From Actinomycetota bacterium (lineage in GTDB: Bacteria > Actinomycetota > Acidimicrobiia > IMCC26256 > VFJJ01), in contig VFJJ01000026.1 of NCBI GenBank assembly GCA_009886115.1, forward strand, positions 1 through 64,000: a stretch of DNA of 64,000 nt, read 5' to 3'. Below the pieces are notes generated by a model that was not told where the DNA came from, did not search any database, and saw only the letters and a program-made list of their open reading frames with translations. Each line of letters opens with the position of its first letter. Positions within the stretch are counted from its first letter, which is position 1. Both the position numbers and the translations under genes were made by a program. Shown here piece after piece: positions 1-64,000 of the stretch.

Positions 1-79
1 AGGTGACCGTGACGACCCCGTCGGCCACGTCGAGGCGGGCGTGGGTCCCGGCCCCGGCGATCTCGCTCACGGCTCCCAC
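1..79 (-). CDS. 5' end of a probable enoyl-CoA hydratase/isomerase (runs off the window)
   Basis: Minus strand reads GGAGG, then GTG at 79: VGAVSEIAGAGTHARLDVADGVVTVT, a typical crotonase N-terminus. Confidence 0.5.
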   Translation of the reverse strand, partial: MGAVSEIAGAGTHARLDVADGVVTVT

Positions 80-242
80 GTTGGCCTCCACGGCGTCGGC
101 CGGTCCGGCTCACCCGGGCCGGGCTCGACCTGACACTATCGTCACGATTCGCTGCGTTGGCACTTCGCCACGACGGGCTCGACGGGTGCAACGTCAGGGA
201 CCGGCTGGCGCGTCCGGCGCCCGAGAGAACGAGAACGTACCC

Positions 243-1403
243 ATGAGCCAGGCTCTCGAACGGAACCTCCTCGCCGCACCCACCGAGGCCCATCAGAAGA
301 TTGAGATCTACTCGGGCGTGGCGCGTCTGGCCCGGGCGGTGTGGGCCAGCGAGGTGAAGCCGGTCGGGGCCCGTCCGACGACGGCGGTGATGTTCTGCCA
401 CCCGACCGCCAACTTCCTGGGGCACTACGCGTTGTTCGGCTTGGCAGAGCGGGGCTTCGGCGCCATCGGGCTCACGACCCGCTACGTCGGCAACGACACC
501 TCGCTGATCCTCGAGAACTGCCTGCTCGACATCGGATCGATGGTCGCGCACCTCCGGAGCCTCGGCTACGAGCGGATCGTCCTCGTCGGCAACTCCGGCG
601 GCGCGTCGATCGTGCCCTACTACCAGGCCCAGGCTCAGCACCCCACGATCACCGATCCGCCCGGCGGGGGCCCCGACCTCACCACGGCCGGCCTCACGCC
701 GGTCGACGGCCTCGTGATGTTCATGGCTCACCCGTCGCGGGCCCGGCTCAGCTCGGAGTGGCTCGATCCGGCGATCGTCGACGAACGCCAACCGTTCGAG
801 CGCGACCCAGCGCTCGACATGTTCAATCCTGACAACGGTCCGCCGTTCTCGGCCGGGTTCATCACCCGGTACCGGAGTGCGCAGGTTGCCCGGAACCGTC
901 GCATCGCCGCCTGGGCCGAGGCGCAGCTGCGGGCGCTCCGGTCGCCGTCGCACGTCCCGGCAGGGCTCGACGACCTGGCGTTCGTCGTGCACGGAACGGG
1001 CAGCGATCTGCGCTTCCTCGACGGTGCCATCGATCCGAGCGACCGGACGGTCGGCGTCACCCTGTGGGGGCCGCCGCAGGTCGCGAACTACCTGCCGGCG
1101 GGGATCTCGCGCACGACGACCCTGCGGGCGTGGCTCAACCAGTGGTCGATCGACCACACCAACGGCGATTCGCTGCGCTGGCTGCCCGAGATTGAGGTGC
1201 CGCTCCTCGTCACGTCGGGGACGGCCGATCCGACCGTCCATCCCCACATGGGACGACAGATGTACGACGCTGCGGTCAAGGCCCCCAAGGAGATCACGTC
1301 CATCGTCGGCGCCAACCACTACTTCGAAGGACAACCCGAGCTTCTCACCCAGGCGCTCGATCACCTGGCCGACTGGGTGCGACGCATGGTCGAGCACCGG
1401 TAG
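243..1403 (+). CDS. alpha/beta hydrolase family protein
   Basis: GNSGG nucleophile elbow, GTADP acid motif and GANHY His motif. The ATG at 243 is preferred over the low-complexity 5' extension. Confidence 0.8.
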   Translation: MSQALERNLLAAPTEAHQKIEIYSGVARLARAVWASEVKPVGARPTTAVMFCHPTANFLGHYALFGLAERGFGAIGLTTRYVGNDTSLILENCLLDIGSMVAHLRSLGYERIVLVGNSGGASIVPYYQAQAQHPTITDPPGGGPDLTTAGLTPVDGLVMFMAHPSRARLSSEWLDPAIVDERQPFERDPALDMFNPDNGPPFSAGFITRYRSAQVARNRRIAAWAEAQLRALRSPSHVPAGLDDLAFVVHGTGSDLRFLDGAIDPSDRTVGVTLWGPPQVANYLPAGISRTTTLRAWLNQWSIDHTNGDSLRWLPEIEVPLLVTSGTADPTVHPHMGRQMYDAAVKAPKEITSIVGANHYFEGQPELLTQALDHLADWVRRMVEHR

Positions 1404-1596
1404 TCAGATCGTGACTACCGGCGTCCCCGGGAGCGTCACCGCTCGCCGACGAGGAGGTTCCCGATCTCGTGCTTCGAGCCCGGGGTCGTCGCGGCAGTCG
1501 GGGGTGCTGCCGACGAGGCTCGAGCCCAGGGCACGGCCGCATGGCGGGGCGACGTGCCAGAATCAGCGGCCCCAGTGACGACGGCAGGAGTTGGCG

Positions 1597-2175
1597 ATGG
1601 CCCGCATCGAACCGATCCCGTGGGACGAGCTCTCGCCCGAGGCCCGAGCGATGCTGGAGGAGGGCGTGGCCAGCGGTATGTACACGACGCCGGTTCCCAT
1701 GCAGATCATCGCCTACAGCTCGGTGGCGCTGCGGGCCATGCACGATCAGTACCGGGCCACGTTTCGCAAGGGGCTGTTGGAGCCTCGGCTGGTCGAGCTG
1801 CTGCGTCTTCACAGCGCGCAGAAGGGCGCGTGTGAGCCGTGCTCGGCGTCGCGTAAGGACGACTCGGTCTCCGAGGACGATGTCGCCTGCCTGATCGACC
1901 CCGACCCCGACCGGTTCACCCCGCGTGAGTACCGGGCCTTGGCCTTCTTCGACCTGCTCGCCGACGACCACCACGCGATCGGCGACGACACGTTCCGCTG
2001 GCTGGGCGAGGAGTTCTCGCCCGCCGAGATCGTGGAGCTGGGCTACCTCTGCGCCACGAACCTGGGTGGTCACCGCTTCATGCACACCTTGGGGATCTTC
2101 GCCGATTCCCAGCCGCTGGTTGCGTTCGATCCCTCCGAGGTCGACCGTTCACGGGTCCCGTCCGACGCCCGCTGA
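1597..2175 (+). CDS. carboxymuconolactone decarboxylase/AhpD-like protein
   Basis: LEPRLVELLRL..SAQKGACEPC (CxxC) and FSPAEIVEL motifs. GGAG RBS upstream. Confidence 0.75.
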   Translation: MARIEPIPWDELSPEARAMLEEGVASGMYTTPVPMQIIAYSSVALRAMHDQYRATFRKGLLEPRLVELLRLHSAQKGACEPCSASRKDDSVSEDDVACLIDPDPDRFTPREYRALAFFDLLADDHHAIGDDTFRWLGEEFSPAEIVELGYLCATNLGGHRFMHTLGIFADSQPLVAFDPSEVDRSRVPSDAR

Positions 2176-2248
2176 CGCCGAGGGTCGGTCACCTCGGCCG
2201 TCCTTCCCGGTGCGGTCGAGCGCCGCAGCCGCCAACGAGGAGTGATCG

Positions 2249-3040
2249 ATGAGCCATGTCGGGGTTGAGATCGTCGACGAGATCGCCACGGTCACGTTCG
2301 ACCGTCCACCCGTGAACGCGCTCGACGCTGCAGCCTTTCGTGACATCACCGCGGCGTTCACGAACCTCGGCCGCTCGAAGGACGCCAAGGTGGCGATCTT
2401 CACCGCCGGCGGCGATCGGATCTTCTGCGCCGGCGTCGACCTGCAGGATTCGGCGCGAAGGCATTCACTCCAAGGCTCCGGCGATGCCAGCGTGGTCGAC
2501 GTGCTCGACGCGGGGGCGGTCGCTCGCGAGTGCTTCTGGTCGATCCTCGACTGCCCCCTCCCGGTGATCGGGGCCATCAACGGGGCTGCGGTCGGCGCCG
2601 GCGTCGCGATGACCGCCTGTTGCGACGTGGTGATCGCGTCCGACCGGGCCCGGTTCGCCATGACGGAGATCAACGCCGGGGTGCTCGGGGGCGGGCGTCT
2701 GCTCCAGCGCATGGCCGGGCCGGCTTTGACGCGCCGCATGTTCTTCACCGGCGAGTTCGTCTCGGCCGCGGAGTTCGCTGAGCGCGGCGTCATCGACCGG
2801 GTGGTGAGCCCCGAGGAGCTGTTGCCCGCAGCACGCCAACTGGCGCTGGTGATGGCGTCGAAGAGCCCGCTCGGGCTGCGTCTGGCGAAGGAATCGCTGA
2901 ACCGGGTGGAGGATCTCCCGCTCAAGGACGGGTACCGGATGGAGCAGGACTACACGAACCGCATGACGCGCTTCAACGACTCGGTCGAGGCCCGCAAGGC
3001 CTACCTCGAAAAGCGTGATCCCGAGTGGACCTGGACCTGA
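2249..3040 (+). CDS. enoyl-CoA hydratase/isomerase family protein
   Basis: DRPPVNAL, FCAGVDL, PVIGAINGAAVGAG, AMTEINAG. Confidence 0.9.
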   Translation: MSHVGVEIVDEIATVTFDRPPVNALDAAAFRDITAAFTNLGRSKDAKVAIFTAGGDRIFCAGVDLQDSARRHSLQGSGDASVVDVLDAGAVARECFWSILDCPLPVIGAINGAAVGAGVAMTACCDVVIASDRARFAMTEINAGVLGGGRLLQRMAGPALTRRMFFTGEFVSAAEFAERGVIDRVVSPEELLPAARQLALVMASKSPLGLRLAKESLNRVEDLPLKDGYRMEQDYTNRMTRFNDSVEARKAYLEKRDPEWTWT

Positions 3041-3101
3041 TAGCGCGCGCCGGTTGCGTTGGTTGCACTGGCTTCGCTGAACGACTGCGAATGGAGAGCC
3101 T

Positions 3102-4160
3102 GTGAAGCTCGGACTGGGACTCGACCTGTACCGGGGTGCCCGACTCGAGGTGCCCGTCGCCAAGATCGTGCGGGCCGAGGAGCTCGGCTACCACTCGGTG
3201 TGGACGGCCGAGGCGTACGGGTGCGATGCGTTCTCGCCCCTGGCGTACCTGGCTGCGCTCACCACGAGGATCAAGCTGGGGACGGCCGTCGTGCAGATCG
3301 CCGCCCGCACCCCGGCGGCCACGGCCATGCACGCCATGACCATCGACGCCCTCGCCGGTGGAGGGCGGGTCATCGTGGGCCTCGGTGTGTCGGGCCCGCA
3401 GATCGTCGAGGGCTGGTACGGCGTCCCCTGGGGCAAGCCCGTCGACCGGTTGCGCGACTACATCACGATCATGCGCAAGGTGATCGACCGGGCCGAGCCC
3501 GTGGCCCACGACGGGATCGAGATCTCCTTGCCCTACAAGGGTCCGGGCGCGCTGGGCCAGGGCAAGGCGCTCAAGTCGATCCTGCATTCGCACCCCGGCA
3601 TCGAGATCTGGCTGGCGTCGGGCGGTCCACTCAACACCCGCCTGGCCGCCGAGCTGTGCGACGGATGGCTGCCCATGGGGCTGGGTCCCGACGGGATGAC
3701 GGCGTTCGAGGACGACCTGCACCAGGGGTTCGAACGCCGGGCCTCCAACCGCGAGGGTGTGGGCTTCGAGATCTTCTCGGGTGTCGGCATCGAGATCACC
3801 AACGACGTGCGGGCTGCGATCGACGCCAAGAAGCCGCTGACGGGCACCTACGTGGGCGGGATGGGCTCGGCCACCCACAACTACCACCGTGAGGCCATGG
3901 CCCGTCGAGGCTTTCCCGAAGCGGCCCAACGCATCCACGAGCTCTGGCTGGCCGGCAAGAAGACCGAGGCCATCGCCGCCGTTCCCGACGAGTACATCGA
4001 GGAGACCAACCTGATGGGCACTCCGCAGAGGATTCGGGAGCGCTGGGCGTCGGTCACCGATCGCCACGCGGCGACCGGCCTCATCGTGCGCTGCGACACG
4101 ATCGAGGAGCTCGACCTCGCTGCCGACCTCGCAGGTACACGCGACCAGATCGAGGCCTGA
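3102..4160 (+). CDS. LLM-class (probably F420-dependent) oxidoreductase
   Basis: AEELGYHSVWTAEAYGCDA, ARTPAATAM, LGLGVSGPQIVEGWYG. Confidence 0.85.
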   Translation: MKLGLGLDLYRGARLEVPVAKIVRAEELGYHSVWTAEAYGCDAFSPLAYLAALTTRIKLGTAVVQIAARTPAATAMHAMTIDALAGGGRVIVGLGVSGPQIVEGWYGVPWGKPVDRLRDYITIMRKVIDRAEPVAHDGIEISLPYKGPGALGQGKALKSILHSHPGIEIWLASGGPLNTRLAAELCDGWLPMGLGPDGMTAFEDDLHQGFERRASNREGVGFEIFSGVGIEITNDVRAAIDAKKPLTGTYVGGMGSATHNYHREAMARRGFPEAAQRIHELWLAGKKTEAIAAVPDEYIEETNLMGTPQRIRERWASVTDRHAATGLIVRCDTIEELDLAADLAGTRDQIEA

Positions 4161-4165
4161 CCGCC

Positions 4166-5011
4166 ATGGGTTCACAGGGTTCACAGGATTCACAGGGTGC
4201 ACAGGGTTACGAGTTCATTGCCGTCGACGAGTTGGCCGAGTACGTACGCCGCATCACGTTGAACCGTCCGGAGAAGCGCAACGCCATCTCGACGCCCCTG
4301 CGGGTGGAGCTCCTCGACGCACTGCGGGCCCACGATCACGATCCGGCGGTGCGAGTGACGATCATCCGTGGGGCCGGGGCCTGTTTCTCGTCGGGCTACG
4401 ACCTGAGCGGGGCCGGCACGGGCTCGATGATGGACGACGCCCCGTTCTACTCGGCTCCGGGCGACGGTCAGTGGGCCCGCCAGTGCAACGACACCTGGTT
4501 CAGCATCTGGGACCTGGCCAAGCCGGTGATCGCCCAGATCCACGGGTATGCCATGGCCGGCGGCACCGAGCTGGCCTCGGCGTGCGACCTCGTCTACGTG
4601 GCCCGCGACGCCCGGATCTCGTACCCGGTGGTGCGGGTGGCGTCGCCGCCCGATTGGCAGTACCACACCGTGCTCCTGGGGATGCGCCGAGCCATGGAGC
4701 TGATGCTCACCGGCGATCCGATCAGCGGCGAGGAAGCGGCTGCCATCGGTTTCGCCAACCGGGCGTTCGCCCCCGAGGAGCTCGAGGCGAAGGTCCTCGA
4801 GATCGCGGTGCGCATCGCCGGGGTTCCCAGCGAGCTGCAACAGATCAACAAGCGCTCGGTGCACCGGGCTATGGACGTGTGGGGGGCCCGGGCGGCGATC
4901 CGGGCCGGGAGCGAGCTCCAGGCCCTGGCTGGTCACACGCCAGCGGCGCTGGCGTTTCGCGAGAATGCCCTCGCGGCGGTGAAGAAGGCCGCCGCCGAGC
5001 AGAACGGCTGA
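4166..5011 (+). CDS. enoyl-CoA hydratase/isomerase family protein
   Basis: LNRPEKRNA, FSSGYDL, KPVIAQIHGYAMAGGTEL. Paralog of 25585-26493. Confidence 0.9.
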   Translation: MGSQGSQDSQGAQGYEFIAVDELAEYVRRITLNRPEKRNAISTPLRVELLDALRAHDHDPAVRVTIIRGAGACFSSGYDLSGAGTGSMMDDAPFYSAPGDGQWARQCNDTWFSIWDLAKPVIAQIHGYAMAGGTELASACDLVYVARDARISYPVVRVASPPDWQYHTVLLGMRRAMELMLTGDPISGEEAAAIGFANRAFAPEELEAKVLEIAVRIAGVPSELQQINKRSVHRAMDVWGARAAIRAGSELQALAGHTPAALAFRENALAAVKKAAAEQNG

Positions 5012-5064
5012 ACTCGCCGGCCGAGCACGTGAGCACGATCGTCAACGGACAGAGGAGGTCGCGG

Positions 5065-5817
5065 GTGCGACTCGCAGGCAAGGTGGCACTGATCAGCGGA
5101 TCGACCCGGGGGATCGGGCGGACGACGGCCGAGCTGTTCGCGCAGGAGGGCGCCAAGGTCGTGGTGTCGGGGCGCAGCGTCGACAAGGGCGAGAAGGTCG
5201 CCGAGCGCATCCGTGAAGCCGGCGGCGATGCGACGTTCCTCAGGCTCGACGTGAGCGACGAGGACAGCGTGCGGTCGGTGATCGCGGCGACGGTCGAACG
5301 CTACGGCACCCTCACGACGCTCATCAACAACGCGGCCCCCACCGACCTCGTCAACCAGAACATGAAGCCCATGCTCGATTTCACGACTGACGAGTGGAAC
5401 CAGATCATCCTCACCACCTTGACGGGCAACGTGTTCTGGGCATCGAAGTACGCGATCCCGCACATGATCGCGGTGGGCAGCGGTTCGATCGTGAACGTGT
5501 CGTCGGGCGCCGCGATCTTCGGCTCACCGGGGATCTCGGCGTACTCCGCGGCCAAGGGCGGCATGAATGCGCTCACCCGCTCGATCGCCTACGAGTACGC
5601 CCCGCACCAGATCCGCTGCAACACGATCGTCGTCGGGCGCGTCGTCTCGCACCCGAAGGACCGGGGCCCCGACGTTCCCGGCACCCTCACCCGGGTCGGT
5701 CAACCCAGCGACATCGCCTATGCCGCGATGTGGCTGGCGTCTGACGAGTCGGAGTTCGTGACCGGCTCCGAGGTCACCGCAGACGGTGGCCTGTCGATCA
5801 ACGGTGTGCACGCCTGA
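5065..5817 (+). CDS. short-chain dehydrogenase/reductase
   Basis: GSTRGIG, NNAA, YSAAK. GTG start after GGAGG. Confidence 0.9.
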   Translation: MRLAGKVALISGSTRGIGRTTAELFAQEGAKVVVSGRSVDKGEKVAERIREAGGDATFLRLDVSDEDSVRSVIAATVERYGTLTTLINNAAPTDLVNQNMKPMLDFTTDEWNQIILTTLTGNVFWASKYAIPHMIAVGSGSIVNVSSGAAIFGSPGISAYSAAKGGMNALTRSIAYEYAPHQIRCNTIVVGRVVSHPKDRGPDVPGTLTRVGQPSDIAYAAMWLASDESEFVTGSEVTADGGLSINGVHA

Positions 5818-5846
5818 GACTCCCGGGAGACTGCGAGAGATGCCTG

Positions 5847-6347
5847 TGCGAGCACCATGTCGGCGACCTGCGGACGGTTCGTCTCGGGCTGCTCTTCGAT
5901 GCCGTGTTCATCCACGACGCCGTGACGTACATGACGACCGTGGACGACCTGCGGGCTGCTCTCGAGACGGCGTTCGTGCACTGCCGGCCCGGCGGGATCA
6001 CGGTGGTGTTTCCCGACGAGGTCGCCGAGACGTTCGAGCCGAGCACCGAGCACGGGGGCTCCGACGGGCCCGACGGCCGGAGCGCCCGCTACCTGGAGTG
6101 GAGCTGGGATCCTGACCCGTCCGACACCGTGACGCGAACCGAGTACGCCATCGTGGTCCGCGAGAGTGCTACGGGGACGTGCCGTGTCGTGCACGAAACC
6201 CACCACTCGGGTCTGTTCGACCGCGCAACGTGGTTGTCGGTGTTCCGTGGCGCTGGATTCGAGCCCGAGATCGTCCTCGAGCCGACGCCGTCGGACGACC
6301 GGCGTCCCCGCGAGCTCTTCCTGGCCCGCCGCCCGTCCCCCGTCTGA
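5847..6347 (+). pseudogene. 5'-truncated class I SAM-dependent methyltransferase
   Basis: The frame reads CEHHVGDLRTVRLGLLFDAVFIHDAVTYM..AFVHCRPGG (the later motifs). There is no SAM-binding motif I and no room for it after the SDR stop at 5817. Confidence 0.65.
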
Positions 6348-6369
6348 CGCCGCCTGGCCGAGCGGGCCG

Positions 6370-7191
6370 TCACCTCCCGGTGAAGTCCGGGTCGCGCCGC
6401 TCGCGCATGGCCTTCATGCCTTCCTTGAAGTCGTCGCTGCGCAGGCACAGCTCGACGGCGACGGCTTCGGTGTCGATGTGGGTCTTGAAGTCGTGGTCGA
6501 GCCCGTGGTTCACCAGCCACTTGGTCATTCCGACGGCCACCGTGGCGGAGCGGCGGAACTCCTCGGCCACCGCGTCGGTCGCGACCTCGAGCTGATCGTC
6601 GGGAACGACCTCGTTGATGAGGCCCCAGGCTTCGGCCTTCTCGGCGGTGATCCTGCGACCCAGCAGCAGCAGCTCCTTGGCCCGGGCGACGCCGATGATG
6701 CGAGGGAGCATCCACGACCCGCCCGAATCTGCGTTGAAACCTCGCTGCACGAACGGGTCGAACAGCAGCGTGCCCTCGGCGGCAACCACGTAGTCGGCAG
6801 CCAGGGCGAGGTGCAGCCCCATTCCGCAGGCATAGCCCCGTACCGACGCGATGATCGGGAGTTGCACCGCGCGCAGCAGCTCGATCGTGCGGTGCGGGCC
6901 CACGGGCAGGCTGCGCTGCACGCTGCCGGTCCGGGGCGCGGCGGTGCGGGGTTGATCGGCGCCGCCGAGGTCGAAGCCCGTGCAGAACGTCGAACCGGCA
7001 CCGGTGAGGACGATGGCCCGCAGGGTGTCGTCGGTGGACGCGTCGGTCAGTGCGGCGATGAGCGCGTCGTTGGTCGGCCCGTCGAGCGCGTTGCGCCGGG
7101 CGGGGCGATTGATCGTGAGCCACAACACCCCGTTCCGCCGCTCGACGATCAGGGTCGGCTCGGTCCGTGCGTCAGACGTTGCGGCGGCCAT
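6370..7191 (-). CDS. enoyl-CoA hydratase/isomerase (PaaG-like)
   Basis: INRPARRNAL, FCTGFDL, FVQRGFNADSGGSW, SDDFKEG. Confidence 0.9.
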   Translation of the reverse strand: MAAATSDARTEPTLIVERRNGVLWLTINRPARRNALDGPTNDALIAALTDASTDDTLRAIVLTGAGSTFCTGFDLGGADQPRTAAPRTGSVQRSLPVGPHRTIELLRAVQLPIIASVRGYACGMGLHLALAADYVVAAEGTLLFDPFVQRGFNADSGGSWMLPRIIGVARAKELLLLGRRITAEKAEAWGLINEVVPDDQLEVATDAVAEEFRRSATVAVGMTKWLVNHGLDHDFKTHIDTEAVAVELCLRSDDFKEGMKAMRERRDPDFTGR

Positions 7192-7229
7192 GGATGTCTC
7201 CCTGTCGTGTCGTTTGCGAGTACCACCCT

Positions 7230-7276
7230 GTTTCTTCGCGCCTTCGCACCGGGGATGCGCGAAATCGCGAAGAAAC
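7230..7276. repeat. palindromic REP-like element, family A copy 1
   Basis: gtttcttcgcg...cgcgaagaaac arms. Aligns with 14328-14372. Confidence 0.75.
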
Positions 7277-7288
7277 GGCGCCGAATGC

Positions 7289-8203
7289 CTAGAAGGCCGG
7301 GGCGCCGAGCCAGCCTCGGCGGCCGAGCTCGGGGTGCAGCACGTCGTCGTGGAACGCCACCTGCCCGGCGGTGACGGCCGGATCGGCGAGGCACAGGCGG
7401 ATGGTCGCTTCGGCGAACTCCTCCTCGGTGGAGGTCTCGGCGAAGTTGTTCTGCAGGACGGCGAGGCCCGGTGTGATGATCGGCAAGGAAGGAATCAGCG
7501 CGTTGACGACGACTCCCTTGGACGCCACGAGCGCGGCGACGCACTGTGTGAGGTGCTCGAGCGCCGCCTTGTTCCCGCCGTAGGCCGGGCTGACCCCGCC
7601 GAAGCCTGGCGGGTAGGGACCCTCGCCGGGAACCTGAGACGCCCACGAGCTGATGTTCACGACGGCGCCCCGGCCGGCGCCGATCATGTCGGCGAGCACG
7701 AGCTGCATGAGCCGGTACGAAGCGAACACGCCCACGTCGAAGTGGAGCCGGAAACCCTTCAATGCCATGTCGAGGAACGTCATCGTCATGGCCGAGGCCT
7801 GCGCCCCCCGCACGCCGGGTGCTTCAGCGGGCCTCGCGGCGACGGGTCCGGATCCGGCAGCGGGTGGCCGCCCGGGCGCGGTCACCGCCGCGTTGTTGAT
7901 GAGCACCCCGATGGGACCGAGCTCGGCTCGAGTCGTCTCGACCAGCCGGACGAGATCGTCCTCACGAGACGCGTCACACGGCACGGCGATCGCCTTCGCT
8001 CCGAGCGCGTGCAGCTCGGCGACGGTCTCGTGCACGGTTCCGGGGAGCGCCTCGTTCCACACTGCCTCGCTGCGTGCCGCCACCGCGACCGACGCACCCT
8101 CTTGGCCGAGCGCCAGGGCGATGGCCCGGCCGAGCCCGCGGCTGGCGCCGGTGACGATGGCCACGCGACCTTCGAGGCGGCGGGACTGTTGGTTGGTGGT
8201 CAT
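7289..8203 (-). CDS. short-chain dehydrogenase/reductase
   Basis: TGASRGLG, NNAA, YGGNK. Confidence 0.85.
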   Translation of the reverse strand: MTTNQQSRRLEGRVAIVTGASRGLGRAIALALGQEGASVAVAARSEAVWNEALPGTVHETVAELHALGAKAIAVPCDASREDDLVRLVETTRAELGPIGVLINNAAVTAPGRPPAAGSGPVAARPAEAPGVRGAQASAMTMTFLDMALKGFRLHFDVGVFASYRLMQLVLADMIGAGRGAVVNISSWASQVPGEGPYPPGFGGVSPAYGGNKAALEHLTQCVAALVASKGVVVNALIPSLPIITPGLAVLQNNFAETSTEEEFAEATIRLCLADPAVTAGQVAFHDDVLHPELGRRGWLGAPAF

Positions 8204-8925
8204 GAGTGCTCCTGGGATGCAGCGCGGGTGCCTGCACGGGTGGAGCCGGGCGTGAAGGTCAAGGGAAGATACGTCGCGGCGCGCACGCCGGCCGAGTGGT
8301 ACTGCGGCGTCTCACCCGGGGTGATGCGATAGTCGGGAATCCGCTCGTGCAGCGCGCCGATCGACGCGCGTAGCTCCAGGCGGGCGAGGTGCGAGCCGAG
8401 GCACCGGTGCAGTCCCACCGCGAAGGCCATGTGCTTGTTGGCTCCTCGCGCCAGCTCGACCACCTCGGGAGCGCTGAACGCCGCCTCGTCGTGATTGTCC
8501 GCGGCCCAGACCAGCACCACCATCTCGTCGGCCTTGATGGGAATGCCGTTGACCACTGTGTCGTGGGTGGCCCAACGTCCGCCCCCCGCCAGCACCGGGC
8601 TCTCGAAGCGCATCAGCTCCTCGATGGCCGCGGGCAGCAGCGACGGATCGGCGACCACCAGGTCGCGCCGCGAGCCCATCCCGAACGGGCACCCGGTGGC
8701 CGGGTTGGTCGAGACGATCGCCGGATTGCGTCCGGCTTCGAGGATGTCGTCGAACCGGAAGAGCGCCACTCCGCCCTCCCACCGGATCGCCGGCGTCTCC
8801 CGGTGGGCCCGTCTGTAGTACCGCTGCGGGTCGACCAGGTCGAGGGCGTCATTGGGCTCGTAGGCCACCATGGCCCGCAGGGCCGGGTCCATGTCGTTGA
8901 TCGACATCTCGACGTACGACGCCAT
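8200..8925 (-). pseudogene. cytochrome P450 with a large in-frame internal deletion
   Basis: 241 aa. Retains EELMR (ExxR) and FAVGLHRCLG (heme Cys), but the N-terminal part joins directly to the J/K-helix region near 8668 and there is no I-helix. Confidence 0.75.
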
Positions 8926-9025
8926 CGCTGCCCCTGGGTGGTGCGGGACCGGCGATCCCGGCCGTCGGAGAGCGAGTGTATCGACGGTCCCCGGAGACCG
9001 GGAGGTGGTGGCACGGCGCTGACGA

Positions 9026-9031
9026 TACCTT
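9026..9031 (+). promoter_or_regulatory. putative -10 box (TACCTT) of a leaderless transcript
   Basis: TANNNT 7 nt before ATG 9039, no SD sequence. Confidence 0.4.
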
Positions 9032-9038
9032 GGGGCCC

Positions 9039-10421
9039 ATGAGCGATCTCGACCCCTCGACCGATACCGCATCGTCCCTGGCGGCCTGGATCGCCTCTGT
9101 CGACGGCTGTGCCGTAGCGGCCGTCGATGTCGAGCGCGGGGTCGTCCGCCGGGAGGCCTGGTTGGCCCGGACGCCGGTCAACCGGTACTTCGTGCGGGTC
9201 GGCCGGGGCGGCGATCCCGCCAACCTCCCCGACGTGGTGGCCTCCGAGGCCCGCCTCGTCGAGTTGCTCGGCCAGGTCGGGCTGCCGGTGCCCGCCGTGC
9301 CTGCGGTCGAGCCCGCGCTCGCCGCTGCGCTGTACGGATGGGTCGAAGGGACAGCAGACGTCTCGGGCCTGGCGCCCACGGTGCGCCAGCACGTGGTCGA
9401 GCAGTACGCCGAGGTGCTCGGGAGGCTGCACTCGCTCGATCCCGACGCGCTCGGAGTCGAGTGGATGGACCGCCCCGCCTCGCCCGAGGCCTGTGCGCTC
9501 GCCCACGCCGACTCGGTCTGGAACGCCATGGGCCACTTGGCCTTGGAGCCGCTGTCGACGTTCGGCATGCACTGGCTGCGCTGGCACGTACCCACGACCG
9601 TCGAGCGTCTGTCGGTCCTGCAAGGCGATGCCGGCGTCGGGAACTTCCTCGTGGCCGACGGCAACCTCACGGGCGTCATCGACTGGGAGTGGGCCCATCT
9701 CGGCGATCCCATGGAAGACCTCGGCAGCGTCTGCATGCACGCGGCGATGAATCCGGCAGGGCACATGCCGTCGGTCCTCGCCCACTACGAGCAGATGTCG
9801 GCCATCCCCGTCGACATGGCCAAGGTCAGGTACTACTGCGCGCATCTCTTCGTCCGGTCCGTCGTGGCCCTGGCCGCCATCACCGCGCATCCCGATCCGC
9901 ACAACCCGGTGGCGCTGAACCTGTGCTATCGGATCGTCAACGACCGCTTGGCCTGCCAGGCTCTGGCCGACGCCATCGGCTTGGCGCTCGGTGAGCCCGA
10001 GCTCCCCGAGGTACCGGCCGTCGTCGCCGATCTGGCCGGGATCGTGCAGGCTGGATCGGCCGAGCTGTTCGAGGTGGTAGCGAGAAATCTGAACGACGAG
10101 GTGGTCCCGCACCTCGACACCGGCCTGGCTCGCAACCGGGCCGAGATGGCCGTCCTGCTCGTGCGGTCGTTGGAACGCCAGCACCGGCTGGGCGGTGCGT
10201 TCGAGGCCATCGAGCTCGACGAGTTGGGCGCGCTGCTCGGGCGACGACCGGCGACGGTGGGTGAAGGCCTGCGGACGCTCGACGGTGTCATCGCCGAGTG
10301 GGGTCGGGCGCGTGAGGCCGACGTGCTCGGCTACCTCTACCGGCGGGCGGCCCGCACCGAAGCCGTCTACGCACCGATCGCGTCGCTCTACCCCGATCGG
10401 GTGTTGGCCGACCTGGGGTGA
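9039..10421 (+). CDS. APH-like phosphotransferase family protein with C-terminal helical extension
   Basis: LQGDAGVGNFL and VIDWEWAHLGDPMEDLG kinase motifs. Confidence 0.8.
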   Translation: MSDLDPSTDTASSLAAWIASVDGCAVAAVDVERGVVRREAWLARTPVNRYFVRVGRGGDPANLPDVVASEARLVELLGQVGLPVPAVPAVEPALAAALYGWVEGTADVSGLAPTVRQHVVEQYAEVLGRLHSLDPDALGVEWMDRPASPEACALAHADSVWNAMGHLALEPLSTFGMHWLRWHVPTTVERLSVLQGDAGVGNFLVADGNLTGVIDWEWAHLGDPMEDLGSVCMHAAMNPAGHMPSVLAHYEQMSAIPVDMAKVRYYCAHLFVRSVVALAAITAHPDPHNPVALNLCYRIVNDRLACQALADAIGLALGEPELPEVPAVVADLAGIVQAGSAELFEVVARNLNDEVVPHLDTGLARNRAEMAVLLVRSLERQHRLGGAFEAIELDELGALLGRRPATVGEGLRTLDGVIAEWGRAREADVLGYLYRRAARTEAVYAPIASLYPDRVLADLG

Positions 10422-10443
10422 GCGCGCTCGATCGGGGGGAGCC

Positions 10444-11352
10444 TCACTGCGCCACCTCGGCGTCGGTCTCGGGCGCGGCGTCGGCCTCGGGCGCGATCTC
10501 GACCCCGGCCAGGACGCTGCGGGCCTGACGGGCCAAGGGCTCGTCGACCATCTGGCCCTCGAAAGCGATCGACGCCTCACCGCGGGCCTGGGCGGCGTCG
10601 TAGGCGTCGAGGATGCGTCGGGCCCGGTCGAGCTCGGCCGCGCTGGGGACGAATGCGGTGTTGGCCCACGTCACCTGGGCGGGATGGATGCACAGCTTCC
10701 CCTGGTAGCCGAGCGCCCGGCCCGCCGCGGCGTCACGGGCGAACAAGGCCTCGTCGGTGAGGACCGTCACCACCTGGTCGATCGCGGCGACACCGGCGAG
10801 ACGGGCGGCCATGGCCACCCGCGACCGGGCGTAGAGCACCTCGAGGCTGCCCTCGGTGCGCACGCCGCCGAGATCGGCGATGTAGTCCTCGGCTCCGAAG
10901 TAGCACCACGACACGACCGGGTGGGCTGCGATCTCGAAGGCCCTCACCGCTCCGGCGACGGTCTCGAGCCCGGCCACGATCTTGAGGTGGCCGAGGTCGC
11001 GTCGGTGCAACTCGGCGGCCACCACGTCGAGCTGCTCGACCGTCTCGACCTTCGGCACGACGATGCCGGTCAAGCTGGGGTGCAGCGCGGCGAGATCGTC
11101 GGCGAACCACTCGGTGGGCACGGCGTTGACCCTCACCATGATGACGAGCTTCGGCGACACGGCCCGCAGCTCGGGCGCGAGGGCGAGACAGTGCCGGCGC
11201 GCCTCGGCCTTGGCGCTCGGAGCCACGGCGTCCTCGAGGTCGAGCACGATGCCGTCGGCGTTGCTGCGCGGCATCTTGCGGATCACGTCGGGTTTCGACG
11301 CGGGTGCGAACAGGAGGCTGCGCAGGCGTGGCGCCGCAGTCGGGGTGCTCAT
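10444..11352 (-). CDS. CitE/HpcH-HpaI family CoA-ester lyase
   Basis: RSLLFAP, LDLEDAV, FGAEDY, GKLCIHPAQ, GQMVDEP. Confidence 0.9.
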   Translation of the reverse strand: MSTPTAAPRLRSLLFAPASKPDVIRKMPRSNADGIVLDLEDAVAPSAKAEARRHCLALAPELRAVSPKLVIMVRVNAVPTEWFADDLAALHPSLTGIVVPKVETVEQLDVVAAELHRRDLGHLKIVAGLETVAGAVRAFEIAAHPVVSWCYFGAEDYIADLGGVRTEGSLEVLYARSRVAMAARLAGVAAIDQVVTVLTDEALFARDAAAGRALGYQGKLCIHPAQVTWANTAFVPSAAELDRARRILDAYDAAQARGEASIAFEGQMVDEPLARQARSVLAGVEIAPEADAAPETDAEVAQ

Positions 11353-12167
11353 GCCGGCTCCCCTGCGGCCGAGAGCCCGGAAACGGCGGCGATCTGGCCC
11401 CGGAGGAACCCCTCCGGATCGGTGGCCTTGCGCACCAACGTCTCGTGCACCTGCGGATGGGCCAGGGCAAGGAACGTGTCGGTGCGGATCGCATCGACGA
11501 GCCGATCGGCGACCTCGGACGGTTGTTGGAGCGGCAGATCGGGCGACTGCACCGGACGGGGTGCGCCGTACACCGTGACCTGCTCGCTGATGTTGGTGAT
11601 GGTCGGGCCCGGGCACAGACAGGTGACGCCGATGCCTCGTGGCCGGACATACAACGAGAGGGCCTCGGCCATGGCGATCACGGCGGCCTTCGTGGCCGTG
11701 TATGGCAAGCGGTCGTACGAGTAGGAGTACAAGGCGTTCGTGGAGGCGGTGAACACCAGATGGCCGTCGCCCCGGGCCAGGAGGTAGGGCACGAAGACGA
11801 GGTTGCTTCGCACCGCCGAGAGGAGGTTCGTCTCGATGATGCGCCTCCATGCCTCGATGGGTATCGCCTCGGGAAGCCCGGCGGCGAGCACGCCCACGTT
11901 GTTCATCACGATGTCGATCCGGCCCAGCTCGGCCAGAGCCGTGTCGCGCAAGGGCTCGAACGCGTCGTCGACCGTCACGTCACAGACCCGTCCGATGCCG
12001 CGTCTGCCGGTCGCGCTCACCTCGTCGGCAACGGCACTCGCTCGATCGCCGTCGAGGTCGGAGACGAGCACGTCGACTCCCTGTGCGGCCAGGGCAAGCG
12101 CGCAGGCCCGTCCGATACCGCTGCCCCCGCCGGTGATGATGGCAACCCTCCCGCTCAGATCCCGCAT
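11349..12167 (-). CDS. short-chain dehydrogenase/reductase
   Basis: TGGGSGIG, NNVG, YTATK. Confidence 0.9.
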   Translation of the reverse strand: MRDLSGRVAIITGGGSGIGRACALALAAQGVDVLVSDLDGDRASAVADEVSATGRRGIGRVCDVTVDDAFEPLRDTALAELGRIDIVMNNVGVLAAGLPEAIPIEAWRRIIETNLLSAVRSNLVFVPYLLARGDGHLVFTASTNALYSYSYDRLPYTATKAAVIAMAEALSLYVRPRGIGVTCLCPGPTITNISEQVTVYGAPRPVQSPDLPLQQPSEVADRLVDAIRTDTFLALAHPQVHETLVRKATDPEGFLRGQIAAVSGLSAAGEPA

Positions 12168-12173
12168 GACCCG

Positions 12174-12179
12174 AGCCTA
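12174..12179 (-). promoter_or_regulatory. putative -10 box (TAGGCT) of a leaderless transcript
   Basis: TANNNT 6 nt before the ATG at 12167. Confidence 0.4.
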
Positions 12180-12205
12180 CGACGCGCCCCACCCCCCGGT
12201 TCTGT

Positions 12206-12240
12206 GTGCAGAAATCGTCGCCAGGCGACGATTTCTGCAC
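12206..12240. repeat. perfect palindrome, family B-related copy
   Basis: gtgcagaaatcgtcgcc-a-ggcgacgatttctgcac: 17-bp perfect arms, C-rich left flank and G-rich right flank. Confidence 0.85.
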
Positions 12241-12261
12241 GAATTTGGGAGGGGAGGGGTG

Positions 12262-13341
12262 TCAGCCGCCGGGGAGGAGGGCGGCGAGGCAGGCGGTGGC
12301 CTGGTTGTCGAGCCAATAGGTCTGATCGGGCGGCATGTGCCCCCGGGCCACCATGCGGTTCATGACCCTCACGACGATGGCCGTGTACCGGGCAGCAGCG
12401 AAGACCTCGTCGAACAGGGTGTCGCCGATGTCGCGGCCCAACGCTTCGCTGTAGCGGTCGCGTTGCTCTTGCCGGGTCGGTTCGCCGGCCAGACGGGGCG
12501 CGTCCATCATCTCGTGCGACCACCGGTCGAACATCAGCCACCAACCCAGGTCGTGCTCGGGGGGTGCCAGCGATGCCGCCTCGAAGTCGGTCACGCACAC
12601 GCAGCGGTCGTCGCGCCAGATCATGTTTCCGGGACGCGGGTCGCCCCACGCCAGCCCGACGGGGCGCGGCGCCGGCTCGTTCGCGTGGAGCCACGCCGTC
12701 GCCCGTTCGAGGAGGGGATGGCGGCGCCCATCGAGCTCACGTTGCGCGTAGTCGTCCCACACCCTGAGCTGACGGTGCGTTCCCGGCGTGGCGCCCGGCG
12801 GGTTCAAGAAGTCGAGGACCGTCGCGGGCCACTCGACGCGGTGCAGCCGGGCCAGCACCTCGAGGCCGTCGTCGATCATGCGCCGGCGGCGTTCGGGGGC
12901 GGCCTCGGCGAAGAACCCCTCGAGGGTGTAGATGGGACTCTCGATCGGCACCTGTCCGGCGATGAAGCCCATCACGAAGAACTGCGCCCCCAGCACGCTC
13001 GGGTCGGTCTCGAAGCCGATCAGCGGAGCTACGGGCACGCTCGAGTGCTCGGCGACGGCCGTCATCGCCTGCCACTGCACGGCGATCTCGACTGGGTCCC
13101 CCGCCGGCACCTGCACCGGGTACACGGCAGGGTCGGGCGTCTCGCGCCGCACCACGAACCGCTCGGCACGTGAGCCGGAGCTTCCTGTGGCGTCGTCGAC
13201 GATCGTGTCGACCATGAACGTCTCGGCCGAGAAGCCGCTCGTGGGCGTCGTGACGCCGACGACGGTCGCCGATCGGGCGCCGTCGAGACGCTCGCGCAGC
13301 CAGGGGCCCAACGAGGCGGTGATGCGCTCCTCTGCGGTCAT
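12262..13341 (-). CDS. APH-like phosphotransferase family protein
   Basis: SGFSAET, WGDPRPGNM, TDFEAASLAPPEHDLGWW. Confidence 0.85.
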   Translation of the reverse strand: MTAEERITASLGPWLRERLDGARSATVVGVTTPTSGFSAETFMVDTIVDDATGSSGSRAERFVVRRETPDPAVYPVQVPAGDPVEIAVQWQAMTAVAEHSSVPVAPLIGFETDPSVLGAQFFVMGFIAGQVPIESPIYTLEGFFAEAAPERRRRMIDDGLEVLARLHRVEWPATVLDFLNPPGATPGTHRQLRVWDDYAQRELDGRRHPLLERATAWLHANEPAPRPVGLAWGDPRPGNMIWRDDRCVCVTDFEAASLAPPEHDLGWWLMFDRWSHEMMDAPRLAGEPTRQEQRDRYSEALGRDIGDTLFDEVFAAARYTAIVVRVMNRMVARGHMPPDQTYWLDNQATACLAALLPGG

Positions 13342-13387
13342 GATCGGGTCATGGTCGAACGCTCCGAGTGGCCACGTGTTCCACGAT

Positions 13388-14302
13388 CTACTTGATGGCC
13401 AAGGGGTTGATGGGCGATCCGACCCCGCGGGACACCTTGAGCGGCGGGCCGCAGAAGAAGAACTCCCACACGCCGTCGGCGGCGCAGTCGGCGGCGAGCT
13501 CCTCGAGGTCGAAGATCTCACCCAGGGTCATGCCCATGTCGCGGATGAGCACCATGTGCACGGGCAGCATCGTGGTGCGGTCTTCCGCCGGGCACACCTC
13601 GATCGCGGCATTGTCGGAGCAGACTGCGGCCACGTCGCGAGCGTGGAGCCAGTCGCAACACGCCAGGCTCAGGCCGGGCTGCGCTCCCTGGAACGCCTTG
13701 GCGTTGCCGGTCTCGACGAACATGCGTCGCCAGCCCGTGCGGAAGACGACGATGTCGCCCGGCCCGACGCTCACGCCCTGACGCTCGGCCGCCTCGTCGA
13801 GATCGCCCGGGGTGACGGCCTGGCCGGCCGCGAGCCACGGCACACCCTTCAGCGCTGCGATGTCGAGCAGCACACCACGGCCGGCGACCCCCTTGGCCTG
13901 CTTGTCGATCCCGTTGTGCAACGCGCCCTTCGGCGTGACATCGCTGCTCGGGAACCCGTTGTAGAGATGGTCGTCGTAGAAGACGTGCGCCAGCCCGTCC
14001 CACTGGGTCGCAGCCTGGAGCGGCATGGCGATGTAGTCGTCGGCGTAGCGGAACCCCCCGGGGAAGTCCTGGCCGTGGCCGGTCGCGGCCATGAGGTGCG
14101 TGGGGTTGCTGCGCACGCCGCCCGGTTGCGGGCCGGTCTCGTCGAAGGCGATGCCGAGGTCGAAGACCTTGCCGGTACGGATGAGCGACGCCGCGGCGAC
14201 GAGCCGCTCGGGCGTGACGAGGTTCGTGGTGCCCCGCTCGTCGTCGGGACCCCACCGCCCCCAGTTGCTGAGCCGGGCCCCGATCGCGCGCTGGTCTTCC
14301 AC
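13388..14302 (-). CDS. cyclase family (kynurenine formamidase-like) metal hydrolase
   Basis: NWGRWGPDDERGT, QAATQWDGLAH, GRGVLLD, GSPINPLAIK. Confidence 0.9.
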   Translation of the reverse strand: MEDQRAIGARLSNWGRWGPDDERGTTNLVTPERLVAAASLIRTGKVFDLGIAFDETGPQPGGVRSNPTHLMAATGHGQDFPGGFRYADDYIAMPLQAATQWDGLAHVFYDDHLYNGFPSSDVTPKGALHNGIDKQAKGVAGRGVLLDIAALKGVPWLAAGQAVTPGDLDEAAERQGVSVGPGDIVVFRTGWRRMFVETGNAKAFQGAQPGLSLACCDWLHARDVAAVCSDNAAIEVCPAEDRTTMLPVHMVLIRDMGMTLGEIFDLEELAADCAADGVWEFFFCGPPLKVSRGVGSPINPLAIK

Positions 14303-14327
14303 CGTCTTGTGCTAGCACACGGAACGG

Positions 14328-14372
14328 ATTCCTCGCGCTTTCACACCGGGGGTGCGCGAAAGCGCGAAGAAT
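14328..14372. repeat. palindromic REP-like element, family A copy 2
   Basis: attcctcgcgctttcacaccgggggtgcgcgaaagcgcgaagaat, colinear with 7231-7275. Confidence 0.75.
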
Positions 14373-14418
14373 GGGGCCGGTTGGCGGATGCCGGCTGAGC
14401 ATCGGGAGCAGGGGCGGC

Positions 14419-16137
14419 ATGGACATCGTGATCCGGGGCGGGACGATCGTCGACGGGTCGGGCGCTGCGCCATACCGGGCCGACCTGCGGATCGCCGACG
14501 GTCGCATCGTCGAGATCGGCGACCTGCGAGTCGACGCCCGAGCCGGTGCCGGTGCCGGAGCCCAGGCCGGCGCGGGGGCCTCCCGGGAGATCGACGCGGG
14601 CGGGCTTTACGTGACGCCCGGCTTCGTCGACATCCACACCCACTACGACCCGCAGGTGCTGTGGGACCCGGCGCTCACGCCGTCGTGCTGGCACGGCGTC
14701 ACCTCGGTCGTGGCCGGCAACTGCGGCTACAGCATCGCACCCACCGCTCCCGAGGGCCGGGCCACGTTGCTGCGCACGCTCGACAAGGTCGAGGACATGC
14801 GCCTGGCCACCCTCGAAGCCGGGGTGTGCTGGGACTTCGAGACCTACCCCGAGTATCTCGACACGGTGGCCCGGCTGGGCACGATTGTGAACTTCGGCGG
14901 CTACGTCGGACACACCGCCGTGCGCATCTACGTGATGGGCGACGACGCCTACGAGCGAGACGCCACCGACGACGAGATCGCCCGCATGCGAGCGATCGTC
15001 GCCGACTCGGTGCGAGGTGGCGCGCTCGGGTTCTCGAGCGACCGCGCCGGGTTCCATCTCGGCGACGGTGGGCGACCCGTACCGTCGATCAGGGCGTCGC
15101 AGGCCGAGACCGAGGCGCTCATGGGGGTGTTGGGCGAGATCGGTCAAGGCGTGGTGCACGTGGCGCCGGGCGAGAACTACCGCTGGCTGTACGACTTCCA
15201 GCCCCGCCTGCGGCGCCGGCTCAACTGGTCGTCGATCCTCACCTATCCCGCCGCGGTGTCGAGAGCCGACTACCGCGACAAGCTCGCAGACCATCTCGCC
15301 GGGCGGGCCGCCGGGGCCGACGTGTGGGTGCAGGTGACCTGCCGGCCCATCACCCAGCTCATCGCCATGGGCGAGCCCACGGCCTTCTACGCCATGGGGG
15401 CCTTCAAGGAGCTGGTGGCGCGCGACCAGGTCGGACGGCGAGCGCTCTACGCCGATCGAGCGTGGCGCGACCGCGTGGAAGCCGATCTCGCCTCCAGCGG
15501 GCTGCTCGCAGCGCGGTGGGGCTCGACGACGGTCGTCGACTCGCCCAGCCGTCCCGATCTCGTGGGGCGATCGGTGGCGGCCATTGCCAGCGACCAGCGC
15601 TGCTCGCCGTGGGACGCCATGTGCGATCTGGCGATCGCCGATGCACTGGCGACGCGATTCGAGATCACGTTCGCCAACGACGACGTCGACGGCGTCTCCA
15701 ACCTGCTCCGCAGCGAGGGCGCCATCATGGGCCTCTCCGACGCCGGAGCCCACGTGGGACAGATCTGCGACGCCGTGATGCCCACCGACTTCCTGTCCCG
15801 CTGGGTGCGTGACCGCGGCCTGATGCCGATGGAGCGGGGCATCCGCAAGCTGACCGGCGAGATCGCCGATGTCGTCGAGCTCGACGGCGGCCGGGGCTAT
15901 CTCCGCGTCGGGGCTCCGGCCGACGTGCTCGTGCTCGACTGGGACGCTCTCTCGCCGGGACCCGTCCGCCGCGTCCACGACATGCCAGCGGGCGGCGACC
16001 GGCTGATCGCCGACGTTCCGACCGGGATCGAGCACGTCATGGTGAACGGCATCCCGATCCGCCGTGACGGCTCGGCACTCGACGAAGCCGAGACCGGTCG
16101 GCCGGGGACCGTTCTGCGCAGCCGCGCTCCTCGATGA
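14419..16137 (+). CDS. N-acyl-D-amino-acid deacylase-like amidohydrolase
   Basis: PGFVDIHTHYD, GVTSVVAGNCG, SDAGAH. Confidence 0.9.
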   Translation: MDIVIRGGTIVDGSGAAPYRADLRIADGRIVEIGDLRVDARAGAGAGAQAGAGASREIDAGGLYVTPGFVDIHTHYDPQVLWDPALTPSCWHGVTSVVAGNCGYSIAPTAPEGRATLLRTLDKVEDMRLATLEAGVCWDFETYPEYLDTVARLGTIVNFGGYVGHTAVRIYVMGDDAYERDATDDEIARMRAIVADSVRGGALGFSSDRAGFHLGDGGRPVPSIRASQAETEALMGVLGEIGQGVVHVAPGENYRWLYDFQPRLRRRLNWSSILTYPAAVSRADYRDKLADHLAGRAAGADVWVQVTCRPITQLIAMGEPTAFYAMGAFKELVARDQVGRRALYADRAWRDRVEADLASSGLLAARWGSTTVVDSPSRPDLVGRSVAAIASDQRCSPWDAMCDLAIADALATRFEITFANDDVDGVSNLLRSEGAIMGLSDAGAHVGQICDAVMPTDFLSRWVRDRGLMPMERGIRKLTGEIADVVELDGGRGYLRVGAPADVLVLDWDALSPGPVRRVHDMPAGGDRLIADVPTGIEHVMVNGIPIRRDGSALDEAETGRPGTVLRSRAPR

Positions 16138-17687
16138 GCGTCGTCAACGCGGCGACGTCAGGTCCGTCGCTGCTGCACGAGGTCCTCGACCGGGCGGCGG
16201 CTGGCACGCCCGATGCCCCGGCGCTCGTCCATCGCGCCAGCCGCTTCTCGTTCTCCCAGTTGGCTTCCCGGGTATGGGCGACGGCTGCGCTCGTCGAGGC
16301 CACGACCGATCCGGGAGATCGGATCGCCGTCGTCGGCGAGAACCATCCGGTGTGGGTCGAGTGCTATTACGGGGTTCCGGCCGTCTCGCGCCGACTGGTG
16401 TTCTTGAACCACCGCCTGGCCGACGCCGAGATCGCCGCGATCGTGCGGCGCTCGGGGGCCCGGGTCGTCGTGGGGCCCAGCGGGCTCGCCGACCGGTTGC
16501 GCGCCGCGCTCGTCGCCGACGGCCCTCCGCCGGTCGTCGTCGATCGCGACACGTGGACCGATCGGGTCGACGAGCATCTCGGCCGGAGACCGCCGGAGCA
16601 TGCGCGGGCGACCGACCCCGGGGCCACGGCATGGATCATCTATACGAGCGGCACGACCGCCAGCCCCAAGGGGGCCATGCTCACCCATCGAGGTGTGCTT
16701 GCCGCGGTGAACGCCACGGCGGGCTTGCGCCCCATGGCCGACGACGACGTGTACGTGTTCCCGTACCCGCTGTGTCACGTTGCCGGCTACAACGTGATCC
16801 ACTGCCATCTGCGGGGCCGGCCGGTCGTGTTGCTGGCCACGTTCGACGCTGCGGCGTTCGTCGATGCTGTCGACCACGAGGGCGCTACCACCTGTTCAAT
16901 GGCCGCCACCATGCTTGACAGTCTCCTGGACCATGTCGACGAGCATCCCGAAGCGCGGGCACGACTGCGAGGTCTGCGCTCGGTGGCCTACGGCGCCGCG
17001 CCGATGCCCGAGACCGTCCTGCGGCGCGCCGACGCCGAGTTGGGGATCGATTTCGCGCAGGGTTACGGGATGACCGAGCTCTCGGGTAACGCGGTCTTCC
17101 TGGGTCCCGACGATCATCGCCGTGGCCTCGCCGGCGACGGACGCCTCCTGCGCGCCGCCGGCCGCCCGGCTCCGGGGGTCGAGCTCCGCATCGTCGACGC
17201 CGACGACCGCCCCGTTCCGCCCGGCCGGGTCGGCGAGATCGTCATCCGAGCCGAGCAACTGCTCGCAGGGTATTGGGATGATCCCGAGACCACGGCCACG
17301 GCGTTCCGGGGAGGCTGGTTCCACACCGGCGACGTGGGCCGCATCGATGCCGACGGGCTGGTGTCGATCGTCGACCGGCTGAAGGACGTCATCGTCACCG
17401 GCGGCGAGAACGTGTCGTCGCTCGAGGTCGAGGAGGCCTTGCGTTCCCACCCGGCCGTCCGTGATGTGGCCGTGATCGGTCTACCCGACGAGCACTGGGG
17501 CGAACGCGTCTGCGCCGTCGTCGTGCCCGTGCCGGGCGCGCTGCTCGACGAGGCCGATCTGGTCGAGCATGCCCGGGCCCGTCTCGGAGGCTTCAAGATA
17601 CCCCGCCGGGTCGAGCTCGTCGCCGAGCTCCCCAAGAACGGCACCGGCAAGGTCATGAAGGCCGACCTGCGGGCCCGGTTCGGCTAG
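16134..17687 (+). CDS. acyl-CoA synthetase (AMP-binding)
   Basis: YTSGTTASPKG, GYGMTE, FHTGD, TGGENV, LPKNGTGK. Confidence 0.92.
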   Translation: MSVVNAATSGPSLLHEVLDRAAAGTPDAPALVHRASRFSFSQLASRVWATAALVEATTDPGDRIAVVGENHPVWVECYYGVPAVSRRLVFLNHRLADAEIAAIVRRSGARVVVGPSGLADRLRAALVADGPPPVVVDRDTWTDRVDEHLGRRPPEHARATDPGATAWIIYTSGTTASPKGAMLTHRGVLAAVNATAGLRPMADDDVYVFPYPLCHVAGYNVIHCHLRGRPVVLLATFDAAAFVDAVDHEGATTCSMAATMLDSLLDHVDEHPEARARLRGLRSVAYGAAPMPETVLRRADAELGIDFAQGYGMTELSGNAVFLGPDDHRRGLAGDGRLLRAAGRPAPGVELRIVDADDRPVPPGRVGEIVIRAEQLLAGYWDDPETTATAFRGGWFHTGDVGRIDADGLVSIVDRLKDVIVTGGENVSSLEVEEALRSHPAVRDVAVIGLPDEHWGERVCAVVVPVPGALLDEADLVEHARARLGGFKIPRRVELVAELPKNGTGKVMKADLRARFG

Positions 17688-17737
17688 GCGGGGATCGGCG
17701 GCTGGCGCCGGGGCCGATCGGCTGATCGAATGGCGCC

Positions 17738-18655
17738 ATGACCCTTGGAGCCGACTCGACGACCGACGACGTGTTGACGGGCGTCGACCTCACCGGACGG
17801 ACGGCCGTCGTCACCGGTGCGACGACCGGTATCGGGATCGAGACCGCCCGGGCCCTGGCCGCGGCGGGCGCGACCGTGGTGCTCACAGCTCGCGATGCCG
17901 TCAAGGGCGAGGCCGCCCGGCACACGATCGCCGGCGCCGTACCCGGCGCCGATCTCGACGTGGGCGTGCTGGAGCTGGGCTCGCTGGCCAGTGTGCGCGA
18001 GTTCGCTGCGTGGTGCACCGAGCGCCACCCCGCGATCCAGCTGTTGATCAACAACGCCGGCGTGATGATGACGCCGTTCGGTCGCACGGCCGACGGGTTC
18101 GAGACGCAGTTCGGCACCAACCACCTGGGCCATTTCCTGCTCACCAATCTGCTCGTGCCGTCGCTCCTGGCCGGTTCACCGTCGCGGATCGTGAACCTGT
18201 CCTCGGGCGGGCACCTGGGCTCCGACATCGTGTGGGACGACGTCAACTACGAACACCGGCCGTACGACAAGTTCGGCGCCTACGGGCAGTCGAAGACCGC
18301 CAACATCCTCTTCGCCGCCGAGCTCGACCGCCGGTTGTCGGCCAGCGGGGTGCACGCCTTCTCGGTGCACCCGGGCATGATCCCCACCGAGCTCGGCCGC
18401 CACATGACCACGGACGACTTCGCCGCGCTCAAGGAACGGGCGAAGCGCTCGCCCGGTGGTGGCGGGCTGCCGGCCTACAAGACGATTCCTGCGGGGGCCG
18501 CCACGTCGGTGTGGGCGGCCACCGCAGCGGAGCTCGACGCCCACGGGGGCGCGTACCTGGCCGACTGCCAGCTCGCGACCTCTGCGGCGTGGGCGAGCGA
18601 TCCCGATTCTGCCGCCCGGCTGTGGACGCTGTCGGAGGCGCTCGTCGGGCTCTGA
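17738..18655 (+). CDS. SDR oxidoreductase (retinol-dehydrogenase-like)
   Basis: TGATTGIG, NNAGVM, FGTNHLGHF, YGQSK. Confidence 0.9.
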   Translation: MTLGADSTTDDVLTGVDLTGRTAVVTGATTGIGIETARALAAAGATVVLTARDAVKGEAARHTIAGAVPGADLDVGVLELGSLASVREFAAWCTERHPAIQLLINNAGVMMTPFGRTADGFETQFGTNHLGHFLLTNLLVPSLLAGSPSRIVNLSSGGHLGSDIVWDDVNYEHRPYDKFGAYGQSKTANILFAAELDRRLSASGVHAFSVHPGMIPTELGRHMTTDDFAALKERAKRSPGGGGLPAYKTIPAGAATSVWAATAAELDAHGGAYLADCQLATSAAWASDPDSAARLWTLSEALVGL

Positions 18656-18758
18656 CGGCTCTCGGCTGTGCCCGACCAGCTTCGCGTGACACAGTGGTGG
18701 GCGTCCCAAGCACCGGCGCCCGACGCGACGCCGGTTCGCGCCCGCTCGAGGAGAGCCC

Positions 18759-20504
18759 ATGTACGACCTGATCGTCCGCAACGGCACCATCGTCGACGGC
18801 ACAGGCGCTCCCCGCTGCGTCGGTGACATCGCCATCAGCGACGGCGTGCTGGCCCAGGTCGGCGGCGTCGTCGAGGGCCCGGCACGCGAGGAGATCGACG
18901 CGACCGGGCTCGTCGTCACGCCGGGGTTCGTCGATCACCACACGCACTACGACGGTCAGGTCACATGGGACGACGTGCTCGAACCGACGTCGTGCCATGG
19001 TGTCACGACGATCGTCGTCGGCAACTGCGGCGTGGGCTTCGCTCCCGCCCGGCCCGACCGGCACCAGCAGCTCATCGAGCTCATGGAAGCGGTCGAGGAC
19101 ATTCCCGGCGCTGCGCTGGCCGAAGGGCTGGCCTGGAACTGGGAGACCTTCCCCGAGTACCTCGACGCGATCGCCGATCGGCGTTGGACGATGGACGTGG
19201 CCACCATGGTCACCCATGCCGCGGTGAGGGTGTACGTGATGGGCGATCGTGGAGCCCGCAACGAGGCTTCGACGGCCGCCGACATCGACGCCATGGCCCA
19301 GATCGTCCGGGAGGGCATCGCCGCCGGCGCCTACGGCTTCTCCACCTCGCGCACCCTCGGCCACACCACACGCGACGGCGAGCCGGTGCCGGGCACGTTC
19401 GCCGCCGAGGACGAGCTCTTCGGCATCGCCGCCGCGCTCAGCGATGCCCCCGACGCCATCTTCGAGATCGCCTCGCTCGGGGCGGCCGGCGAGGATCCCG
19501 AGGGGATGCGCAAGGAGCTCGACTGGATGCGCCGGGTGTCGCTCGAGTTCGGCACCAAGATCACGTACCTGCTCCTGCAGTACCAGTCTGCTCCGGAGAT
19601 GTGGAGGGTGTTGCTGAGCGACACGGCCGAGGCGATCGCCGACGGCGCCCGGATCGTGGCCCAGGTCGCCAGCCGGCCCTTCGGGATGTTGATCGGGTTC
19701 CCGAGCTACCACCCGTTCCAGAAGCGACCGACGTTCCAGGCGTTGAAGCAGTCGACGTCGTCGCCGGCCGAGTTGGCGGCCGAGCTGCGCAAGCCCGAGG
19801 TGAAAGCGGCGATCCTGGCCGAGCCCGACACCGCCGACAGCGGCACCCACTTCGACATGTTGGCCATCGGAATTCAGGCGCAGCTGGCCAACATGTACCC
19901 GCTGGGCTCCGACTGCGACTACGAGCCGACGGCCGACCGTTCCGTCGCGGCACTGGCCGCGGTCGCCGGGCGCGATGCCCTCGAGTACACCTACGACCTC
20001 ATGGTCGAAGACGACGCCCAGAACCTCCTGATGCTGCCGTTCTTCAACTACTCAGAGGGCAACCACGACGCGCTGCACGAGATGATGACCCATCCGACCA
20101 CGGTGCTGGGTCTGGGCGATGGCGGCGCGCACTGCGCCATGATCTGTGACGCGTCGATGCCCACGTACCTCCTCTCGCACTGGGTGCGCGATCGGAGCCG
20201 GGGCGCGCGACTCGAGCTCGAGGAGGCGGTCCGGATGCAGACGAGCGAGGCGGCCGGGCTCTTCGGCCTCTCCGACCGGGGCACCCTCGCCGTGGGTCAG
20301 AAGGCCGACCTCAACGTCATCGATCTCGACCGGATCGGCCTGGTCCCGCCGCGTGCCGTCGACGACCTGCCCGCTGGTGGACGTCGGCTCCTCCAGGCGG
20401 CGACGGGCTACGTGGCCACGATCGTGAGCGGCGAGGTGACGCGACGCGACGGCGCCGACACCGGGGCTCGCCCCGGCCGACTGCTGCGGAGCACTGCGAG
20501 CTGA
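18759..20504 (+). CDS. N-acyl-D-amino-acid deacylase-like amidohydrolase
   Basis: PGFVDHHTHYDGQ, GNCGVGFAP, GDGGAH. Paralog of 14419-16137. Confidence 0.9.
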   Translation: MYDLIVRNGTIVDGTGAPRCVGDIAISDGVLAQVGGVVEGPAREEIDATGLVVTPGFVDHHTHYDGQVTWDDVLEPTSCHGVTTIVVGNCGVGFAPARPDRHQQLIELMEAVEDIPGAALAEGLAWNWETFPEYLDAIADRRWTMDVATMVTHAAVRVYVMGDRGARNEASTAADIDAMAQIVREGIAAGAYGFSTSRTLGHTTRDGEPVPGTFAAEDELFGIAAALSDAPDAIFEIASLGAAGEDPEGMRKELDWMRRVSLEFGTKITYLLLQYQSAPEMWRVLLSDTAEAIADGARIVAQVASRPFGMLIGFPSYHPFQKRPTFQALKQSTSSPAELAAELRKPEVKAAILAEPDTADSGTHFDMLAIGIQAQLANMYPLGSDCDYEPTADRSVAALAAVAGRDALEYTYDLMVEDDAQNLLMLPFFNYSEGNHDALHEMMTHPTTVLGLGDGGAHCAMICDASMPTYLLSHWVRDRSRGARLELEEAVRMQTSEAAGLFGLSDRGTLAVGQKADLNVIDLDRIGLVPPRAVDDLPAGGRRLLQAATGYVATIVSGEVTRRDGADTGARPGRLLRSTAS

Positions 20505-20634
20505 TCCTCGTCGCCCGTTCGGTCGCCCTCTGAGTCCTCTGCGGCGCTGACACCGGGCACCTACCGTTTCCATCATCGAGTTGTATCGGCGACAGGCCGG
20601 ATGGCATTCGCGCCTGGTTCTGGAGAGAGACCTC

Positions 20635-21744
20635 ATGGCTGACTCACAAGCCCGGGCCGTCTACGAGCAGCTCGTCGACCTGCTGCGAGAGGCGGGGGAG
20701 CGCTTCGCCGGGCCCGAGCGCGGGGTCGTCGATCCCGACGACGTGGGCGACGCGCTGCGGAACGTCACCCACATCCTCCAGAGCGCCCTCCTCGCCCATC
20801 AGGAGTTCGACCCTGATCGGCCGGTGTTCAACCGGATCGTCTCGCCGACCCGGAGCTTCACCGGCGACAACGCCGACGCCGTGTACTTCGAGGCGCCCGT
20901 GAGCGGCGGCCGCGAGTACGTGGTGCGGGGCAACCTCGCCGGCGCGGTCTACACGTCGTTCACGATGGAAGCCGGCGCCGCCGACGGCAAGTACGCCACC
21001 CATCTCACGGGGGTGCTCAACGACGGCGACATCGACGCCGACGCCGACGGCAACTACGAGATCCGCATCGGCGGCGACGAGAGCGGCCGCAACCGGCTCG
21101 CCGTCGGCCCCGACGGGGGACGGATCACCACGCGCCACTACTTCGAATGGCCCACCTCGGCGGCCGCATCGCAGACGCTGCACATCCCGATCTCGATCGC
21201 CGCCGTCGAGCCCATCGGGCCTCCGCCCCGGTGGGGTGACGCCCGGGTCGCCGCCGCTCTCGGGCGGGTCATCAACCACGTGCGGCCCAAGACCGTCGAG
21301 GCTCCCTCGGCCGGCGCCTACGTCCCGTCGTGGTTGTCGAGCGTCCCCAACGTGTTCAATCCGCCCGAGAAGCCCGGTGCGCTGGCGTTCGCCGCGGCCG
21401 ACGCCGCTTACACCATGGCGCCCTATGTCATCGGTCCCGACCAGGCGCTGGTGATCACCGGGCGCTGGCCCGAGTGCCGCTTCGCCAACGTGTCGCTCTG
21501 GACGCGGTTCTCGCAGATGTACGACTACGTGAACCGGCCCGTGTGGCGCAACCGGGCCAACACCACGCTCGAGCCCGACGGCAGCTTCAGGATGATCCTG
21601 GCGCATCGCGATCCGGGCCTGCCCAACTGGCTCGACACCGAAGGACGACCGTCGGGCACCATGTTCTGGCGGTTCTTCCTCCCCGAGGGCGCCATCGAGA
21701 CCCCGCAGGCGACCGTCGTCGACGTCGCGTCGCTCGGAGGCTGA
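20635..21744 (+). CDS. DUF1214-like protein
   Basis: DNADAVY, DADGNYEI, DGSFRMILAHRDPGLPNWLDTEG motifs typical of actinobacterial DUF1214 proteins. Confidence 0.75.
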   Translation: MADSQARAVYEQLVDLLREAGERFAGPERGVVDPDDVGDALRNVTHILQSALLAHQEFDPDRPVFNRIVSPTRSFTGDNADAVYFEAPVSGGREYVVRGNLAGAVYTSFTMEAGAADGKYATHLTGVLNDGDIDADADGNYEIRIGGDESGRNRLAVGPDGGRITTRHYFEWPTSAAASQTLHIPISIAAVEPIGPPPRWGDARVAAALGRVINHVRPKTVEAPSAGAYVPSWLSSVPNVFNPPEKPGALAFAAADAAYTMAPYVIGPDQALVITGRWPECRFANVSLWTRFSQMYDYVNRPVWRNRANTTLEPDGSFRMILAHRDPGLPNWLDTEGRPSGTMFWRFFLPEGAIETPQATVVDVASLGG

Positions 21745-21745
21745 C

Positions 21746-22966
21746 GTGGCCGACCCGACCGACGGAACCGACGGCTTCGACTTCGACCCGTTCGATACGG
21801 GGTGGTTCGCCGATCCGTATCCCGCGTACGCGCAGATGCGGCGCAACCATCCCGTGTACCGCAAGGAGATCCCGAACCATCGGATCTGGCCCCACTACTG
21901 GATGCTGTCGCGCGCGGCCGACGTCAACGACGCGCTGGCCGACTGGCGCACGTTCTCGTCGGCCCGGGGAACGCTCGTCGACACCGACAGCTCGCTGTTG
22001 CCGCCGAACATGTTCAACATGGACCCGCCCCGCCACGACGAGCACCGGTCGATCCTGGCCCGGGTGCTGACGCCGTCACGGGTGGCGGCGCTCGAGCCGC
22101 ACGTTCGGGCCTACGCCGAGGACCTGGTGACGGGTTTTCGCTCGCGGGGGACGTTCGACGCGCCCACCGAATTCGCGCAGCTCATCCCCACGATCACCAT
22201 GTGCGCCTTGATGGATCTGCCTCGTGAGGGTCGCGAGCAGTTCCTCGAGTGGAACCTGGCCACCTTGGCCGGAGCTGATTTCACGAGTGAGACGTCGCTG
22301 GCGGCCTACGGCGAGATGGCGCAGTACTGGACCGGTCTGGTGGCCGACCGTCGTCGTAACCCCGGCGGCGACCTGATCTCGCTCATCCTGCACACGCCGG
22401 TCGAGGGCGAGCCTCTGGCCGACGAGGAGATCTCGGGCTTCTGCTCGCTCCTGCACGACGCCGCGCAGAACACCACGATGAACCTCATCAGCAACGCGAT
22501 CATCAGCCTGGGTCGCTTCCCCGACCAGCGGCGCAAGCTCGCCGCCGATCCCGGCCGATGGCCGACGGCCTTGGAAGAGCTGCTCCGCTACGAGTCGCCC
22601 GTGCAGGGTCTGGCCCGCACGACGACCCGTGACGTGGAGCTCCACGGCGTCACCATCCCGGCCGGCGATCAGGTGCTGTTGCTGTACGGCTCGGCCAACC
22701 ACGACGAGACCGTGTTCGAGCGGCCCGACGTGCTCGACCTCGACCGGGTGGTGAAGCTGCACTGGACCTTCGGTCACGGCATCCACTACTGCCTCGGCAA
22801 CGCCGTCGCCCGGCTCGAAGCCCGAGTGTCGTTGCAGGTCCTGCTCGAGACCATCGGCGACTGGGAGGTCGACGAGAAGGCCATCGTCCGCAACCAGCTG
22901 GTGCCCACACGGGGCGTCGCTGCTGCTCCCGTGCTGTTCGAGGCAACGGCTCGTCGAGGCGGCTGA
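21746..22966 (+). CDS. cytochrome P450 (atypical I-helix)
   Basis: MDPPRH, EELLR, FGHGIHYCLG. The I-helix reads LLHDAAQNTT. Confidence 0.92.
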   Translation: MADPTDGTDGFDFDPFDTGWFADPYPAYAQMRRNHPVYRKEIPNHRIWPHYWMLSRAADVNDALADWRTFSSARGTLVDTDSSLLPPNMFNMDPPRHDEHRSILARVLTPSRVAALEPHVRAYAEDLVTGFRSRGTFDAPTEFAQLIPTITMCALMDLPREGREQFLEWNLATLAGADFTSETSLAAYGEMAQYWTGLVADRRRNPGGDLISLILHTPVEGEPLADEEISGFCSLLHDAAQNTTMNLISNAIISLGRFPDQRRKLAADPGRWPTALEELLRYESPVQGLARTTTRDVELHGVTIPAGDQVLLLYGSANHDETVFERPDVLDLDRVVKLHWTFGHGIHYCLGNAVARLEARVSLQVLLETIGDWEVDEKAIVRNQLVPTRGVAAAPVLFEATARRGG

Positions 22967-25438
22967 GTGGCTGCGCCGGTCGCCGCAACGGGTGGCGACG
23001 ACGAGACCCTGGGCCCCCTGGGCCCCCTGGGCCCCCTGGCCCATCTGCGCGTCGTCGATCTCACCGACCTGCGGGGCGCGCTGTGCGCACGCATCCTCGG
23101 CGATCTCGGGGCTGACGTGCTCAAGATCGTCGACCCCGCCATCGGAGCCGCCGAGATCGAGAGCGTCGCGTACCGCTACCGCAACGCCAACAAGCGCGGG
23201 CGCCGGCTCGACCTCACCGTCGACTCGGAGCGGACCGCGTTCCACGAGCTCCTGGCCGAAGCCGACGTGCTCATCGAGAACCTGGGACCGACCGCTCGCG
23301 CGATGCTCGGGCTGGCTCCGGATGCCGTGGCCGAGCGCCATCCCCGCCTGGTGCACGTGGCCCTCACCGACCTGGGCCTCGACGGGCCCGATGCCGCCTG
23401 GCACCTCGAACCCCTGCCTGCGCTCGCAGCCTCGGGAGCCTTGTGGGCGACGGGATTCCCCGATCGCCCGCCGTGCTCGATCCCGGGCTATCTCGCACAC
23501 GACTGCGCTTCGGTGCACGGCGCTCTCGGGGCCGTGGCTGCCATCGCCGATCGCGACCGACACACCGGAGCCGGCCCCGGCCTCGGCCTCGGCCCGGGCC
23601 TCGGCCCCGACCTCGGCCTCGGCCAGCTCGTCGAGGTGAGCGCCCAGGAGGCTGCGCTGGCCGGGACCATCCCCTGGTCGATCCTCGTCCCCGACTACCT
23701 CCACATCAACCCCATGCTTCCGGCCGAGGGTCGCCGCAATGCAGACGGCTTCTACATCGTCCTTCCGGTGGCCGATGGCTGGGTGCGGGTCATCAACGGC
23801 TCGAACCGCCAGTGGGACGGCTTCGTCGAGCTCCTGGGCAAGCCCGCCGCGCTCACCGGCCCCGAATGGCAACAGCCCGGTTATCGGGGGCCGAACTCCG
23901 ACGTGGTGCGCATCGTGGCCCACGAGGCGCTGGCCGAGCGGACCCGCGCCGAGCTCTTCGACCAGGCCCGGCAAACCGGCGCCACGATCGGGGTGCTGCA
24001 TTCGCTGTCGGAGTTCGTGGCCCACGAGCAGACCCGCTCACGAGGATTCTTCGCGGCCACGGGCTTTCCCGGCCTCGGCGATGCGCCGTTCGCCACGTCG
24101 GCCATCCGGCTGTCGGCGACCCCCACGTCGCTGCGTCACCCGGCCCCCGGTCTCGCCGACGAGCACGCCGCCTCGTTCGGACCCCGCAGCGCACCACGAG
24201 GCGGGCTCGAGCGGTTGGCCATGGGGCACAACGAGCCGGGGAGCGACAACGGTCTGTTGCTCGACGGGGTCACGGTCGTCGAGTTCGGCGTGGCCGCGGT
24301 CGTACCTGAGCTGTGCTGGATGCTCTCGGAGCTCGGCGCCGACGTCGTCAAGATCGAGTCGGCGGTGCATCCCGACGTGTTGCGCCAGACCGGCGGTGCG
24401 CGGTTCAACTGCGGGTTCGCATTCAATGCCGAGTGCCGGGGTCGGCGCAGCGTGGCGCTCGACCTCTCGACGCCCGAGGGTCGCGCGCTGGCGTTCTCCT
24501 TGTGCGCCAAGGCCGACGTGGTTGCCGAGAACCATCGGGGTGGCGTGCTCGAGAAGCTCGGGCTGGGCTACGAGGCACTGAGGACGGTGAACCCGTCGAT
24601 CGTGTACGCCTCGTCACAGGGCTACGGCCGGGGTGGGCCCTTCGGGGAGATGCCGGCCTACGGTCCCCTCAACTCGGGCTTCGCAGGGGTGCACCTGTTG
24701 TGGAACCACCCCGACGCGCCCTATCCGTGCGGCACGTCGATGAACCATCCCGACCACATCGCCGGCAAGCTCCTCGCCGTTGCCGTGCTCGCTGCGCTCG
24801 AGCATCGGCGGCGAACGGGTGAAGGACAGCTCGTCGAGATGGCCCAGACCGAGGCGGCGGCGTACCTCGTCGGTGAGCTGTACCTCGAAGGAGCGCTGGG
24901 GGGAACCGATCCACAGCCCGTCGGCAATCGCAGCGCGGTCGCCGTTCCCCACGGCGTGTTCCCCGCAGCGGGCGACGACGCGTGGGTGGCGATCGCCGTG
25001 CCCGACGACGGGGCCTGGACCAGGCTGTGCGGCGCGCTCGGGTGGGCCGCCGACGCTGCCGTGGCGACGCTCGCCGGGCGCCTGGCCGCGGTCGACGCCA
25101 TCGAAAGCCGCCTTTCCGCCTGGACGGCCGTCCGCGCGGCCCGCGAGTGCGCGGAGCTTCTCCAGGCGCACGGCGTCTCGGCCATGCCGGTGCTCGGCCC
25201 GCTCGAGCACCGGGCCGACCCCCATCTGCAGGCTCGGGGATACCTGGTCGAGACCGAGCACGCCGAGGTGGGCCTTGAACACCACGTCGGCCAGCCCACA
25301 CGCTGGTCGCGTCTCGCCACCCGAACAGCGTCGAGCGCACCATGCCTGGGTGCCCACACCGCCGAGGTGTTGCGCGAACACCTCGGCCTCACCGACGATG
25401 AGATCGTGGCCCTCACCGAACGCGCCGTGCTGCGCTGA
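22967..25438 (+). CDS. fused tandem class III (CaiB/BaiF) CoA-transferase
   Basis: Two domains: LRVVDL..LGDLGADVLK..NANKR and VTVVEF..LSELGADVVKIES..RGRRSVALDL. Confidence 0.9.
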   Translation: MAAPVAATGGDDETLGPLGPLGPLAHLRVVDLTDLRGALCARILGDLGADVLKIVDPAIGAAEIESVAYRYRNANKRGRRLDLTVDSERTAFHELLAEADVLIENLGPTARAMLGLAPDAVAERHPRLVHVALTDLGLDGPDAAWHLEPLPALAASGALWATGFPDRPPCSIPGYLAHDCASVHGALGAVAAIADRDRHTGAGPGLGLGPGLGPDLGLGQLVEVSAQEAALAGTIPWSILVPDYLHINPMLPAEGRRNADGFYIVLPVADGWVRVINGSNRQWDGFVELLGKPAALTGPEWQQPGYRGPNSDVVRIVAHEALAERTRAELFDQARQTGATIGVLHSLSEFVAHEQTRSRGFFAATGFPGLGDAPFATSAIRLSATPTSLRHPAPGLADEHAASFGPRSAPRGGLERLAMGHNEPGSDNGLLLDGVTVVEFGVAAVVPELCWMLSELGADVVKIESAVHPDVLRQTGGARFNCGFAFNAECRGRRSVALDLSTPEGRALAFSLCAKADVVAENHRGGVLEKLGLGYEALRTVNPSIVYASSQGYGRGGPFGEMPAYGPLNSGFAGVHLLWNHPDAPYPCGTSMNHPDHIAGKLLAVAVLAALEHRRRTGEGQLVEMAQTEAAAYLVGELYLEGALGGTDPQPVGNRSAVAVPHGVFPAAGDDAWVAIAVPDDGAWTRLCGALGWAADAAVATLAGRLAAVDAIESRLSAWTAVRAARECAELLQAHGVSAMPVLGPLEHRADPHLQARGYLVETEHAEVGLEHHVGQPTRWSRLATRTASSAPCLGAHTAEVLREHLGLTDDEIVALTERAVLR

Positions 25439-25463
25439 CGGGCGAACCCCCGTCGATCCCTCG

Positions 25464-25513
25464 CCAACTGTCAGCGTGGCGGGCCGTATCCGGCCCCTCA
25501 CGCTGACAGTTGG
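25464..25513. repeat. palindromic element, family C copy 1
   Basis: ccaactgtcagcgtg...cacgctgacagttgg, 15-bp perfect arms, core cgtatccgg. Confidence 0.85.
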
Positions 25514-25584
25514 AGGGGGTGGGGCGCGTCGATAGGCTCCGGCCGGTCCGACACAGATGACACAGGTGAGATGGGGAGAGCGAC

Positions 25585-26493
25585 ATGAGCTACGGCATGG
25601 TCCAGCAGGCGGGTGGCTCCACCGGCGATGAGTACACGGTGGTGCTGATCGACGAGCCGGCCCCCGGCGTTCGGCGGGTGACCCTCAACCGTCCCGACAA
25701 GCGCAACGCGCTCAACCATGCGCTGCGCGGCGACGTGCTCCGGGCGCTGCGCGAGGGCGACGCCGACCGCGACGTCCGCGTGCAGATCGTGCGGGGTGCG
25801 GGTCCGAGCTTCTCGGCCGGATACGACCTCGGCGGGGGCAACGAGGGCCTCGACCTTCCCTTCTACACGGCAGGGGGGCTCGGGCAGTGGCCCCGTCACG
25901 TGACCGAGGGCTGGATGAGCATCTGGGACCTGGCCAAGCCCGTCATCGCCCAGGTGCACGGCTACTGCCTCGCCGGCGGCTCGGAGCTGGCGACGTGTTG
26001 TGACCTCGTGTACGTCGCCGACGACGCCAAGATGGGCTACCCGGCCGTGCGTTTCGGTGTGCCCGACATGCATTTCCACGCCTGGTTCATGGGCATGCGG
26101 ACGGCGATGGAGATGATGATCACCGGCGACTCGATCTCGGGGACAGAGGCCGTGAGGCTGGGATGGGCCAACCGTTCGTTCCCGGTCGACGAGCTCGAGG
26201 CCGGCGTGCTCGAGGTCGCCACCCGCGTCGCGCAGATCGAGCCCGAGCTGGTGCAGCTCAACAAGCGCGTCGTGCACCGCCAGATGGAGATCATGGGCAT
26301 CCGTGACGGCATCCGGGCCGGCACCGAGCTGTGCGCACTCGGGACCCAGACCCAGGCCATGGCCCGGTTCATCGAGAGCATGCAGACCAAGGGGCTCACC
26401 GCCACGTTGTCGGAGCGCGATGCTCCGTTCGGCGACTACCGCACGAGCCACGGCCACGACGACGCGTCCGCCGCCGGCGATGCCTCACTCTGA
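25585..26493 (+). CDS. enoyl-CoA hydratase/isomerase family protein
   Basis: LNRPDKRNAL, FSAGYDL, KPVIAQVHGYCLAGGSEL. Confidence 0.9.
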   Translation: MSYGMVQQAGGSTGDEYTVVLIDEPAPGVRRVTLNRPDKRNALNHALRGDVLRALREGDADRDVRVQIVRGAGPSFSAGYDLGGGNEGLDLPFYTAGGLGQWPRHVTEGWMSIWDLAKPVIAQVHGYCLAGGSELATCCDLVYVADDAKMGYPAVRFGVPDMHFHAWFMGMRTAMEMMITGDSISGTEAVRLGWANRSFPVDELEAGVLEVATRVAQIEPELVQLNKRVVHRQMEIMGIRDGIRAGTELCALGTQTQAMARFIESMQTKGLTATLSERDAPFGDYRTSHGHDDASAAGDASL

Positions 26494-27712
26494 GCCCAAC
26501 TGTCAGCGTGGGTCCCCGGATACGGGGCGCCACGCTGACAGTTGCAGGACCAGTGCCAAGGCCAGCCGGTTCCCTGAGTCGGTGATTCGCGAGACGACCC
26601 GTCTCGCGATCGCCGCTGGGGCGGTGAACCTCGGCCAGGGCTACCCCGACTTCGCCTGCCCCCAGGTCCTCAAGGATGCAGCCAAGGTGGCCATCGACGA
26701 CGACGTCAACCAGTACACGATCACCTGGGGCATCCCCGAGCTGCGCCAGGCCATCGCCGCCAAGACAGCGCGCACCTACCCCGGCTGGAGTCCCGATCCA
26801 CAGACCGAGATGGTCGTCACCTGCGGCGCCCAGGAGGCGATGATCGCCGCGCACCTCGGGCTGCTCGATCCCGCCGACGAGGTGATCACCTTCGAGCCCT
26901 GGTACGAGTCGTACGGCCCGCACTCGATCATGACGGGCACCACACTCAAGGTCGTCACGCTCCACGAGCCCGACTGGACCTTCGACGAGGCCGAGCTGCG
27001 GGCCGCGTTCGGGCCCCGGACCCGAGCCGTGATCGTCAACACCCCCAACAACCCGACCGGCAAGGTGTTCACCCGCTCGGAGCTGGCGCTCATCGCCGAG
27101 CTGTGCAACCGGTGGGACGCCCTCGTGTTCTCCGACGAGATCTACGAGCACATCCACTACCTGGGCCCTGGGGCTCACGTCCCCCCGGCCACCGTCGACG
27201 GCCTCGAAGACCGCACGGTCACGATCAACTCGATGTCGAAGAGCTACGCCGTCACCGGCTGGCGGGTGGGTTGGGCGATCGCGCCCGCGGCGCTGATGGA
27301 CGGGGTCCGGAAGGCTCACGACTTCCTGTCGATCAACGCCCCGGCGCCCTTGCAGCAGGCGGGGATCGTGGCGATGAACCTTCCCCCGTCGTACTACGAC
27401 CGGCTGGCCATCGACTACCAGGAGCGCCGCGACTTCCTTTGCGCCGCGCTGGCCGACGTCGGTTTCGGCGTGCGACCCCCCGATGGGGCCTACTACGTGA
27501 TGGCCGACACCACGAAGATCGACCCGGCCGGTGATGACGTGGCCCTGTCGCTTCGGCTCATCAACGAGATCGGTATCGGCGCCGTGCCCGGTTCCTCGTT
27601 CTACGCCGACCGGGCAACCGGCCTGGCCGCCCGCAAGATCCGCTTCGCCTACCCCAAGAAGATGGAGACGCTGCAGCTGGCCGCCGAGCGCCTGGCCCGA
27701 CTGGCCTGCTGA
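26480..27712 (+). CDS. PLP-dependent class I/II aminotransferase (YbdL/kynurenine aminotransferase-like); start uncertain (26480 or 26582)
   Basis: NLGQGYPD, NTPNNPTG, DEIYEH, SMSKSYAVTGWRVG. Confidence 0.85.
   Translation: MPHSEPNCQRGSPDTGRHADSCRTSAKASRFPESVIRETTRLAIAAGAVNLGQGYPDFACPQVLKDAAKVAIDDDVNQYTITWGIPELRQAIAAKTARTYPGWSPDPQTEMVVTCGAQEAMIAAHLGLLDPADEVITFEPWYESYGPHSIMTGTTLKVVTLHEPDWTFDEAELRAAFGPRTRAVIVNTPNNPTGKVFTRSELALIAELCNRWDALVFSDEIYEHIHYLGPGAHVPPATVDGLEDRTVTINSMSKSYAVTGWRVGWAIAPAALMDGVRKAHDFLSINAPAPLQQAGIVAMNLPPSYYDRLAIDYQERRDFLCAALADVGFGVRPPDGAYYVMADTTKIDPAGDDVALSLRLINEIGIGAVPGSSFYADRATGLAARKIRFAYPKKMETLQLAAERLARLAC
26497..26544. repeat. palindromic element, family C copy 2
   Basis: caactgtcagcgtg...cacgctgacagttg, core ccggatacg (reverse complement of the copy 1 core). 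Confidence 0.85.
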
Positions 27713-27714
27713 GC

Positions 27715-28305
27715 TCAGCGGCGGGGCGCCTGGATCATCGAGGCCGGGGTGGGGTCGATGTTGCCGGCCCGGTCGATGGCCCGCACCTCGATCGGGAGAT
27801 CGGCGAGCGCAATGGTGACAACGGATTCGCACCTGACCCAGCGGCCCACCTTCACGACCTTGCACTGGAACGTCGAGCCCCGCTCGTTCGACGAGAGCGT
27901 CAGACGGAGCTTCCCGGCGGGGTCGATCCGGCCCGTGACCGAGGTGTCGGGCGCCGTCAGGTCGATGGTCCAGCTGTGGGTGGCGGTCAGGCTGCCGCCG
28001 ACGGAGTCGGACGAGAAGACCTCGAACGTGTGCCGACCGGCAGCCAGCCCGGAGTAGGTCATCGTCGTCGGATCGCAGACCTCGGTCGGGGCTGCGTCGA
28101 GGTGGCAGATCGCCCTCGTGCCGCCGTGCAGGTCGTAGGCGAACGTCGCCGTGGTGGAGCTCGTGATCGACGGAGGAGCCTGGGTGAAGGTGGGGGTCGG
28201 GTGCTGTCCACCGGCGCCGGCCGGCCCGGCGGCGAGTGCGAAGCTCGCCACCGCAGCGAAGCTGGCGGTGAGGACAATCAGGGAGCGGGCGGGCTTGCGG
28301 ATCAT
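27715..28305 (-). CDS. secreted Ig-like/beta-sandwich repeat protein, paralog 1
   Basis: Signal peptide ending AGPAGA. CHLD..C..YSGLAAGRHTFEV and EVRAIDRAGNIDPTPAS repeats. AAGGAG RBS. Confidence 0.7.
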   Translation of the reverse strand: MIRKPARSLIVLTASFAAVASFALAAGPAGAGGQHPTPTFTQAPPSITSSTTATFAYDLHGGTRAICHLDAAPTEVCDPTTMTYSGLAAGRHTFEVFSSDSVGGSLTATHSWTIDLTAPDTSVTGRIDPAGKLRLTLSSNERGSTFQCKVVKVGRWVRCESVVTIALADLPIEVRAIDRAGNIDPTPASMIQAPRR

Positions 28306-28367
28306 GGCGGATCTCCTTGGTCGTGACGCCGTGTGGTGACGAGGGGTACGGCCACCACGCCTGCCGA

Positions 28368-28390
28368 CGTTGGGGGATGTCCCCGTCCTT
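28368..28390. promoter_or_regulatory. candidate operator GGGGATGTCCCC upstream of paralog 1
   Basis: The 23-nt block cgttgggggatgtccccgtcctt is identical at 29223-29245, while the adjacent spacer has diverged. Confidence 0.55.
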
Positions 28391-28572
28391 GCCCGCGTGG
28401 AGACGGGGATCGCGAGCACGTCAGCGACGCTCAGCCCCGGGGTGCCGAGTGATGCCTCACCCGGCTCGCGAACGCGAACGGATCGACGGCACCGAGGCGC
28501 CGTCGATCCGTCATCGCTGAGGCTCGGGTCTTGGATGACCCGTTGGCTCAACGAGCTCGTAACTTCGCGCTT

Positions 28573-29160
28573 TCAGCGGCGGGGCGCCGTGGTCATCGAG
28601 GCCGGGGTGGGGTCGATGTTGCCGGCCCGGTCGATCGCTCGAACCTCGATCGGCAGATCGCCGACCGCAATGGTGATCACCGACTCGCAGCGGACCCAGC
28701 GGCCCACCCGCACCAGCTTGCACTGGAACGTCGAGCCCCGCTCGCTCGACGAGAAGGTCAGACGGAGCTTCCCGGCGGGGTCGACCCTGCTCGTGATGGT
28801 CGAGTTCGGCGCTGTGAGGTCGACGGTCCAGGTGTAGGCGCTCGCCGCACTGGTCGTCTCGAGTGTCGTGGCCCAGACCTCGAAGGTGTGCGATCCGGCG
28901 GCCAGCCCGGAGAGGCTCGTCGAACCGTCGCAGTCGGACACCGATGCCCCGTCGAGACGGCAGATCCCGAACACGTTGCCCAGGTCGTAGGTGAACGTGG
29001 CCGTGGTCGAGCTCGTGACGGGGGGCGGGGTGCTGGTGAACCTGGGCGCCAGCGGTGGTGGCGAGGTCGCGCCGGCCGGGCCGGCAGCGAGCGTGAAGGT
29101 TGCGAAGGCGCTGAGGCCGGCGATGAGGACGGACAGGGAGCGGGCGGGCTTGCGGATCAT
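28573..29160 (-). CDS. secreted Ig-like/beta-sandwich repeat protein, paralog 2
   Basis: Same architecture as 27715-28305, with a near-identical C-terminal half. Confidence 0.7.
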   Translation of the reverse strand: MIRKPARSLSVLIAGLSAFATFTLAAGPAGATSPPPLAPRFTSTPPPVTSSTTATFTYDLGNVFGICRLDGASVSDCDGSTSLSGLAAGSHTFEVWATTLETTSAASAYTWTVDLTAPNSTITSRVDPAGKLRLTFSSSERGSTFQCKLVRVGRWVRCESVITIAVGDLPIEVRAIDRAGNIDPTPASMTTAPRR

Positions 29161-29222
29161 GGCGGATCTCCTTGGTCGTGATGCCGTGTGGTGATTGGGG
29201 GTACGGCTGCGGCGCCGGCATC

Positions 29223-29245
29223 CGTTGGGGGATGTCCCCGTCCTT
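29223..29245. promoter_or_regulatory. candidate operator GGGGATGTCCCC upstream of paralog 2
   Basis: Identical to 28368-28390 and at the same distance from the start codon. Confidence 0.55.
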
Positions 29246-29325
29246 CACCACCTCGAATCGGGGACGACGGGGTCCACGGGCGGTGTCGGGGGCAGCGGCG
29301 TCCCGGCGGCCCAGCGGCCAGCGCG

Positions 29326-29331
29326 TAGCCT
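29326..29331 (+). promoter_or_regulatory. putative -10 box (TAGCCT) of a leaderless transcript
   Basis: TANNNT 7 nt before ATG 29339. Confidence 0.4.
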
Positions 29332-29338
29332 CGACACC

Positions 29339-30442
29339 ATGACCCTGCGCATCGATGGACGAGTGCTGCCTGTGGTGGGCAAGGCCCGCGTGTACGTGTG
29401 CGGGATCACCCCGTACGACACCACGCACCTCGGTCACGCGGCCACCTTCGTCTGGACCGACGTGGCCGTGCGGGTGTTGCGCCATCTCGGTGTGCCCGTC
29501 GAGGTGTGCCGCAACATCACCGACGTCGACGATCCGCTCATCGAGGAGGCCCGGCGCCGAGGTGTCGACTGGCGCTCGCTCGCCACACAACAGACCTACC
29601 GCTTCGAGGAGGACATGCGGCGGCTGGGGGTTCAGCGCCCCACCTACGAGCCCAAGTCCCACGATCACGTCGACGATGTCGTCACGCTGGCCGAGTCACT
29701 CATCACCGTGGGCGCCGCATACGCCAGGAACGGATCGGTGTTCTTCCGCGGCGCCGGCGTGGCCGAGCGGGCCGGGATCGACCGGGTCACGGCGCTGCGG
29801 ACCTCGGCGGCCCGGGGCGGTCGTCCCGACGATCCCGACAAGGACGATCCGCTCGACATGGCCGTCTGGCAGCGGTCGGAGCCGGGCGAGCCGTCGTGGG
29901 AGAGCCCTTGGGGTGCCGGTCGACCCGGATGGCACGCCGAGTGCACCGCGATGGCCCTGGCGAACCTGGGCACCGGGATCGACCTCCACGGTGGCGGCGC
30001 CGATCTGATCTTCCCCCACCACGCCTACGAAGCCGCCCTGGCCGAGGCCGTGACGGGCGTCGCCCCCTTCGCCCGGTCGTGGATGCACGTGGGCACCGTC
30101 TTGTACCGGGGCGAGAAAATCGCCAAGAGCACCGGGAACCTGGTGTTCGTGCACGACCTGCTCGAACGTTTCCCCGCCGAGGCCATCAGGCTGCTGATCG
30201 TCGACCGTGACTGGCGCGACCCCTGGGACTACCGCGAGGACGACCTGGCCGAGGCGGCCGAGCGGCTCCAGCGGCTCCGAGCGTTGGCGTCACGCGACGG
30301 CGGAGGCGCAGCCGAGCGGGCGACCGTCGTGGCCGTGGACGCGCTCTACGACGACCTCGATGCGCGTCGCGCCCTGGCGGTGGCGGCCGAGGCCGGCGGA
30401 TCGGCGCTCAAGACCGTCGGCGGGCTGCTCGGCGTCCTCTGA
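29339..30442 (+). CDS. MshC-like cysteine ligase (CysRS catalytic domain only)
   Basis: YVCGITPYDTTHLGH, RGGRPDDPDK, GRPGWHAEC, DLIFPHH, KIAKS. 367 aa, no anticodon-binding domain. Confidence 0.75.
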   Translation: MTLRIDGRVLPVVGKARVYVCGITPYDTTHLGHAATFVWTDVAVRVLRHLGVPVEVCRNITDVDDPLIEEARRRGVDWRSLATQQTYRFEEDMRRLGVQRPTYEPKSHDHVDDVVTLAESLITVGAAYARNGSVFFRGAGVAERAGIDRVTALRTSAARGGRPDDPDKDDPLDMAVWQRSEPGEPSWESPWGAGRPGWHAECTAMALANLGTGIDLHGGGADLIFPHHAYEAALAEAVTGVAPFARSWMHVGTVLYRGEKIAKSTGNLVFVHDLLERFPAEAIRLLIVDRDWRDPWDYREDDLAEAAERLQRLRALASRDGGGAAERATVVAVDALYDDLDARRALAVAAEAGGSALKTVGGLLGVL

Positions 30443-30721
30443 GGGCAGGCTTGCGCCGCCGCTGCCGCCCGCCGCCCGGGTTCGGCGCGGGCTCAGGAGC
30501 GGCTGGGGCGCCTGCCGAGGTTCACGCTGGGCAGATCCACCCGGAACACCGCGTTGCTCGAGGCTGGCAACGAAGGTGCGGAACTCCTCCCGGGTGACGT
30601 CATCACTCGAGCGCCCCGGGACCGGCCCTTCGATGCCGGGTTTCGGTTCCGATTGGGGTGCCCTTGAGGGAGATGTCCGCAAAGGCCAGACCGCTTGGCG
30701 GCGATCCGGCAGTATGGGCGG

Positions 30722-32563
30722 GTGTCCACCATCGTGCCCGACCCCGCGGAGCCCGCCGAGCCTGCCGAGCCTGCCGTCCGGCTGGTCCGGCGCGGGTTCG
30801 GTGTGGCCCGACGGCTCGTCGCGCTCGCTCCCAGACCGTTCGCGATCGCTGTGAGCGGGGCCGCGCTCTACGGCCTCTCGGTGGTGGCGGCTTCGTTCAC
30901 CCTGGGTCAGGTGGTCGATCACGTCATCGTGCCCCGGTTCGAGGAGGGATCGGTGGGGACGGCATCGATCGTGATCGCAGCGGTGGCCATCATCGGCGTG
31001 GGCATGCTCAAGGCCGCCGGCATCGTGACCCGGCGGGTCTTCGTCACGCGTGCTCACGCCACCATGGATGCGATCTTGCGGACCCGCGTGGTCGAGCACT
31101 ATCAGCGCCTCCCGTACTCGTGGCACCAGGCCCGTCCGACGGGCGAGCTGCTCGCTCACACCGACGCCGACGTGATGGCCGCAACGGCCATGGTGGCGCC
31201 GATGCCCTTCGCCAGCGGTGTCGTCGTGCTGTCGCTGGTCACCGCGGGGTGGATGGTCGTCGCCGACCCGTTCCTGGCGATCATCGGCGTCACCGTGTTC
31301 CCGGCCCTGTGGTTGCTGAACATCTACTACGAGCGCCGGGTCGAGGCTCCTGCCGAGCGTGCGCAGCGGCTCGTCGGCAACGTGTCGGCGGTCGCCCACG
31401 AGAGCTTCGACGGATATCTGGTCGTCAAGGCGCTCGGCGCCGAGCAGATCGAGACGCAACGGTTCCGAGAGGGTGTCGAGGATCTCCGTGACGCCCGCAT
31501 CACCGTCGCCCGCATGCGGGCCAGCTACGAGGCGGTGCTCGACGCCATCCCGGCCTTGGGCATCGTCGCACTGCTGGCGGTGGGCTCGTGGCGGCTCGAC
31601 CAGGGGGCGATCACCACCGGCACGATCGTCAGCTTCACCAACCTCTTCGGGCTGCTCACGTTCCCGCTGCGCATCGTGGGGTACGTGTTCGCCGAGATGC
31701 CCCGCTCGGTGATCGGATGGGAGCGCATCGACCGGGTGCTGAACCACGAGGCGCCCGATCATGCGCTGGCCGCGGGGCAGCGCACCCCAGCGACGACGGC
31801 GACGACGGCGACGACGATGGCCACCGACGCGCCGTGGGCGCTCGTGGTCGACGACCTGAGCTTCGGCTACGAGCCGGGCGAGACGGTGCTCGAGCGCGTG
31901 TCGTTGCGGGTGCCCGTCGGATCGACGGTGGCGATCGTGGGCTCGACCGGGAGCGGCAAGTCGACGTTGATGCTGTGCATCGCGGGGCTGCTCGAGCCCG
32001 GGAGCGGCCGCATCGTGTTCGGCGCCCCGGAAGGACGTCGGGGCGTGGCGCTGGCGTTCCAGGAGCCGTTCCTGTTCGGCGACACCGTGTCGGAGAACAT
32101 CCTGCTGGGGCTCGACCCCGGTGACGGCACGCTCGAGGACGCCGGTCGCCTGGCGCAGGCCCACGACTTCGTCACCGAGCTCGCCGACGGCTACGAGACC
32201 GAGCTCGGCGAGCGGGGAGCCACCCTCTCCGGTGGTCAGCGACAGAGGATCGCGCTGGCTCGCGCCCTGGCTCGCGCTCCGTCGCTCCTGCTGCTCGACG
32301 ACGCCACGTCGGCCGTCGACCCCACGACCGAAGCCCGGATCCTCGACGGGCTGGCCCGCAACCGTTCAGAGACCACGGTGATCATGGTGGCCACCCGGCC
32401 CTCGACGATCCTTCTGGCCGCCGAGATCGTGTACATCGACAACGGAACCGTGGTGGCCCAGGCCTCGCACCGCGAGCTGATGGCGCGTCACCCGAGGTAC
32501 GCGCAGCTCGTCCAGGCGTACGAGCACGACCGGCTCCCCGATGCCCGGGATCAGCCCGCATGA
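30722..32563 (+). CDS. ABC exporter, fused TMD-NBD, subunit 1 (degenerate site)
   Basis: GSTGSGKS, LSGGQ, LLLLDDATS (Walker B D-D) and ATRPST in place of the H-loop. Confidence 0.9.
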   Translation: MSTIVPDPAEPAEPAEPAVRLVRRGFGVARRLVALAPRPFAIAVSGAALYGLSVVAASFTLGQVVDHVIVPRFEEGSVGTASIVIAAVAIIGVGMLKAAGIVTRRVFVTRAHATMDAILRTRVVEHYQRLPYSWHQARPTGELLAHTDADVMAATAMVAPMPFASGVVVLSLVTAGWMVVADPFLAIIGVTVFPALWLLNIYYERRVEAPAERAQRLVGNVSAVAHESFDGYLVVKALGAEQIETQRFREGVEDLRDARITVARMRASYEAVLDAIPALGIVALLAVGSWRLDQGAITTGTIVSFTNLFGLLTFPLRIVGYVFAEMPRSVIGWERIDRVLNHEAPDHALAAGQRTPATTATTATTMATDAPWALVVDDLSFGYEPGETVLERVSLRVPVGSTVAIVGSTGSGKSTLMLCIAGLLEPGSGRIVFGAPEGRRGVALAFQEPFLFGDTVSENILLGLDPGDGTLEDAGRLAQAHDFVTELADGYETELGERGATLSGGQRQRIALARALARAPSLLLLDDATSAVDPTTEARILDGLARNRSETTVIMVATRPSTILLAAEIVYIDNGTVVAQASHRELMARHPRYAQLVQAYEHDRLPDARDQPA

Positions 32564-34557
32564 GCCGACGCGACGAGGAACGGGCGGCCACGACGGCCGA
32601 CTACCGGGCCAGCGACGTGCTCCGGGCGGGGCTGCGGGCCAGTCCCGGGCTGCGTGTCGGCCTGCTCGTCACCCTGGCGCTGGCCCTGGTCGGCGCGATG
32701 GGCCGGGTGGTCGTGCCCGTGCTGGTGCAGCAGGTCGTCGATCGCGGTCTCCGCCGACCTGGTGCATCCGAGCGCGCCGGTCCCGGCGCCGACGGGGTCG
32801 ACGTCGATCTCGGCGTCGTCTGGGTGATCTGCACGTTCGCCGTGGGGATCGTCCTCGTCACGGTGCTCGCGACCAGGGCGACCAAGCGGCGCTTGGCCAA
32901 GGTGTCCGAGACGGCCATCGGCGAGCTCAGGGTGGACGCGTTCGCGCACATCCATTCTCTGAGCCTGGCCCATCACACCGACGAGCACCGCGGTGTCCTG
33001 GTCAGCCGTGTCACCTCCGACCTCGAGGCGCTGTCGCAGTTCTTCTCGTGGGGTGGGCTGGCCATGCTCATCGATGGCGCCGTGGTCGTCACGGTCGTTG
33101 CCACGATGCTCGTCTACGACTGGCGGCTCACGCTCGTCGCCGTGGGCGCAGTGGCACCCTTGGGCGTGGTGCTCCGGCTCCTCCAGCGCCATCTCATCCG
33201 CGCCTACGACGCCGTGCGCGACCGGGTGGGCGAGATGCTGAGCGCGGTCTCGGAGGCCGTCACCGGCGCGGCGGTCGTGCGCGGCTACCAGATCGAGGAG
33301 CGCACCAACGCCAAGGTCCGGCGGGCCGTCGACGCCCGCAAGGACGCCGAGGTCAGGGCCGGAACCATCTCGGCCTTCATGTTCCCGGCCAACGAGGTCT
33401 TCGCCGTCGTCACGATCGCAGCCGTCGTCGTCGTCGGTGTGGCGCTCGGCCCCGGGAGCGGCTTGAGCGCTGGCGAGCTCGTGGCGTTCTTGTTCCTGGT
33501 GGGGCTCCTGCTCGAACCGGTCTCGGAGTTCACCGAGATCCTCGACCAGACGCAGACGGCGATCGCTGGCTGGCGCAAGGTGCTCGACCTCCTCGCCACC
33601 CCACTTGAGATCGTCGAGCCCGTCCCCGGGATCACCCTGCCGCGGCAGGCGCCGCAGATCATCCTCGACGGGGTCACGTTCGGGTATCAGCGCCCGAGCG
33701 CCCAGGGAGCCCCCGACGTGCTCGCGCTGCGCGATGTCTCTTTCGTGATCGCGCCCGGCCAGCACGTGGCGGTCGTGGGTGCCACCGGCTCGGGCAAGAC
33801 CACACTGGCCAAGCTGCTCACCCGACTGGCCGACCCGACGGCGGGGCGCGTCCTCGTCGACGGGATCGACCTCCGCGAGGTGTCGTCGGCTTCGCTGCGA
33901 TCGTCCCTGGTGATGGTGCCGCAGGAGAGCTTCCTGTTCGACACCACGATCGCTGACAACGTCCGCTACGCCCGGCCCGGCGCCTCCGATGACGAGGTGC
34001 GGCTGGCGTTCGTCGAGTTGGGTCTCGAAGCCTGGGTCGACGGGCTCTCGCACGGGCTGCAGACGGCCGTGGGCGAACGCGGCGAGCACTTGTCGGTGGG
34101 GGAGCGCCAGCTCGTGGCTCTGGCCCGGGCGTACGTCGCCAACCCCACGTGCCTGATCCTCGACGAAGCGACCTCGTCGGTCGACGCCGCCACCGAGACC
34201 CGCTTGGCCCGGGCGCTGCAATCGCTCGCCGAGGGCCGCACCTCCATCACCATCGCCCATCGGCTCGCCAGCGCCGAGCGGGCTGACGTGATCGTGGTGC
34301 TGGCCGGCGGCCGTCTGGTCGAGCACGGACCCCACGCCGAGCTGCTCGCCCGCGCTGGCGTGTACGCCGGGCTGCACGCTTCGTGGATCGCCGGCACCTC
34401 CTCGGCGGGAGGTGGCGGTCTTCCGGTCGCCGCGCCCCCGGGCTCGGGTGTCCGACGTGCCGCGGCGCTCGGTGTCGCTGGCGTTCCGACTGCCCCGGGC
34501 GAGATCGTCACGGAAGTCTCGGCTGGCACCGGTGCCGCCTCGGGAGAGAGGGAGTAG
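32560..34557 (+). CDS. ABC exporter, fused TMD-NBD, subunit 2
   Basis: GATGSGKT, LSVGE, ILDEATS, IAHRL. ATGA overlap with subunit 1. Confidence 0.9.
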   Translation: MSRRDEERAATTADYRASDVLRAGLRASPGLRVGLLVTLALALVGAMGRVVVPVLVQQVVDRGLRRPGASERAGPGADGVDVDLGVVWVICTFAVGIVLVTVLATRATKRRLAKVSETAIGELRVDAFAHIHSLSLAHHTDEHRGVLVSRVTSDLEALSQFFSWGGLAMLIDGAVVVTVVATMLVYDWRLTLVAVGAVAPLGVVLRLLQRHLIRAYDAVRDRVGEMLSAVSEAVTGAAVVRGYQIEERTNAKVRRAVDARKDAEVRAGTISAFMFPANEVFAVVTIAAVVVVGVALGPGSGLSAGELVAFLFLVGLLLEPVSEFTEILDQTQTAIAGWRKVLDLLATPLEIVEPVPGITLPRQAPQIILDGVTFGYQRPSAQGAPDVLALRDVSFVIAPGQHVAVVGATGSGKTTLAKLLTRLADPTAGRVLVDGIDLREVSSASLRSSLVMVPQESFLFDTTIADNVRYARPGASDDEVRLAFVELGLEAWVDGLSHGLQTAVGERGEHLSVGERQLVALARAYVANPTCLILDEATSSVDAATETRLARALQSLAEGRTSITIAHRLASAERADVIVVLAGGRLVEHGPHAELLARAGVYAGLHASWIAGTSSAGGGGLPVAAPPGSGVRRAAALGVAGVPTAPGEIVTEVSAGTGAASGERE

Positions 34558-34562
34558 CGGTC

Positions 34563-34692
34563 ATGTTGGTTCCGTCCATCGGTCCGGTCTCGAGCTCCGA
34601 CCTCGCCACGATCACGGGGCGGACGTGGGACGTCGTCGTCGTGGGTGGCGGGCACAACGGTCTGACCCGCCGCGGCCTACCTCGCCCGCGCC
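34563..34692 (+). pseudogene. N-terminal remnant of a phytoene-dehydrogenase-like FAD oxidoreductase
   Basis: WDVVVVGGGHNGLT, then one extra C, then AAAYLARA, after which homology ends abruptly. Confidence 0.7.
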
Positions 34693-35027
34693 TTGCGGGC
34701 CATGGTTCCGGGACGGAAGTTCTCGACGAGCACGTCGGCCCGGAGTGCCAGGCGTCGGGCCAGGACGACGTCGGCGGGGGAGTCGAGGTCGAGCAGCATC
34801 GAACGCTTGTTGCGGTTGAACCTGAGGTAGTACGTGGCCGTGCCGTCGGCGGCGACGGGTGGTGACCACGCGCGGGTGTCGTCGCCCGTGCCCGGTCGCT
34901 CGACCTTGACGATGTCGGCGCCGAGATCGCCCAGGACCATGGTGGCCAGCGGCCCGGCCAGCACCCGTGAGAAGTCGGCGACGAGGACCCCGTCGAGCGC
35001 GCCGGCTGACGACTCCCTCGCATCCAT
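34677..35027 (-). pseudogene. 3'-truncated class III CoA-transferase
   Basis: VADFSRVLAGP..LGADIVKVERPG..NRNKRS..VENFRPG, then a stop after 116 aa (the family is about 400 aa). Confidence 0.8.
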
Positions 35028-35028
35028 G

Positions 35029-36717
35029 TCAGGAAACCTGACGGGGCCAGCGGGGTGAGGTCGTACGCGGAGGTGTCAAGCCGGCCGAGAGGTGGATGAG
35101 GTTGGGCTCGCCCGAGTGCACCGCATCCGCCAATGCCGCCGCGAACGGCTCACCGACGTCGTCGACCCGACGGGCGGATACGCCGAAGCCGAGCGCGATC
35201 GTGAAGAAGTCGGGCGTGTGCAACTCGGTACCGTGGCGCCCGTCATCACGCCCGTAGCGCAACATCCCGTACCCGCCGTCGTCGACGACCACGACCGTCA
35301 GCGGGAGCCGTTCTTGCACCACGGCTGCCAGCTCGCCCAAGCCGAAGAGCATTCCCCCGTCACCCACGATCGCCACCGTGGGAGCACCGGTGGCCGCGGC
35401 GCCGACTGCTGCGGGGAACGCGAACCCGAGCGTGCCCCAGCCCATGGGGTAGTGCAGGCTCCGGGGACGGGTCACCGGGTGATAGGCCGACATCCAGTAG
35501 CCGGCGACGGCCATGTCGGCGAAGACGACGGCATCCGCCGGCAGCGCCTGGCGGACCGAGGTGAGGAAACCCACCGCCTCGCTCGTTGTCGGATCGTCGC
35601 GCAATTCCTCGAACACCTTGTCCCGTATGGACTCCAGGTCAGGTGGCCACTTCCCTTCGGTCCGCGGCGACACCGTGGTCGAGAGAGCCCCGGCCAGCGC
35701 ACTCAACACGGCGCTGCTGTCGCCGCGCACGACGACGTCGATGGGATAGTTCTTGACGGCGTCGTCGGGGTCGATGTTCACGGCCACCCGGATCGTGGGC
35801 AGCGGCAGCGTCCAGCCCATGGTGGACATGTGGTCGAGATCGCTGCCGACGATCAGTACGGCATCGGCTCGGCGGATCAACGCCGTCACCTCGGGCTCGT
35901 GCGGCGGGAGTCCCACGAGCAGCGGATGCCCGTGGGGCACGGTGCCCCGGGCGAGGAACGTCTCGATCACCGGAGCATCCAGGATTCGTGCAACGACGTC
36001 GACCTGCTCGCCGGCGTCCCGTCCACCTCCCCCGACCCAGATCAGGGGACGCTCGGCCGTAGCCAGGAGTGCCGCAGCTGTCGTGAGCTCGTGCTCGTCG
36101 ACGGGAGCGAACACCTGCGCTGGCAGCGCTCGCTCGGAGGTTGCCGGTCGGGCATGGGGGACGAGCGTCGTCACAGGCGGGAGGGCGGTCGAGAAGAGAT
36201 CGGTCGGCACCTCGAGGTACACCGGCCCGGTCGGGGGAGCCAGGGCCAGCGCCAGGGCCCGGACCACGAGATCGCCCAACTCGGCGGCGTCGCTGGCCCT
36301 CAGCACGCCCTTGGTCACCGGCGCGAACATGCCGCCCTGGTCGCGGCACTCGTGGAGCACGCCCCGGTACACGCCCGGCGTGCGCAGCGAGGCGGCGATG
36401 TCGGAGGCGATGACCACGACGGGGGAGTGCGCCGCCTGCGCTTCCCCCACGGCGGCCAGGGTGTTGGCCGCGCCCGGGCCCGTGGTCACGAGCACGACAC
36501 CGGGCCGGCCGGTCGTGCGGGCGTACCCGTCGGCTGCGTAGGCGCTTCCCTGTTCGTGGCGGCTGCCCAGGATGCGAACCCCGGCGTCGGCACAGGCCGG
36601 CCAGAGCGCGATGTTGTGCACGCCGGGGAGCCCGAAGACGATGTCGACTCCGCACGCCGCCAGGGCCCGGGCGATCAGGTCGGCCCCGGTGCTCATCGGT
36701 GTCTCGCCGTCGTCCAT
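35029..36717 (-). CDS. thiamine-pyrophosphate-dependent enzyme (acetolactate synthase/2-oxoacid decarboxylase-like)
   Basis: FGLPGVHN, RHEQG, TTGPGAAN, GWGTLGFAFP, GDGG..DDGGYG. Confidence 0.88.
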   Translation of the reverse strand: MDDGETPMSTGADLIARALAACGVDIVFGLPGVHNIALWPACADAGVRILGSRHEQGSAYAADGYARTTGRPGVVLVTTGPGAANTLAAVGEAQAAHSPVVVIASDIAASLRTPGVYRGVLHECRDQGGMFAPVTKGVLRASDAAELGDLVVRALALALAPPTGPVYLEVPTDLFSTALPPVTTLVPHARPATSERALPAQVFAPVDEHELTTAAALLATAERPLIWVGGGGRDAGEQVDVVARILDAPVIETFLARGTVPHGHPLLVGLPPHEPEVTALIRRADAVLIVGSDLDHMSTMGWTLPLPTIRVAVNIDPDDAVKNYPIDVVVRGDSSAVLSALAGALSTTVSPRTEGKWPPDLESIRDKVFEELRDDPTTSEAVGFLTSVRQALPADAVVFADMAVAGYWMSAYHPVTRPRSLHYPMGWGTLGFAFPAAVGAAATGAPTVAIVGDGGMLFGLGELAAVVQERLPLTVVVVDDGGYGMLRYGRDDGRHGTELHTPDFFTIALGFGVSARRVDDVGEPFAAALADAVHSGEPNLIHLSAGLTPPRTTSPRWPRQVS

Positions 36718-36880
36718 CGTCTCCCCCGAGATCGACCCTCTCAGTCCAGACCGACCATTGTGCAGTGCGGCCATCCCCGGCGATGACGTCCTGGTTGCTC
36801 CGGGGCAGGAGACTGCCCGGGCCTGGGACGGGTCGGGCGGGCGACCGTGCCTTCCTGGTCGTTTCGAGGAACCATGAGCG

Positions 36881-38254
<1,374 letters not shown>

Positions 38255-38305
38255 GAACTCTCCTCGACGCCCCGGTCGTGGCCGGCCCTGGAGGACCGGC
38301 GACGT

Positions 38306-39733
38306 TCAGCGGTTGTCGATCTGGGCCCTCTGCAGCCGGCCCGAATAGTCGACGTACACCGTCTTGATCTCCGAGAATTGCTCGATCCCGCGGCGTCCGG
38401 CCTCCCGAAACCCGTTGCCGGTGTGCTTGGTCCCGCCGAAGGGCAGGTGGATCTCGGCGCCGATCGTGGGGGCGTTCACGTACACGATCCCGGTGTCGAT
38501 GAGGTCGACGGCTCGCAGCGCGCTGTTCACGTCGCGTGTGTAGATCGCCGCCGACAGCCCGACGTCGACCGAGTTCACCACCTCGATGGCCTCGTCGAAG
38601 CCGTCGACCTCGATCACCGACAGCACGGGGCCGAAGATCTCCTCGCGAGCGACGCGGTGCGACGCCCGGACACCGGCGAGGATGGTCGGCGCGAAGAACG
38701 TTCCTCCGTCGCAGCCGTCGACGGTCACCGCCCGCCCGCCGCACGCCACGGCGGCTCCTTGCGAGACGGCGGCCTCCACGTAGCCCTCGATGCGTTCGAG
38801 CGCTCGCGCGTCGATGACCGGTCCGACGTCGGTGATGTCGTCGAGCGGATCGCCGATCGCCAAGGCAGCCGCCCGGTCGACGAGCGCTCCGATGAGCGTC
38901 TCGGCCACCGCCCGGTCGACGATGAGCCGAGACGTCGAGGTGCACCGCTGCCCGGCCGTTCCGAAGGCGCCGAAGAGCGCCCCCTCGAGCACCAGGTCGA
39001 GGTCGGCGTCGGCCAGGACCACCATGGCGTTCTTGCCTCCGAGCTCGAGGCTGACGAGCCTCGGCCCGGTCTCGGCCGCGGTCATCGCCACCCGCCGTCC
39101 GGTCGCCACGGAACCCGTGAAGCTCACCGCCCGCACCACGGGGTGGCTGCACAGCGCCGATCCCGTGTCGCCGTGGCCGTGGACGACCTGCACCAGCTCG
39201 GGGGGCACACCACCGGCACGGCACGCGGCCACGAATGCGTCGGCGCAGGCCGGGGCCAGCTCCGAGGGCTTGAGGACGATCCCGTTGCCGGCGAGCAGCG
39301 CGGGGAAGACCTTCCACGAGGGGATGGCCACCGGGAAGTTCCACGGGGTGATCAGCGCGACGACGCCGACGGGCTGGCGGGTGGTGAAGCCGAGCTTGTC
39401 CGGAAGCTCACACGGGTGCACGTCGCCGAACGAAGCCCGTCCCTGGCCCGCGACGAAGCCGGCCATGTCGATGGCCTCCTGCACGTCGCCGCCGGCCTCG
39501 ACCCCGATCTTGCCGACCTCGATGGTGACCAGCCGGGCCAACTCCGCCTTGCGTTCACGCATGACCTCACCGATGCGGCCGATGACTTCCGCCCGTGCGG
39601 GAGGCGGGACCCGGGCCCAGTGACGTTGGGCGCTCGCCGCGTTGGCCACGGCGACCTCGACAGCATCGAAGTCGCTGACGTCGTAGCGGCCCACGATCTC
39701 GGCCGGACGAGCCGGATTGACGCTCGTGATCAT
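38306..39733 (-). CDS. aldehyde dehydrogenase
   Basis: TPWNFP, FTGS, LELGGKN, TAGQRCT, EEIFGP. GGAG RBS before ATG 39733. Confidence 0.93.
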   Translation of the reverse strand: MITSVNPARPAEIVGRYDVSDFDAVEVAVANAASAQRHWARVPPPARAEVIGRIGEVMRERKAELARLVTIEVGKIGVEAGGDVQEAIDMAGFVAGQGRASFGDVHPCELPDKLGFTTRQPVGVVALITPWNFPVAIPSWKVFPALLAGNGIVLKPSELAPACADAFVAACRAGGVPPELVQVVHGHGDTGSALCSHPVVRAVSFTGSVATGRRVAMTAAETGPRLVSLELGGKNAMVVLADADLDLVLEGALFGAFGTAGQRCTSTSRLIVDRAVAETLIGALVDRAAALAIGDPLDDITDVGPVIDARALERIEGYVEAAVSQGAAVACGGRAVTVDGCDGGTFFAPTILAGVRASHRVAREEIFGPVLSVIEVDGFDEAIEVVNSVDVGLSAAIYTRDVNSALRAVDLIDTGIVYVNAPTIGAEIHLPFGGTKHTGNGFREAGRRGIEQFSEIKTVYVDYSGRLQRAQIDNR

Positions 39734-39804
39734 GCGTTCTCCCAGGCGGAGACGAACTCGGGCGGTCGCTGCGTCAAGTATGACGCTCCTGCGGACGGCT
39801 CGGG

Positions 39805-39871
39805 ACCCCCCTGCGTTCTTTGTGTCCAGCACCGCGCCAGGAGCGGTCGTAGACGCAAAGAACGCGGGGGT
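39805..39871. repeat. imperfect palindromic element, family D
   Basis: ccccctgcgttctttgtgtc...gacgcaaagaacgcggggg with a central cgccagg, between divergent genes. Confidence 0.7.
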
Positions 39872-39894
39872 GCTGGGTAGTGTGCCTACACCCC

Positions 39895-40818
39895 ATGGCG
39901 CACACGACGACCATCCCACCGCCGCCGATCGACGCCGCGCTCATGCGCGAGGCGCGCGACCTCGCGCTCGAGGCCGGTGAGATCACCCAGCGGTGGTTCC
40001 GGGGCGCCGACATCGGGCTCGAGTGGAAGAGCGACGGTACGCCCGTCACCGCGGCCGACAAGGCCGCGGAGCGGTTCCTCCGTGAGCAGATCGGCCGGCG
40101 CCACGCCGCAGACGCCGTGCTCGGTGAGGAGGAAGGCGACACCGCGGGTACCTCGGGCCGGCGCTGGATCATCGACCCCATCGACGGTACGAAGGCCTTC
40201 ACCCGGGGCGTGCCGCTGTACACGAACCTCCTGGCCGTCGAGGACGAGCACGGCATCGCGGTGGGTGTCATCAACGTCCCGGCGCTCGGCGAGATCGTCT
40301 ACGCCGGACGGGGCCTCGGATGCTTCGTCATCTCGGGCACCTCGCGCGGGACGAGCGCTGCGCACGAGACTCCGGCCCGGGTCAGCACCGTCGCCGATCC
40401 GGAGCGGGCGGTGCTCACCACGAGCGGCTACGACTACTGGACCGAGACGATGCTCATGGCGGCGCGGCGCAGCGGGTTCACCATGCGCACCTGGGGCGAC
40501 GGCTACGGGTACGTGCTCGTCGCCACCGGCCGGGTCGAGGTGATGGTCGACCCGTACGCCAACCCGTGGGACCTCGCGCCCATGCCGGTGATCCTGGGCG
40601 AGGCCGGCGGGACGCTCAGCTCGCTGTCGGGTGTGTCGGGCTGGACGCACGGCAGCGGTGTCGGGAGCAACGGCCTCGTCCACGCCGCCACGCTCGCCAT
40701 GCTCTCCGTCCCGGGCGTCCCGGGCGTCCCGGGCGTCGGCACAGCCGCACTCGCGGCCCCGGCCGCCGGAGGAGGCGCGGTGGGCCCGGCTGGCGGCGGC
40801 GCCGCACCGTACGCTTGA
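39895..40818 (+). CDS. hisN: histidinol-phosphatase, inositol monophosphatase family
   Basis: KSDGTPVTAAD, GEE, WIIDPIDGTKAF, RTWGDGYGY, PWDLAP. Confidence 0.75.
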   Translation: MAHTTTIPPPPIDAALMREARDLALEAGEITQRWFRGADIGLEWKSDGTPVTAADKAAERFLREQIGRRHAADAVLGEEEGDTAGTSGRRWIIDPIDGTKAFTRGVPLYTNLLAVEDEHGIAVGVINVPALGEIVYAGRGLGCFVISGTSRGTSAAHETPARVSTVADPERAVLTTSGYDYWTETMLMAARRSGFTMRTWGDGYGYVLVATGRVEVMVDPYANPWDLAPMPVILGEAGGTLSSLSGVSGWTHGSGVGSNGLVHAATLAMLSVPGVPGVPGVGTAALAAPAAGGGAVGPAGGGAAPYA

Positions 40819-40822
40819 CCTG

Positions 40823-42304
40823 ATGGACGCGACCGTTCCCGATCACCGAGCCGACCGGTCGTTCGCGAGCCCGAGCGACGCCGAGCTGACGCGACTCGTG
40901 GCCGATCTGGGCGTCGCGCTCGGCCCCGACCGGGCCCGCAGCGATCCGCTCGAGCTGGCGCTGTACGCCCGTGACGCCGGCGTCGCCAGCGGCCGGGCCG
41001 CCGCGGTGTGCTTCCCTCGGACCACCGCCGAGGTCGCGGCCGCGGTTCAGACGGCCCGCCGTCACGGCCGCCCCTTCCTCGGCCGGGGCAGCGGTACCGG
41101 GCTCGCCGGAGGGGCCACGCCGGTCGACGATCCGGTCGTGATCGTCACCACCCAGATGAACCGGGTCCTCGAGGTCGACGTCGACGAGCGCTTCGCCTGG
41201 GTCGAGCCGGGCGTGCTCAACCTCGACCTCACCCGGGCCGTCGCCCATCTGGGACTGCACTACGCGCCCGATCCGTCGAGCCAGCAGGCGTGCTCGATCG
41301 GCGGCAACGTGGCCACCAACGCGGGCGGACCCCACTGCCTGTTGTATGGCACCACGCAGGCGCACGTGCTCGCGGCCGAGGTGGTCCTCCCCGACGGGAC
41401 CGTCACCGTGCTCGGAGGCTTGAGCCCCGATCAACCGGGCTACGACCTGCGGGGCGTGTTCGTCGGGAGCGAGGGCACGATGGGTATCGCCACCCGGATC
41501 GCCGTTCGCCTCATGCCCGATCCGCCGGCGTTGCGCACGTTGCTGCTCGACTTCACCGATGTCGACGCGGCCGCGGCCACCGTCTCGGGGATCATCGCCG
41601 ACGGGCTCGTCCCGGCCGCGCTGGAGATGATGGACGCCGACATCACCCGGATGGTCGAGGACTTCGTGGGCGCCGGCTACCCGCGCGATGCCGCAGCGGT
41701 GCTGCTCGTCGAGGTCGACGGGCTCACCCACGGCGTCGACGACGCCATCGAGATCATCCGGCGTGTCGGTACCGCGAACGGCGCCCGCACGGTGCGCGTC
41801 GCCGCCGATGCCACCGAACGCAACCTCCTGTGGAAGGGCCGCAAGTCGGCTTTCGGTGCCATCGCCCGCATCGCGCCCAACTACTACCTCCACGACACCG
41901 TGGTGCCCCGCACCCGTCTGGTCGAGGTGCTGCGCGGCGTCTACGCCATCGCCGACGAGCAGCGGATCAAGGTGCTCAACGTGTTCCACGCCGGCGACGG
42001 GAACCTGCACCCGTTGCTCGTGTTCGACGGGCGCGAGCCGGGCGTGATGGAGCGGGTGCACGCGGCCGGCGATGCGATCATCGAGTTGTCGCTGTCGGTC
42101 GGGGGGGTGCTCTCGGGCGAGCACGGCATCGGGCTGGAAAAGCGCGCCTACATGCGATCGCAGTTCTCGCCCGACGATCTGCACGTGCAGGCCGGGATGC
42201 GCGACGCATTCGACCCCGACGGGTTCTCCAATCCCCACAAGGTCCTCCCGGCCGGCAGCCGCTGTGGCGACGTGCAGTCGCTGCCCGAGGGGGTGTGGGT
42301 GTGA
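40823..42304 (+). CDS. glcD: glycolate oxidase-type FAD subunit
   Basis: RGSGTGLAGG, APDPSSQQACSIGGN, GSEGTMG, FHAGDGNLHP, SGEHGIG. Confidence 0.88.
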   Translation: MDATVPDHRADRSFASPSDAELTRLVADLGVALGPDRARSDPLELALYARDAGVASGRAAAVCFPRTTAEVAAAVQTARRHGRPFLGRGSGTGLAGGATPVDDPVVIVTTQMNRVLEVDVDERFAWVEPGVLNLDLTRAVAHLGLHYAPDPSSQQACSIGGNVATNAGGPHCLLYGTTQAHVLAAEVVLPDGTVTVLGGLSPDQPGYDLRGVFVGSEGTMGIATRIAVRLMPDPPALRTLLLDFTDVDAAAATVSGIIADGLVPAALEMMDADITRMVEDFVGAGYPRDAAAVLLVEVDGLTHGVDDAIEIIRRVGTANGARTVRVAADATERNLLWKGRKSAFGAIARIAPNYYLHDTVVPRTRLVEVLRGVYAIADEQRIKVLNVFHAGDGNLHPLLVFDGREPGVMERVHAAGDAIIELSLSVGGVLSGEHGIGLEKRAYMRSQFSPDDLHVQAGMRDAFDPDGFSNPHKVLPAGSRCGDVQSLPEGVWV

Positions 42305-43461
42305 CACGGGTCGGGGCCGTCGCCCCCGCCCTGTCGGCGGCCGAGGTCGCCGAGCGGGCGCGCGAGATCGCGGCGTCGATCGGGAGCTCGCACGGCCCGG
42401 TCGTCGCCGTGGGGGCACAGACGCACTGGGAGGTGGGCGGTCCGGTCCCCGATCTCGAAGAGGCGCTCGTGGTTCGCGCTCCCAGCGGCATCGTGGCGTA
42501 CGACCCCGCCGAGCTCACGATCACCTGTGGCGCAGGGACGCCCGTCGCCATGCTCGACGCGACGCTGGCCGAAGCGGGCCAGGAGTGCCCGCTCGACCCG
42601 GCCGATCCCGCTGCCACGGTCGGGGGCGTGCTGATGGCCGGGCTCTCGGGTCGGCGTCGGCTGCGGTGGGGACCCCTGCGCGAGCGTCTGCTCGAAGCCC
42701 GGTTCGTCACCGGAGACGGCCGGATCGTCAAGGGCGGAGGGCCCACGGTCAAGAACGTGACCGGCTTCGACGTCTGCCGGCTCCTGGTCGGATCGCTCGG
42801 GACCCTCGGGGTCGCCGTCCAGGTCACGCTGCGGTGCCAGCCCCGCCAATCGGTCGCGCTGTGGACGGTCGGTCCGACCGGCGTGAGTGCAGCCGACGTG
42901 CGCCGCCGGCTCTTCAACCCGTCGTGCGTGGCCAGCGACACCCAGGGTGTGCACGTGCTCTTCGAAGGTCACGCCGACGACATCGACGCGGAGCTCGCGG
43001 TGTCGGGGTGCACGCCCGTGGTGGCCGGGCCGATCGGGCCGCAGGGGCCCTGGCGGGGACGGATCTCCGTTCCGGTCACGGCATTGCGGGCCGTCGTCGA
43101 CGGACTCGACGGACTCGACGGACTCGACGGGCTCGGCGCGCTCGCAACGTCGATGGTTCCCGCCGCCGGCGACGGAGTGACCGTCGCCTGGCTCGCCGAG
43201 TGGGGAGTGGGGACCGTGCACGTGGCGTCGCTGTCGGCCGAGGGGCTCCTGGCGGCCCGGGCGCTGGCCCAGGCCCACGGCGGTTGGCTCCTACGGGAGG
43301 CTGGACGCCTGGGTCCCGCCGGCCCGGATGGCGCGGGCCCCTCCGGCGTGGGCCTCGACGACGGGTTCGGCGTGGGCCTGCCCGATCCGCAGATCCAGCG
43401 CCGGCTCAAGATGGCGTTCGATCCGGCCGGTCGCCTCAACCCGGGAAGGATCCCGCTGTGA
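42301..43461 (+). CDS. glcE: glycolate oxidase-type FAD-binding subunit
   Basis: ATVGG, GGPTVKNVTGFD, GSLGTLG, LKMAFDPAGRLNPG. GTGA overlap with glcD. Confidence 0.82.
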   Translation: MTRVGAVAPALSAAEVAERAREIAASIGSSHGPVVAVGAQTHWEVGGPVPDLEEALVVRAPSGIVAYDPAELTITCGAGTPVAMLDATLAEAGQECPLDPADPAATVGGVLMAGLSGRRRLRWGPLRERLLEARFVTGDGRIVKGGGPTVKNVTGFDVCRLLVGSLGTLGVAVQVTLRCQPRQSVALWTVGPTGVSAADVRRRLFNPSCVASDTQGVHVLFEGHADDIDAELAVSGCTPVVAGPIGPQGPWRGRISVPVTALRAVVDGLDGLDGLDGLGALATSMVPAAGDGVTVAWLAEWGVGTVHVASLSAEGLLAARALAQAHGGWLLREAGRLGPAGPDGAGPSGVGLDDGFGVGLPDPQIQRRLKMAFDPAGRLNPGRIPL

Positions 43462-44837
43462 CCGCCCTCGACTCGGTGCCCACGACACAACGTCCGATGG
43501 GCGTTGCTCCCCAGGGCCCCCTCGACATCTCCGACGACGACCTCGTCTCGTGCGTGGCGTGCGGGCTGTGCCTACCGCACTGTCCCACGTACCGCGTGAC
43601 GGGTCTGGAGACATCGTCGCCCCGGGGGCGGATCGCGGCCATGCGGGCGGTCCAGTTCGGCGGAGCGCCCATCGACACCGTGTTCGAGCGGTACATGGAG
43701 GAATGCATCCAGTGCCGGGGTTGCGAGGCGGCGTGCCCATCCCAGGTTCCCTACGGGCGCCTCATCGAGGGCGCGCGCCAGGCCCTCCACGAGCGCCGGT
43801 CCCACGACCGACGACGCCGCCGCCGACTGGCCGAGTGGCTGGGATACACGGTGATCCTGCCCCGGCACCGGCTCGTGATCGCCGCGACGTGGCTCCTGGG
43901 GTTGGGTCAACGGCTGCGCCTGGTGCCGCGGCGGCTCGTGCCCCGGGGCGTCGCCCTACCTCTGGTGTCGCTGACCGAGCTCCGGCACCCGTTGCAGCCC
44001 ACGGCGCCCACGGCGCCGTCCGGCGCGTCATCGGGTGGCCCCTCGACGGGGAACCCCACCAACGCCTTTGACGCAGTGCTGTTCACGGGCTGCGTGATGG
44101 ACGCCTGGCAGCGGGGGACGCACCGGTCGGCGATCACCGTGATGGAATCCACCGGCGCCATGGTGGGCCTCCCGGGACCGGGCGGCGACTGCTGCGGCGC
44201 CCTGCACGTGCACGCCGGCCGCACGGCCGAAGCCCGCCGTCTCGCGGAGCGGGTGATCGCCTCGATGCCCGGGGATGCCCCGATCGTGGTCGACTCGGCC
44301 GGATGCGGCGCCGCGCTGAAAGACTACGGGCACCTCCTCGGCAGCCCCGAGGCCCGGGCGTTCTCCGAGCGCGTGCACGACTTCGCCGAGTGGCTTGCGC
44401 CGCGGGTCGATCGGCTGGCGGTGCGCGACACCCACGAGCGGGTGGTGGTGGCCGATCCATGCCATCTCCGCCACGTGCAGCGCCAGACGACCCCGGTGCG
44501 GTCGATCCTGGCGGCCAGCCATCGCACGGTCGACACCGACGACGACGGCCTGTGCTGCGGTGCTGGCGGGGCCTACAACGCGCTCCAGCCCGACCTGGCC
44601 CTGGCCGCCCGGGAGCGCAAGATCGCGGCCCTGCAACGGGCGGCCGGCGGGGCGGCGCTCACCGACTTCAGGGTCGTCTCGGCCAACCCCGGTTGCCTCA
44701 TGCACCTGATGGCGGCCGGTGTCCGGGCCGTGCACCCGGCCGATCTCCTCGCCGAGGCGCTCGACCCCGAGCATCCGCGCTGGCCCCGTGACGCCATCCG
44801 GCCCGAGCCGTCTCGTCACCCGGGGAGCACACCATGA
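43458..44837 (+). CDS. glcF: glycolate oxidase-type Fe-S subunit
   Basis: CVACGLCLPHCP, CIQCRGCEAACP, two CCG motifs, SANPGC. Confidence 0.88.
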   Translation: MTALDSVPTTQRPMGVAPQGPLDISDDDLVSCVACGLCLPHCPTYRVTGLETSSPRGRIAAMRAVQFGGAPIDTVFERYMEECIQCRGCEAACPSQVPYGRLIEGARQALHERRSHDRRRRRRLAEWLGYTVILPRHRLVIAATWLLGLGQRLRLVPRRLVPRGVALPLVSLTELRHPLQPTAPTAPSGASSGGPSTGNPTNAFDAVLFTGCVMDAWQRGTHRSAITVMESTGAMVGLPGPGGDCCGALHVHAGRTAEARRLAERVIASMPGDAPIVVDSAGCGAALKDYGHLLGSPEARAFSERVHDFAEWLAPRVDRLAVRDTHERVVVADPCHLRHVQRQTTPVRSILAASHRTVDTDDDGLCCGAGGAYNALQPDLALAARERKIAALQRAAGGAALTDFRVVSANPGCLMHLMAAGVRAVHPADLLAEALDPEHPRWPRDAIRPEPSRHPGSTP

Positions 44838-45055
44838 ACGAACGCCACGCCGAGCTGATCGGCCGCCTCGAAGCCGTTGAGTCCGAGATCGGCGACCTCA
44901 TCTACGGGCTGCTGCGTGATGCCGTGTCGAGGGGTGAGGCCAAGCGCCCCGCCGAGGAGCGCCGGTTGACCCAGGCCCGCAACGCCATCACCAAGGCCAT
45001 CCGCCTGCTGTCGGTCGACGACGGCAATTCGGGCCCGGCGGGAGACCACGAGTGA
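44834..45055 (+). CDS. small helical hypothetical protein
   Basis: 73 aa, translationally coupled at both ends (ATGA/GTGA overlaps), GGAG RBS. Confidence 0.7.
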   Translation: MNERHAELIGRLEAVESEIGDLIYGLLRDAVSRGEAKRPAEERRLTQARNAITKAIRLLSVDDGNSGPAGDHE

Positions 45056-45747
45056 ACCGGCGCGCCGGTCTCGCCGGGAACGCCTACTTCGTAGAACCCA
45101 AGGGAGGTAAGGGCCCTGGGGTTCTGTTGCTGCACGGCTGGTGGGGGCTCACCGACTTCTTCCGCGGCGTCGCCCATCGACTCGCCGACGAGGGCTACAG
45201 CGTGCTCGCCCCCGATCTCCACGGTGGGCTCACTGCTGACACGCCCGACGAGGCCGAGGAGATCCTCGCCGATGCCGACGTGAACGAGGTGGCGGCGCTG
45301 GTGCTGTCATCGGTCCACACGCTGCGGGCGTTGTCCCGAAGCAACGCCGACTCCGTCGCCGTCATCGGCTTTTCGATGGGCGCATCATGGGCATTTTGGC
45401 TCGCCGCCCGGGCGCCCCAGGCGGTACGGGCCGTCGTGGGCTTCTACGGCGCCCAGTCGCTCGCTCTCGACGATTCGGCCGAAGAGACGGCCTTCCTCGG
45501 CCACTTCGCCGAGCACGACGAGCTGGTCAGCCCGGACGAGGTCGCCGAGTTGCTCGCCCATCTGCGCCTCCTCGGACGGCCCACCACCTTCCATCGCTAC
45601 CCGGGCACGGCCCACTGGTTCTTCGAGGCCGATCGACCGCCGGCCTACGACCCCGAGGCGGCGACGCTGGCCTGGGACCGGACGATCGCCTTCCTGCGGG
45701 AGCGGATGCCCGAGCCCACGGCACCGGGTTCCCCCGCAGACGCCTGA
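45052..45747 (+). CDS. dienelactone hydrolase family protein (Ser nucleophile)
   Basis: LHGWWGL, GFSMG, YPGTAHWF, AWDRT. Confidence 0.85.
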   Translation: MNRRAGLAGNAYFVEPKGGKGPGVLLLHGWWGLTDFFRGVAHRLADEGYSVLAPDLHGGLTADTPDEAEEILADADVNEVAALVLSSVHTLRALSRSNADSVAVIGFSMGASWAFWLAARAPQAVRAVVGFYGAQSLALDDSAEETAFLGHFAEHDELVSPDEVAELLAHLRLLGRPTTFHRYPGTAHWFFEADRPPAYDPEAATLAWDRTIAFLRERMPEPTAPGSPADA

Positions 45748-46892
45748 TGGATCATCGACGCCACACCGGGGTCGCTCGCGGCCGCGGGCGCGCTCCGTCG
45801 CAGTCCATCGCGGCGACCATCGTGATCGGCGTCGTGCTCGCGGCGTCGGTGGCTGCGAGCTGCTCGACCGGTTCCGATGGTGCGAGCACCGGCCCGTCGG
45901 CGACGACGGGGAGCGACCCGGCCGCGGGGTCTTCTTCGTCGCCCGGGTCGACGACGACGAGCCGACCCGACCCGTACTCCGCGTGCTCGTTCGTCGACCG
46001 GGAGGCTGCCGAGCTGGCATACGTCGCGGGCCTTCCGTTCGACGATCGCACCGTCTCGGCCGAGCCACCGGTTCCCGTCGATGCCGCCGAGGCGGTTGCA
46101 GCGGCGTCGGCCGTCGTCGACGGCACCTGCGAGCTGGCGATCTTCGAGGGCGGGGGGCTCACCACCGCGGCGGTGGAGGTGGCGCGGGCCCGATCCGATG
46201 CCTCCATCGTGGTCGTCGACCTCCTCGGCGAGCATGTCGACGCCGCCCTGCCGAGCAACCTCGTGGTGATCGACGTGCGCCTCGATCAGGTGGCGTTCCT
46301 GGCCGGATTCGTCGCCGCCGGGATGGCCCCTCGTGGCACGGTCACCGTCGGGAACGGATCGTCCGACGCCGAGGACCCGGCGATCCCCGACGGGCTCGAG
46401 CCTCTCGCCGATGCGTTCGCTTCCGGTGTGCGCTATCGGGTGGGTGTCTCGGGACTCCCGACGACCATCGGCGAAGGCGGATCGGTGCGGCTGGTTCTCG
46501 ATCCGGCGGAGCTGACCGACCCCGAGTCGACGCTCGCTCGGGCCCGGGCCACGGGAACCCTGGTCGTGTGGCCAGCGGGCGACCTCTGCGCTGCCGTGGC
46601 GTCCACCTGCGACCTGGCGCTCACCGGTCTCGTCGCCGACTTGGGCCCCGCGCTGGCGGAGCTGGCAGATCGGGCGGTAGGAGGCGCGTTCATCGGCGGG
46701 CGGCGCATCGCCGTCGACCTGGCGAGCGGACAGGCCCGGTTGGCGCCCTTCCACGACCTCGAGCCCCGCCTCGGCCCGGCATTGCCGCTCGAGGCGGCGG
46801 CGTTGGCCGTGTACATCATCGACGGCGAGGTGCGGGTGGCGCCTCGCGACCTGCCAGCGTCGGCTGGTCGCGCATCCGACGGCCGCGGCTGA
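45747..46892 (+). CDS. divergent BMP-family-like lipoprotein
   Basis: Lipobox-like VAASC, Ser/Thr linker, DQVAFLAGFVAA, AFASGVRY, LAPFHDL. Confidence 0.55.
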   Translation: MDHRRHTGVARGRGRAPSQSIAATIVIGVVLAASVAASCSTGSDGASTGPSATTGSDPAAGSSSSPGSTTTSRPDPYSACSFVDREAAELAYVAGLPFDDRTVSAEPPVPVDAAEAVAAASAVVDGTCELAIFEGGGLTTAAVEVARARSDASIVVVDLLGEHVDAALPSNLVVIDVRLDQVAFLAGFVAAGMAPRGTVTVGNGSSDAEDPAIPDGLEPLADAFASGVRYRVGVSGLPTTIGEGGSVRLVLDPAELTDPESTLARARATGTLVVWPAGDLCAAVASTCDLALTGLVADLGPALAELADRAVGGAFIGGRRIAVDLASGQARLAPFHDLEPRLGPALPLEAAALAVYIIDGEVRVAPRDLPASAGRASDGRG

Positions 46893-47205
46893 CGGCCACC
46901 CGGCCATTCACGACCCGAACCCCTTCGCCGACGAGCCGTTGCGTGTGCTCGGCTTCGTGGCCGGGCACGAGTCGGCCCGATGCGTTCACCACCCGCCACC
47001 ACGGCCACTGGCCGCCGCTGTGCGCGAGGAGCCGTCCGACGGCACGGGCCGCTCCCGGAAAGCCGGCCTCGGCTGCAACCTCGCCGTAGGTCACGACATC
47101 GCCGGGAACCGTCGCCAGCAAGACCGCCTCGACCGCATCACGCAGCGAGGGCGTCGGTCCCCCGGGCCCGGGAGCGGGCCCCGGTGTGGTCATCGGTGGG
47201 GTCAT
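46816..47205 (-). CDS. alkyltransferase-like protein (ATL/YbaZ, MGMT family)
   Basis: VVTYGEVA..GAARAVG..PWWRVV: Trp in place of the catalytic Cys of PCHR. Confidence 0.85.
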   Translation of the reverse strand: MTPPMTTPGPAPGPGGPTPSLRDAVEAVLLATVPGDVVTYGEVAAEAGFPGAARAVGRLLAHSGGQWPWWRVVNASGRLVPGHEAEHTQRLVGEGVRVVNGRVAVSRGRRMRDQPTLAGREAPPAPRRR

Positions 47206-47215
47206 CGGCCGTTAC

Positions 47216-47279
47216 GTTCGATCCGTCAAATCAGTTCGTTCCGTTAAATCAGTTCAATCTGTTGAATCAGTTCGATCTG
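47216..47279. repeat. AT-rich 18-bp tandem repeat, about 3.5 copies
   Basis: gttcgatccgtcaaatca / gttcgttccgttaaatca / gttcaatctgttgaatca / gttcgatctg. Confidence 0.85.
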
Positions 47280-47332
47280 CCTGGTTCCGTTGTCGTTCAG
47301 GCGGCGCTGGCAGCGCACCCAACGGAGACCGC

Positions 47333-47962
47333 TCAGGCCCGACCGAAGAGACGATCGCCGGCGTCGCCCAGGCCCGGCACGATGAACGCCCGCTCGTCGA
47401 GCTTCTCGTCGATCGCCGCGGTGAAGATCCGGGCCTCCGGGAACGCCCGCTCGACCCGGTCGATCCCGTCGGGGGAGGCGATCATGCACACGATGATCAT
47501 GCGACTCGCCCCCCGGCGCTGCAGCATCTCGAGCGTGGCCACCATCGAGCCGCCGGTGGCCAGCATGGGGTCGATCACGATCACCGCCCGGTCGGTGAGA
47601 TCCTCGGGCAGCTTCTCGCAGTAGAGCGCAGGCTCGAACGTGGCCTCGTCGCGCCGGAGCCCGACCACGCCGACCTCGGCAGCCGGCAGCGCCGTGAGGA
47701 CCCCGTCGAGCAGACCCAGCCCGGCTCGCAGGATCGGCACGACGAGCGGCCCGGGCTCGGCGAGACGGGCTCCCGCAGCCGGGAGGCCGAGCGGGGTCGT
47801 CACCTCGACCTCCTCGGTGACGAAGTCGCGCGTGGCCTCGTAGCACAGGAACAGCGCCAGTTCGCGCACGAGGCCGCGGAAGGTGGCCGGGTCGGTGCGC
47901 TCGTCGCGGATGCGTACGAGGCGGTGGGCGACGAGGGGATGGTCGACGACGGTCACCGACAT
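47333..47962 (-). CDS. upp: uracil phosphoribosyltransferase
   Basis: VPILRAGLG, DPMLATGGS, IVPGLGDAGDRLFG. Confidence 0.97.
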   Translation of the reverse strand: MSVTVVDHPLVAHRLVRIRDERTDPATFRGLVRELALFLCYEATRDFVTEEVEVTTPLGLPAAGARLAEPGPLVVPILRAGLGLLDGVLTALPAAEVGVVGLRRDEATFEPALYCEKLPEDLTDRAVIVIDPMLATGGSMVATLEMLQRRGASRMIIVCMIASPDGIDRVERAFPEARIFTAAIDEKLDERAFIVPGLGDAGDRLFGRA

Positions 47963-48016
47963 GCTGGCTCCTGGTCCTTGAACACCGAGCTACCGACGTA
48001 GCTCGATCGCTGATGC

Positions 48017-48095
48017 CTGAATCGCTCTCTGAATCGCTGTCTGAATCGCTGTCTGGATCGCTGTCTGGATCGCTGTCTGGATCGCTGTCTGGATC
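48017..48095. repeat. 12-bp tandem repeat, about 6.5 copies
   Basis: Unit ctg(a/g)atcgctgt. The first three units carry A and the remainder carry G. Confidence 0.92.
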
Positions 48096-48240
48096 ACGTC
48101 GCCCATGTCGACGGGTGCACGTGCAACGATCTTGGCATGATCCCCGAGTCGAGGCCCCAGCCACAACCGCGACCATCGGCTTCGCACCAGCGCCCGGCCG
48201 CGCCGTCACGTAGGGCGGGTTCCCCCGAGCTCGGCCGCCG

Positions 48241-49164
48241 ATGACCGACGCGCCGTTGATCCTCACCGTCGGCGACCTCGTCGAGGACGTCGTCGTACGC
48301 ATCGACGGTCCCGTCGAGCCCGCGGCCGACACGGCGGTCTCGATCAGCCGTCATCGGGGCGGCAGCGCCGCGAACGTCGCCGTGGCCGTCGTGCGCGCCG
48401 GCGGACGAGCGCGTTTCGTCGGTCGCATCGGTCCCGACGTCCGGGGGAGCGCGCTCGTCGACGCGCTGCGCGACGAGGGCGTGGAAACGATCTGCGAGAC
48501 GGGTCCCGACGATGGCCCGTCGACGGGGACGATCGTCGTGATCGTCGACGGTGCGGCCGAGCGGTCGTTCCTCACCGATCGCGGCGCCTGCGTCGACCTC
48601 GGCGGACCCGACCCGGCCTGGCTCGACGGTGTCGATGCCGTGCACCTCCCCGCGTACTCCTTCTCGGGCGGGCGAATCGCAGCGACCAGCCGGCGCCTCT
48701 GCGAGCTCGCGCTCGAGCGGGGGCTGCCGGTGAGCGTCGACGCATCCTCGACGAGCGTGCTGCGAGATCTCGGCCCGGGACCCTTCTGGGCGGCGCTCAC
48801 CGAGCTCGGCGTGGGCATCCTGTTTGCCAACGAGGCCGAGGCCCATGTGCTGTCGGCGGTCGAGGGTTGGCCCGACAACGGCGCGATGCTGGTCGTCGTG
48901 AAGCACGGAGCCGCACCCACGATCGTGCATCGCCCCGGCCTCGGCCTCGTGGCGATCGCCGTCCCGACCATCGACACGGTGCTCGACACCACCGGCGCGG
49001 GCGACGCCTTCGCTGCCGGGTTCCTTCTCGCCACCTTCAGAGGCCATGGACCCGTCGATGCGGCCGAGGCGGCGCACGGGCACGCCTCCAGGGTCGTCAC
49101 GGCGCTCGGGGCCGGGGGTCCCGAACGCACCGGCCTCATGGCGCGAGCCCGGCGACTGCGATGA
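48241..49164 (+). CDS. PfkB-family kinase, probable pseudouridine kinase
   Basis: GGSAANVA, ANEAE, DTTGAGDAF. ATGA-coupled to psuG. Confidence 0.8.
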   Translation: MTDAPLILTVGDLVEDVVVRIDGPVEPAADTAVSISRHRGGSAANVAVAVVRAGGRARFVGRIGPDVRGSALVDALRDEGVETICETGPDDGPSTGTIVVIVDGAAERSFLTDRGACVDLGGPDPAWLDGVDAVHLPAYSFSGGRIAATSRRLCELALERGLPVSVDASSTSVLRDLGPGPFWAALTELGVGILFANEAEAHVLSAVEGWPDNGAMLVVVKHGAAPTIVHRPGLGLVAIAVPTIDTVLDTTGAGDAFAAGFLLATFRGHGPVDAAEAAHGHASRVVTALGAGGPERTGLMARARRLR

Positions 49165-50084
49165 GGACGATCCACATCTCCGACGAGGTCACCGACGCGC
49201 TGGGCGACGGTCGAGCCGTGGTGGCGCTCGAGTCGACGATCTTCAGCAGCCTCGGGCTGCCGGCGCCCCACAACGAGGATGCGCTCCGGCGCTGCGACGC
49301 AGCCGTGCGGGCCCGTGGCGCGGTGCCCGCGATGGTGGCCGTGCTCGACGGGGTCGCCCGGATCGGCCTCGACGGCACCGACGGAACCGATGTCGGACGG
49401 GTCCTGGCCGGCACCCACAAGCTCGCCGAACGTGACCTCCCCTGGGCGGTCGGCACCGGACTGGCCGTCGGTGTGACCACGGTGTCGGCGACGGTCGCCC
49501 TGGCCGCCGGCGCCGGCATCGCCGTGTTCGCCACCGGAGGGATCGGCGGTGTGCACCGCGGCGCCGAGCACAGCTTCGACGTGAGCTCCGACCTCACCGC
49601 CCTGGCCCGGCATCCCGTCACCACCGTGTGCGCCGGGGCCAAGGGGTTTCTCGATCTCCCCAAGACCCTCGAGTACCTCGAGACGCTCGGGGTGCCCGTG
49701 CTGGGCCTCGCCACCGACGAGTTCCCGGCGTTCTGGTGCCGAACGAGCGGGCTGCGCGTCCCGCACCGGGTGGAGGGCCCGGGCGCCATCGCCCAGATCG
49801 TGCGTGCGGCTCGCGCGCTCGGAGCCGTCAACGGCATCCTGGTCGTGAACCCGTGCCCCGAGGATGCGGCCCTGGCACGCGACACGATCGAGCCGGCGAT
49901 CGAGGACGCCCTGGCGGCGGCGGCGTCGTCCGGCATCACCGGCGGTGCGGTCACGCCGTTCGTCCTGAGCCACCTCGCCGATGCGACCGGCGGCCGCACG
50001 CTGCCGGCCAACCTGGCCCTCGCCGAGCACAACGCCAGTGTCGCCGCCCGGATCGCCGTGGCCCTCTCGGCGGCGTCGCGCTGA
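49161..50084 (+). CDS. psuG: pseudouridine-5'-phosphate glycosidase
   Basis: VVALESTI, TTVSAT, FATGGIGGVHRG, DVSSDL, CAGAK, TLEYLET, VTPFVL. Confidence 0.93.
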   Translation: MRTIHISDEVTDALGDGRAVVALESTIFSSLGLPAPHNEDALRRCDAAVRARGAVPAMVAVLDGVARIGLDGTDGTDVGRVLAGTHKLAERDLPWAVGTGLAVGVTTVSATVALAAGAGIAVFATGGIGGVHRGAEHSFDVSSDLTALARHPVTTVCAGAKGFLDLPKTLEYLETLGVPVLGLATDEFPAFWCRTSGLRVPHRVEGPGAIAQIVRAARALGAVNGILVVNPCPEDAALARDTIEPAIEDALAAAASSGITGGAVTPFVLSHLADATGGRTLPANLALAEHNASVAARIAVALSAASR

Positions 50085-50237
50085 GCCGACACAACGAGAT
50101 CGCAAGAACAACGGGTCATCGGCCAGGCCCGTCCGGGACCTCCGTCCCTGGTCCGAGTCCGTACCCGGCGGTAGCATCGCGTCCGAGAGCACTGCCCGAC
50201 TGGGGACCCGGTCGGAACAACAGAACAAGGGGATCAC

Positions 50238-51356
50238 GTGAAGAAGAACAAGTCCTGGCGGGTACTCCTCGCCCTCCTCGCAACGCTGACCATGGTGGCA
50301 GCAGCGTGTGGGGACGATGACGACGACACCACCGCTCCTGCCGACACCACCGCTCCTGCCGACACCACGACCGCACCCGCGGCCGCCACCACGGCCCCTC
50401 CGGCCGCCTCGGCGATATCGGTCGGGTTGGTCTACGACACCACCGGACGTGGCGACCAATCGTTCAACGATGCCGCCGCCGCTGGTGGAGACCAGGCGAC
50501 CGCTGAGTTGGGCGTCGAGTTCAGCGAGGCCACGCCCAACGCCGACGGCTCCAACCGGGCCGAGCTCCTGCAGCTCCAAGCCGACACGAACCCGCTCGTG
50601 TTCGGGATCGGGTTCCTCTTCGCCGACGAGATCAACGGCGTGGCCCTGGCGAATCCCACGGTGAACTTCGCAGTGGTCGACGGTGTACCGACCGAAGACC
50701 CGGCCCCGAACCTGGCCCTGCTGCTCTTCGCCGAGCACGAGGGCTCGTTCCTGATGGGTGCGGCCGCGGCGCTCAAGAGCGAGACGGGCACCATCGGGTT
50801 CATCGGTGGTGTCAACGTCGATCTCATCAAGAAGTTCGAGGCTGGATTCACAGCCGGCGCCCAGTACATCAACCCCGACATCGAGGTGCTCGCCGAGTAC
50901 ATCACCCAGCCGCCCGACTTCACCGGCTTCAACTCACCCGACCGGGGCAAGGAGATCGGCCTGTCGATGTACGACGACGGCGCCGACATCGTCTATGCCG
51001 CAGCCGGCGGGTCCGGTGGCGGGCTCTTCGAGGCGGCTAAGGAGTTCTCCGAGGGCGGGGACTCGAAGGTCTGGGCGATCGGCGTCGACTCCGACCAGTA
51101 CAACATCGTCGATCCGGCCGTGCGGGACTATATCCTCACCTCGATGCTCAAGCGGGTCGACGTTGCGGTGTTCAACACCATCGAGGCCGCCAACAGCGGG
51201 GCCTTTGTGCCCGGTTTCAACATCTTCAACCTGGCGGTCGACGGCGTGGGCTACTCGACGAGCGGCGGCTTCGTCGACGACATCACCGGGGACCTCGAGG
51301 ACATCAAGGCCAAGATCATCAGTGGCGAGATCGTCGTTCCCGAGACGCTCGCTTGA
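50238..51356 (+). CDS. BMP-family nucleoside-binding lipoprotein
   Basis: VAAAC lipobox, GRGDQSFND, FAEHEGSFL, AIGVDSDQ, SMLKRVD. Confidence 0.92.
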   Translation: MKKNKSWRVLLALLATLTMVAAACGDDDDDTTAPADTTAPADTTTAPAAATTAPPAASAISVGLVYDTTGRGDQSFNDAAAAGGDQATAELGVEFSEATPNADGSNRAELLQLQADTNPLVFGIGFLFADEINGVALANPTVNFAVVDGVPTEDPAPNLALLLFAEHEGSFLMGAAAALKSETGTIGFIGGVNVDLIKKFEAGFTAGAQYINPDIEVLAEYITQPPDFTGFNSPDRGKEIGLSMYDDGADIVYAAAGGSGGGLFEAAKEFSEGGDSKVWAIGVDSDQYNIVDPAVRDYILTSMLKRVDVAVFNTIEAANSGAFVPGFNIFNLAVDGVGYSTSGGFVDDITGDLEDIKAKIISGEIVVPETLA

Positions 51357-51409
51357 TCGTTCCCCAACGGGAGCTCTAGCTCGTTAGAGGTTGCACCACA
51401 CATGACGCC

Positions 51410-51445
51410 CTGCGGGGGGTCGGGCTACGGTTCGGCTCCTCGCAG
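51410..51445 (+). terminator. intercistronic RNA hairpin with a C(UACG)G tetraloop
   Basis: ctgcggggggtcgggc-tacg-gttcggctcctcgcag forms a 16-bp stem with several G-U pairs, so it folds fully only on the + strand. Confidence 0.65.
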
Positions 51446-51468
51446 TGCGTTCGGAAGGGGGACCGATC

Positions 51469-52995
51469 GTGACCGCCGCCGTCGAGCTCCAGGGAATCAC
51501 CAAGCGGTTTCCCGGCGTCGTCGCCAACGACGGGGTGACGTTCAGCGTCGAGTCAGGGGAGATCCACGCGCTCTGTGGTGAGAACGGCGCCGGGAAGTCG
51601 ACGCTGATGAAGATCCTCTACGGGATGCAGCCGCCTGATGAGGGAACGATGTCGGTCGACGGACGACCCGTCCACCTGCGCTCACCCAAGGACGCCATCG
51701 CGCTCGGGATCGGCATGGTGCACCAGCATTTCATGCTGGCCGACAACTTCACCGTCCTCGAGAACATCATCTTGGGCTCCGAGCCGTCGAAAGGGGCCGG
51801 CGTGCTCGATCTCACGGCCGCGCGGGCCCGGGTCGAGGAGCTCAGTCGGGCCTACGGCCTGGACATCCACCCCGACCAGGTCGTCGAGGACCTCGAGGTC
51901 GGCGAACGCCAGCGGGTCGAGATCATCAAGGTGCTCTTCCGGGGAGCCCGCATCCTGATACTCGACGAGCCGACCGCGGTCCTCGTCCCCGACGAGGTCG
52001 ACGAGCTGTTCCGCAACCTCAGGGAGCTCAAGGCCAACGGGGTCACGGTGATCTTCATCGACCACAAGCTCGACGAGGTCCTCGAGATCTCCGACCGCAT
52101 CACCGTGCTGCGGGCTGGTCGGACCGTCGGCACCCGTGACGCTGGTTCGGTGACCGCCGCAGAGCTGGCCGAGATGATGGTCGGCTCCGAGCTCCCGAGC
52201 CCGGCAACCGGTGAGACCACCGTCACCGATTCGGTGGCGTTCGCCGTTCGGGGCTTGACGATCGCCGGCGACGGTGGACGGGCGATCGTCGATTCCATCG
52301 ACATGACCGTCAGGCGGGGCGAGGTCGTGGGGGTCGCCGGGGTCGAGGGCAACGGGCAGGCCGAGCTCATCGAGGCCTTGCTGGGGCTGCGACACGCCCA
52401 GGGGACCATCGAGCTCGATGGCACCGACATCTCCCACTGGTCGGTTCGGCGGCGGCGCAACGCCGGGCTCGGCTACATCCCCGAGGATCGCCACCGTCGC
52501 GGGCTCATGCTCGACGCGCCGCTCTGGGAGAACGCCATGCTCGGCCATCAGGCCCGATCGCCCAATGCGCGAGGGATCTGGATCGACCGGGCTGGGGCCC
52601 GGGGCCGAACCGAGGAGATCGTCGAGCGCTACGACGTCAGGACACCCAACATCGACGTCACCGCTCGGGCGCTCTCGGGAGGGAACCAGCAGAAGCTCAT
52701 CATCGGGCGTGAGATGCTGGCGGAGCCCAAGGTCCTCATCGCGGCCCATCCGACGCGAGGCATCGATGTCGGGGCCCAGGCTTCGGTGTGGAACCTCCTC
52801 CGCCAGGCCCGCAGGGACGGTCTGGCGGTCGTGCTCGTCTCAGCCGACCTCGACGAGCTCATCGGGTTGTCAGACACGCTGGTCGTCATGCTTCGAGGCC
52901 GCTTGGTCGCCACGCTCGACCCGGCCCGGGTGACCCCGAGGGAGCTGGGATCCTGGATGACCGGGGCCGCGCTCGACACTGGAGACGCCGCATGA
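51469..52995 (+). CDS. nucleoside ABC importer, tandem ATP-binding protein
   Basis: GENGAGKS, MVHQHF, LDEPTAVL, LSGGNQQK. Confidence 0.93.
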   Translation: MTAAVELQGITKRFPGVVANDGVTFSVESGEIHALCGENGAGKSTLMKILYGMQPPDEGTMSVDGRPVHLRSPKDAIALGIGMVHQHFMLADNFTVLENIILGSEPSKGAGVLDLTAARARVEELSRAYGLDIHPDQVVEDLEVGERQRVEIIKVLFRGARILILDEPTAVLVPDEVDELFRNLRELKANGVTVIFIDHKLDEVLEISDRITVLRAGRTVGTRDAGSVTAAELAEMMVGSELPSPATGETTVTDSVAFAVRGLTIAGDGGRAIVDSIDMTVRRGEVVGVAGVEGNGQAELIEALLGLRHAQGTIELDGTDISHWSVRRRRNAGLGYIPEDRHRRGLMLDAPLWENAMLGHQARSPNARGIWIDRAGARGRTEEIVERYDVRTPNIDVTARALSGGNQQKLIIGREMLAEPKVLIAAHPTRGIDVGAQASVWNLLRQARRDGLAVVLVSADLDELIGLSDTLVVMLRGRLVATLDPARVTPRELGSWMTGAALDTGDAA

Positions 52996-54122
52996 CCGCG
53001 GCACGTCGCAGCCGGTCCGAGCTCCTCCTCGGGTTCGCCGCCCCGGTGGCCGCCGTGCTGATAGCGCTCGTTGTTGCGTCCATCGTGCTGATGATCTCTG
53101 GGAGCAACCCCCTCGATGCCTGGGCCAGCATGTGGGAATTCGGGACCCGTCTCGAGACCAGCGTCGATGCGATCAATCGAGCCGTTCCGCTGTACATCGC
53201 GGGGATCGCCGTGGCGCTGGGCTTTCGGATGAACCTGTTCAACATCGGCGTCGAAGGTCAGTACATCCTCGCTGCGCTGGTCGCGACTGAGGTGGGGACC
53301 AAGATCGACCTCCCCGGCCCGCTGCACGTCGCGGTCATCGTGCTGGTCGCCATGTCGGTCGGGGCGGCCTGGGCCGCCGTCCCGGCGATCCTCAAGGTGA
53401 CCCGGGGCGTCAACGAGGTGATCGCCACGATCATGTTGAATGCCATCGGCGTCTCGTTCGTCGCCGCCGAGCTCCTCGGGCGGTGGGACAGTGCCGGCCA
53501 GGACACCCGGACCGCCGACATCGGGGAATCGGGCCACGTCCCCGGCATCAACTGGCTCCTGGAGATCTTCACCAGGGACGTGGGCAAGGGTCGCGAGCTG
53601 TACGGGTTCCTTTTCGTGGCCATCGCCGTCGGCATCGGGTATCACGTCCTGCTCACCCGCACGGTCTTCGGCTACGACCTCCGGGCGAGCGGAGCCAACC
53701 CGAGCGCGGCCGAGGCGAGCGGTGTCCCGTCCAAGCGCATGATCCTGGCCGCCATGATCGGCTCGGGGGCCATCGCCGGGCTCATCGGCCTGCCCGACAT
53801 CCTCGGCGAGCTGTACCACTACGGCGGCGACTTCTCGCAGGGCTTGGGATTCCTGGGGATCGCCGTTGCTCTGCTGGGTCGAAACCATCCTGGCGGCATC
53901 GTCGCGGCCGCGTTGATCTTCGGCTACCTCGACGCCAGCTCCCCGATCCTCGAGGTCGAGGGTGACGCGCCGCGCGAGATCGTGACGATCATGAAGGGCG
54001 TGATCATCTTCGCTGCGGTGGTGGCATACGCGGTGACCGAGCGGTCGAGGCGGCGGCGCCAGGTCGCGGCGGCGGCCGACGCGGTGCCGACGACCTCGAC
54101 CGAGATCGGGGCGAACCCATGA
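52992..54122 (+). CDS. nucleoside ABC importer permease 1
   Basis: LFNIGVEGQ, GVNEVIATIMLN, GIAVALLGRNHP. Confidence 0.92.
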   Translation: MTAARRSRSELLLGFAAPVAAVLIALVVASIVLMISGSNPLDAWASMWEFGTRLETSVDAINRAVPLYIAGIAVALGFRMNLFNIGVEGQYILAALVATEVGTKIDLPGPLHVAVIVLVAMSVGAAWAAVPAILKVTRGVNEVIATIMLNAIGVSFVAAELLGRWDSAGQDTRTADIGESGHVPGINWLLEIFTRDVGKGRELYGFLFVAIAVGIGYHVLLTRTVFGYDLRASGANPSAAEASGVPSKRMILAAMIGSGAIAGLIGLPDILGELYHYGGDFSQGLGFLGIAVALLGRNHPGGIVAAALIFGYLDASSPILEVEGDAPREIVTIMKGVIIFAAVVAYAVTERSRRRRQVAAAADAVPTTSTEIGANP

Positions 54123-55324
54123 GCGAGCGCGGCCTGACCGACGCTGCGCTCCCCGGCTCACCGGGCCGGGTCGATCTCGCTCACCTCTGGAAGCAGCGGT
54201 GGTTCCGCTGGCCCGTCTTCGCGCTGGGCGGGATGATCGTCCTGCAGCTCGTCGAGTGGATCGCCGATCCCGAATCCGAGGAACTCCTCTCGGGCGGCCA
54301 GGCCGGGGCCATGCTTCGTTGGTCGGTTCCCCTGCTCCTCGCCGGGCTGGGCGGGATGTTCGCCGAGCGAGCCGGGATCGTGAACATCGGGCTCGAGGGG
54401 ATGATGGTCCTCGGGACGTGGTTCGGGGCCTGGGGATCCGTGAAGTACGGACCGGTGATCGGCACGGCGATCGGTCTGCTGGGAGGAGCGCTGGGTGGGC
54501 TTCTCCACGCCATCGCCACCGTCAGCTTCGGCGTCAACCACATCATCTCGGCCGTGGCGATCAACATCATGGCCCCCGGCGTCACCCGCTTCCTGGCCGA
54601 CGAGATCTTCAGCGGATACGCGGGCGGCAGCATCTCGCAGTCTCCGCGCGTTGCCTCGTTCGGCTCGGTCGAGCTCCCGGTGCTCGATCGCGTCAGCTGG
54701 CTGACGATCATCGCCTTCGCGTTCGTCCCGCTGGCGTGGTACGTGCTGTGGCGAACGCGCTTCGGTCTTCGCCTGCGCGCTGCGGGCGAGCACCCCTCGG
54801 CCGGTGACTCGCTCGGGGTCAACGTCTACCGCTACCAGTATGCCGGGGTCGTGATCTCGGGCGCGCTGGCCGGTCTAGCCGGGTCGTTCATCGTGACCGA
54901 GCTGACCGGGATCTACCGGGAGGGTCAGACCAACGGGCGCGGCTTCATCGGGTTGGCGACGATGATCTTCGGCAACTGGCGTCCAGGCGGAACGGCGTTG
55001 GGGGCCCTCCTCTTCGGCTATGCCGACGGCCTCCAGCTCCGCGACCGCGACGGCGTGCACGCGCTGCTGCTCGTCGGCGTCGTCGTCCTGGCCGTCCTCG
55101 CCCTGCGGCGGGCCCTCAGCCCGAAGCGGACGGTCGTGGAGGTCGGGCTTCCCGCAGTGATCGCGACGTTGATCGTGGTCTGGTACCTGCTCCGCGACAC
55201 GGTGCCGCCGACCTTCAACCAGGTGACCCCGCACATCCTCACCCTGGTGGTGCTGGTGTTCTCAGCCGGCCGCTTGCGCCCGCCCAAGGGTGCCGGGCAG
55301 ATCTGGCGCAAGGGCGAACATTGA
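54119..55324 (+). CDS. nucleoside ABC importer permease 2
   Basis: ERAGIVNIGLEG, RAAGEHP, GRGFIGLATMIFGNW. Confidence 0.92.
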   Translation: MSERGLTDAALPGSPGRVDLAHLWKQRWFRWPVFALGGMIVLQLVEWIADPESEELLSGGQAGAMLRWSVPLLLAGLGGMFAERAGIVNIGLEGMMVLGTWFGAWGSVKYGPVIGTAIGLLGGALGGLLHAIATVSFGVNHIISAVAINIMAPGVTRFLADEIFSGYAGGSISQSPRVASFGSVELPVLDRVSWLTIIAFAFVPLAWYVLWRTRFGLRLRAAGEHPSAGDSLGVNVYRYQYAGVVISGALAGLAGSFIVTELTGIYREGQTNGRGFIGLATMIFGNWRPGGTALGALLFGYADGLQLRDRDGVHALLLVGVVVLAVLALRRALSPKRTVVEVGLPAVIATLIVVWYLLRDTVPPTFNQVTPHILTLVVLVFSAGRLRPPKGAGQIWRKGEH

Positions 55325-55776
55325 CGACCGCGTCGAAAGCGTCGACCGGGGAGGCGATCGACTGGGGGGCATTGCACACCGCAGCCGTCGCTGTGGCCCA
55401 ACGGGCTCATGCGCCGTACTCCCATCTCCACGTCGGCGCCGCCGGGCTGGTCGACGACGGGCGCATCGTCACCGGGTGCAACGTCGAGAACGCCTCGTAC
55501 GGGCTCACGCTGTGCGCCGAGTGCGGGCTGGTGTCGGCGTTGCATGCAACGGGGGGCGGACGGCTCGTGGCCGTGACCATCGTCGACGGTGGGGGAGCGC
55601 CCCTCATGCCGTGCGGCCGGTGCCGGCAGCTGCTGTGGGAAGCCGGGGGAGCCGAGCTGCTCGTCGACGGCTCGGGCGCGCCGCAGCCGATGCGAGACAT
55701 CCTTCCCGGAGCCTTCGACGCCACCCACCTTCCCGATGTCCACCTTCCCCCGGCTGATTCGCAGGACGTGAGCTGA
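55321..55776 (+). CDS. cdd: cytidine deaminase
   Basis: APYS, GCNVENASYG, LCAEC, PCGRCRQ. Confidence 0.95.
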   Translation: MTTASKASTGEAIDWGALHTAAVAVAQRAHAPYSHLHVGAAGLVDDGRIVTGCNVENASYGLTLCAECGLVSALHATGGGRLVAVTIVDGGGAPLMPCGRCRQLLWEAGGAELLVDGSGAPQPMRDILPGAFDATHLPDVHLPPADSQDVS

Positions 55777-55779
55777 GGC

Positions 55780-57075
55780 ATGGACATCATCGACGTGATC
55801 CGCACCAAGCGCGACGGCGGCACGCTCTCCGACGAGCAGATCCGGTGGTTCATCGACGCGTACACCAAGGGGATCGTGGCCGACGAGCAGGCGTCAGCTC
55901 TGCTCATGGCCATCTTCTTCCGATCGCTCACGGCGCACGAGCTGGCCACATGGACCCGGGCCATGATCGACAGCGGCGAGCGGCTCGATCTGTCGACGGT
56001 GACCCGTCCCACCGTCGACAAGCACTCCACCGGCGGCGTGGGCGACAAGGTCTCGTTGATCCTCACGCCGCTCGTGGTGGCCTGCGGTGCGGCCGTCCCC
56101 CAGCTCTCGGGCCGGGGCCTGGGCCACACCGGCGGCACGCTCGACAAGATGGAATCGATCCCCGGTTGGCAGGCGCTCTTGTCAAACGAGCGCTTCGTCG
56201 AGATCCTGCGCACCAGCGGCGCGGTGATCGCTGCGGCCGGCGCGGGTCTGGCGCCCGCCGACCGGAAGCTCTATGCGCTGCGCGACGTCACCGGCACGGT
56301 CGAGTCGATCCCGCTCATCGCCTCGTCGATCATGTCGAAGAAGATCGCCGAAGGGACCTCGGCGCTCGTGCTCGACGTGAAGTTCGGCTCGGGGGCGTTC
56401 TTCCCCGACGTGGCCCAGGCTCGGGAGCTGGCCACCACCATGGTCGGGATCGGCAACGCCAACGGCGTCAAGACCGTGGCGTTGCTCACCGCCATGGAGA
56501 CCGTCCTCGGCCGGACCGCAGGCAACGCCCTCGAGGTCACCGAGTCGATCGCCTGCCTCCGAGGCGGTGGACCGGCCGACCTGGTCGAGGTCACCCTGGC
56601 GTTGGCCCGGGAGATGCTGGCGCTCGTGGGTCTGGGCCCGCTCGACACGCCGGGTGCCGTCGATCCCGCCACGGCGCTGGCCGACGGACGGGCCTACAGG
56701 GCGTGGTGCGAGATGGTCGCCGCCCAGGGGGGCGATCCCGACGCTCCGCTGCCGGTTGCGCCCCATCGGCACATCGTGGTCGCTCCCGGCAGCGGTGTGC
56801 TGAGCCGCCTCGATTGCCGAGCGGTGGGCATCGCAGCGTGGCGTCTCGGTGCCGGCCGGGCCCGCAAGGAGGACCCGGTGAGCGCCAGCGCCGGCATCGT
56901 TTGCCTCGCCAAGCCCGGCGACGCTGTGCGGGCCGGCGAGCCCTTGCTGGAGCTGCACGCCGACGATCCCGAGCGGTTCAGCGGTGCGCTCGCCGCGCTG
57001 GCCGACGGGGCGATCGCCGTCAGCGATGAGGCTCCGCCCGTGCCCCGGCTCGTCCTCGAACGGATCGCGTCGTGA
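55780..57075 (+). CDS. deoA: thymidine/pyrimidine-nucleoside phosphorylase
   Basis: DKHSTGGVGDK, SGRGLGHTGGTLDK, SIMSKK. Confidence 0.95.
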   Translation: MDIIDVIRTKRDGGTLSDEQIRWFIDAYTKGIVADEQASALLMAIFFRSLTAHELATWTRAMIDSGERLDLSTVTRPTVDKHSTGGVGDKVSLILTPLVVACGAAVPQLSGRGLGHTGGTLDKMESIPGWQALLSNERFVEILRTSGAVIAAAGAGLAPADRKLYALRDVTGTVESIPLIASSIMSKKIAEGTSALVLDVKFGSGAFFPDVAQARELATTMVGIGNANGVKTVALLTAMETVLGRTAGNALEVTESIACLRGGGPADLVEVTLALAREMLALVGLGPLDTPGAVDPATALADGRAYRAWCEMVAAQGGDPDAPLPVAPHRHIVVAPGSGVLSRLDCRAVGIAAWRLGAGRARKEDPVSASAGIVCLAKPGDAVRAGEPLLELHADDPERFSGALAALADGAIAVSDEAPPVPRLVLERIAS

Positions 57076-57128
57076 CCGGGGTCGCCCGGACTGCAACCCC
57101 CAACCCCAACCCCGACACCCCAACCCCT

Positions 57129-57181
57129 CCCAAATTTGTGCAACGAACGTCGCCCCGCGACGCTCGTTGCACAAATTTGGG
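57129..57181. repeat. palindromic element, family B
   Basis: cccaaatttgtgcaacgaacgtcgc-ccc-gcgacgctcgttgcacaaatttggg (one mismatch). Confidence 0.9.
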
Positions 57182-57200
57182 GGCGGATCGGACGATCGCG

Positions 57201-58040
57201 GTGATCACGGCCGAGCAACGCGAGCGCTATCAGACCGACGGGTACCTCGTGCTCGAAGGTTTCGTGACGCCCGCGGTGTGCGAGGCGCTCATGGCCCGTA
57301 GCGCCGAGCTGGTCGAGACGTTCGACCCGGCGAGCGTGCGGTCGATCTTCAGCACCCACGAACAGACCCGCACGTCCGACGAGTACTTCCTGAGCTCGGG
57401 AGACGAGATCCGCTTCTTCTTCGAGGAGAACGCCTTCGGCGCCGACGGCCAGCTCGCGCGGTCCAAGGAGCTCTCGCTCAACAAGTTGGGCCACGCCATG
57501 CACGACCTCGACCCGGTGTTCGAAGCGTTCTCGCACACGCCCGCGCTGGCCGAGCTGGCCCGTGATCTGGGGATGCGCGACGCCCGGGTGCTCCAGTCGA
57601 TGTACATCTTCAAGTCGCCCGCTCTGGGTGGCGAGGTGACGTTGCACCAGGACGCCACCTTCCTCTTTACCGATCCCATCACGGTGACGGGGTTCTGGTT
57701 CGCGTTGCAGGACGCCTCCATCGAGAACGGATGCCTGTGGGCCGTCCCGGGCGGGCATCGGCGCTTCCCCGTCCGCAAGCTCTTCAAGCGGGCACCGGGA
57801 GGCGGCACCGAGTTCGAGATCATTGATCCGGCCCCGATCCCGACCGACGGCGAGGTCGCGCTCGAGGTCCCGCAGGGCACGCTGATCGTGCTCGACGGGC
57901 AGCTTCCCCACCGTTCCGACGCCAACCGCTCGGCGCTCTCGCGTCACGCTTACTCGCTGCACGCCATCGAGGGCTGGGCCGAGTACCCCGGCTGGAACTG
58001 GCTGCACCGGCGGGATTCGATGCCCCTGCGTCCGTTCTAG
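57201..58040 (+). CDS. PhyH-family Fe(II)/2-oxoglutarate dioxygenase, PHYHD1-like (alternative start 57072)
   Basis: FFFEE, NKLGHAMHD, QSMYIFK, HQDATF (HxD), ENGCL, LPHRS..NRS..SRHAYSLH. Confidence 0.88.
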   Translation: MITAEQRERYQTDGYLVLEGFVTPAVCEALMARSAELVETFDPASVRSIFSTHEQTRTSDEYFLSSGDEIRFFFEENAFGADGQLARSKELSLNKLGHAMHDLDPVFEAFSHTPALAELARDLGMRDARVLQSMYIFKSPALGGEVTLHQDATFLFTDPITVTGFWFALQDASIENGCLWAVPGGHRRFPVRKLFKRAPGGGTEFEIIDPAPIPTDGEVALEVPQGTLIVLDGQLPHRSDANRSALSRHAYSLHAIEGWAEYPGWNWLHRRDSMPLRPF

Positions 58041-58044
58041 CCCC

Positions 58045-58091
58045 AAATTTGTGCAACGAACGTCGCCTGGCGACGTTCGTTGCACAAATTT
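58045..58091. repeat. palindromic element, family B
   Basis: aaatttgtgcaacgaacgtcgcc-t-ggcgacgttcgttgcacaaattt, 23-bp perfect arms starting 5 nt after the dioxygenase stop. Confidence 0.9.
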
Positions 58092-58144
58092 CGGGGGGAA
58101 ATCGGTCCGCGAGGGCAAGCGGCCTCAGGTCGCTACCATGAGTC

Positions 58145-59278
58145 ATGGCACGGACATCGAACATCGCTGGGGGACTGTCGCGGGCGGCGATCAAGCGGGC
58201 GCCCAAGGTGTTGCTGCACGATCACCTCGATGGCGGCGTCCGACCCGTCACGGTGATCGACCTGGCCTCCGAGCATGGCTACACGGGTCTGCCGACCACC
58301 GATCCCGACGATCTGGCGCTGGCGTTCACCCAGGGAGCTTCCCGCCACAGCCTCCCGCTGTACCTCGAGACCTTCACCCACACCGTGGGGGTCATGCAGC
58401 ACAAGGATGCCCTCACCCGGGTGGCGGCCGAGTGCGCCGAGGATCTGGCCGAGGACGGCGTCGTCTACGCCGAGGTGCGCTTCGCTCCCGAGCTGCACAT
58501 GGAGCAGGGGCTCACCCTCGACGAGGTGGTCGAGGCGGTGCTCGACGGTTTCCGGATCGGCAGCGCCGGGCGACCCATCACCATCGGAACACTCGTCACC
58601 GCGATGCGCACCGCCGCACGTTCGCACGAGATCGCCGAACTTGCCCTGCGCTGGCGCGACTTCGGTGTCGTCGGCTTCGACATCGCCGGCGAGGAGAAGG
58701 GGTACCCACCGAGCCGCCATCTCGACGCCTTCGAGCTCGTGCACCGCGAGAACTTCCACGTCACGATCCACGCCGGTGAGGCCTACGGGCTCCCGTCGAT
58801 CTGGGAGGCGCTGCAGGTGTGTGGCGCCGAGCGGCTCGGCCACGGCGTGCGAATCGTCGACGACATCACCATCGGCGACGACGGTGAGGCCCGGCTGGGC
58901 CTTCTGGCCAGCTTCGTGCGCGACCGGCGCATCCCGCTCGAGCTGTGCCCCACGTCGAACGTCCACACGAGCGCCGCGGCCTCGATCGCCGAGCATCCGA
59001 TCGGGCTCTTGCGCCGCTTGCGTTTCCGGGTCACCGTGAACACCGACAACCGACTGATGAGCGACGTCACGATGAGCGACGAGTTCGCCAACCTGGCCGA
59101 GGCGTTCGGGTATGGCTGGTACGACTTCGAGTGGCTGACCCTCAACGCCATGAAGAGCGCCTTCTGGCCCTTCGACCAGCGCCTGAAGATCATCGACACG
59201 GTCATCAAGCCGGGCTATGCGTCGTTGCAGCACTCCGAGGTCGGCAGCTCCGGGGGCCTCACCGTCTCGGGGCGATAG
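58145..59278 (+). CDS. add: adenosine deaminase
   Basis: [45 protein letters not shown] -10-like box at 58134-58139. Confidence 0.95.
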
Positions 59279-59337
59279 CCGTCGGTGGAGCCCATTCGAC
59301 GGGCGCCCGTCACGCGGCGACTGGAAGACTGCTCGCC

Positions 59338-60069
59338 ATGATCGAGCGAGAGATCGATGTCGAGACGCCCGACGGTCTGATGAAGACCTTCGTCGTGCAC
59401 CCGGCACATGATGGACCGTCGCCGGTTGTGCTGTACCTCATGGACGCGCCGGGGATCCGTCCGGCCCTGCACGACATGGCGTCGCGGTTGGCGTCGGCCG
59501 GGTACTACGTCATGATGCCCTACCTGTTCTACCGGGGCGGGCCGTTCCGTACGTTCGGCCAATCAGACGAGGACATGCACGCCCGCCAGGAGCTCATGCA
59601 GACCGTGACGCCGACGAACATCGTGGGCGACGCCGCCGCTGTGTTGGATGTTGCCGCGAGTGATCCGGCAGCCCGCGGCGGCCCGGTGGGCGCCGTCGGG
59701 TTCTGCATGAGCGGCGGGCTGGTGGTCGCACTGGCCCGGAGCATGCCCGAACGCATCGCCGCGGTGGCGTCGATCCACGGCGCGTGGCTCGTGCGCGACA
59801 CCGTTGACTCGCCGCACGTCGGGCTGGAGACGGCGCGCGCTGAGGTGTACCTCGGTTGGGCCGACAACGACCCCACCGCCCCGACCGAGGACCTTCACGT
59901 CATGCGCGACGCCCTCGAGCGGGCTGGTGTGCGCTACACACTCGACTTCATCGCCGACGCGGTGCACGGCTACGCCCCACCGGGAACCGAGCGCTACAAC
60001 CGAGCAGCATCGGAGCTGCACTGGGAACGGGTCCATTCGCTGCTGCGGCGCACCCTGAAGGAGACCTGA
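59338..60069 (+). CDS. dienelactone hydrolase family protein
   Basis: MDAPGIR, GFCMSG, AVHGY. Confidence 0.88.
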   Translation: MIEREIDVETPDGLMKTFVVHPAHDGPSPVVLYLMDAPGIRPALHDMASRLASAGYYVMMPYLFYRGGPFRTFGQSDEDMHARQELMQTVTPTNIVGDAAAVLDVAASDPAARGGPVGAVGFCMSGGLVVALARSMPERIAAVASIHGAWLVRDTVDSPHVGLETARAEVYLGWADNDPTAPTEDLHVMRDALERAGVRYTLDFIADAVHGYAPPGTERYNRAASELHWERVHSLLRRTLKET

Positions 60070-60071
60070 CC

Positions 60072-61346
60072 GTGACGAGAGACCTGGACGGCACAGACCG
60101 CGACGACCGCTACGTCATCGTGTCGTCAGACGCCCATGCCGGTGCGACGATCACCGGGTACAAGGCGTTCCTGGCATCGTCCTGGCACGACGAGTTCGAC
60201 CGTTGGGCGGCGGCGGTCGTCAATCCGTGGCACGACACGAGCGACACAACCAACTGGAACCACACCGACCGCCTCGCGGCCATGGACCTCGAAGGTGTCG
60301 CCGGCGAGGTGCTGTTCCCCAACACGCTTCCCCCGTTCTTCGACATCCTGGCCCACCTGAGCGGCGTGCCCCGGACCCGCGACGAGCTCGATCGCCGCTG
60401 GGCGGGGCTCCAGGCGCACAACCGCTGGCTCGTCGAGTTCTGCGGCCAGGCCCCCGATCGGCGCCGCGGCCTCATCCAGCTGCTTCCCAACGACATCGAC
60501 GCCGCGATCGCCGAGATGCGCGTGGCCCGGGAGCACCCGGTCATCGGTGGCGTCATGCTCCCGGCGGTTCCGCCCAACCACACGGTCGAGCCCTACTTCC
60601 ACGAGCGCTACGACCCGCTCTGGGCGGCGTGCGTCGAGCTCGGTTTCCCCGTCCACCAGCACCAGGGGACGGGGGCCCCCGACGTCGGTCTCGATCAGGA
60701 CGTCGCGCGGTCGCTCTTCTTCGTCGACCTCGAGCTCTGGACCCGCCTCACGATGAGCCACCTCATCGTCGGGGGCGTCTTCGAGCGCCATCCCCGGTTG
60801 CAGGTCGTGTGGACCGAGATGCCCGGGCTGCGCTGGGCCGTCGAGGACCTCGAGCGCATGACCCGCAACCTCGGCGTCGTCCAGTCACGCTTCTTCGGCA
60901 CCCGCTACAACCTGTCGCACACGTTCGGCTCGGCCACCGCCGATGGCCTCTCGCTCACGCCCATCGAATACTTCCGTCGCAACTGCCTCATCGGCGCCAG
61001 CATGATGCCGCGCCACGAGATCCACCTCGTCCACGTGCTCGGCACCGACCGGATCATGTGGGGTCACGACTTCCCGCACGAGGAGGGCTCGACGCCGTAC
61101 ACGTCCGACGCGCTGCGCGCCACGTTCGCCGACTTCGACGAGACCGAGTGCCGGACGCTGCTCGGAGAGACCGCTGCCGCGCTCTACGGGTTCGACCTCT
61201 CGGTCCTGACCCCGCTCGCACAGCGGATCGGTCCCTCCGTCGACCTCGTCCACACCCCGCTGACCGCCGACCCCCCGTCTCGGGGATCAGCGTTCTGGGA
61301 GCCCGACGAGCTCGCCCTGGCGCTCGGCAGCCGCCGAGGTCCGTGA
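60072..61346 (+). CDS. amidohydrolase_2 family metal-dependent hydrolase
   Basis: IVSSDAH, EVLFPN, AHNRWL, GVFERHP..WTE, MWGHDFPHEEG. Confidence 0.88.
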   Translation: MTRDLDGTDRDDRYVIVSSDAHAGATITGYKAFLASSWHDEFDRWAAAVVNPWHDTSDTTNWNHTDRLAAMDLEGVAGEVLFPNTLPPFFDILAHLSGVPRTRDELDRRWAGLQAHNRWLVEFCGQAPDRRRGLIQLLPNDIDAAIAEMRVAREHPVIGGVMLPAVPPNHTVEPYFHERYDPLWAACVELGFPVHQHQGTGAPDVGLDQDVARSLFFVDLELWTRLTMSHLIVGGVFERHPRLQVVWTEMPGLRWAVEDLERMTRNLGVVQSRFFGTRYNLSHTFGSATADGLSLTPIEYFRRNCLIGASMMPRHEIHLVHVLGTDRIMWGHDFPHEEGSTPYTSDALRATFADFDETECRTLLGETAAALYGFDLSVLTPLAQRIGPSVDLVHTPLTADPPSRGSAFWEPDELALALGSRRGP

Positions 61347-61408
61347 CCGCGACCCGGACCGGTTCCGACGTCCCAGTCGGTGAGGCGGGCGCGGCGCATG
61401 GCTACGAC

Positions 61409-62260
61409 TCACATCGTGGTTTCGGGCCCTTCGAGGCCCTCGAGGACGCCGCGCAGGAGCGCCATCATGCGCGGCCCGGCGTCGAGGCCCGCGGCGAGCA
61501 CGTCGTGGTGGTCGAGTCCGTCGCCCGAGAGGCCCGCAGCCAGATTGGTGACCAGCGAGACACCGAGCACCTCGGCGCCGAGGTGCCGGGCGGCGATCGT
61601 CTCGAGAACGGTCGACATGCCGACGAGGTCGGCGCCGAGCAGGCGCAGCATGCGGATCTCGGCCGGGGTCTCGTAGGCGCCGCCCAGCAGACCGGCGTAG
61701 ACGCCCTCGCCCAGGGTCGCGTCGACGCGATGGGCCAACGCCCGCAGGCGCGGCGAGTACGCGTCGGTCAGGTCGACGAAGCGTGAACCCCGATCGGACG
61801 GGAACGGCCCGGCCATCGGCGAGGCGCCCGTGAGGTTGAGGTGATCCGACAGCACCACCGGCGTGCCCACCCCGAAGGCGGGGTTGATCGAGCCCGCCGC
61901 GTTGGTGAGCACAACGGTGCGACAACCCGCGGCGATGGCCGTCCTGACACCGTGCACGACCGTGGCGACGGGATGGCCTTCGTAGTAGTGGCACCGTCCG
62001 GCGAGCACGAGCACGGCCCGGCCGCCGACGGACAGCGACGACAGCGTGCCCTTGTGACCGCCCACGCTCGGCGCCGGCATGCCGGGCAGCGAGCTCATGG
62101 GGATCTCGGCGATGACCGTGCCGAGGCCCGCTGCGGCGTCGCCCCAACCCGAGCCCAACACGACGGCGGCATCGTGGCGCTCGACGCCGACCGCGCTCGC
62201 CAGGGCGGCGGCGGCCTCCTCGGCCAGGACGAAGGGATCGGTGTTCGTCGTTGCGCTCAT
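61409..62260 (-). CDS. punA: purine-nucleoside phosphorylase (trimeric type)
   Basis: [43 protein letters not shown]. Confidence 0.95.
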
Positions 62261-63133
62261 TCACGTCCCCATGGGATGCCAGACCGACTTCATCTCGCAG
62301 AAGGCTGTCAGAGCCGCGACCGACTGAGCCGATTCGGCGAGCCAGTCGCACTCGCCCCGACCCGGGTTGATGACGCGCAACACGTGGTCGGCGCCGAGAA
62401 ACGCGACCTTGCGGCTCAGCTCGACATCGGCGCCGCCCACGTCGAGCGCGTCGACCTCCTCGTGCCCGGCCAGCCAGGGGGCCAGCTCGGCGGCGCGCCC
62501 GGTGAGGAGGTTCACGACACCTCCGGGCACGTCGGACGTCGCCAGCACCTCGGCCAACGACACCGCCGACAGCGGCCAGCGACCACCGACGACAGCCACG
62601 ACGGTGTTACCGCACACGAGCGCCGGGGCCAGGCGCGACACCAAGCCGAGCAGCGGCGGATCGTCGGGGGCGAGGAGCCCCACGACACCGATCGACTCGG
62701 GGATCGTGAAGGCGAAGTACGGGCCAGCCACGGAGTTCTGCGTGCCGAGGACATGCCCGAGCTTGTCGGCCCATCCCGCGTACCAGACCCAACGGTCGAC
62801 GGCCGTCGAGACCTCGACCTCGGCCTCGCGCTCCGAGGAGCCGCCGGCGACGAGCTCGCTCTCGAACTGGGACCGACGAGATTCCATCAACTCGGCGACG
62901 CGGTAGAGGATCTGTCCCCGGTTGTACGGCGTACGGGCCGCCCAACCCGCCCAGGCGCCCCGGGCGGCCCTCACGGCGTCGCGGAGATCCTTGCGCGAGG
63001 CCCTCGACGCCTGGGCGACGGTCGCTCCCGTGGGGGTGACGACCGGGTACGTGCGTCCCGACTCGGAACGGGGGAACTCGCCACCCACGAACAGCTTGAG
63101 GGTGCGGCGGACAGCGAGACGGTCGTCGGTCAT
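62261..63133 (-). CDS. short aldehyde-dehydrogenase-like protein (NAD-binding-type domain only)
   Basis: KLFVGGEFPRSESGR, RGQILYRVAE, GVVNLLTG. 290 aa, no ELGGK or catalytic Cys region. Confidence 0.85.
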   Translation of the reverse strand: MTDDRLAVRRTLKLFVGGEFPRSESGRTYPVVTPTGATVAQASRASRKDLRDAVRAARGAWAGWAARTPYNRGQILYRVAELMESRRSQFESELVAGGSSEREAEVEVSTAVDRWVWYAGWADKLGHVLGTQNSVAGPYFAFTIPESIGVVGLLAPDDPPLLGLVSRLAPALVCGNTVVAVVGGRWPLSAVSLAEVLATSDVPGGVVNLLTGRAAELAPWLAGHEEVDALDVGGADVELSRKVAFLGADHVLRVINPGRGECDWLAESAQSVAALTAFCEMKSVWHPMGT

Positions 63134-64000
63134 GACCCTGACCCTCCCGCGAGCCCGGCTGGGGACGGGGACGGCAGCGGGGACGGCGGCGGGGACGGGG
63201 ACGGGAAGGGTTCGAGCTCGAGGTAGGACTCGAGGCCGTGGCGGCCTCCCTCACGACCGAACCCGCTCTCGCGATAGCCCCCGAACGGCGATGCCGGATC
63301 GAACCGGTTGAACGTGTTGGCCCACACGACCCCGGCCCGGAGCCTCTGCGTCGTCCAGAGGATCTTGGAGCCCTTCTCGGTCCACACCCCGGCCGAGAGC
63401 CCGTAGCGGGTGTTGTTGGCCTTGGCCACCGCTTCCTCGGGGGTGCGGAACGTGAGCACCGACAGCACGGGTCCGAAGATCTCCTCCCGGGCGATGCGGT
63501 GCGTCTGCTGCACGTTGCTGAACACCGTGGGAGGGAACCAGTAGCCGGCCTCGGGCAGCGCACACTCGGGCTGGTAGATCTCCGCCCCCTCGGCGACACC
63601 GGCATCGACCAGCTCGGTGATGCGCTCGAGCTGCTCGGCGCTGTTGATCGCCCCGAGGTCGGTGTTCTTGTCGAGCGGATCGCCGACCCGCAACGTCGAG
63701 AGGCGCACCTTCAGCCGGTCGAGCACCTCGTCGGCCACGGACTCCTGGACGAGCAGGCGTGAGCCGGCGCAGCACACGTGACCCTGGTTGAACCAGATGC
63801 CGTTGACGATCCCCTCGACGGCCTGGTCGAGGGCGGCGTCGTCGTAGACGATGTTGGCCGCCTTGCCTCCGAGCTCGAGGGTGAGGCGTGTGGGCCGGTC
63901 CTTGCCCGCGAGGACTCGCTGGATCTCCTTGCCCACACTGGTGGAGCCGGTGAAGGCGACCTTGTCGACGTCGGGATGGGTGACCAGCGCAGCACCCGTC
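63130..64000 (-). CDS. aldehyde dehydrogenase (3' part; 5' end outside the window)
   Basis: FTGST, LELGGK, NQGHVCCAG, EEIFGP, PFGGYRESG. Confidence 0.92.
   Translation of the reverse strand, partial: TGAALVTHPDVDKVAFTGSTSVGKEIQRVLAGKDRPTRLTLELGGKAANIVYDDAALDQAVEGIVNGIWFNQGHVCCAGSRLLVQESVADEVLDRLKVRLSTLRVGDPLDKNTDLGAINSAEQLERITELVDAGVAEGAEIYQPECALPEAGYWFPPTVFSNVQQTHRIAREEIFGPVLSVLTFRTPEEAVAKANNTRYGLSAGVWTEKGSKILWTTQRLRAGVVWANTFNRFDPASPFGGYRESGFGREGGRHGLESYLELEPFPSPSPPPSPLPSPSPAGLAGGSGS

Follow-up and report, generated by a model that had tools for sequence, protein, structure and literature searches.

We analysed a 64,000-nucleotide stretch of DNA (the window) from an Acidimicrobiia member of the Actinomycetota, in which a co-directional run of genes encodes a psuK-like kinase, PsuG, a Bmp binding protein, an ABC ATPase, two permeases, Cdd, DeoA, a dioxygenase and Add; upp and punA lie close by. 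The features of the region are as follows.

47333..47962, minus strand: upp, uracil phosphoribosyltransferase, oriented divergently to the run (NF001097, 276 bits, cut-off 114)
48241..49164, plus strand: PfkB-family kinase, presumed psuK from its context (PF00294, E 1.3e-36)
49161..50084, plus strand: psuG, pseudouridine-5'-phosphate glycosidase (match over the whole PF04227 Indigoidine_A profile, E 8.5e-105)
50238..51356, plus strand: Bmp/PnrA-like substrate-binding protein of an ABC importer (PF02608, E 6.6e-51)
51445..52995, plus strand: ABC transporter ATPase with two ATP-binding domains (PF00005, two stretches)
52992..54122, plus strand: ABC permease 1 (PF02653; start codon ATG at 52992, overlapping the stop of the ATPase gene)
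54119..55324, plus strand: ABC permease 2 (PF02653; 4-nt overlap with permease 1)
55321..55776, plus strand: cdd, cytidine deaminase (NF004064, 173 bits, cut-off 74)
55780..57075, plus strand: deoA, thymidine/pyrimidine-nucleoside phosphorylase (NF004490, 616 bits, cut-off 269)
57129..57183, no strand assigned: 55-nt palindromic hairpin between deoA and the dioxygenase gene (RNA folding energy -48.6 kcal/mol, z -7.3)
57201..58040, plus strand: predicted 2'-O-methyl nucleoside demethylase, a PHYHD1-type Fe(II)/2OG dioxygenase (PF05721, PHYHD1 match, model and contact residues)
58042..58096, no strand assigned: further copy of this hairpin at 93% identity, 2 nt past the dioxygenase stop (RNA folding energy -49.2 kcal/mol, z -8.1)
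58145..59278, plus strand: add, adenosine deaminase (NF006847, 568 bits, cut-off 412)
about 59338-60069: dienelactone hydrolase, without a nucleoside link
60072-61346: Amidohydro_2 protein, without a nucleoside link
61409..62260, minus strand: punA, purine-nucleoside phosphorylase, convergent (NF006054, 315 bits, cut-off 218)
62261-63999, minus strand: aldehyde-dehydrogenase-like genes, without a nucleoside link

The genes named in the original prediction of a modified-nucleoside recycling locus (psuK/psuG, an importer, cdd, deoA, add and punA) are all present, psuK by context, and the dioxygenase lies co-oriented between deoA and add as proposed. The gene at the start coordinate of that locus, 47333, is upp, which did not appear in the prediction's title. 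cdd, deoA and add form a co-directional cluster and reach their NCBIfam equivalog cut-offs. The PfkB-family kinase reached no specific NCBIfam equivalog; among solved structures it is closest to adenosine and sugar kinases, and the psuG ATG overlaps its stop by 4 nt. Solved relatives of the Bmp/PnrA-like protein include TmpC (2fqw) and BmpD (6shu). Two unrelated genes separate punA from the run.

The dioxygenase gene encodes a protein of 279 amino acids and is bracketed by the two near-identical hairpins. The GTG at 57201 is the correct start, because homologues align from residue 1 or 2; a longer open reading frame from 57072 was rejected, its extra stretch merely reading through the hairpin. 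In a profile search the whole protein matches PF05721 PhyH (E 3.7e-42, all 213 profile positions), and among solved structures it matches human PHYHD1 (2opw, 3obz) over its full length (query 4-275, chain 6-285, E 2.3e-65), with about 122 identical positions of 272 and 42-45% identity (42% by Foldseek). The next solved relatives in this sequence search are far weaker (SnoK, 1.1e-06; PhyH, 9.3e-05), the sequence match to human PHYH (PhyH/PAHX) covers only part of the protein, and no EctD chain was found at E 0.01 or better; in the structural comparison, identity is 18% to PhyH and 19-20% to EctD. An AlphaFold model (pLDDT 89.3, pTM 0.90) gives a TM-score of 0.89 to PHYHD1 2opw/3obz and of 0.68 or less to other PhyH-fold enzymes, including 0.63 to both PhyH 2a1x and EctD 4mhr (0.61-0.66 for EctD overall). 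The PHYHD1-like assignment in the original prediction is thus borne out, and of the three families it had singled out for comparison PHYHD1 is much closer than PhyH or EctD.

The iron triad and 2OG arginine are kept (H149, D151, H237 and R248, corresponding to human H156, D158, H246 and R257), as are the equivalents of all five residues proposed to contact the ribose and base in PHYHD1 (K95, H98, Q132, W267 and F154, corresponding to human K102, H105, Q139, W277 and F161), contacts that derive from docking (PMC12709175). In our alignment all nine residues are invariant across 21 bacterial relatives. Human S154 is replaced by T147. The protein carries the motif QSMYIFK, reads LHQDATF around the HxD motif and has Phe as the stacking residue. 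Where PHYHD1 has an extra alpha-helix at the mouth of the cavity (human Q56-L71), the alignment runs through and the model places a short helix at 61-64, with low confidence in this region (pLDDT 55-71, residues 41-60). An Azospirillum plasmid homologue (44% identical), encoded among methyltransferases and TauD, has the H105 equivalent changed from H to R; it sits in this unrelated context at the same level of identity as the human enzyme. Judged by sequence, modelled fold and predicted substrate-contact residues, the gene at 57201-58040 encodes a bacterial PHYHD1-type protein.

We surveyed the neighbourhoods of the best 80 of at least 586 confirmed dioxygenase loci, 22 of them from Actinomycetota (mostly Acidimicrobiia) and 58 from other phyla, and all locus counts given here refer to this best 80. 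In the Actinomycetota set, the dioxygenase is followed by add in 21 loci of 22, the aligned part of add beginning within 170 nt in 16 of those 21; importer genes lie upstream in 20, upp is present next to add in 19, cdd in nine, deoA in eight, punA within 10 kb in three and psuG within 10 kb in just two. The dioxygenase-add arrangement, recurring in 21/22 loci, exceeds chance; the single Actinomycetota locus without nucleoside linkage is L054. Adjacency is kept in several gene orders, namely cdd-deoA-dioxygenase-add, permease-dioxygenase-cdd-deoA-add, permease-dioxygenase-add-upp and deoA-second deaminase-dioxygenase-add, and further nucleoside genes beside the dioxygenase in related loci encode a PNP_UDP_1 phosphorylase, PsuG and DeoC (the last in L002, L003, L005 and L012, L012 being carried by the cultured Aquihabitans daechungensis). 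Since psuG is found in only two of these loci, the pseudouridine genes are not a conserved component of the cluster. Most loci keep a tight spacing of 0-90 nt, suggestive of co-transcription, and in the window the two very stable hairpins that separate the dioxygenase from deoA and add might interrupt transcription. Related loci also encode a second adenosine-deaminase paralogue (seven loci), a QueF-like protein (five loci), and GNAT and histone-deacetylase-like enzymes.

In 2025, PHYHD1 and related dioxygenases were reported to demethylate free 2'-O-methyl nucleosides (PMC12709175), an activity on which the original prediction had drawn. Am, Cm, Gm and Um are demethylated in vitro and in vivo by PHYHD1 from human, mouse, zebrafish, fly, fungus, plants and a giant virus, and the tested enzymes of Table S2 with the PHYHD1-type motif set are all reported as active on 2'-O-methyl nucleosides, the exception being the internally deleted, inactive human isoform C (PMC12709175). 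The four bacterial enzymes tested there (FJS, Acidisoma, S. colocasiae and Poribacteria) lack the PHYHD1 motifs and represent a different sequence type, and gene context is not discussed in PMC12709175.

We therefore consider, in support of the original prediction, that the dioxygenase is probably a 2'-O-methyl nucleoside demethylase that feeds the flanking deaminases and phosphorylases. Nucleosides would be imported by the Bmp-type ABC system, and the Fe(II)/2OG dioxygenase would hydroxylate the methyl carbon of free 2'-O-methyl ribonucleosides, lifting the 2'-O-methyl block as the resulting hemiacetal breaks down to formaldehyde and the ordinary nucleoside. Cytidine and adenosine would then be deaminated by Cdd and Add, bases split off by DeoA and PunA, and uracil salvaged by Upp, with pseudouridine being handled by the kinase and PsuG. 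A bacterial PHYHD1 copy inside a nucleoside import and breakdown cluster suggests how modified RNA building blocks get recycled.

An alternative, which we regard as unlikely, is that the dioxygenase is a nucleoside enzyme of the cluster with another chemistry or substrate, for instance 2'-hydroxylating deoxynucleosides, removing 2'-O-alkyl groups other than methyl or oxidising nucleosides methylated on the base. In its favour, the surrounding genes serve generic nucleoside catabolism (DeoA is a thymidine phosphorylase, and four related loci have DeoC), and human S154 is replaced by T147. There are also precedents, in that fungal PDN2'H is a 2OG oxygenase acting at C2' of free nucleosides, 2'-hydroxylating deoxynucleosides (PMC12709175, section 4), and FJS also takes off a 2'-O-allyl group (PMC12709175, Table 1). 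However, all five docked contacts to the 2'-O-methyl ribonucleoside are kept, and activity on 2'-O-methyl nucleosides goes with the PHYHD1 motifs in Table S2, isoform C excepted.

It is less likely still that the dioxygenase is functionally unrelated to its neighbours, having been inserted once into a conserved cdd-deoA-add cluster of an Acidimicrobiia ancestor and kept by inertia, with some unrelated small molecule as its substrate. No nucleoside gene lies within 10 kb in any of the 58 loci, which belong to Acidobacteriota, Myxococcota, Pseudomonadota and other phyla, and none of the 113 open reading frames adjoining the dioxygenase in them has a nucleoside-metabolism domain; these close homologues lie amid unrelated genes (neighbours include 11 GNAT, eight chromate transporter, eight LexA and five MFS genes), as does the Azospirillum homologue in its methyltransferase/TauD cluster. 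The recurrent linkage to nucleoside genes envisaged by the original prediction is therefore found with add in Actinomycetota but in none of the other phyla surveyed, and comes from essentially one lineage. Only three changes are needed on a tree of 81 rows; the linkage is close to a single evolutionary event, and part of it could be inherited synteny. Against retention by inertia, adjacency to add outlasts at least four gene orders and subclades that are only about 55-65% identical, the tight spacing suggests co-transcription, and the nearest characterised relatives act on nucleosides. A phytanoyl-CoA hydroxylase or other lipid or ectoine hydroxylase, as suggested by the Pfam family name and by the annotation of many homologues as 'phytanoyl-CoA hydroxylase', is very improbable given the weak similarity to human PhyH and the failure of EctD to appear at E 0.01, and the two activities are separate, since human PHYH is inactive on 2'-O-methyl nucleosides and FJS yields only a trace of hydroxylated phytanoyl-CoA (PMC12709175).

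Returning to the demethylase interpretation, we suggest tentatively that Acidimicrobiia have a dedicated, operon-encoded means of scavenging environmental modified RNA nucleosides, passing from importer to demethylase to standard enzymes with lineage-specific add-ons for other modifications, and that the widespread bacterial PHYHD1 orthologues, rather than those of the FJS type, are the counterparts of the animal enzymes with the same physiological role. Candidate add-ons could include PsuK/PsuG, the second adenosine-deaminase paralogue, and the QueF-like, GNAT and histone-deacetylase-like enzymes.

Mycobacterium tuberculosis Rv3313c-Rv3315c is an actinobacterial nucleoside salvage cluster of the cdd-deoA-add type. 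The window shares these three genes, their order and their common direction, and has upp and punA close by, but differs in the insertion of the dioxygenase between deoA and add and in having the Bmp-type importer and psuK/psuG directly upstream. The dioxygenase itself has the fold, iron triad, 2OG arginine and five contact residues in common with human PHYHD1, and QSMYIFK in common with the human, mouse, zebrafish, Arabidopsis, tobacco and Fadolivirus enzymes of Table S2 (PMC12709175), although it comes from a bacterium and its gene lies in a putative operon with those for nucleoside deaminases, phosphorylases and an importer. With the FJS, Acidisoma, S. colocasiae and Poribacteria demethylases it shares the Pfam family, bacterial origin and probably the reaction, whereas by a motif reading of Table S2 these FJS-like enzymes are set apart in lacking QSMYIFK and having WHQDSGY around the HxD motif, with Tyr as the stacking residue (PMC12709175); with LHQDATF and Phe, as in eukaryotes, the window protein falls outside the FJS type. 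The other known bacterial route employs the 2'-O-methyl nucleoside hydrolases RK9NH, LbNH and AgNH, which cleave the glycosidic bond to release 2'-O-methylribose (PMC12709175), whereas the route proposed here would proceed by oxidative demethylation to the canonical nucleoside. RK9NH adjoins a DERA-like aldolase (PMC12709175), and DeoC likewise occurs in four of the loci related to the window.

The window has a G+C content of about 70%, and genes were therefore chosen by third-position G+C and afterwards by family searches. A run of ten co-directional genes occupies the plus strand from 48241 to 59278, with upp divergent upstream of it, punA convergent downstream, and two further genes between add and punA:

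47333-47962, divergent, upp
48241-49164, plus, PfkB kinase
49161-50084, plus, psuG
50238-51356, plus, Bmp/PnrA-like binding protein
51445-52995, plus, ABC ATPase
52992-54122, plus, permease 1
54119-55324, plus, permease 2
55321-55776, plus, cdd
55780-57075, plus, deoA
57201-58040, plus, PhyH-family dioxygenase
58145-59278, plus, add
about 59338-60069, plus, dienelactone hydrolase
60072-61346, Amidohydro_2 gene
61409-62260, convergent, punA

There is a 4-nt overlap at four junctions of the ten-gene run, for which co-transcription is predicted. A scan of positions 47000-64000 returned no promoter-like sites and three terminator-like sites against 3.9 expected. The original prediction described a modified-nucleoside recycling locus here with the dioxygenase between deoA and add, and since the ten-gene run and its upp and punA flanks are found, its coordinates and gene list are correct, upp being the sole gene missing from its title.

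In a search against all solved structures the dioxygenase matches human PHYHD1 over its full length (E 2.3e-65), and all other solved structures score 1e-06 or worse, human PhyH among them (9.3e-05). A structure model built from 21 sequences (pLDDT 89.3, pTM 0.90) superposes on the human PHYHD1 structures 2opw and 3obz with a TM score of 0.89 at 42% identity, versus 0.55-0.68 for PhyH, EctD, SnoN/K and proline hydroxylases. The iron triad and the 2OG arginine are retained in the window protein, as are all five ribose or base contacts (K102, H105, Q139, F161 and W277) that a 2025 paper (PMC12709175) identified by docking, and none of these residues varies in 21 bacterial relatives. The predicted PHYHD1-type assignment is thus well borne out. 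NCBIfam offers no model for the dioxygenase; the best match, to methylphosphonate hydroxylase, scores 26 bits where 500 are required. The family is large, with 7926 of 8000 scored candidates included at E 1e-10; among those 8000 the nearest relative apart from the protein itself has 82% identity, and the next have 69% or less.

Before December 2025, 2'-O-methyl nucleoside breakdown was described as mostly unexplored. According to PMC12709175, the one paper to define the PHYHD1 reaction, FJS, human PHYHD1 and their relatives carry out oxidative demethylation of free 2'-O-methyl nucleosides and do not demethylate nucleotides or RNA, and the free 2'-O-methyl nucleosides accumulate in a zebrafish knockout; the activity that the original prediction ascribed to PHYHD1-related dioxygenases is therefore in print. 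The paper contains no bacterial gene context (the phrases 'genomic context' and 'neighbo...' are absent, and an operon is mentioned once, for the pyr genes of E. coli). None of the bacterial enzymes that it tested is of the PHYHD1 type proper, the four bacterial test proteins being of a different sequence type. In Table S2 the motif QSMYIFK is restricted to the enzymes of human, mouse, zebrafish, Arabidopsis, tobacco and Fadolivirus, and fly and fungal PHYHD1 have it with slight variation. The window protein has QSMYIFK and therefore belongs, as a bacterial representative, to the PHYHD1 type proper. A full-text literature search found no paper in which a gene of the PhyH family or PHYHD1 is tied to cdd, deoA, add or any bacterial gene cluster.

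A scan of species-representative genomes gave at least 586 confirmed loci with related dioxygenases, of which the best 80 were kept (denoted below by L and a number). As labelled in the records, these comprise 22 loci from Actinomycetota (Acidimicrobiales, Ilumatobacteraceae, Microthrixaceae and Aquihabitans), 41 from Acidobacteriota, five labelled Heliobacteriaceae and nested in the Acidobacteriota clade, eight from Myxococcota, three from Pseudomonadota and one from SAR324. Neighbours in the 22 Actinomycetota loci were counted by tblastn with the window's proteins: add lies downstream of the dioxygenase in 21 (the exception is L054), importer genes lie upstream in 20, and upp, cdd, deoA, punA and psuG are nearby in 19, nine, eight, three and two respectively. 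The order of genes is variable among these loci; a PNP_UDP_1 phosphorylase (by Pfam) adjoins the dioxygenase in L031 and L056, and DeoC does so in four of the 22. The 58 loci of the best 80 that lie outside Actinomycetota gave no tblastn match to the nucleoside genes, even with limits as loose as E 1e-4 and 30% coverage. Of the 113 ORFs adjoining the dioxygenases in these loci, none has a nucleoside-metabolism domain, and the recurrent neighbour clusters there bear no relation to nucleosides. Recurrent linkage to nucleoside genes, which the original prediction proposed as a check, is thus seen within Actinomycetota, above all for add, the importer genes and upp and seldom for psuG, and is absent from the 58 other loci. 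In a quickly computed maximum-likelihood tree with 81 rows, the window protein falls inside the Actinomycetota group, as sister to a mainly Ilumatobacteraceae clade (SH-aLRT 92). Only three changes are needed on this tree to account for the presence of add downstream, so the dioxygenase-add linkage has long been stable within a single class and is not the product of many independent events.

Several other neighbours were seen in these 80 loci. Seven Acidimicrobiia loci have, besides the downstream add, a second A_deaminase-family paralogue upstream of the dioxygenase (L002 7436-8569, L003 8875-9981, L005 8871-9986, L040, L058 7492-8565, L059 8003-9055 and L067 6911-7957); the window has one only. 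A small QueF-like protein is encoded on the minus strand upstream of the dioxygenase in five Ilumatobacteraceae loci (L034 5429-5848, L046 8563-8943, L048 1697-2083, L053 4087-4473 and L067 8000-8449), directly adjacent in four of them, and two of these also encode a histone-deacetylase-family protein on the minus strand (L046 7451-8641 and L048 589-1662); other modified nucleosides or bases are possible substrates of both proteins. In 11 Acidobacteriota-type loci (L011, L016, L018, L020, L026, L032, L035, L044, L062, L065 and L071) the gene directly 3' of the dioxygenase encodes a GNAT acetyltransferase, and in two Acidimicrobiia loci (L012 10871-11434 and L031 5835-6398) a GNAT gene lies between the dioxygenase and add; the GNAT subfamilies differ, so this recurrence may be coincidence. 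The dioxygenases of five MAG contigs with the label Heliomicrobium or Heliobacteriaceae (Bacillota; L016, L020, L060, L065 and L076) nest in the Blastocatellia/Acidobacteriota clade and share neighbours with it (chromate transporter, GNAT), and these labels may reflect errors of binning or taxonomy. Two Pseudomonadota MAG loci have an aldehyde dehydrogenase gene less than 100 nt 3' of the dioxygenase (L004 10905-12365 and L041 1379-2848), possibly tied to the formaldehyde by-product.

In the window, a full-length-type aldehyde dehydrogenase gene (63130-63999, minus strand) has its start past the window end and is overlapped by 4 nt by a 290-aa ORF (62261-63133, minus strand) whose match to the Aldedh profile is confined to the N-terminal half (positions 4-213 of 461). 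L002, L003 and L005 have this pair as well, 3' of add and after a DeoC aldolase, and the short gene therefore appears to be real, not broken. Dienelactone-hydrolase-family genes occur twice in the window, at 44938-45747 and about 59338-60069, both on the plus strand. Neither the latter nor the Amidohydro_2 gene has a counterpart among the best 80 of the related loci. Thymidine salvage, with the dioxygenase and the Amidohydro_2 protein serving as thymine hydroxylase and iso-orotate decarboxylase, was rejected, both on this absence and because the nearest solved relatives of the amidohydrolase are PtmU3, DitZ and 5-carboxyvanillate or LigW-type decarboxylases.

A 55-nt palindrome fills both spacers around the dioxygenase (57129-57183 and 58042-58096); its two copies are 93% identical, with predicted RNA folds of -48.6 and -49.2 kcal/mol that no shuffled sequence matched. 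Between two minus-strand genes, at 12187-12259, is a third copy that has diverged, its stem kept by compensatory paired changes. The elements have C-rich and G-rich flanks with no T-run. The sole Rfam match, to a plant miRNA, scored 28 bits where the gathering score is 200 and was dismissed as chance, and the motif was found in none of the best 80 related loci. We rejected the reading of these hairpins as scars of a recent insertion: L001, L015 and L029 have the deoA-dioxygenase-add order but no hairpins, the motif is missing from all 80 loci, and there is a third copy. A small family of intergenic palindromes belonging to this genome is the better reading.

The computational evidence supports the nucleoside-recycling interpretation, in which nucleosides would first be imported. 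The dioxygenase, with O2 and 2OG, would then hydroxylate the 2'-O-methyl carbon, with loss of formaldehyde and release of the canonical nucleoside, which cdd and add would deaminate and deoA and punA would cleave by phosphorolysis. Uracil would be salvaged by upp, and pseudouridine would be handled by the kinase and PsuG. The cluster provides independent, genome-based support for a role of the reaction in bacterial nucleoside salvage or catabolism, points to cultured carriers such as Aquihabitans daechungensis DSM 27986 (L012) and Ilumatobacter, and names the importer, the second deaminase paralogue and the accessory enzymes as candidate partners. A database label is corrected as well: of the thousands of sequences in this family, many are named 'phytanoyl-CoA hydroxylase' or 'phytanoyl-CoA dioxygenase family protein'.

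A plasmid collection yielded one homologue, in an unrelated context. This Azospirillum ramasamyi gene (NZ_CP029836.1 15858-16709) encodes a protein 44% identical to the window protein, and its neighbours encode two SAM methyltransferases, a TauD/TfdA dioxygenase and a 1397-aa hypothetical protein. Its H105-equivalent is Arg, and it is therefore probably a diverged paralogue with another substrate; identity in the 40s is by itself insufficient to fix substrate, although the full residue set is present in the window protein. Compared with known systems, the cluster represents a new form of the classical operon for nucleoside catabolism, and its dioxygenase a predicted new bacterial representative of a recently defined enzyme class.
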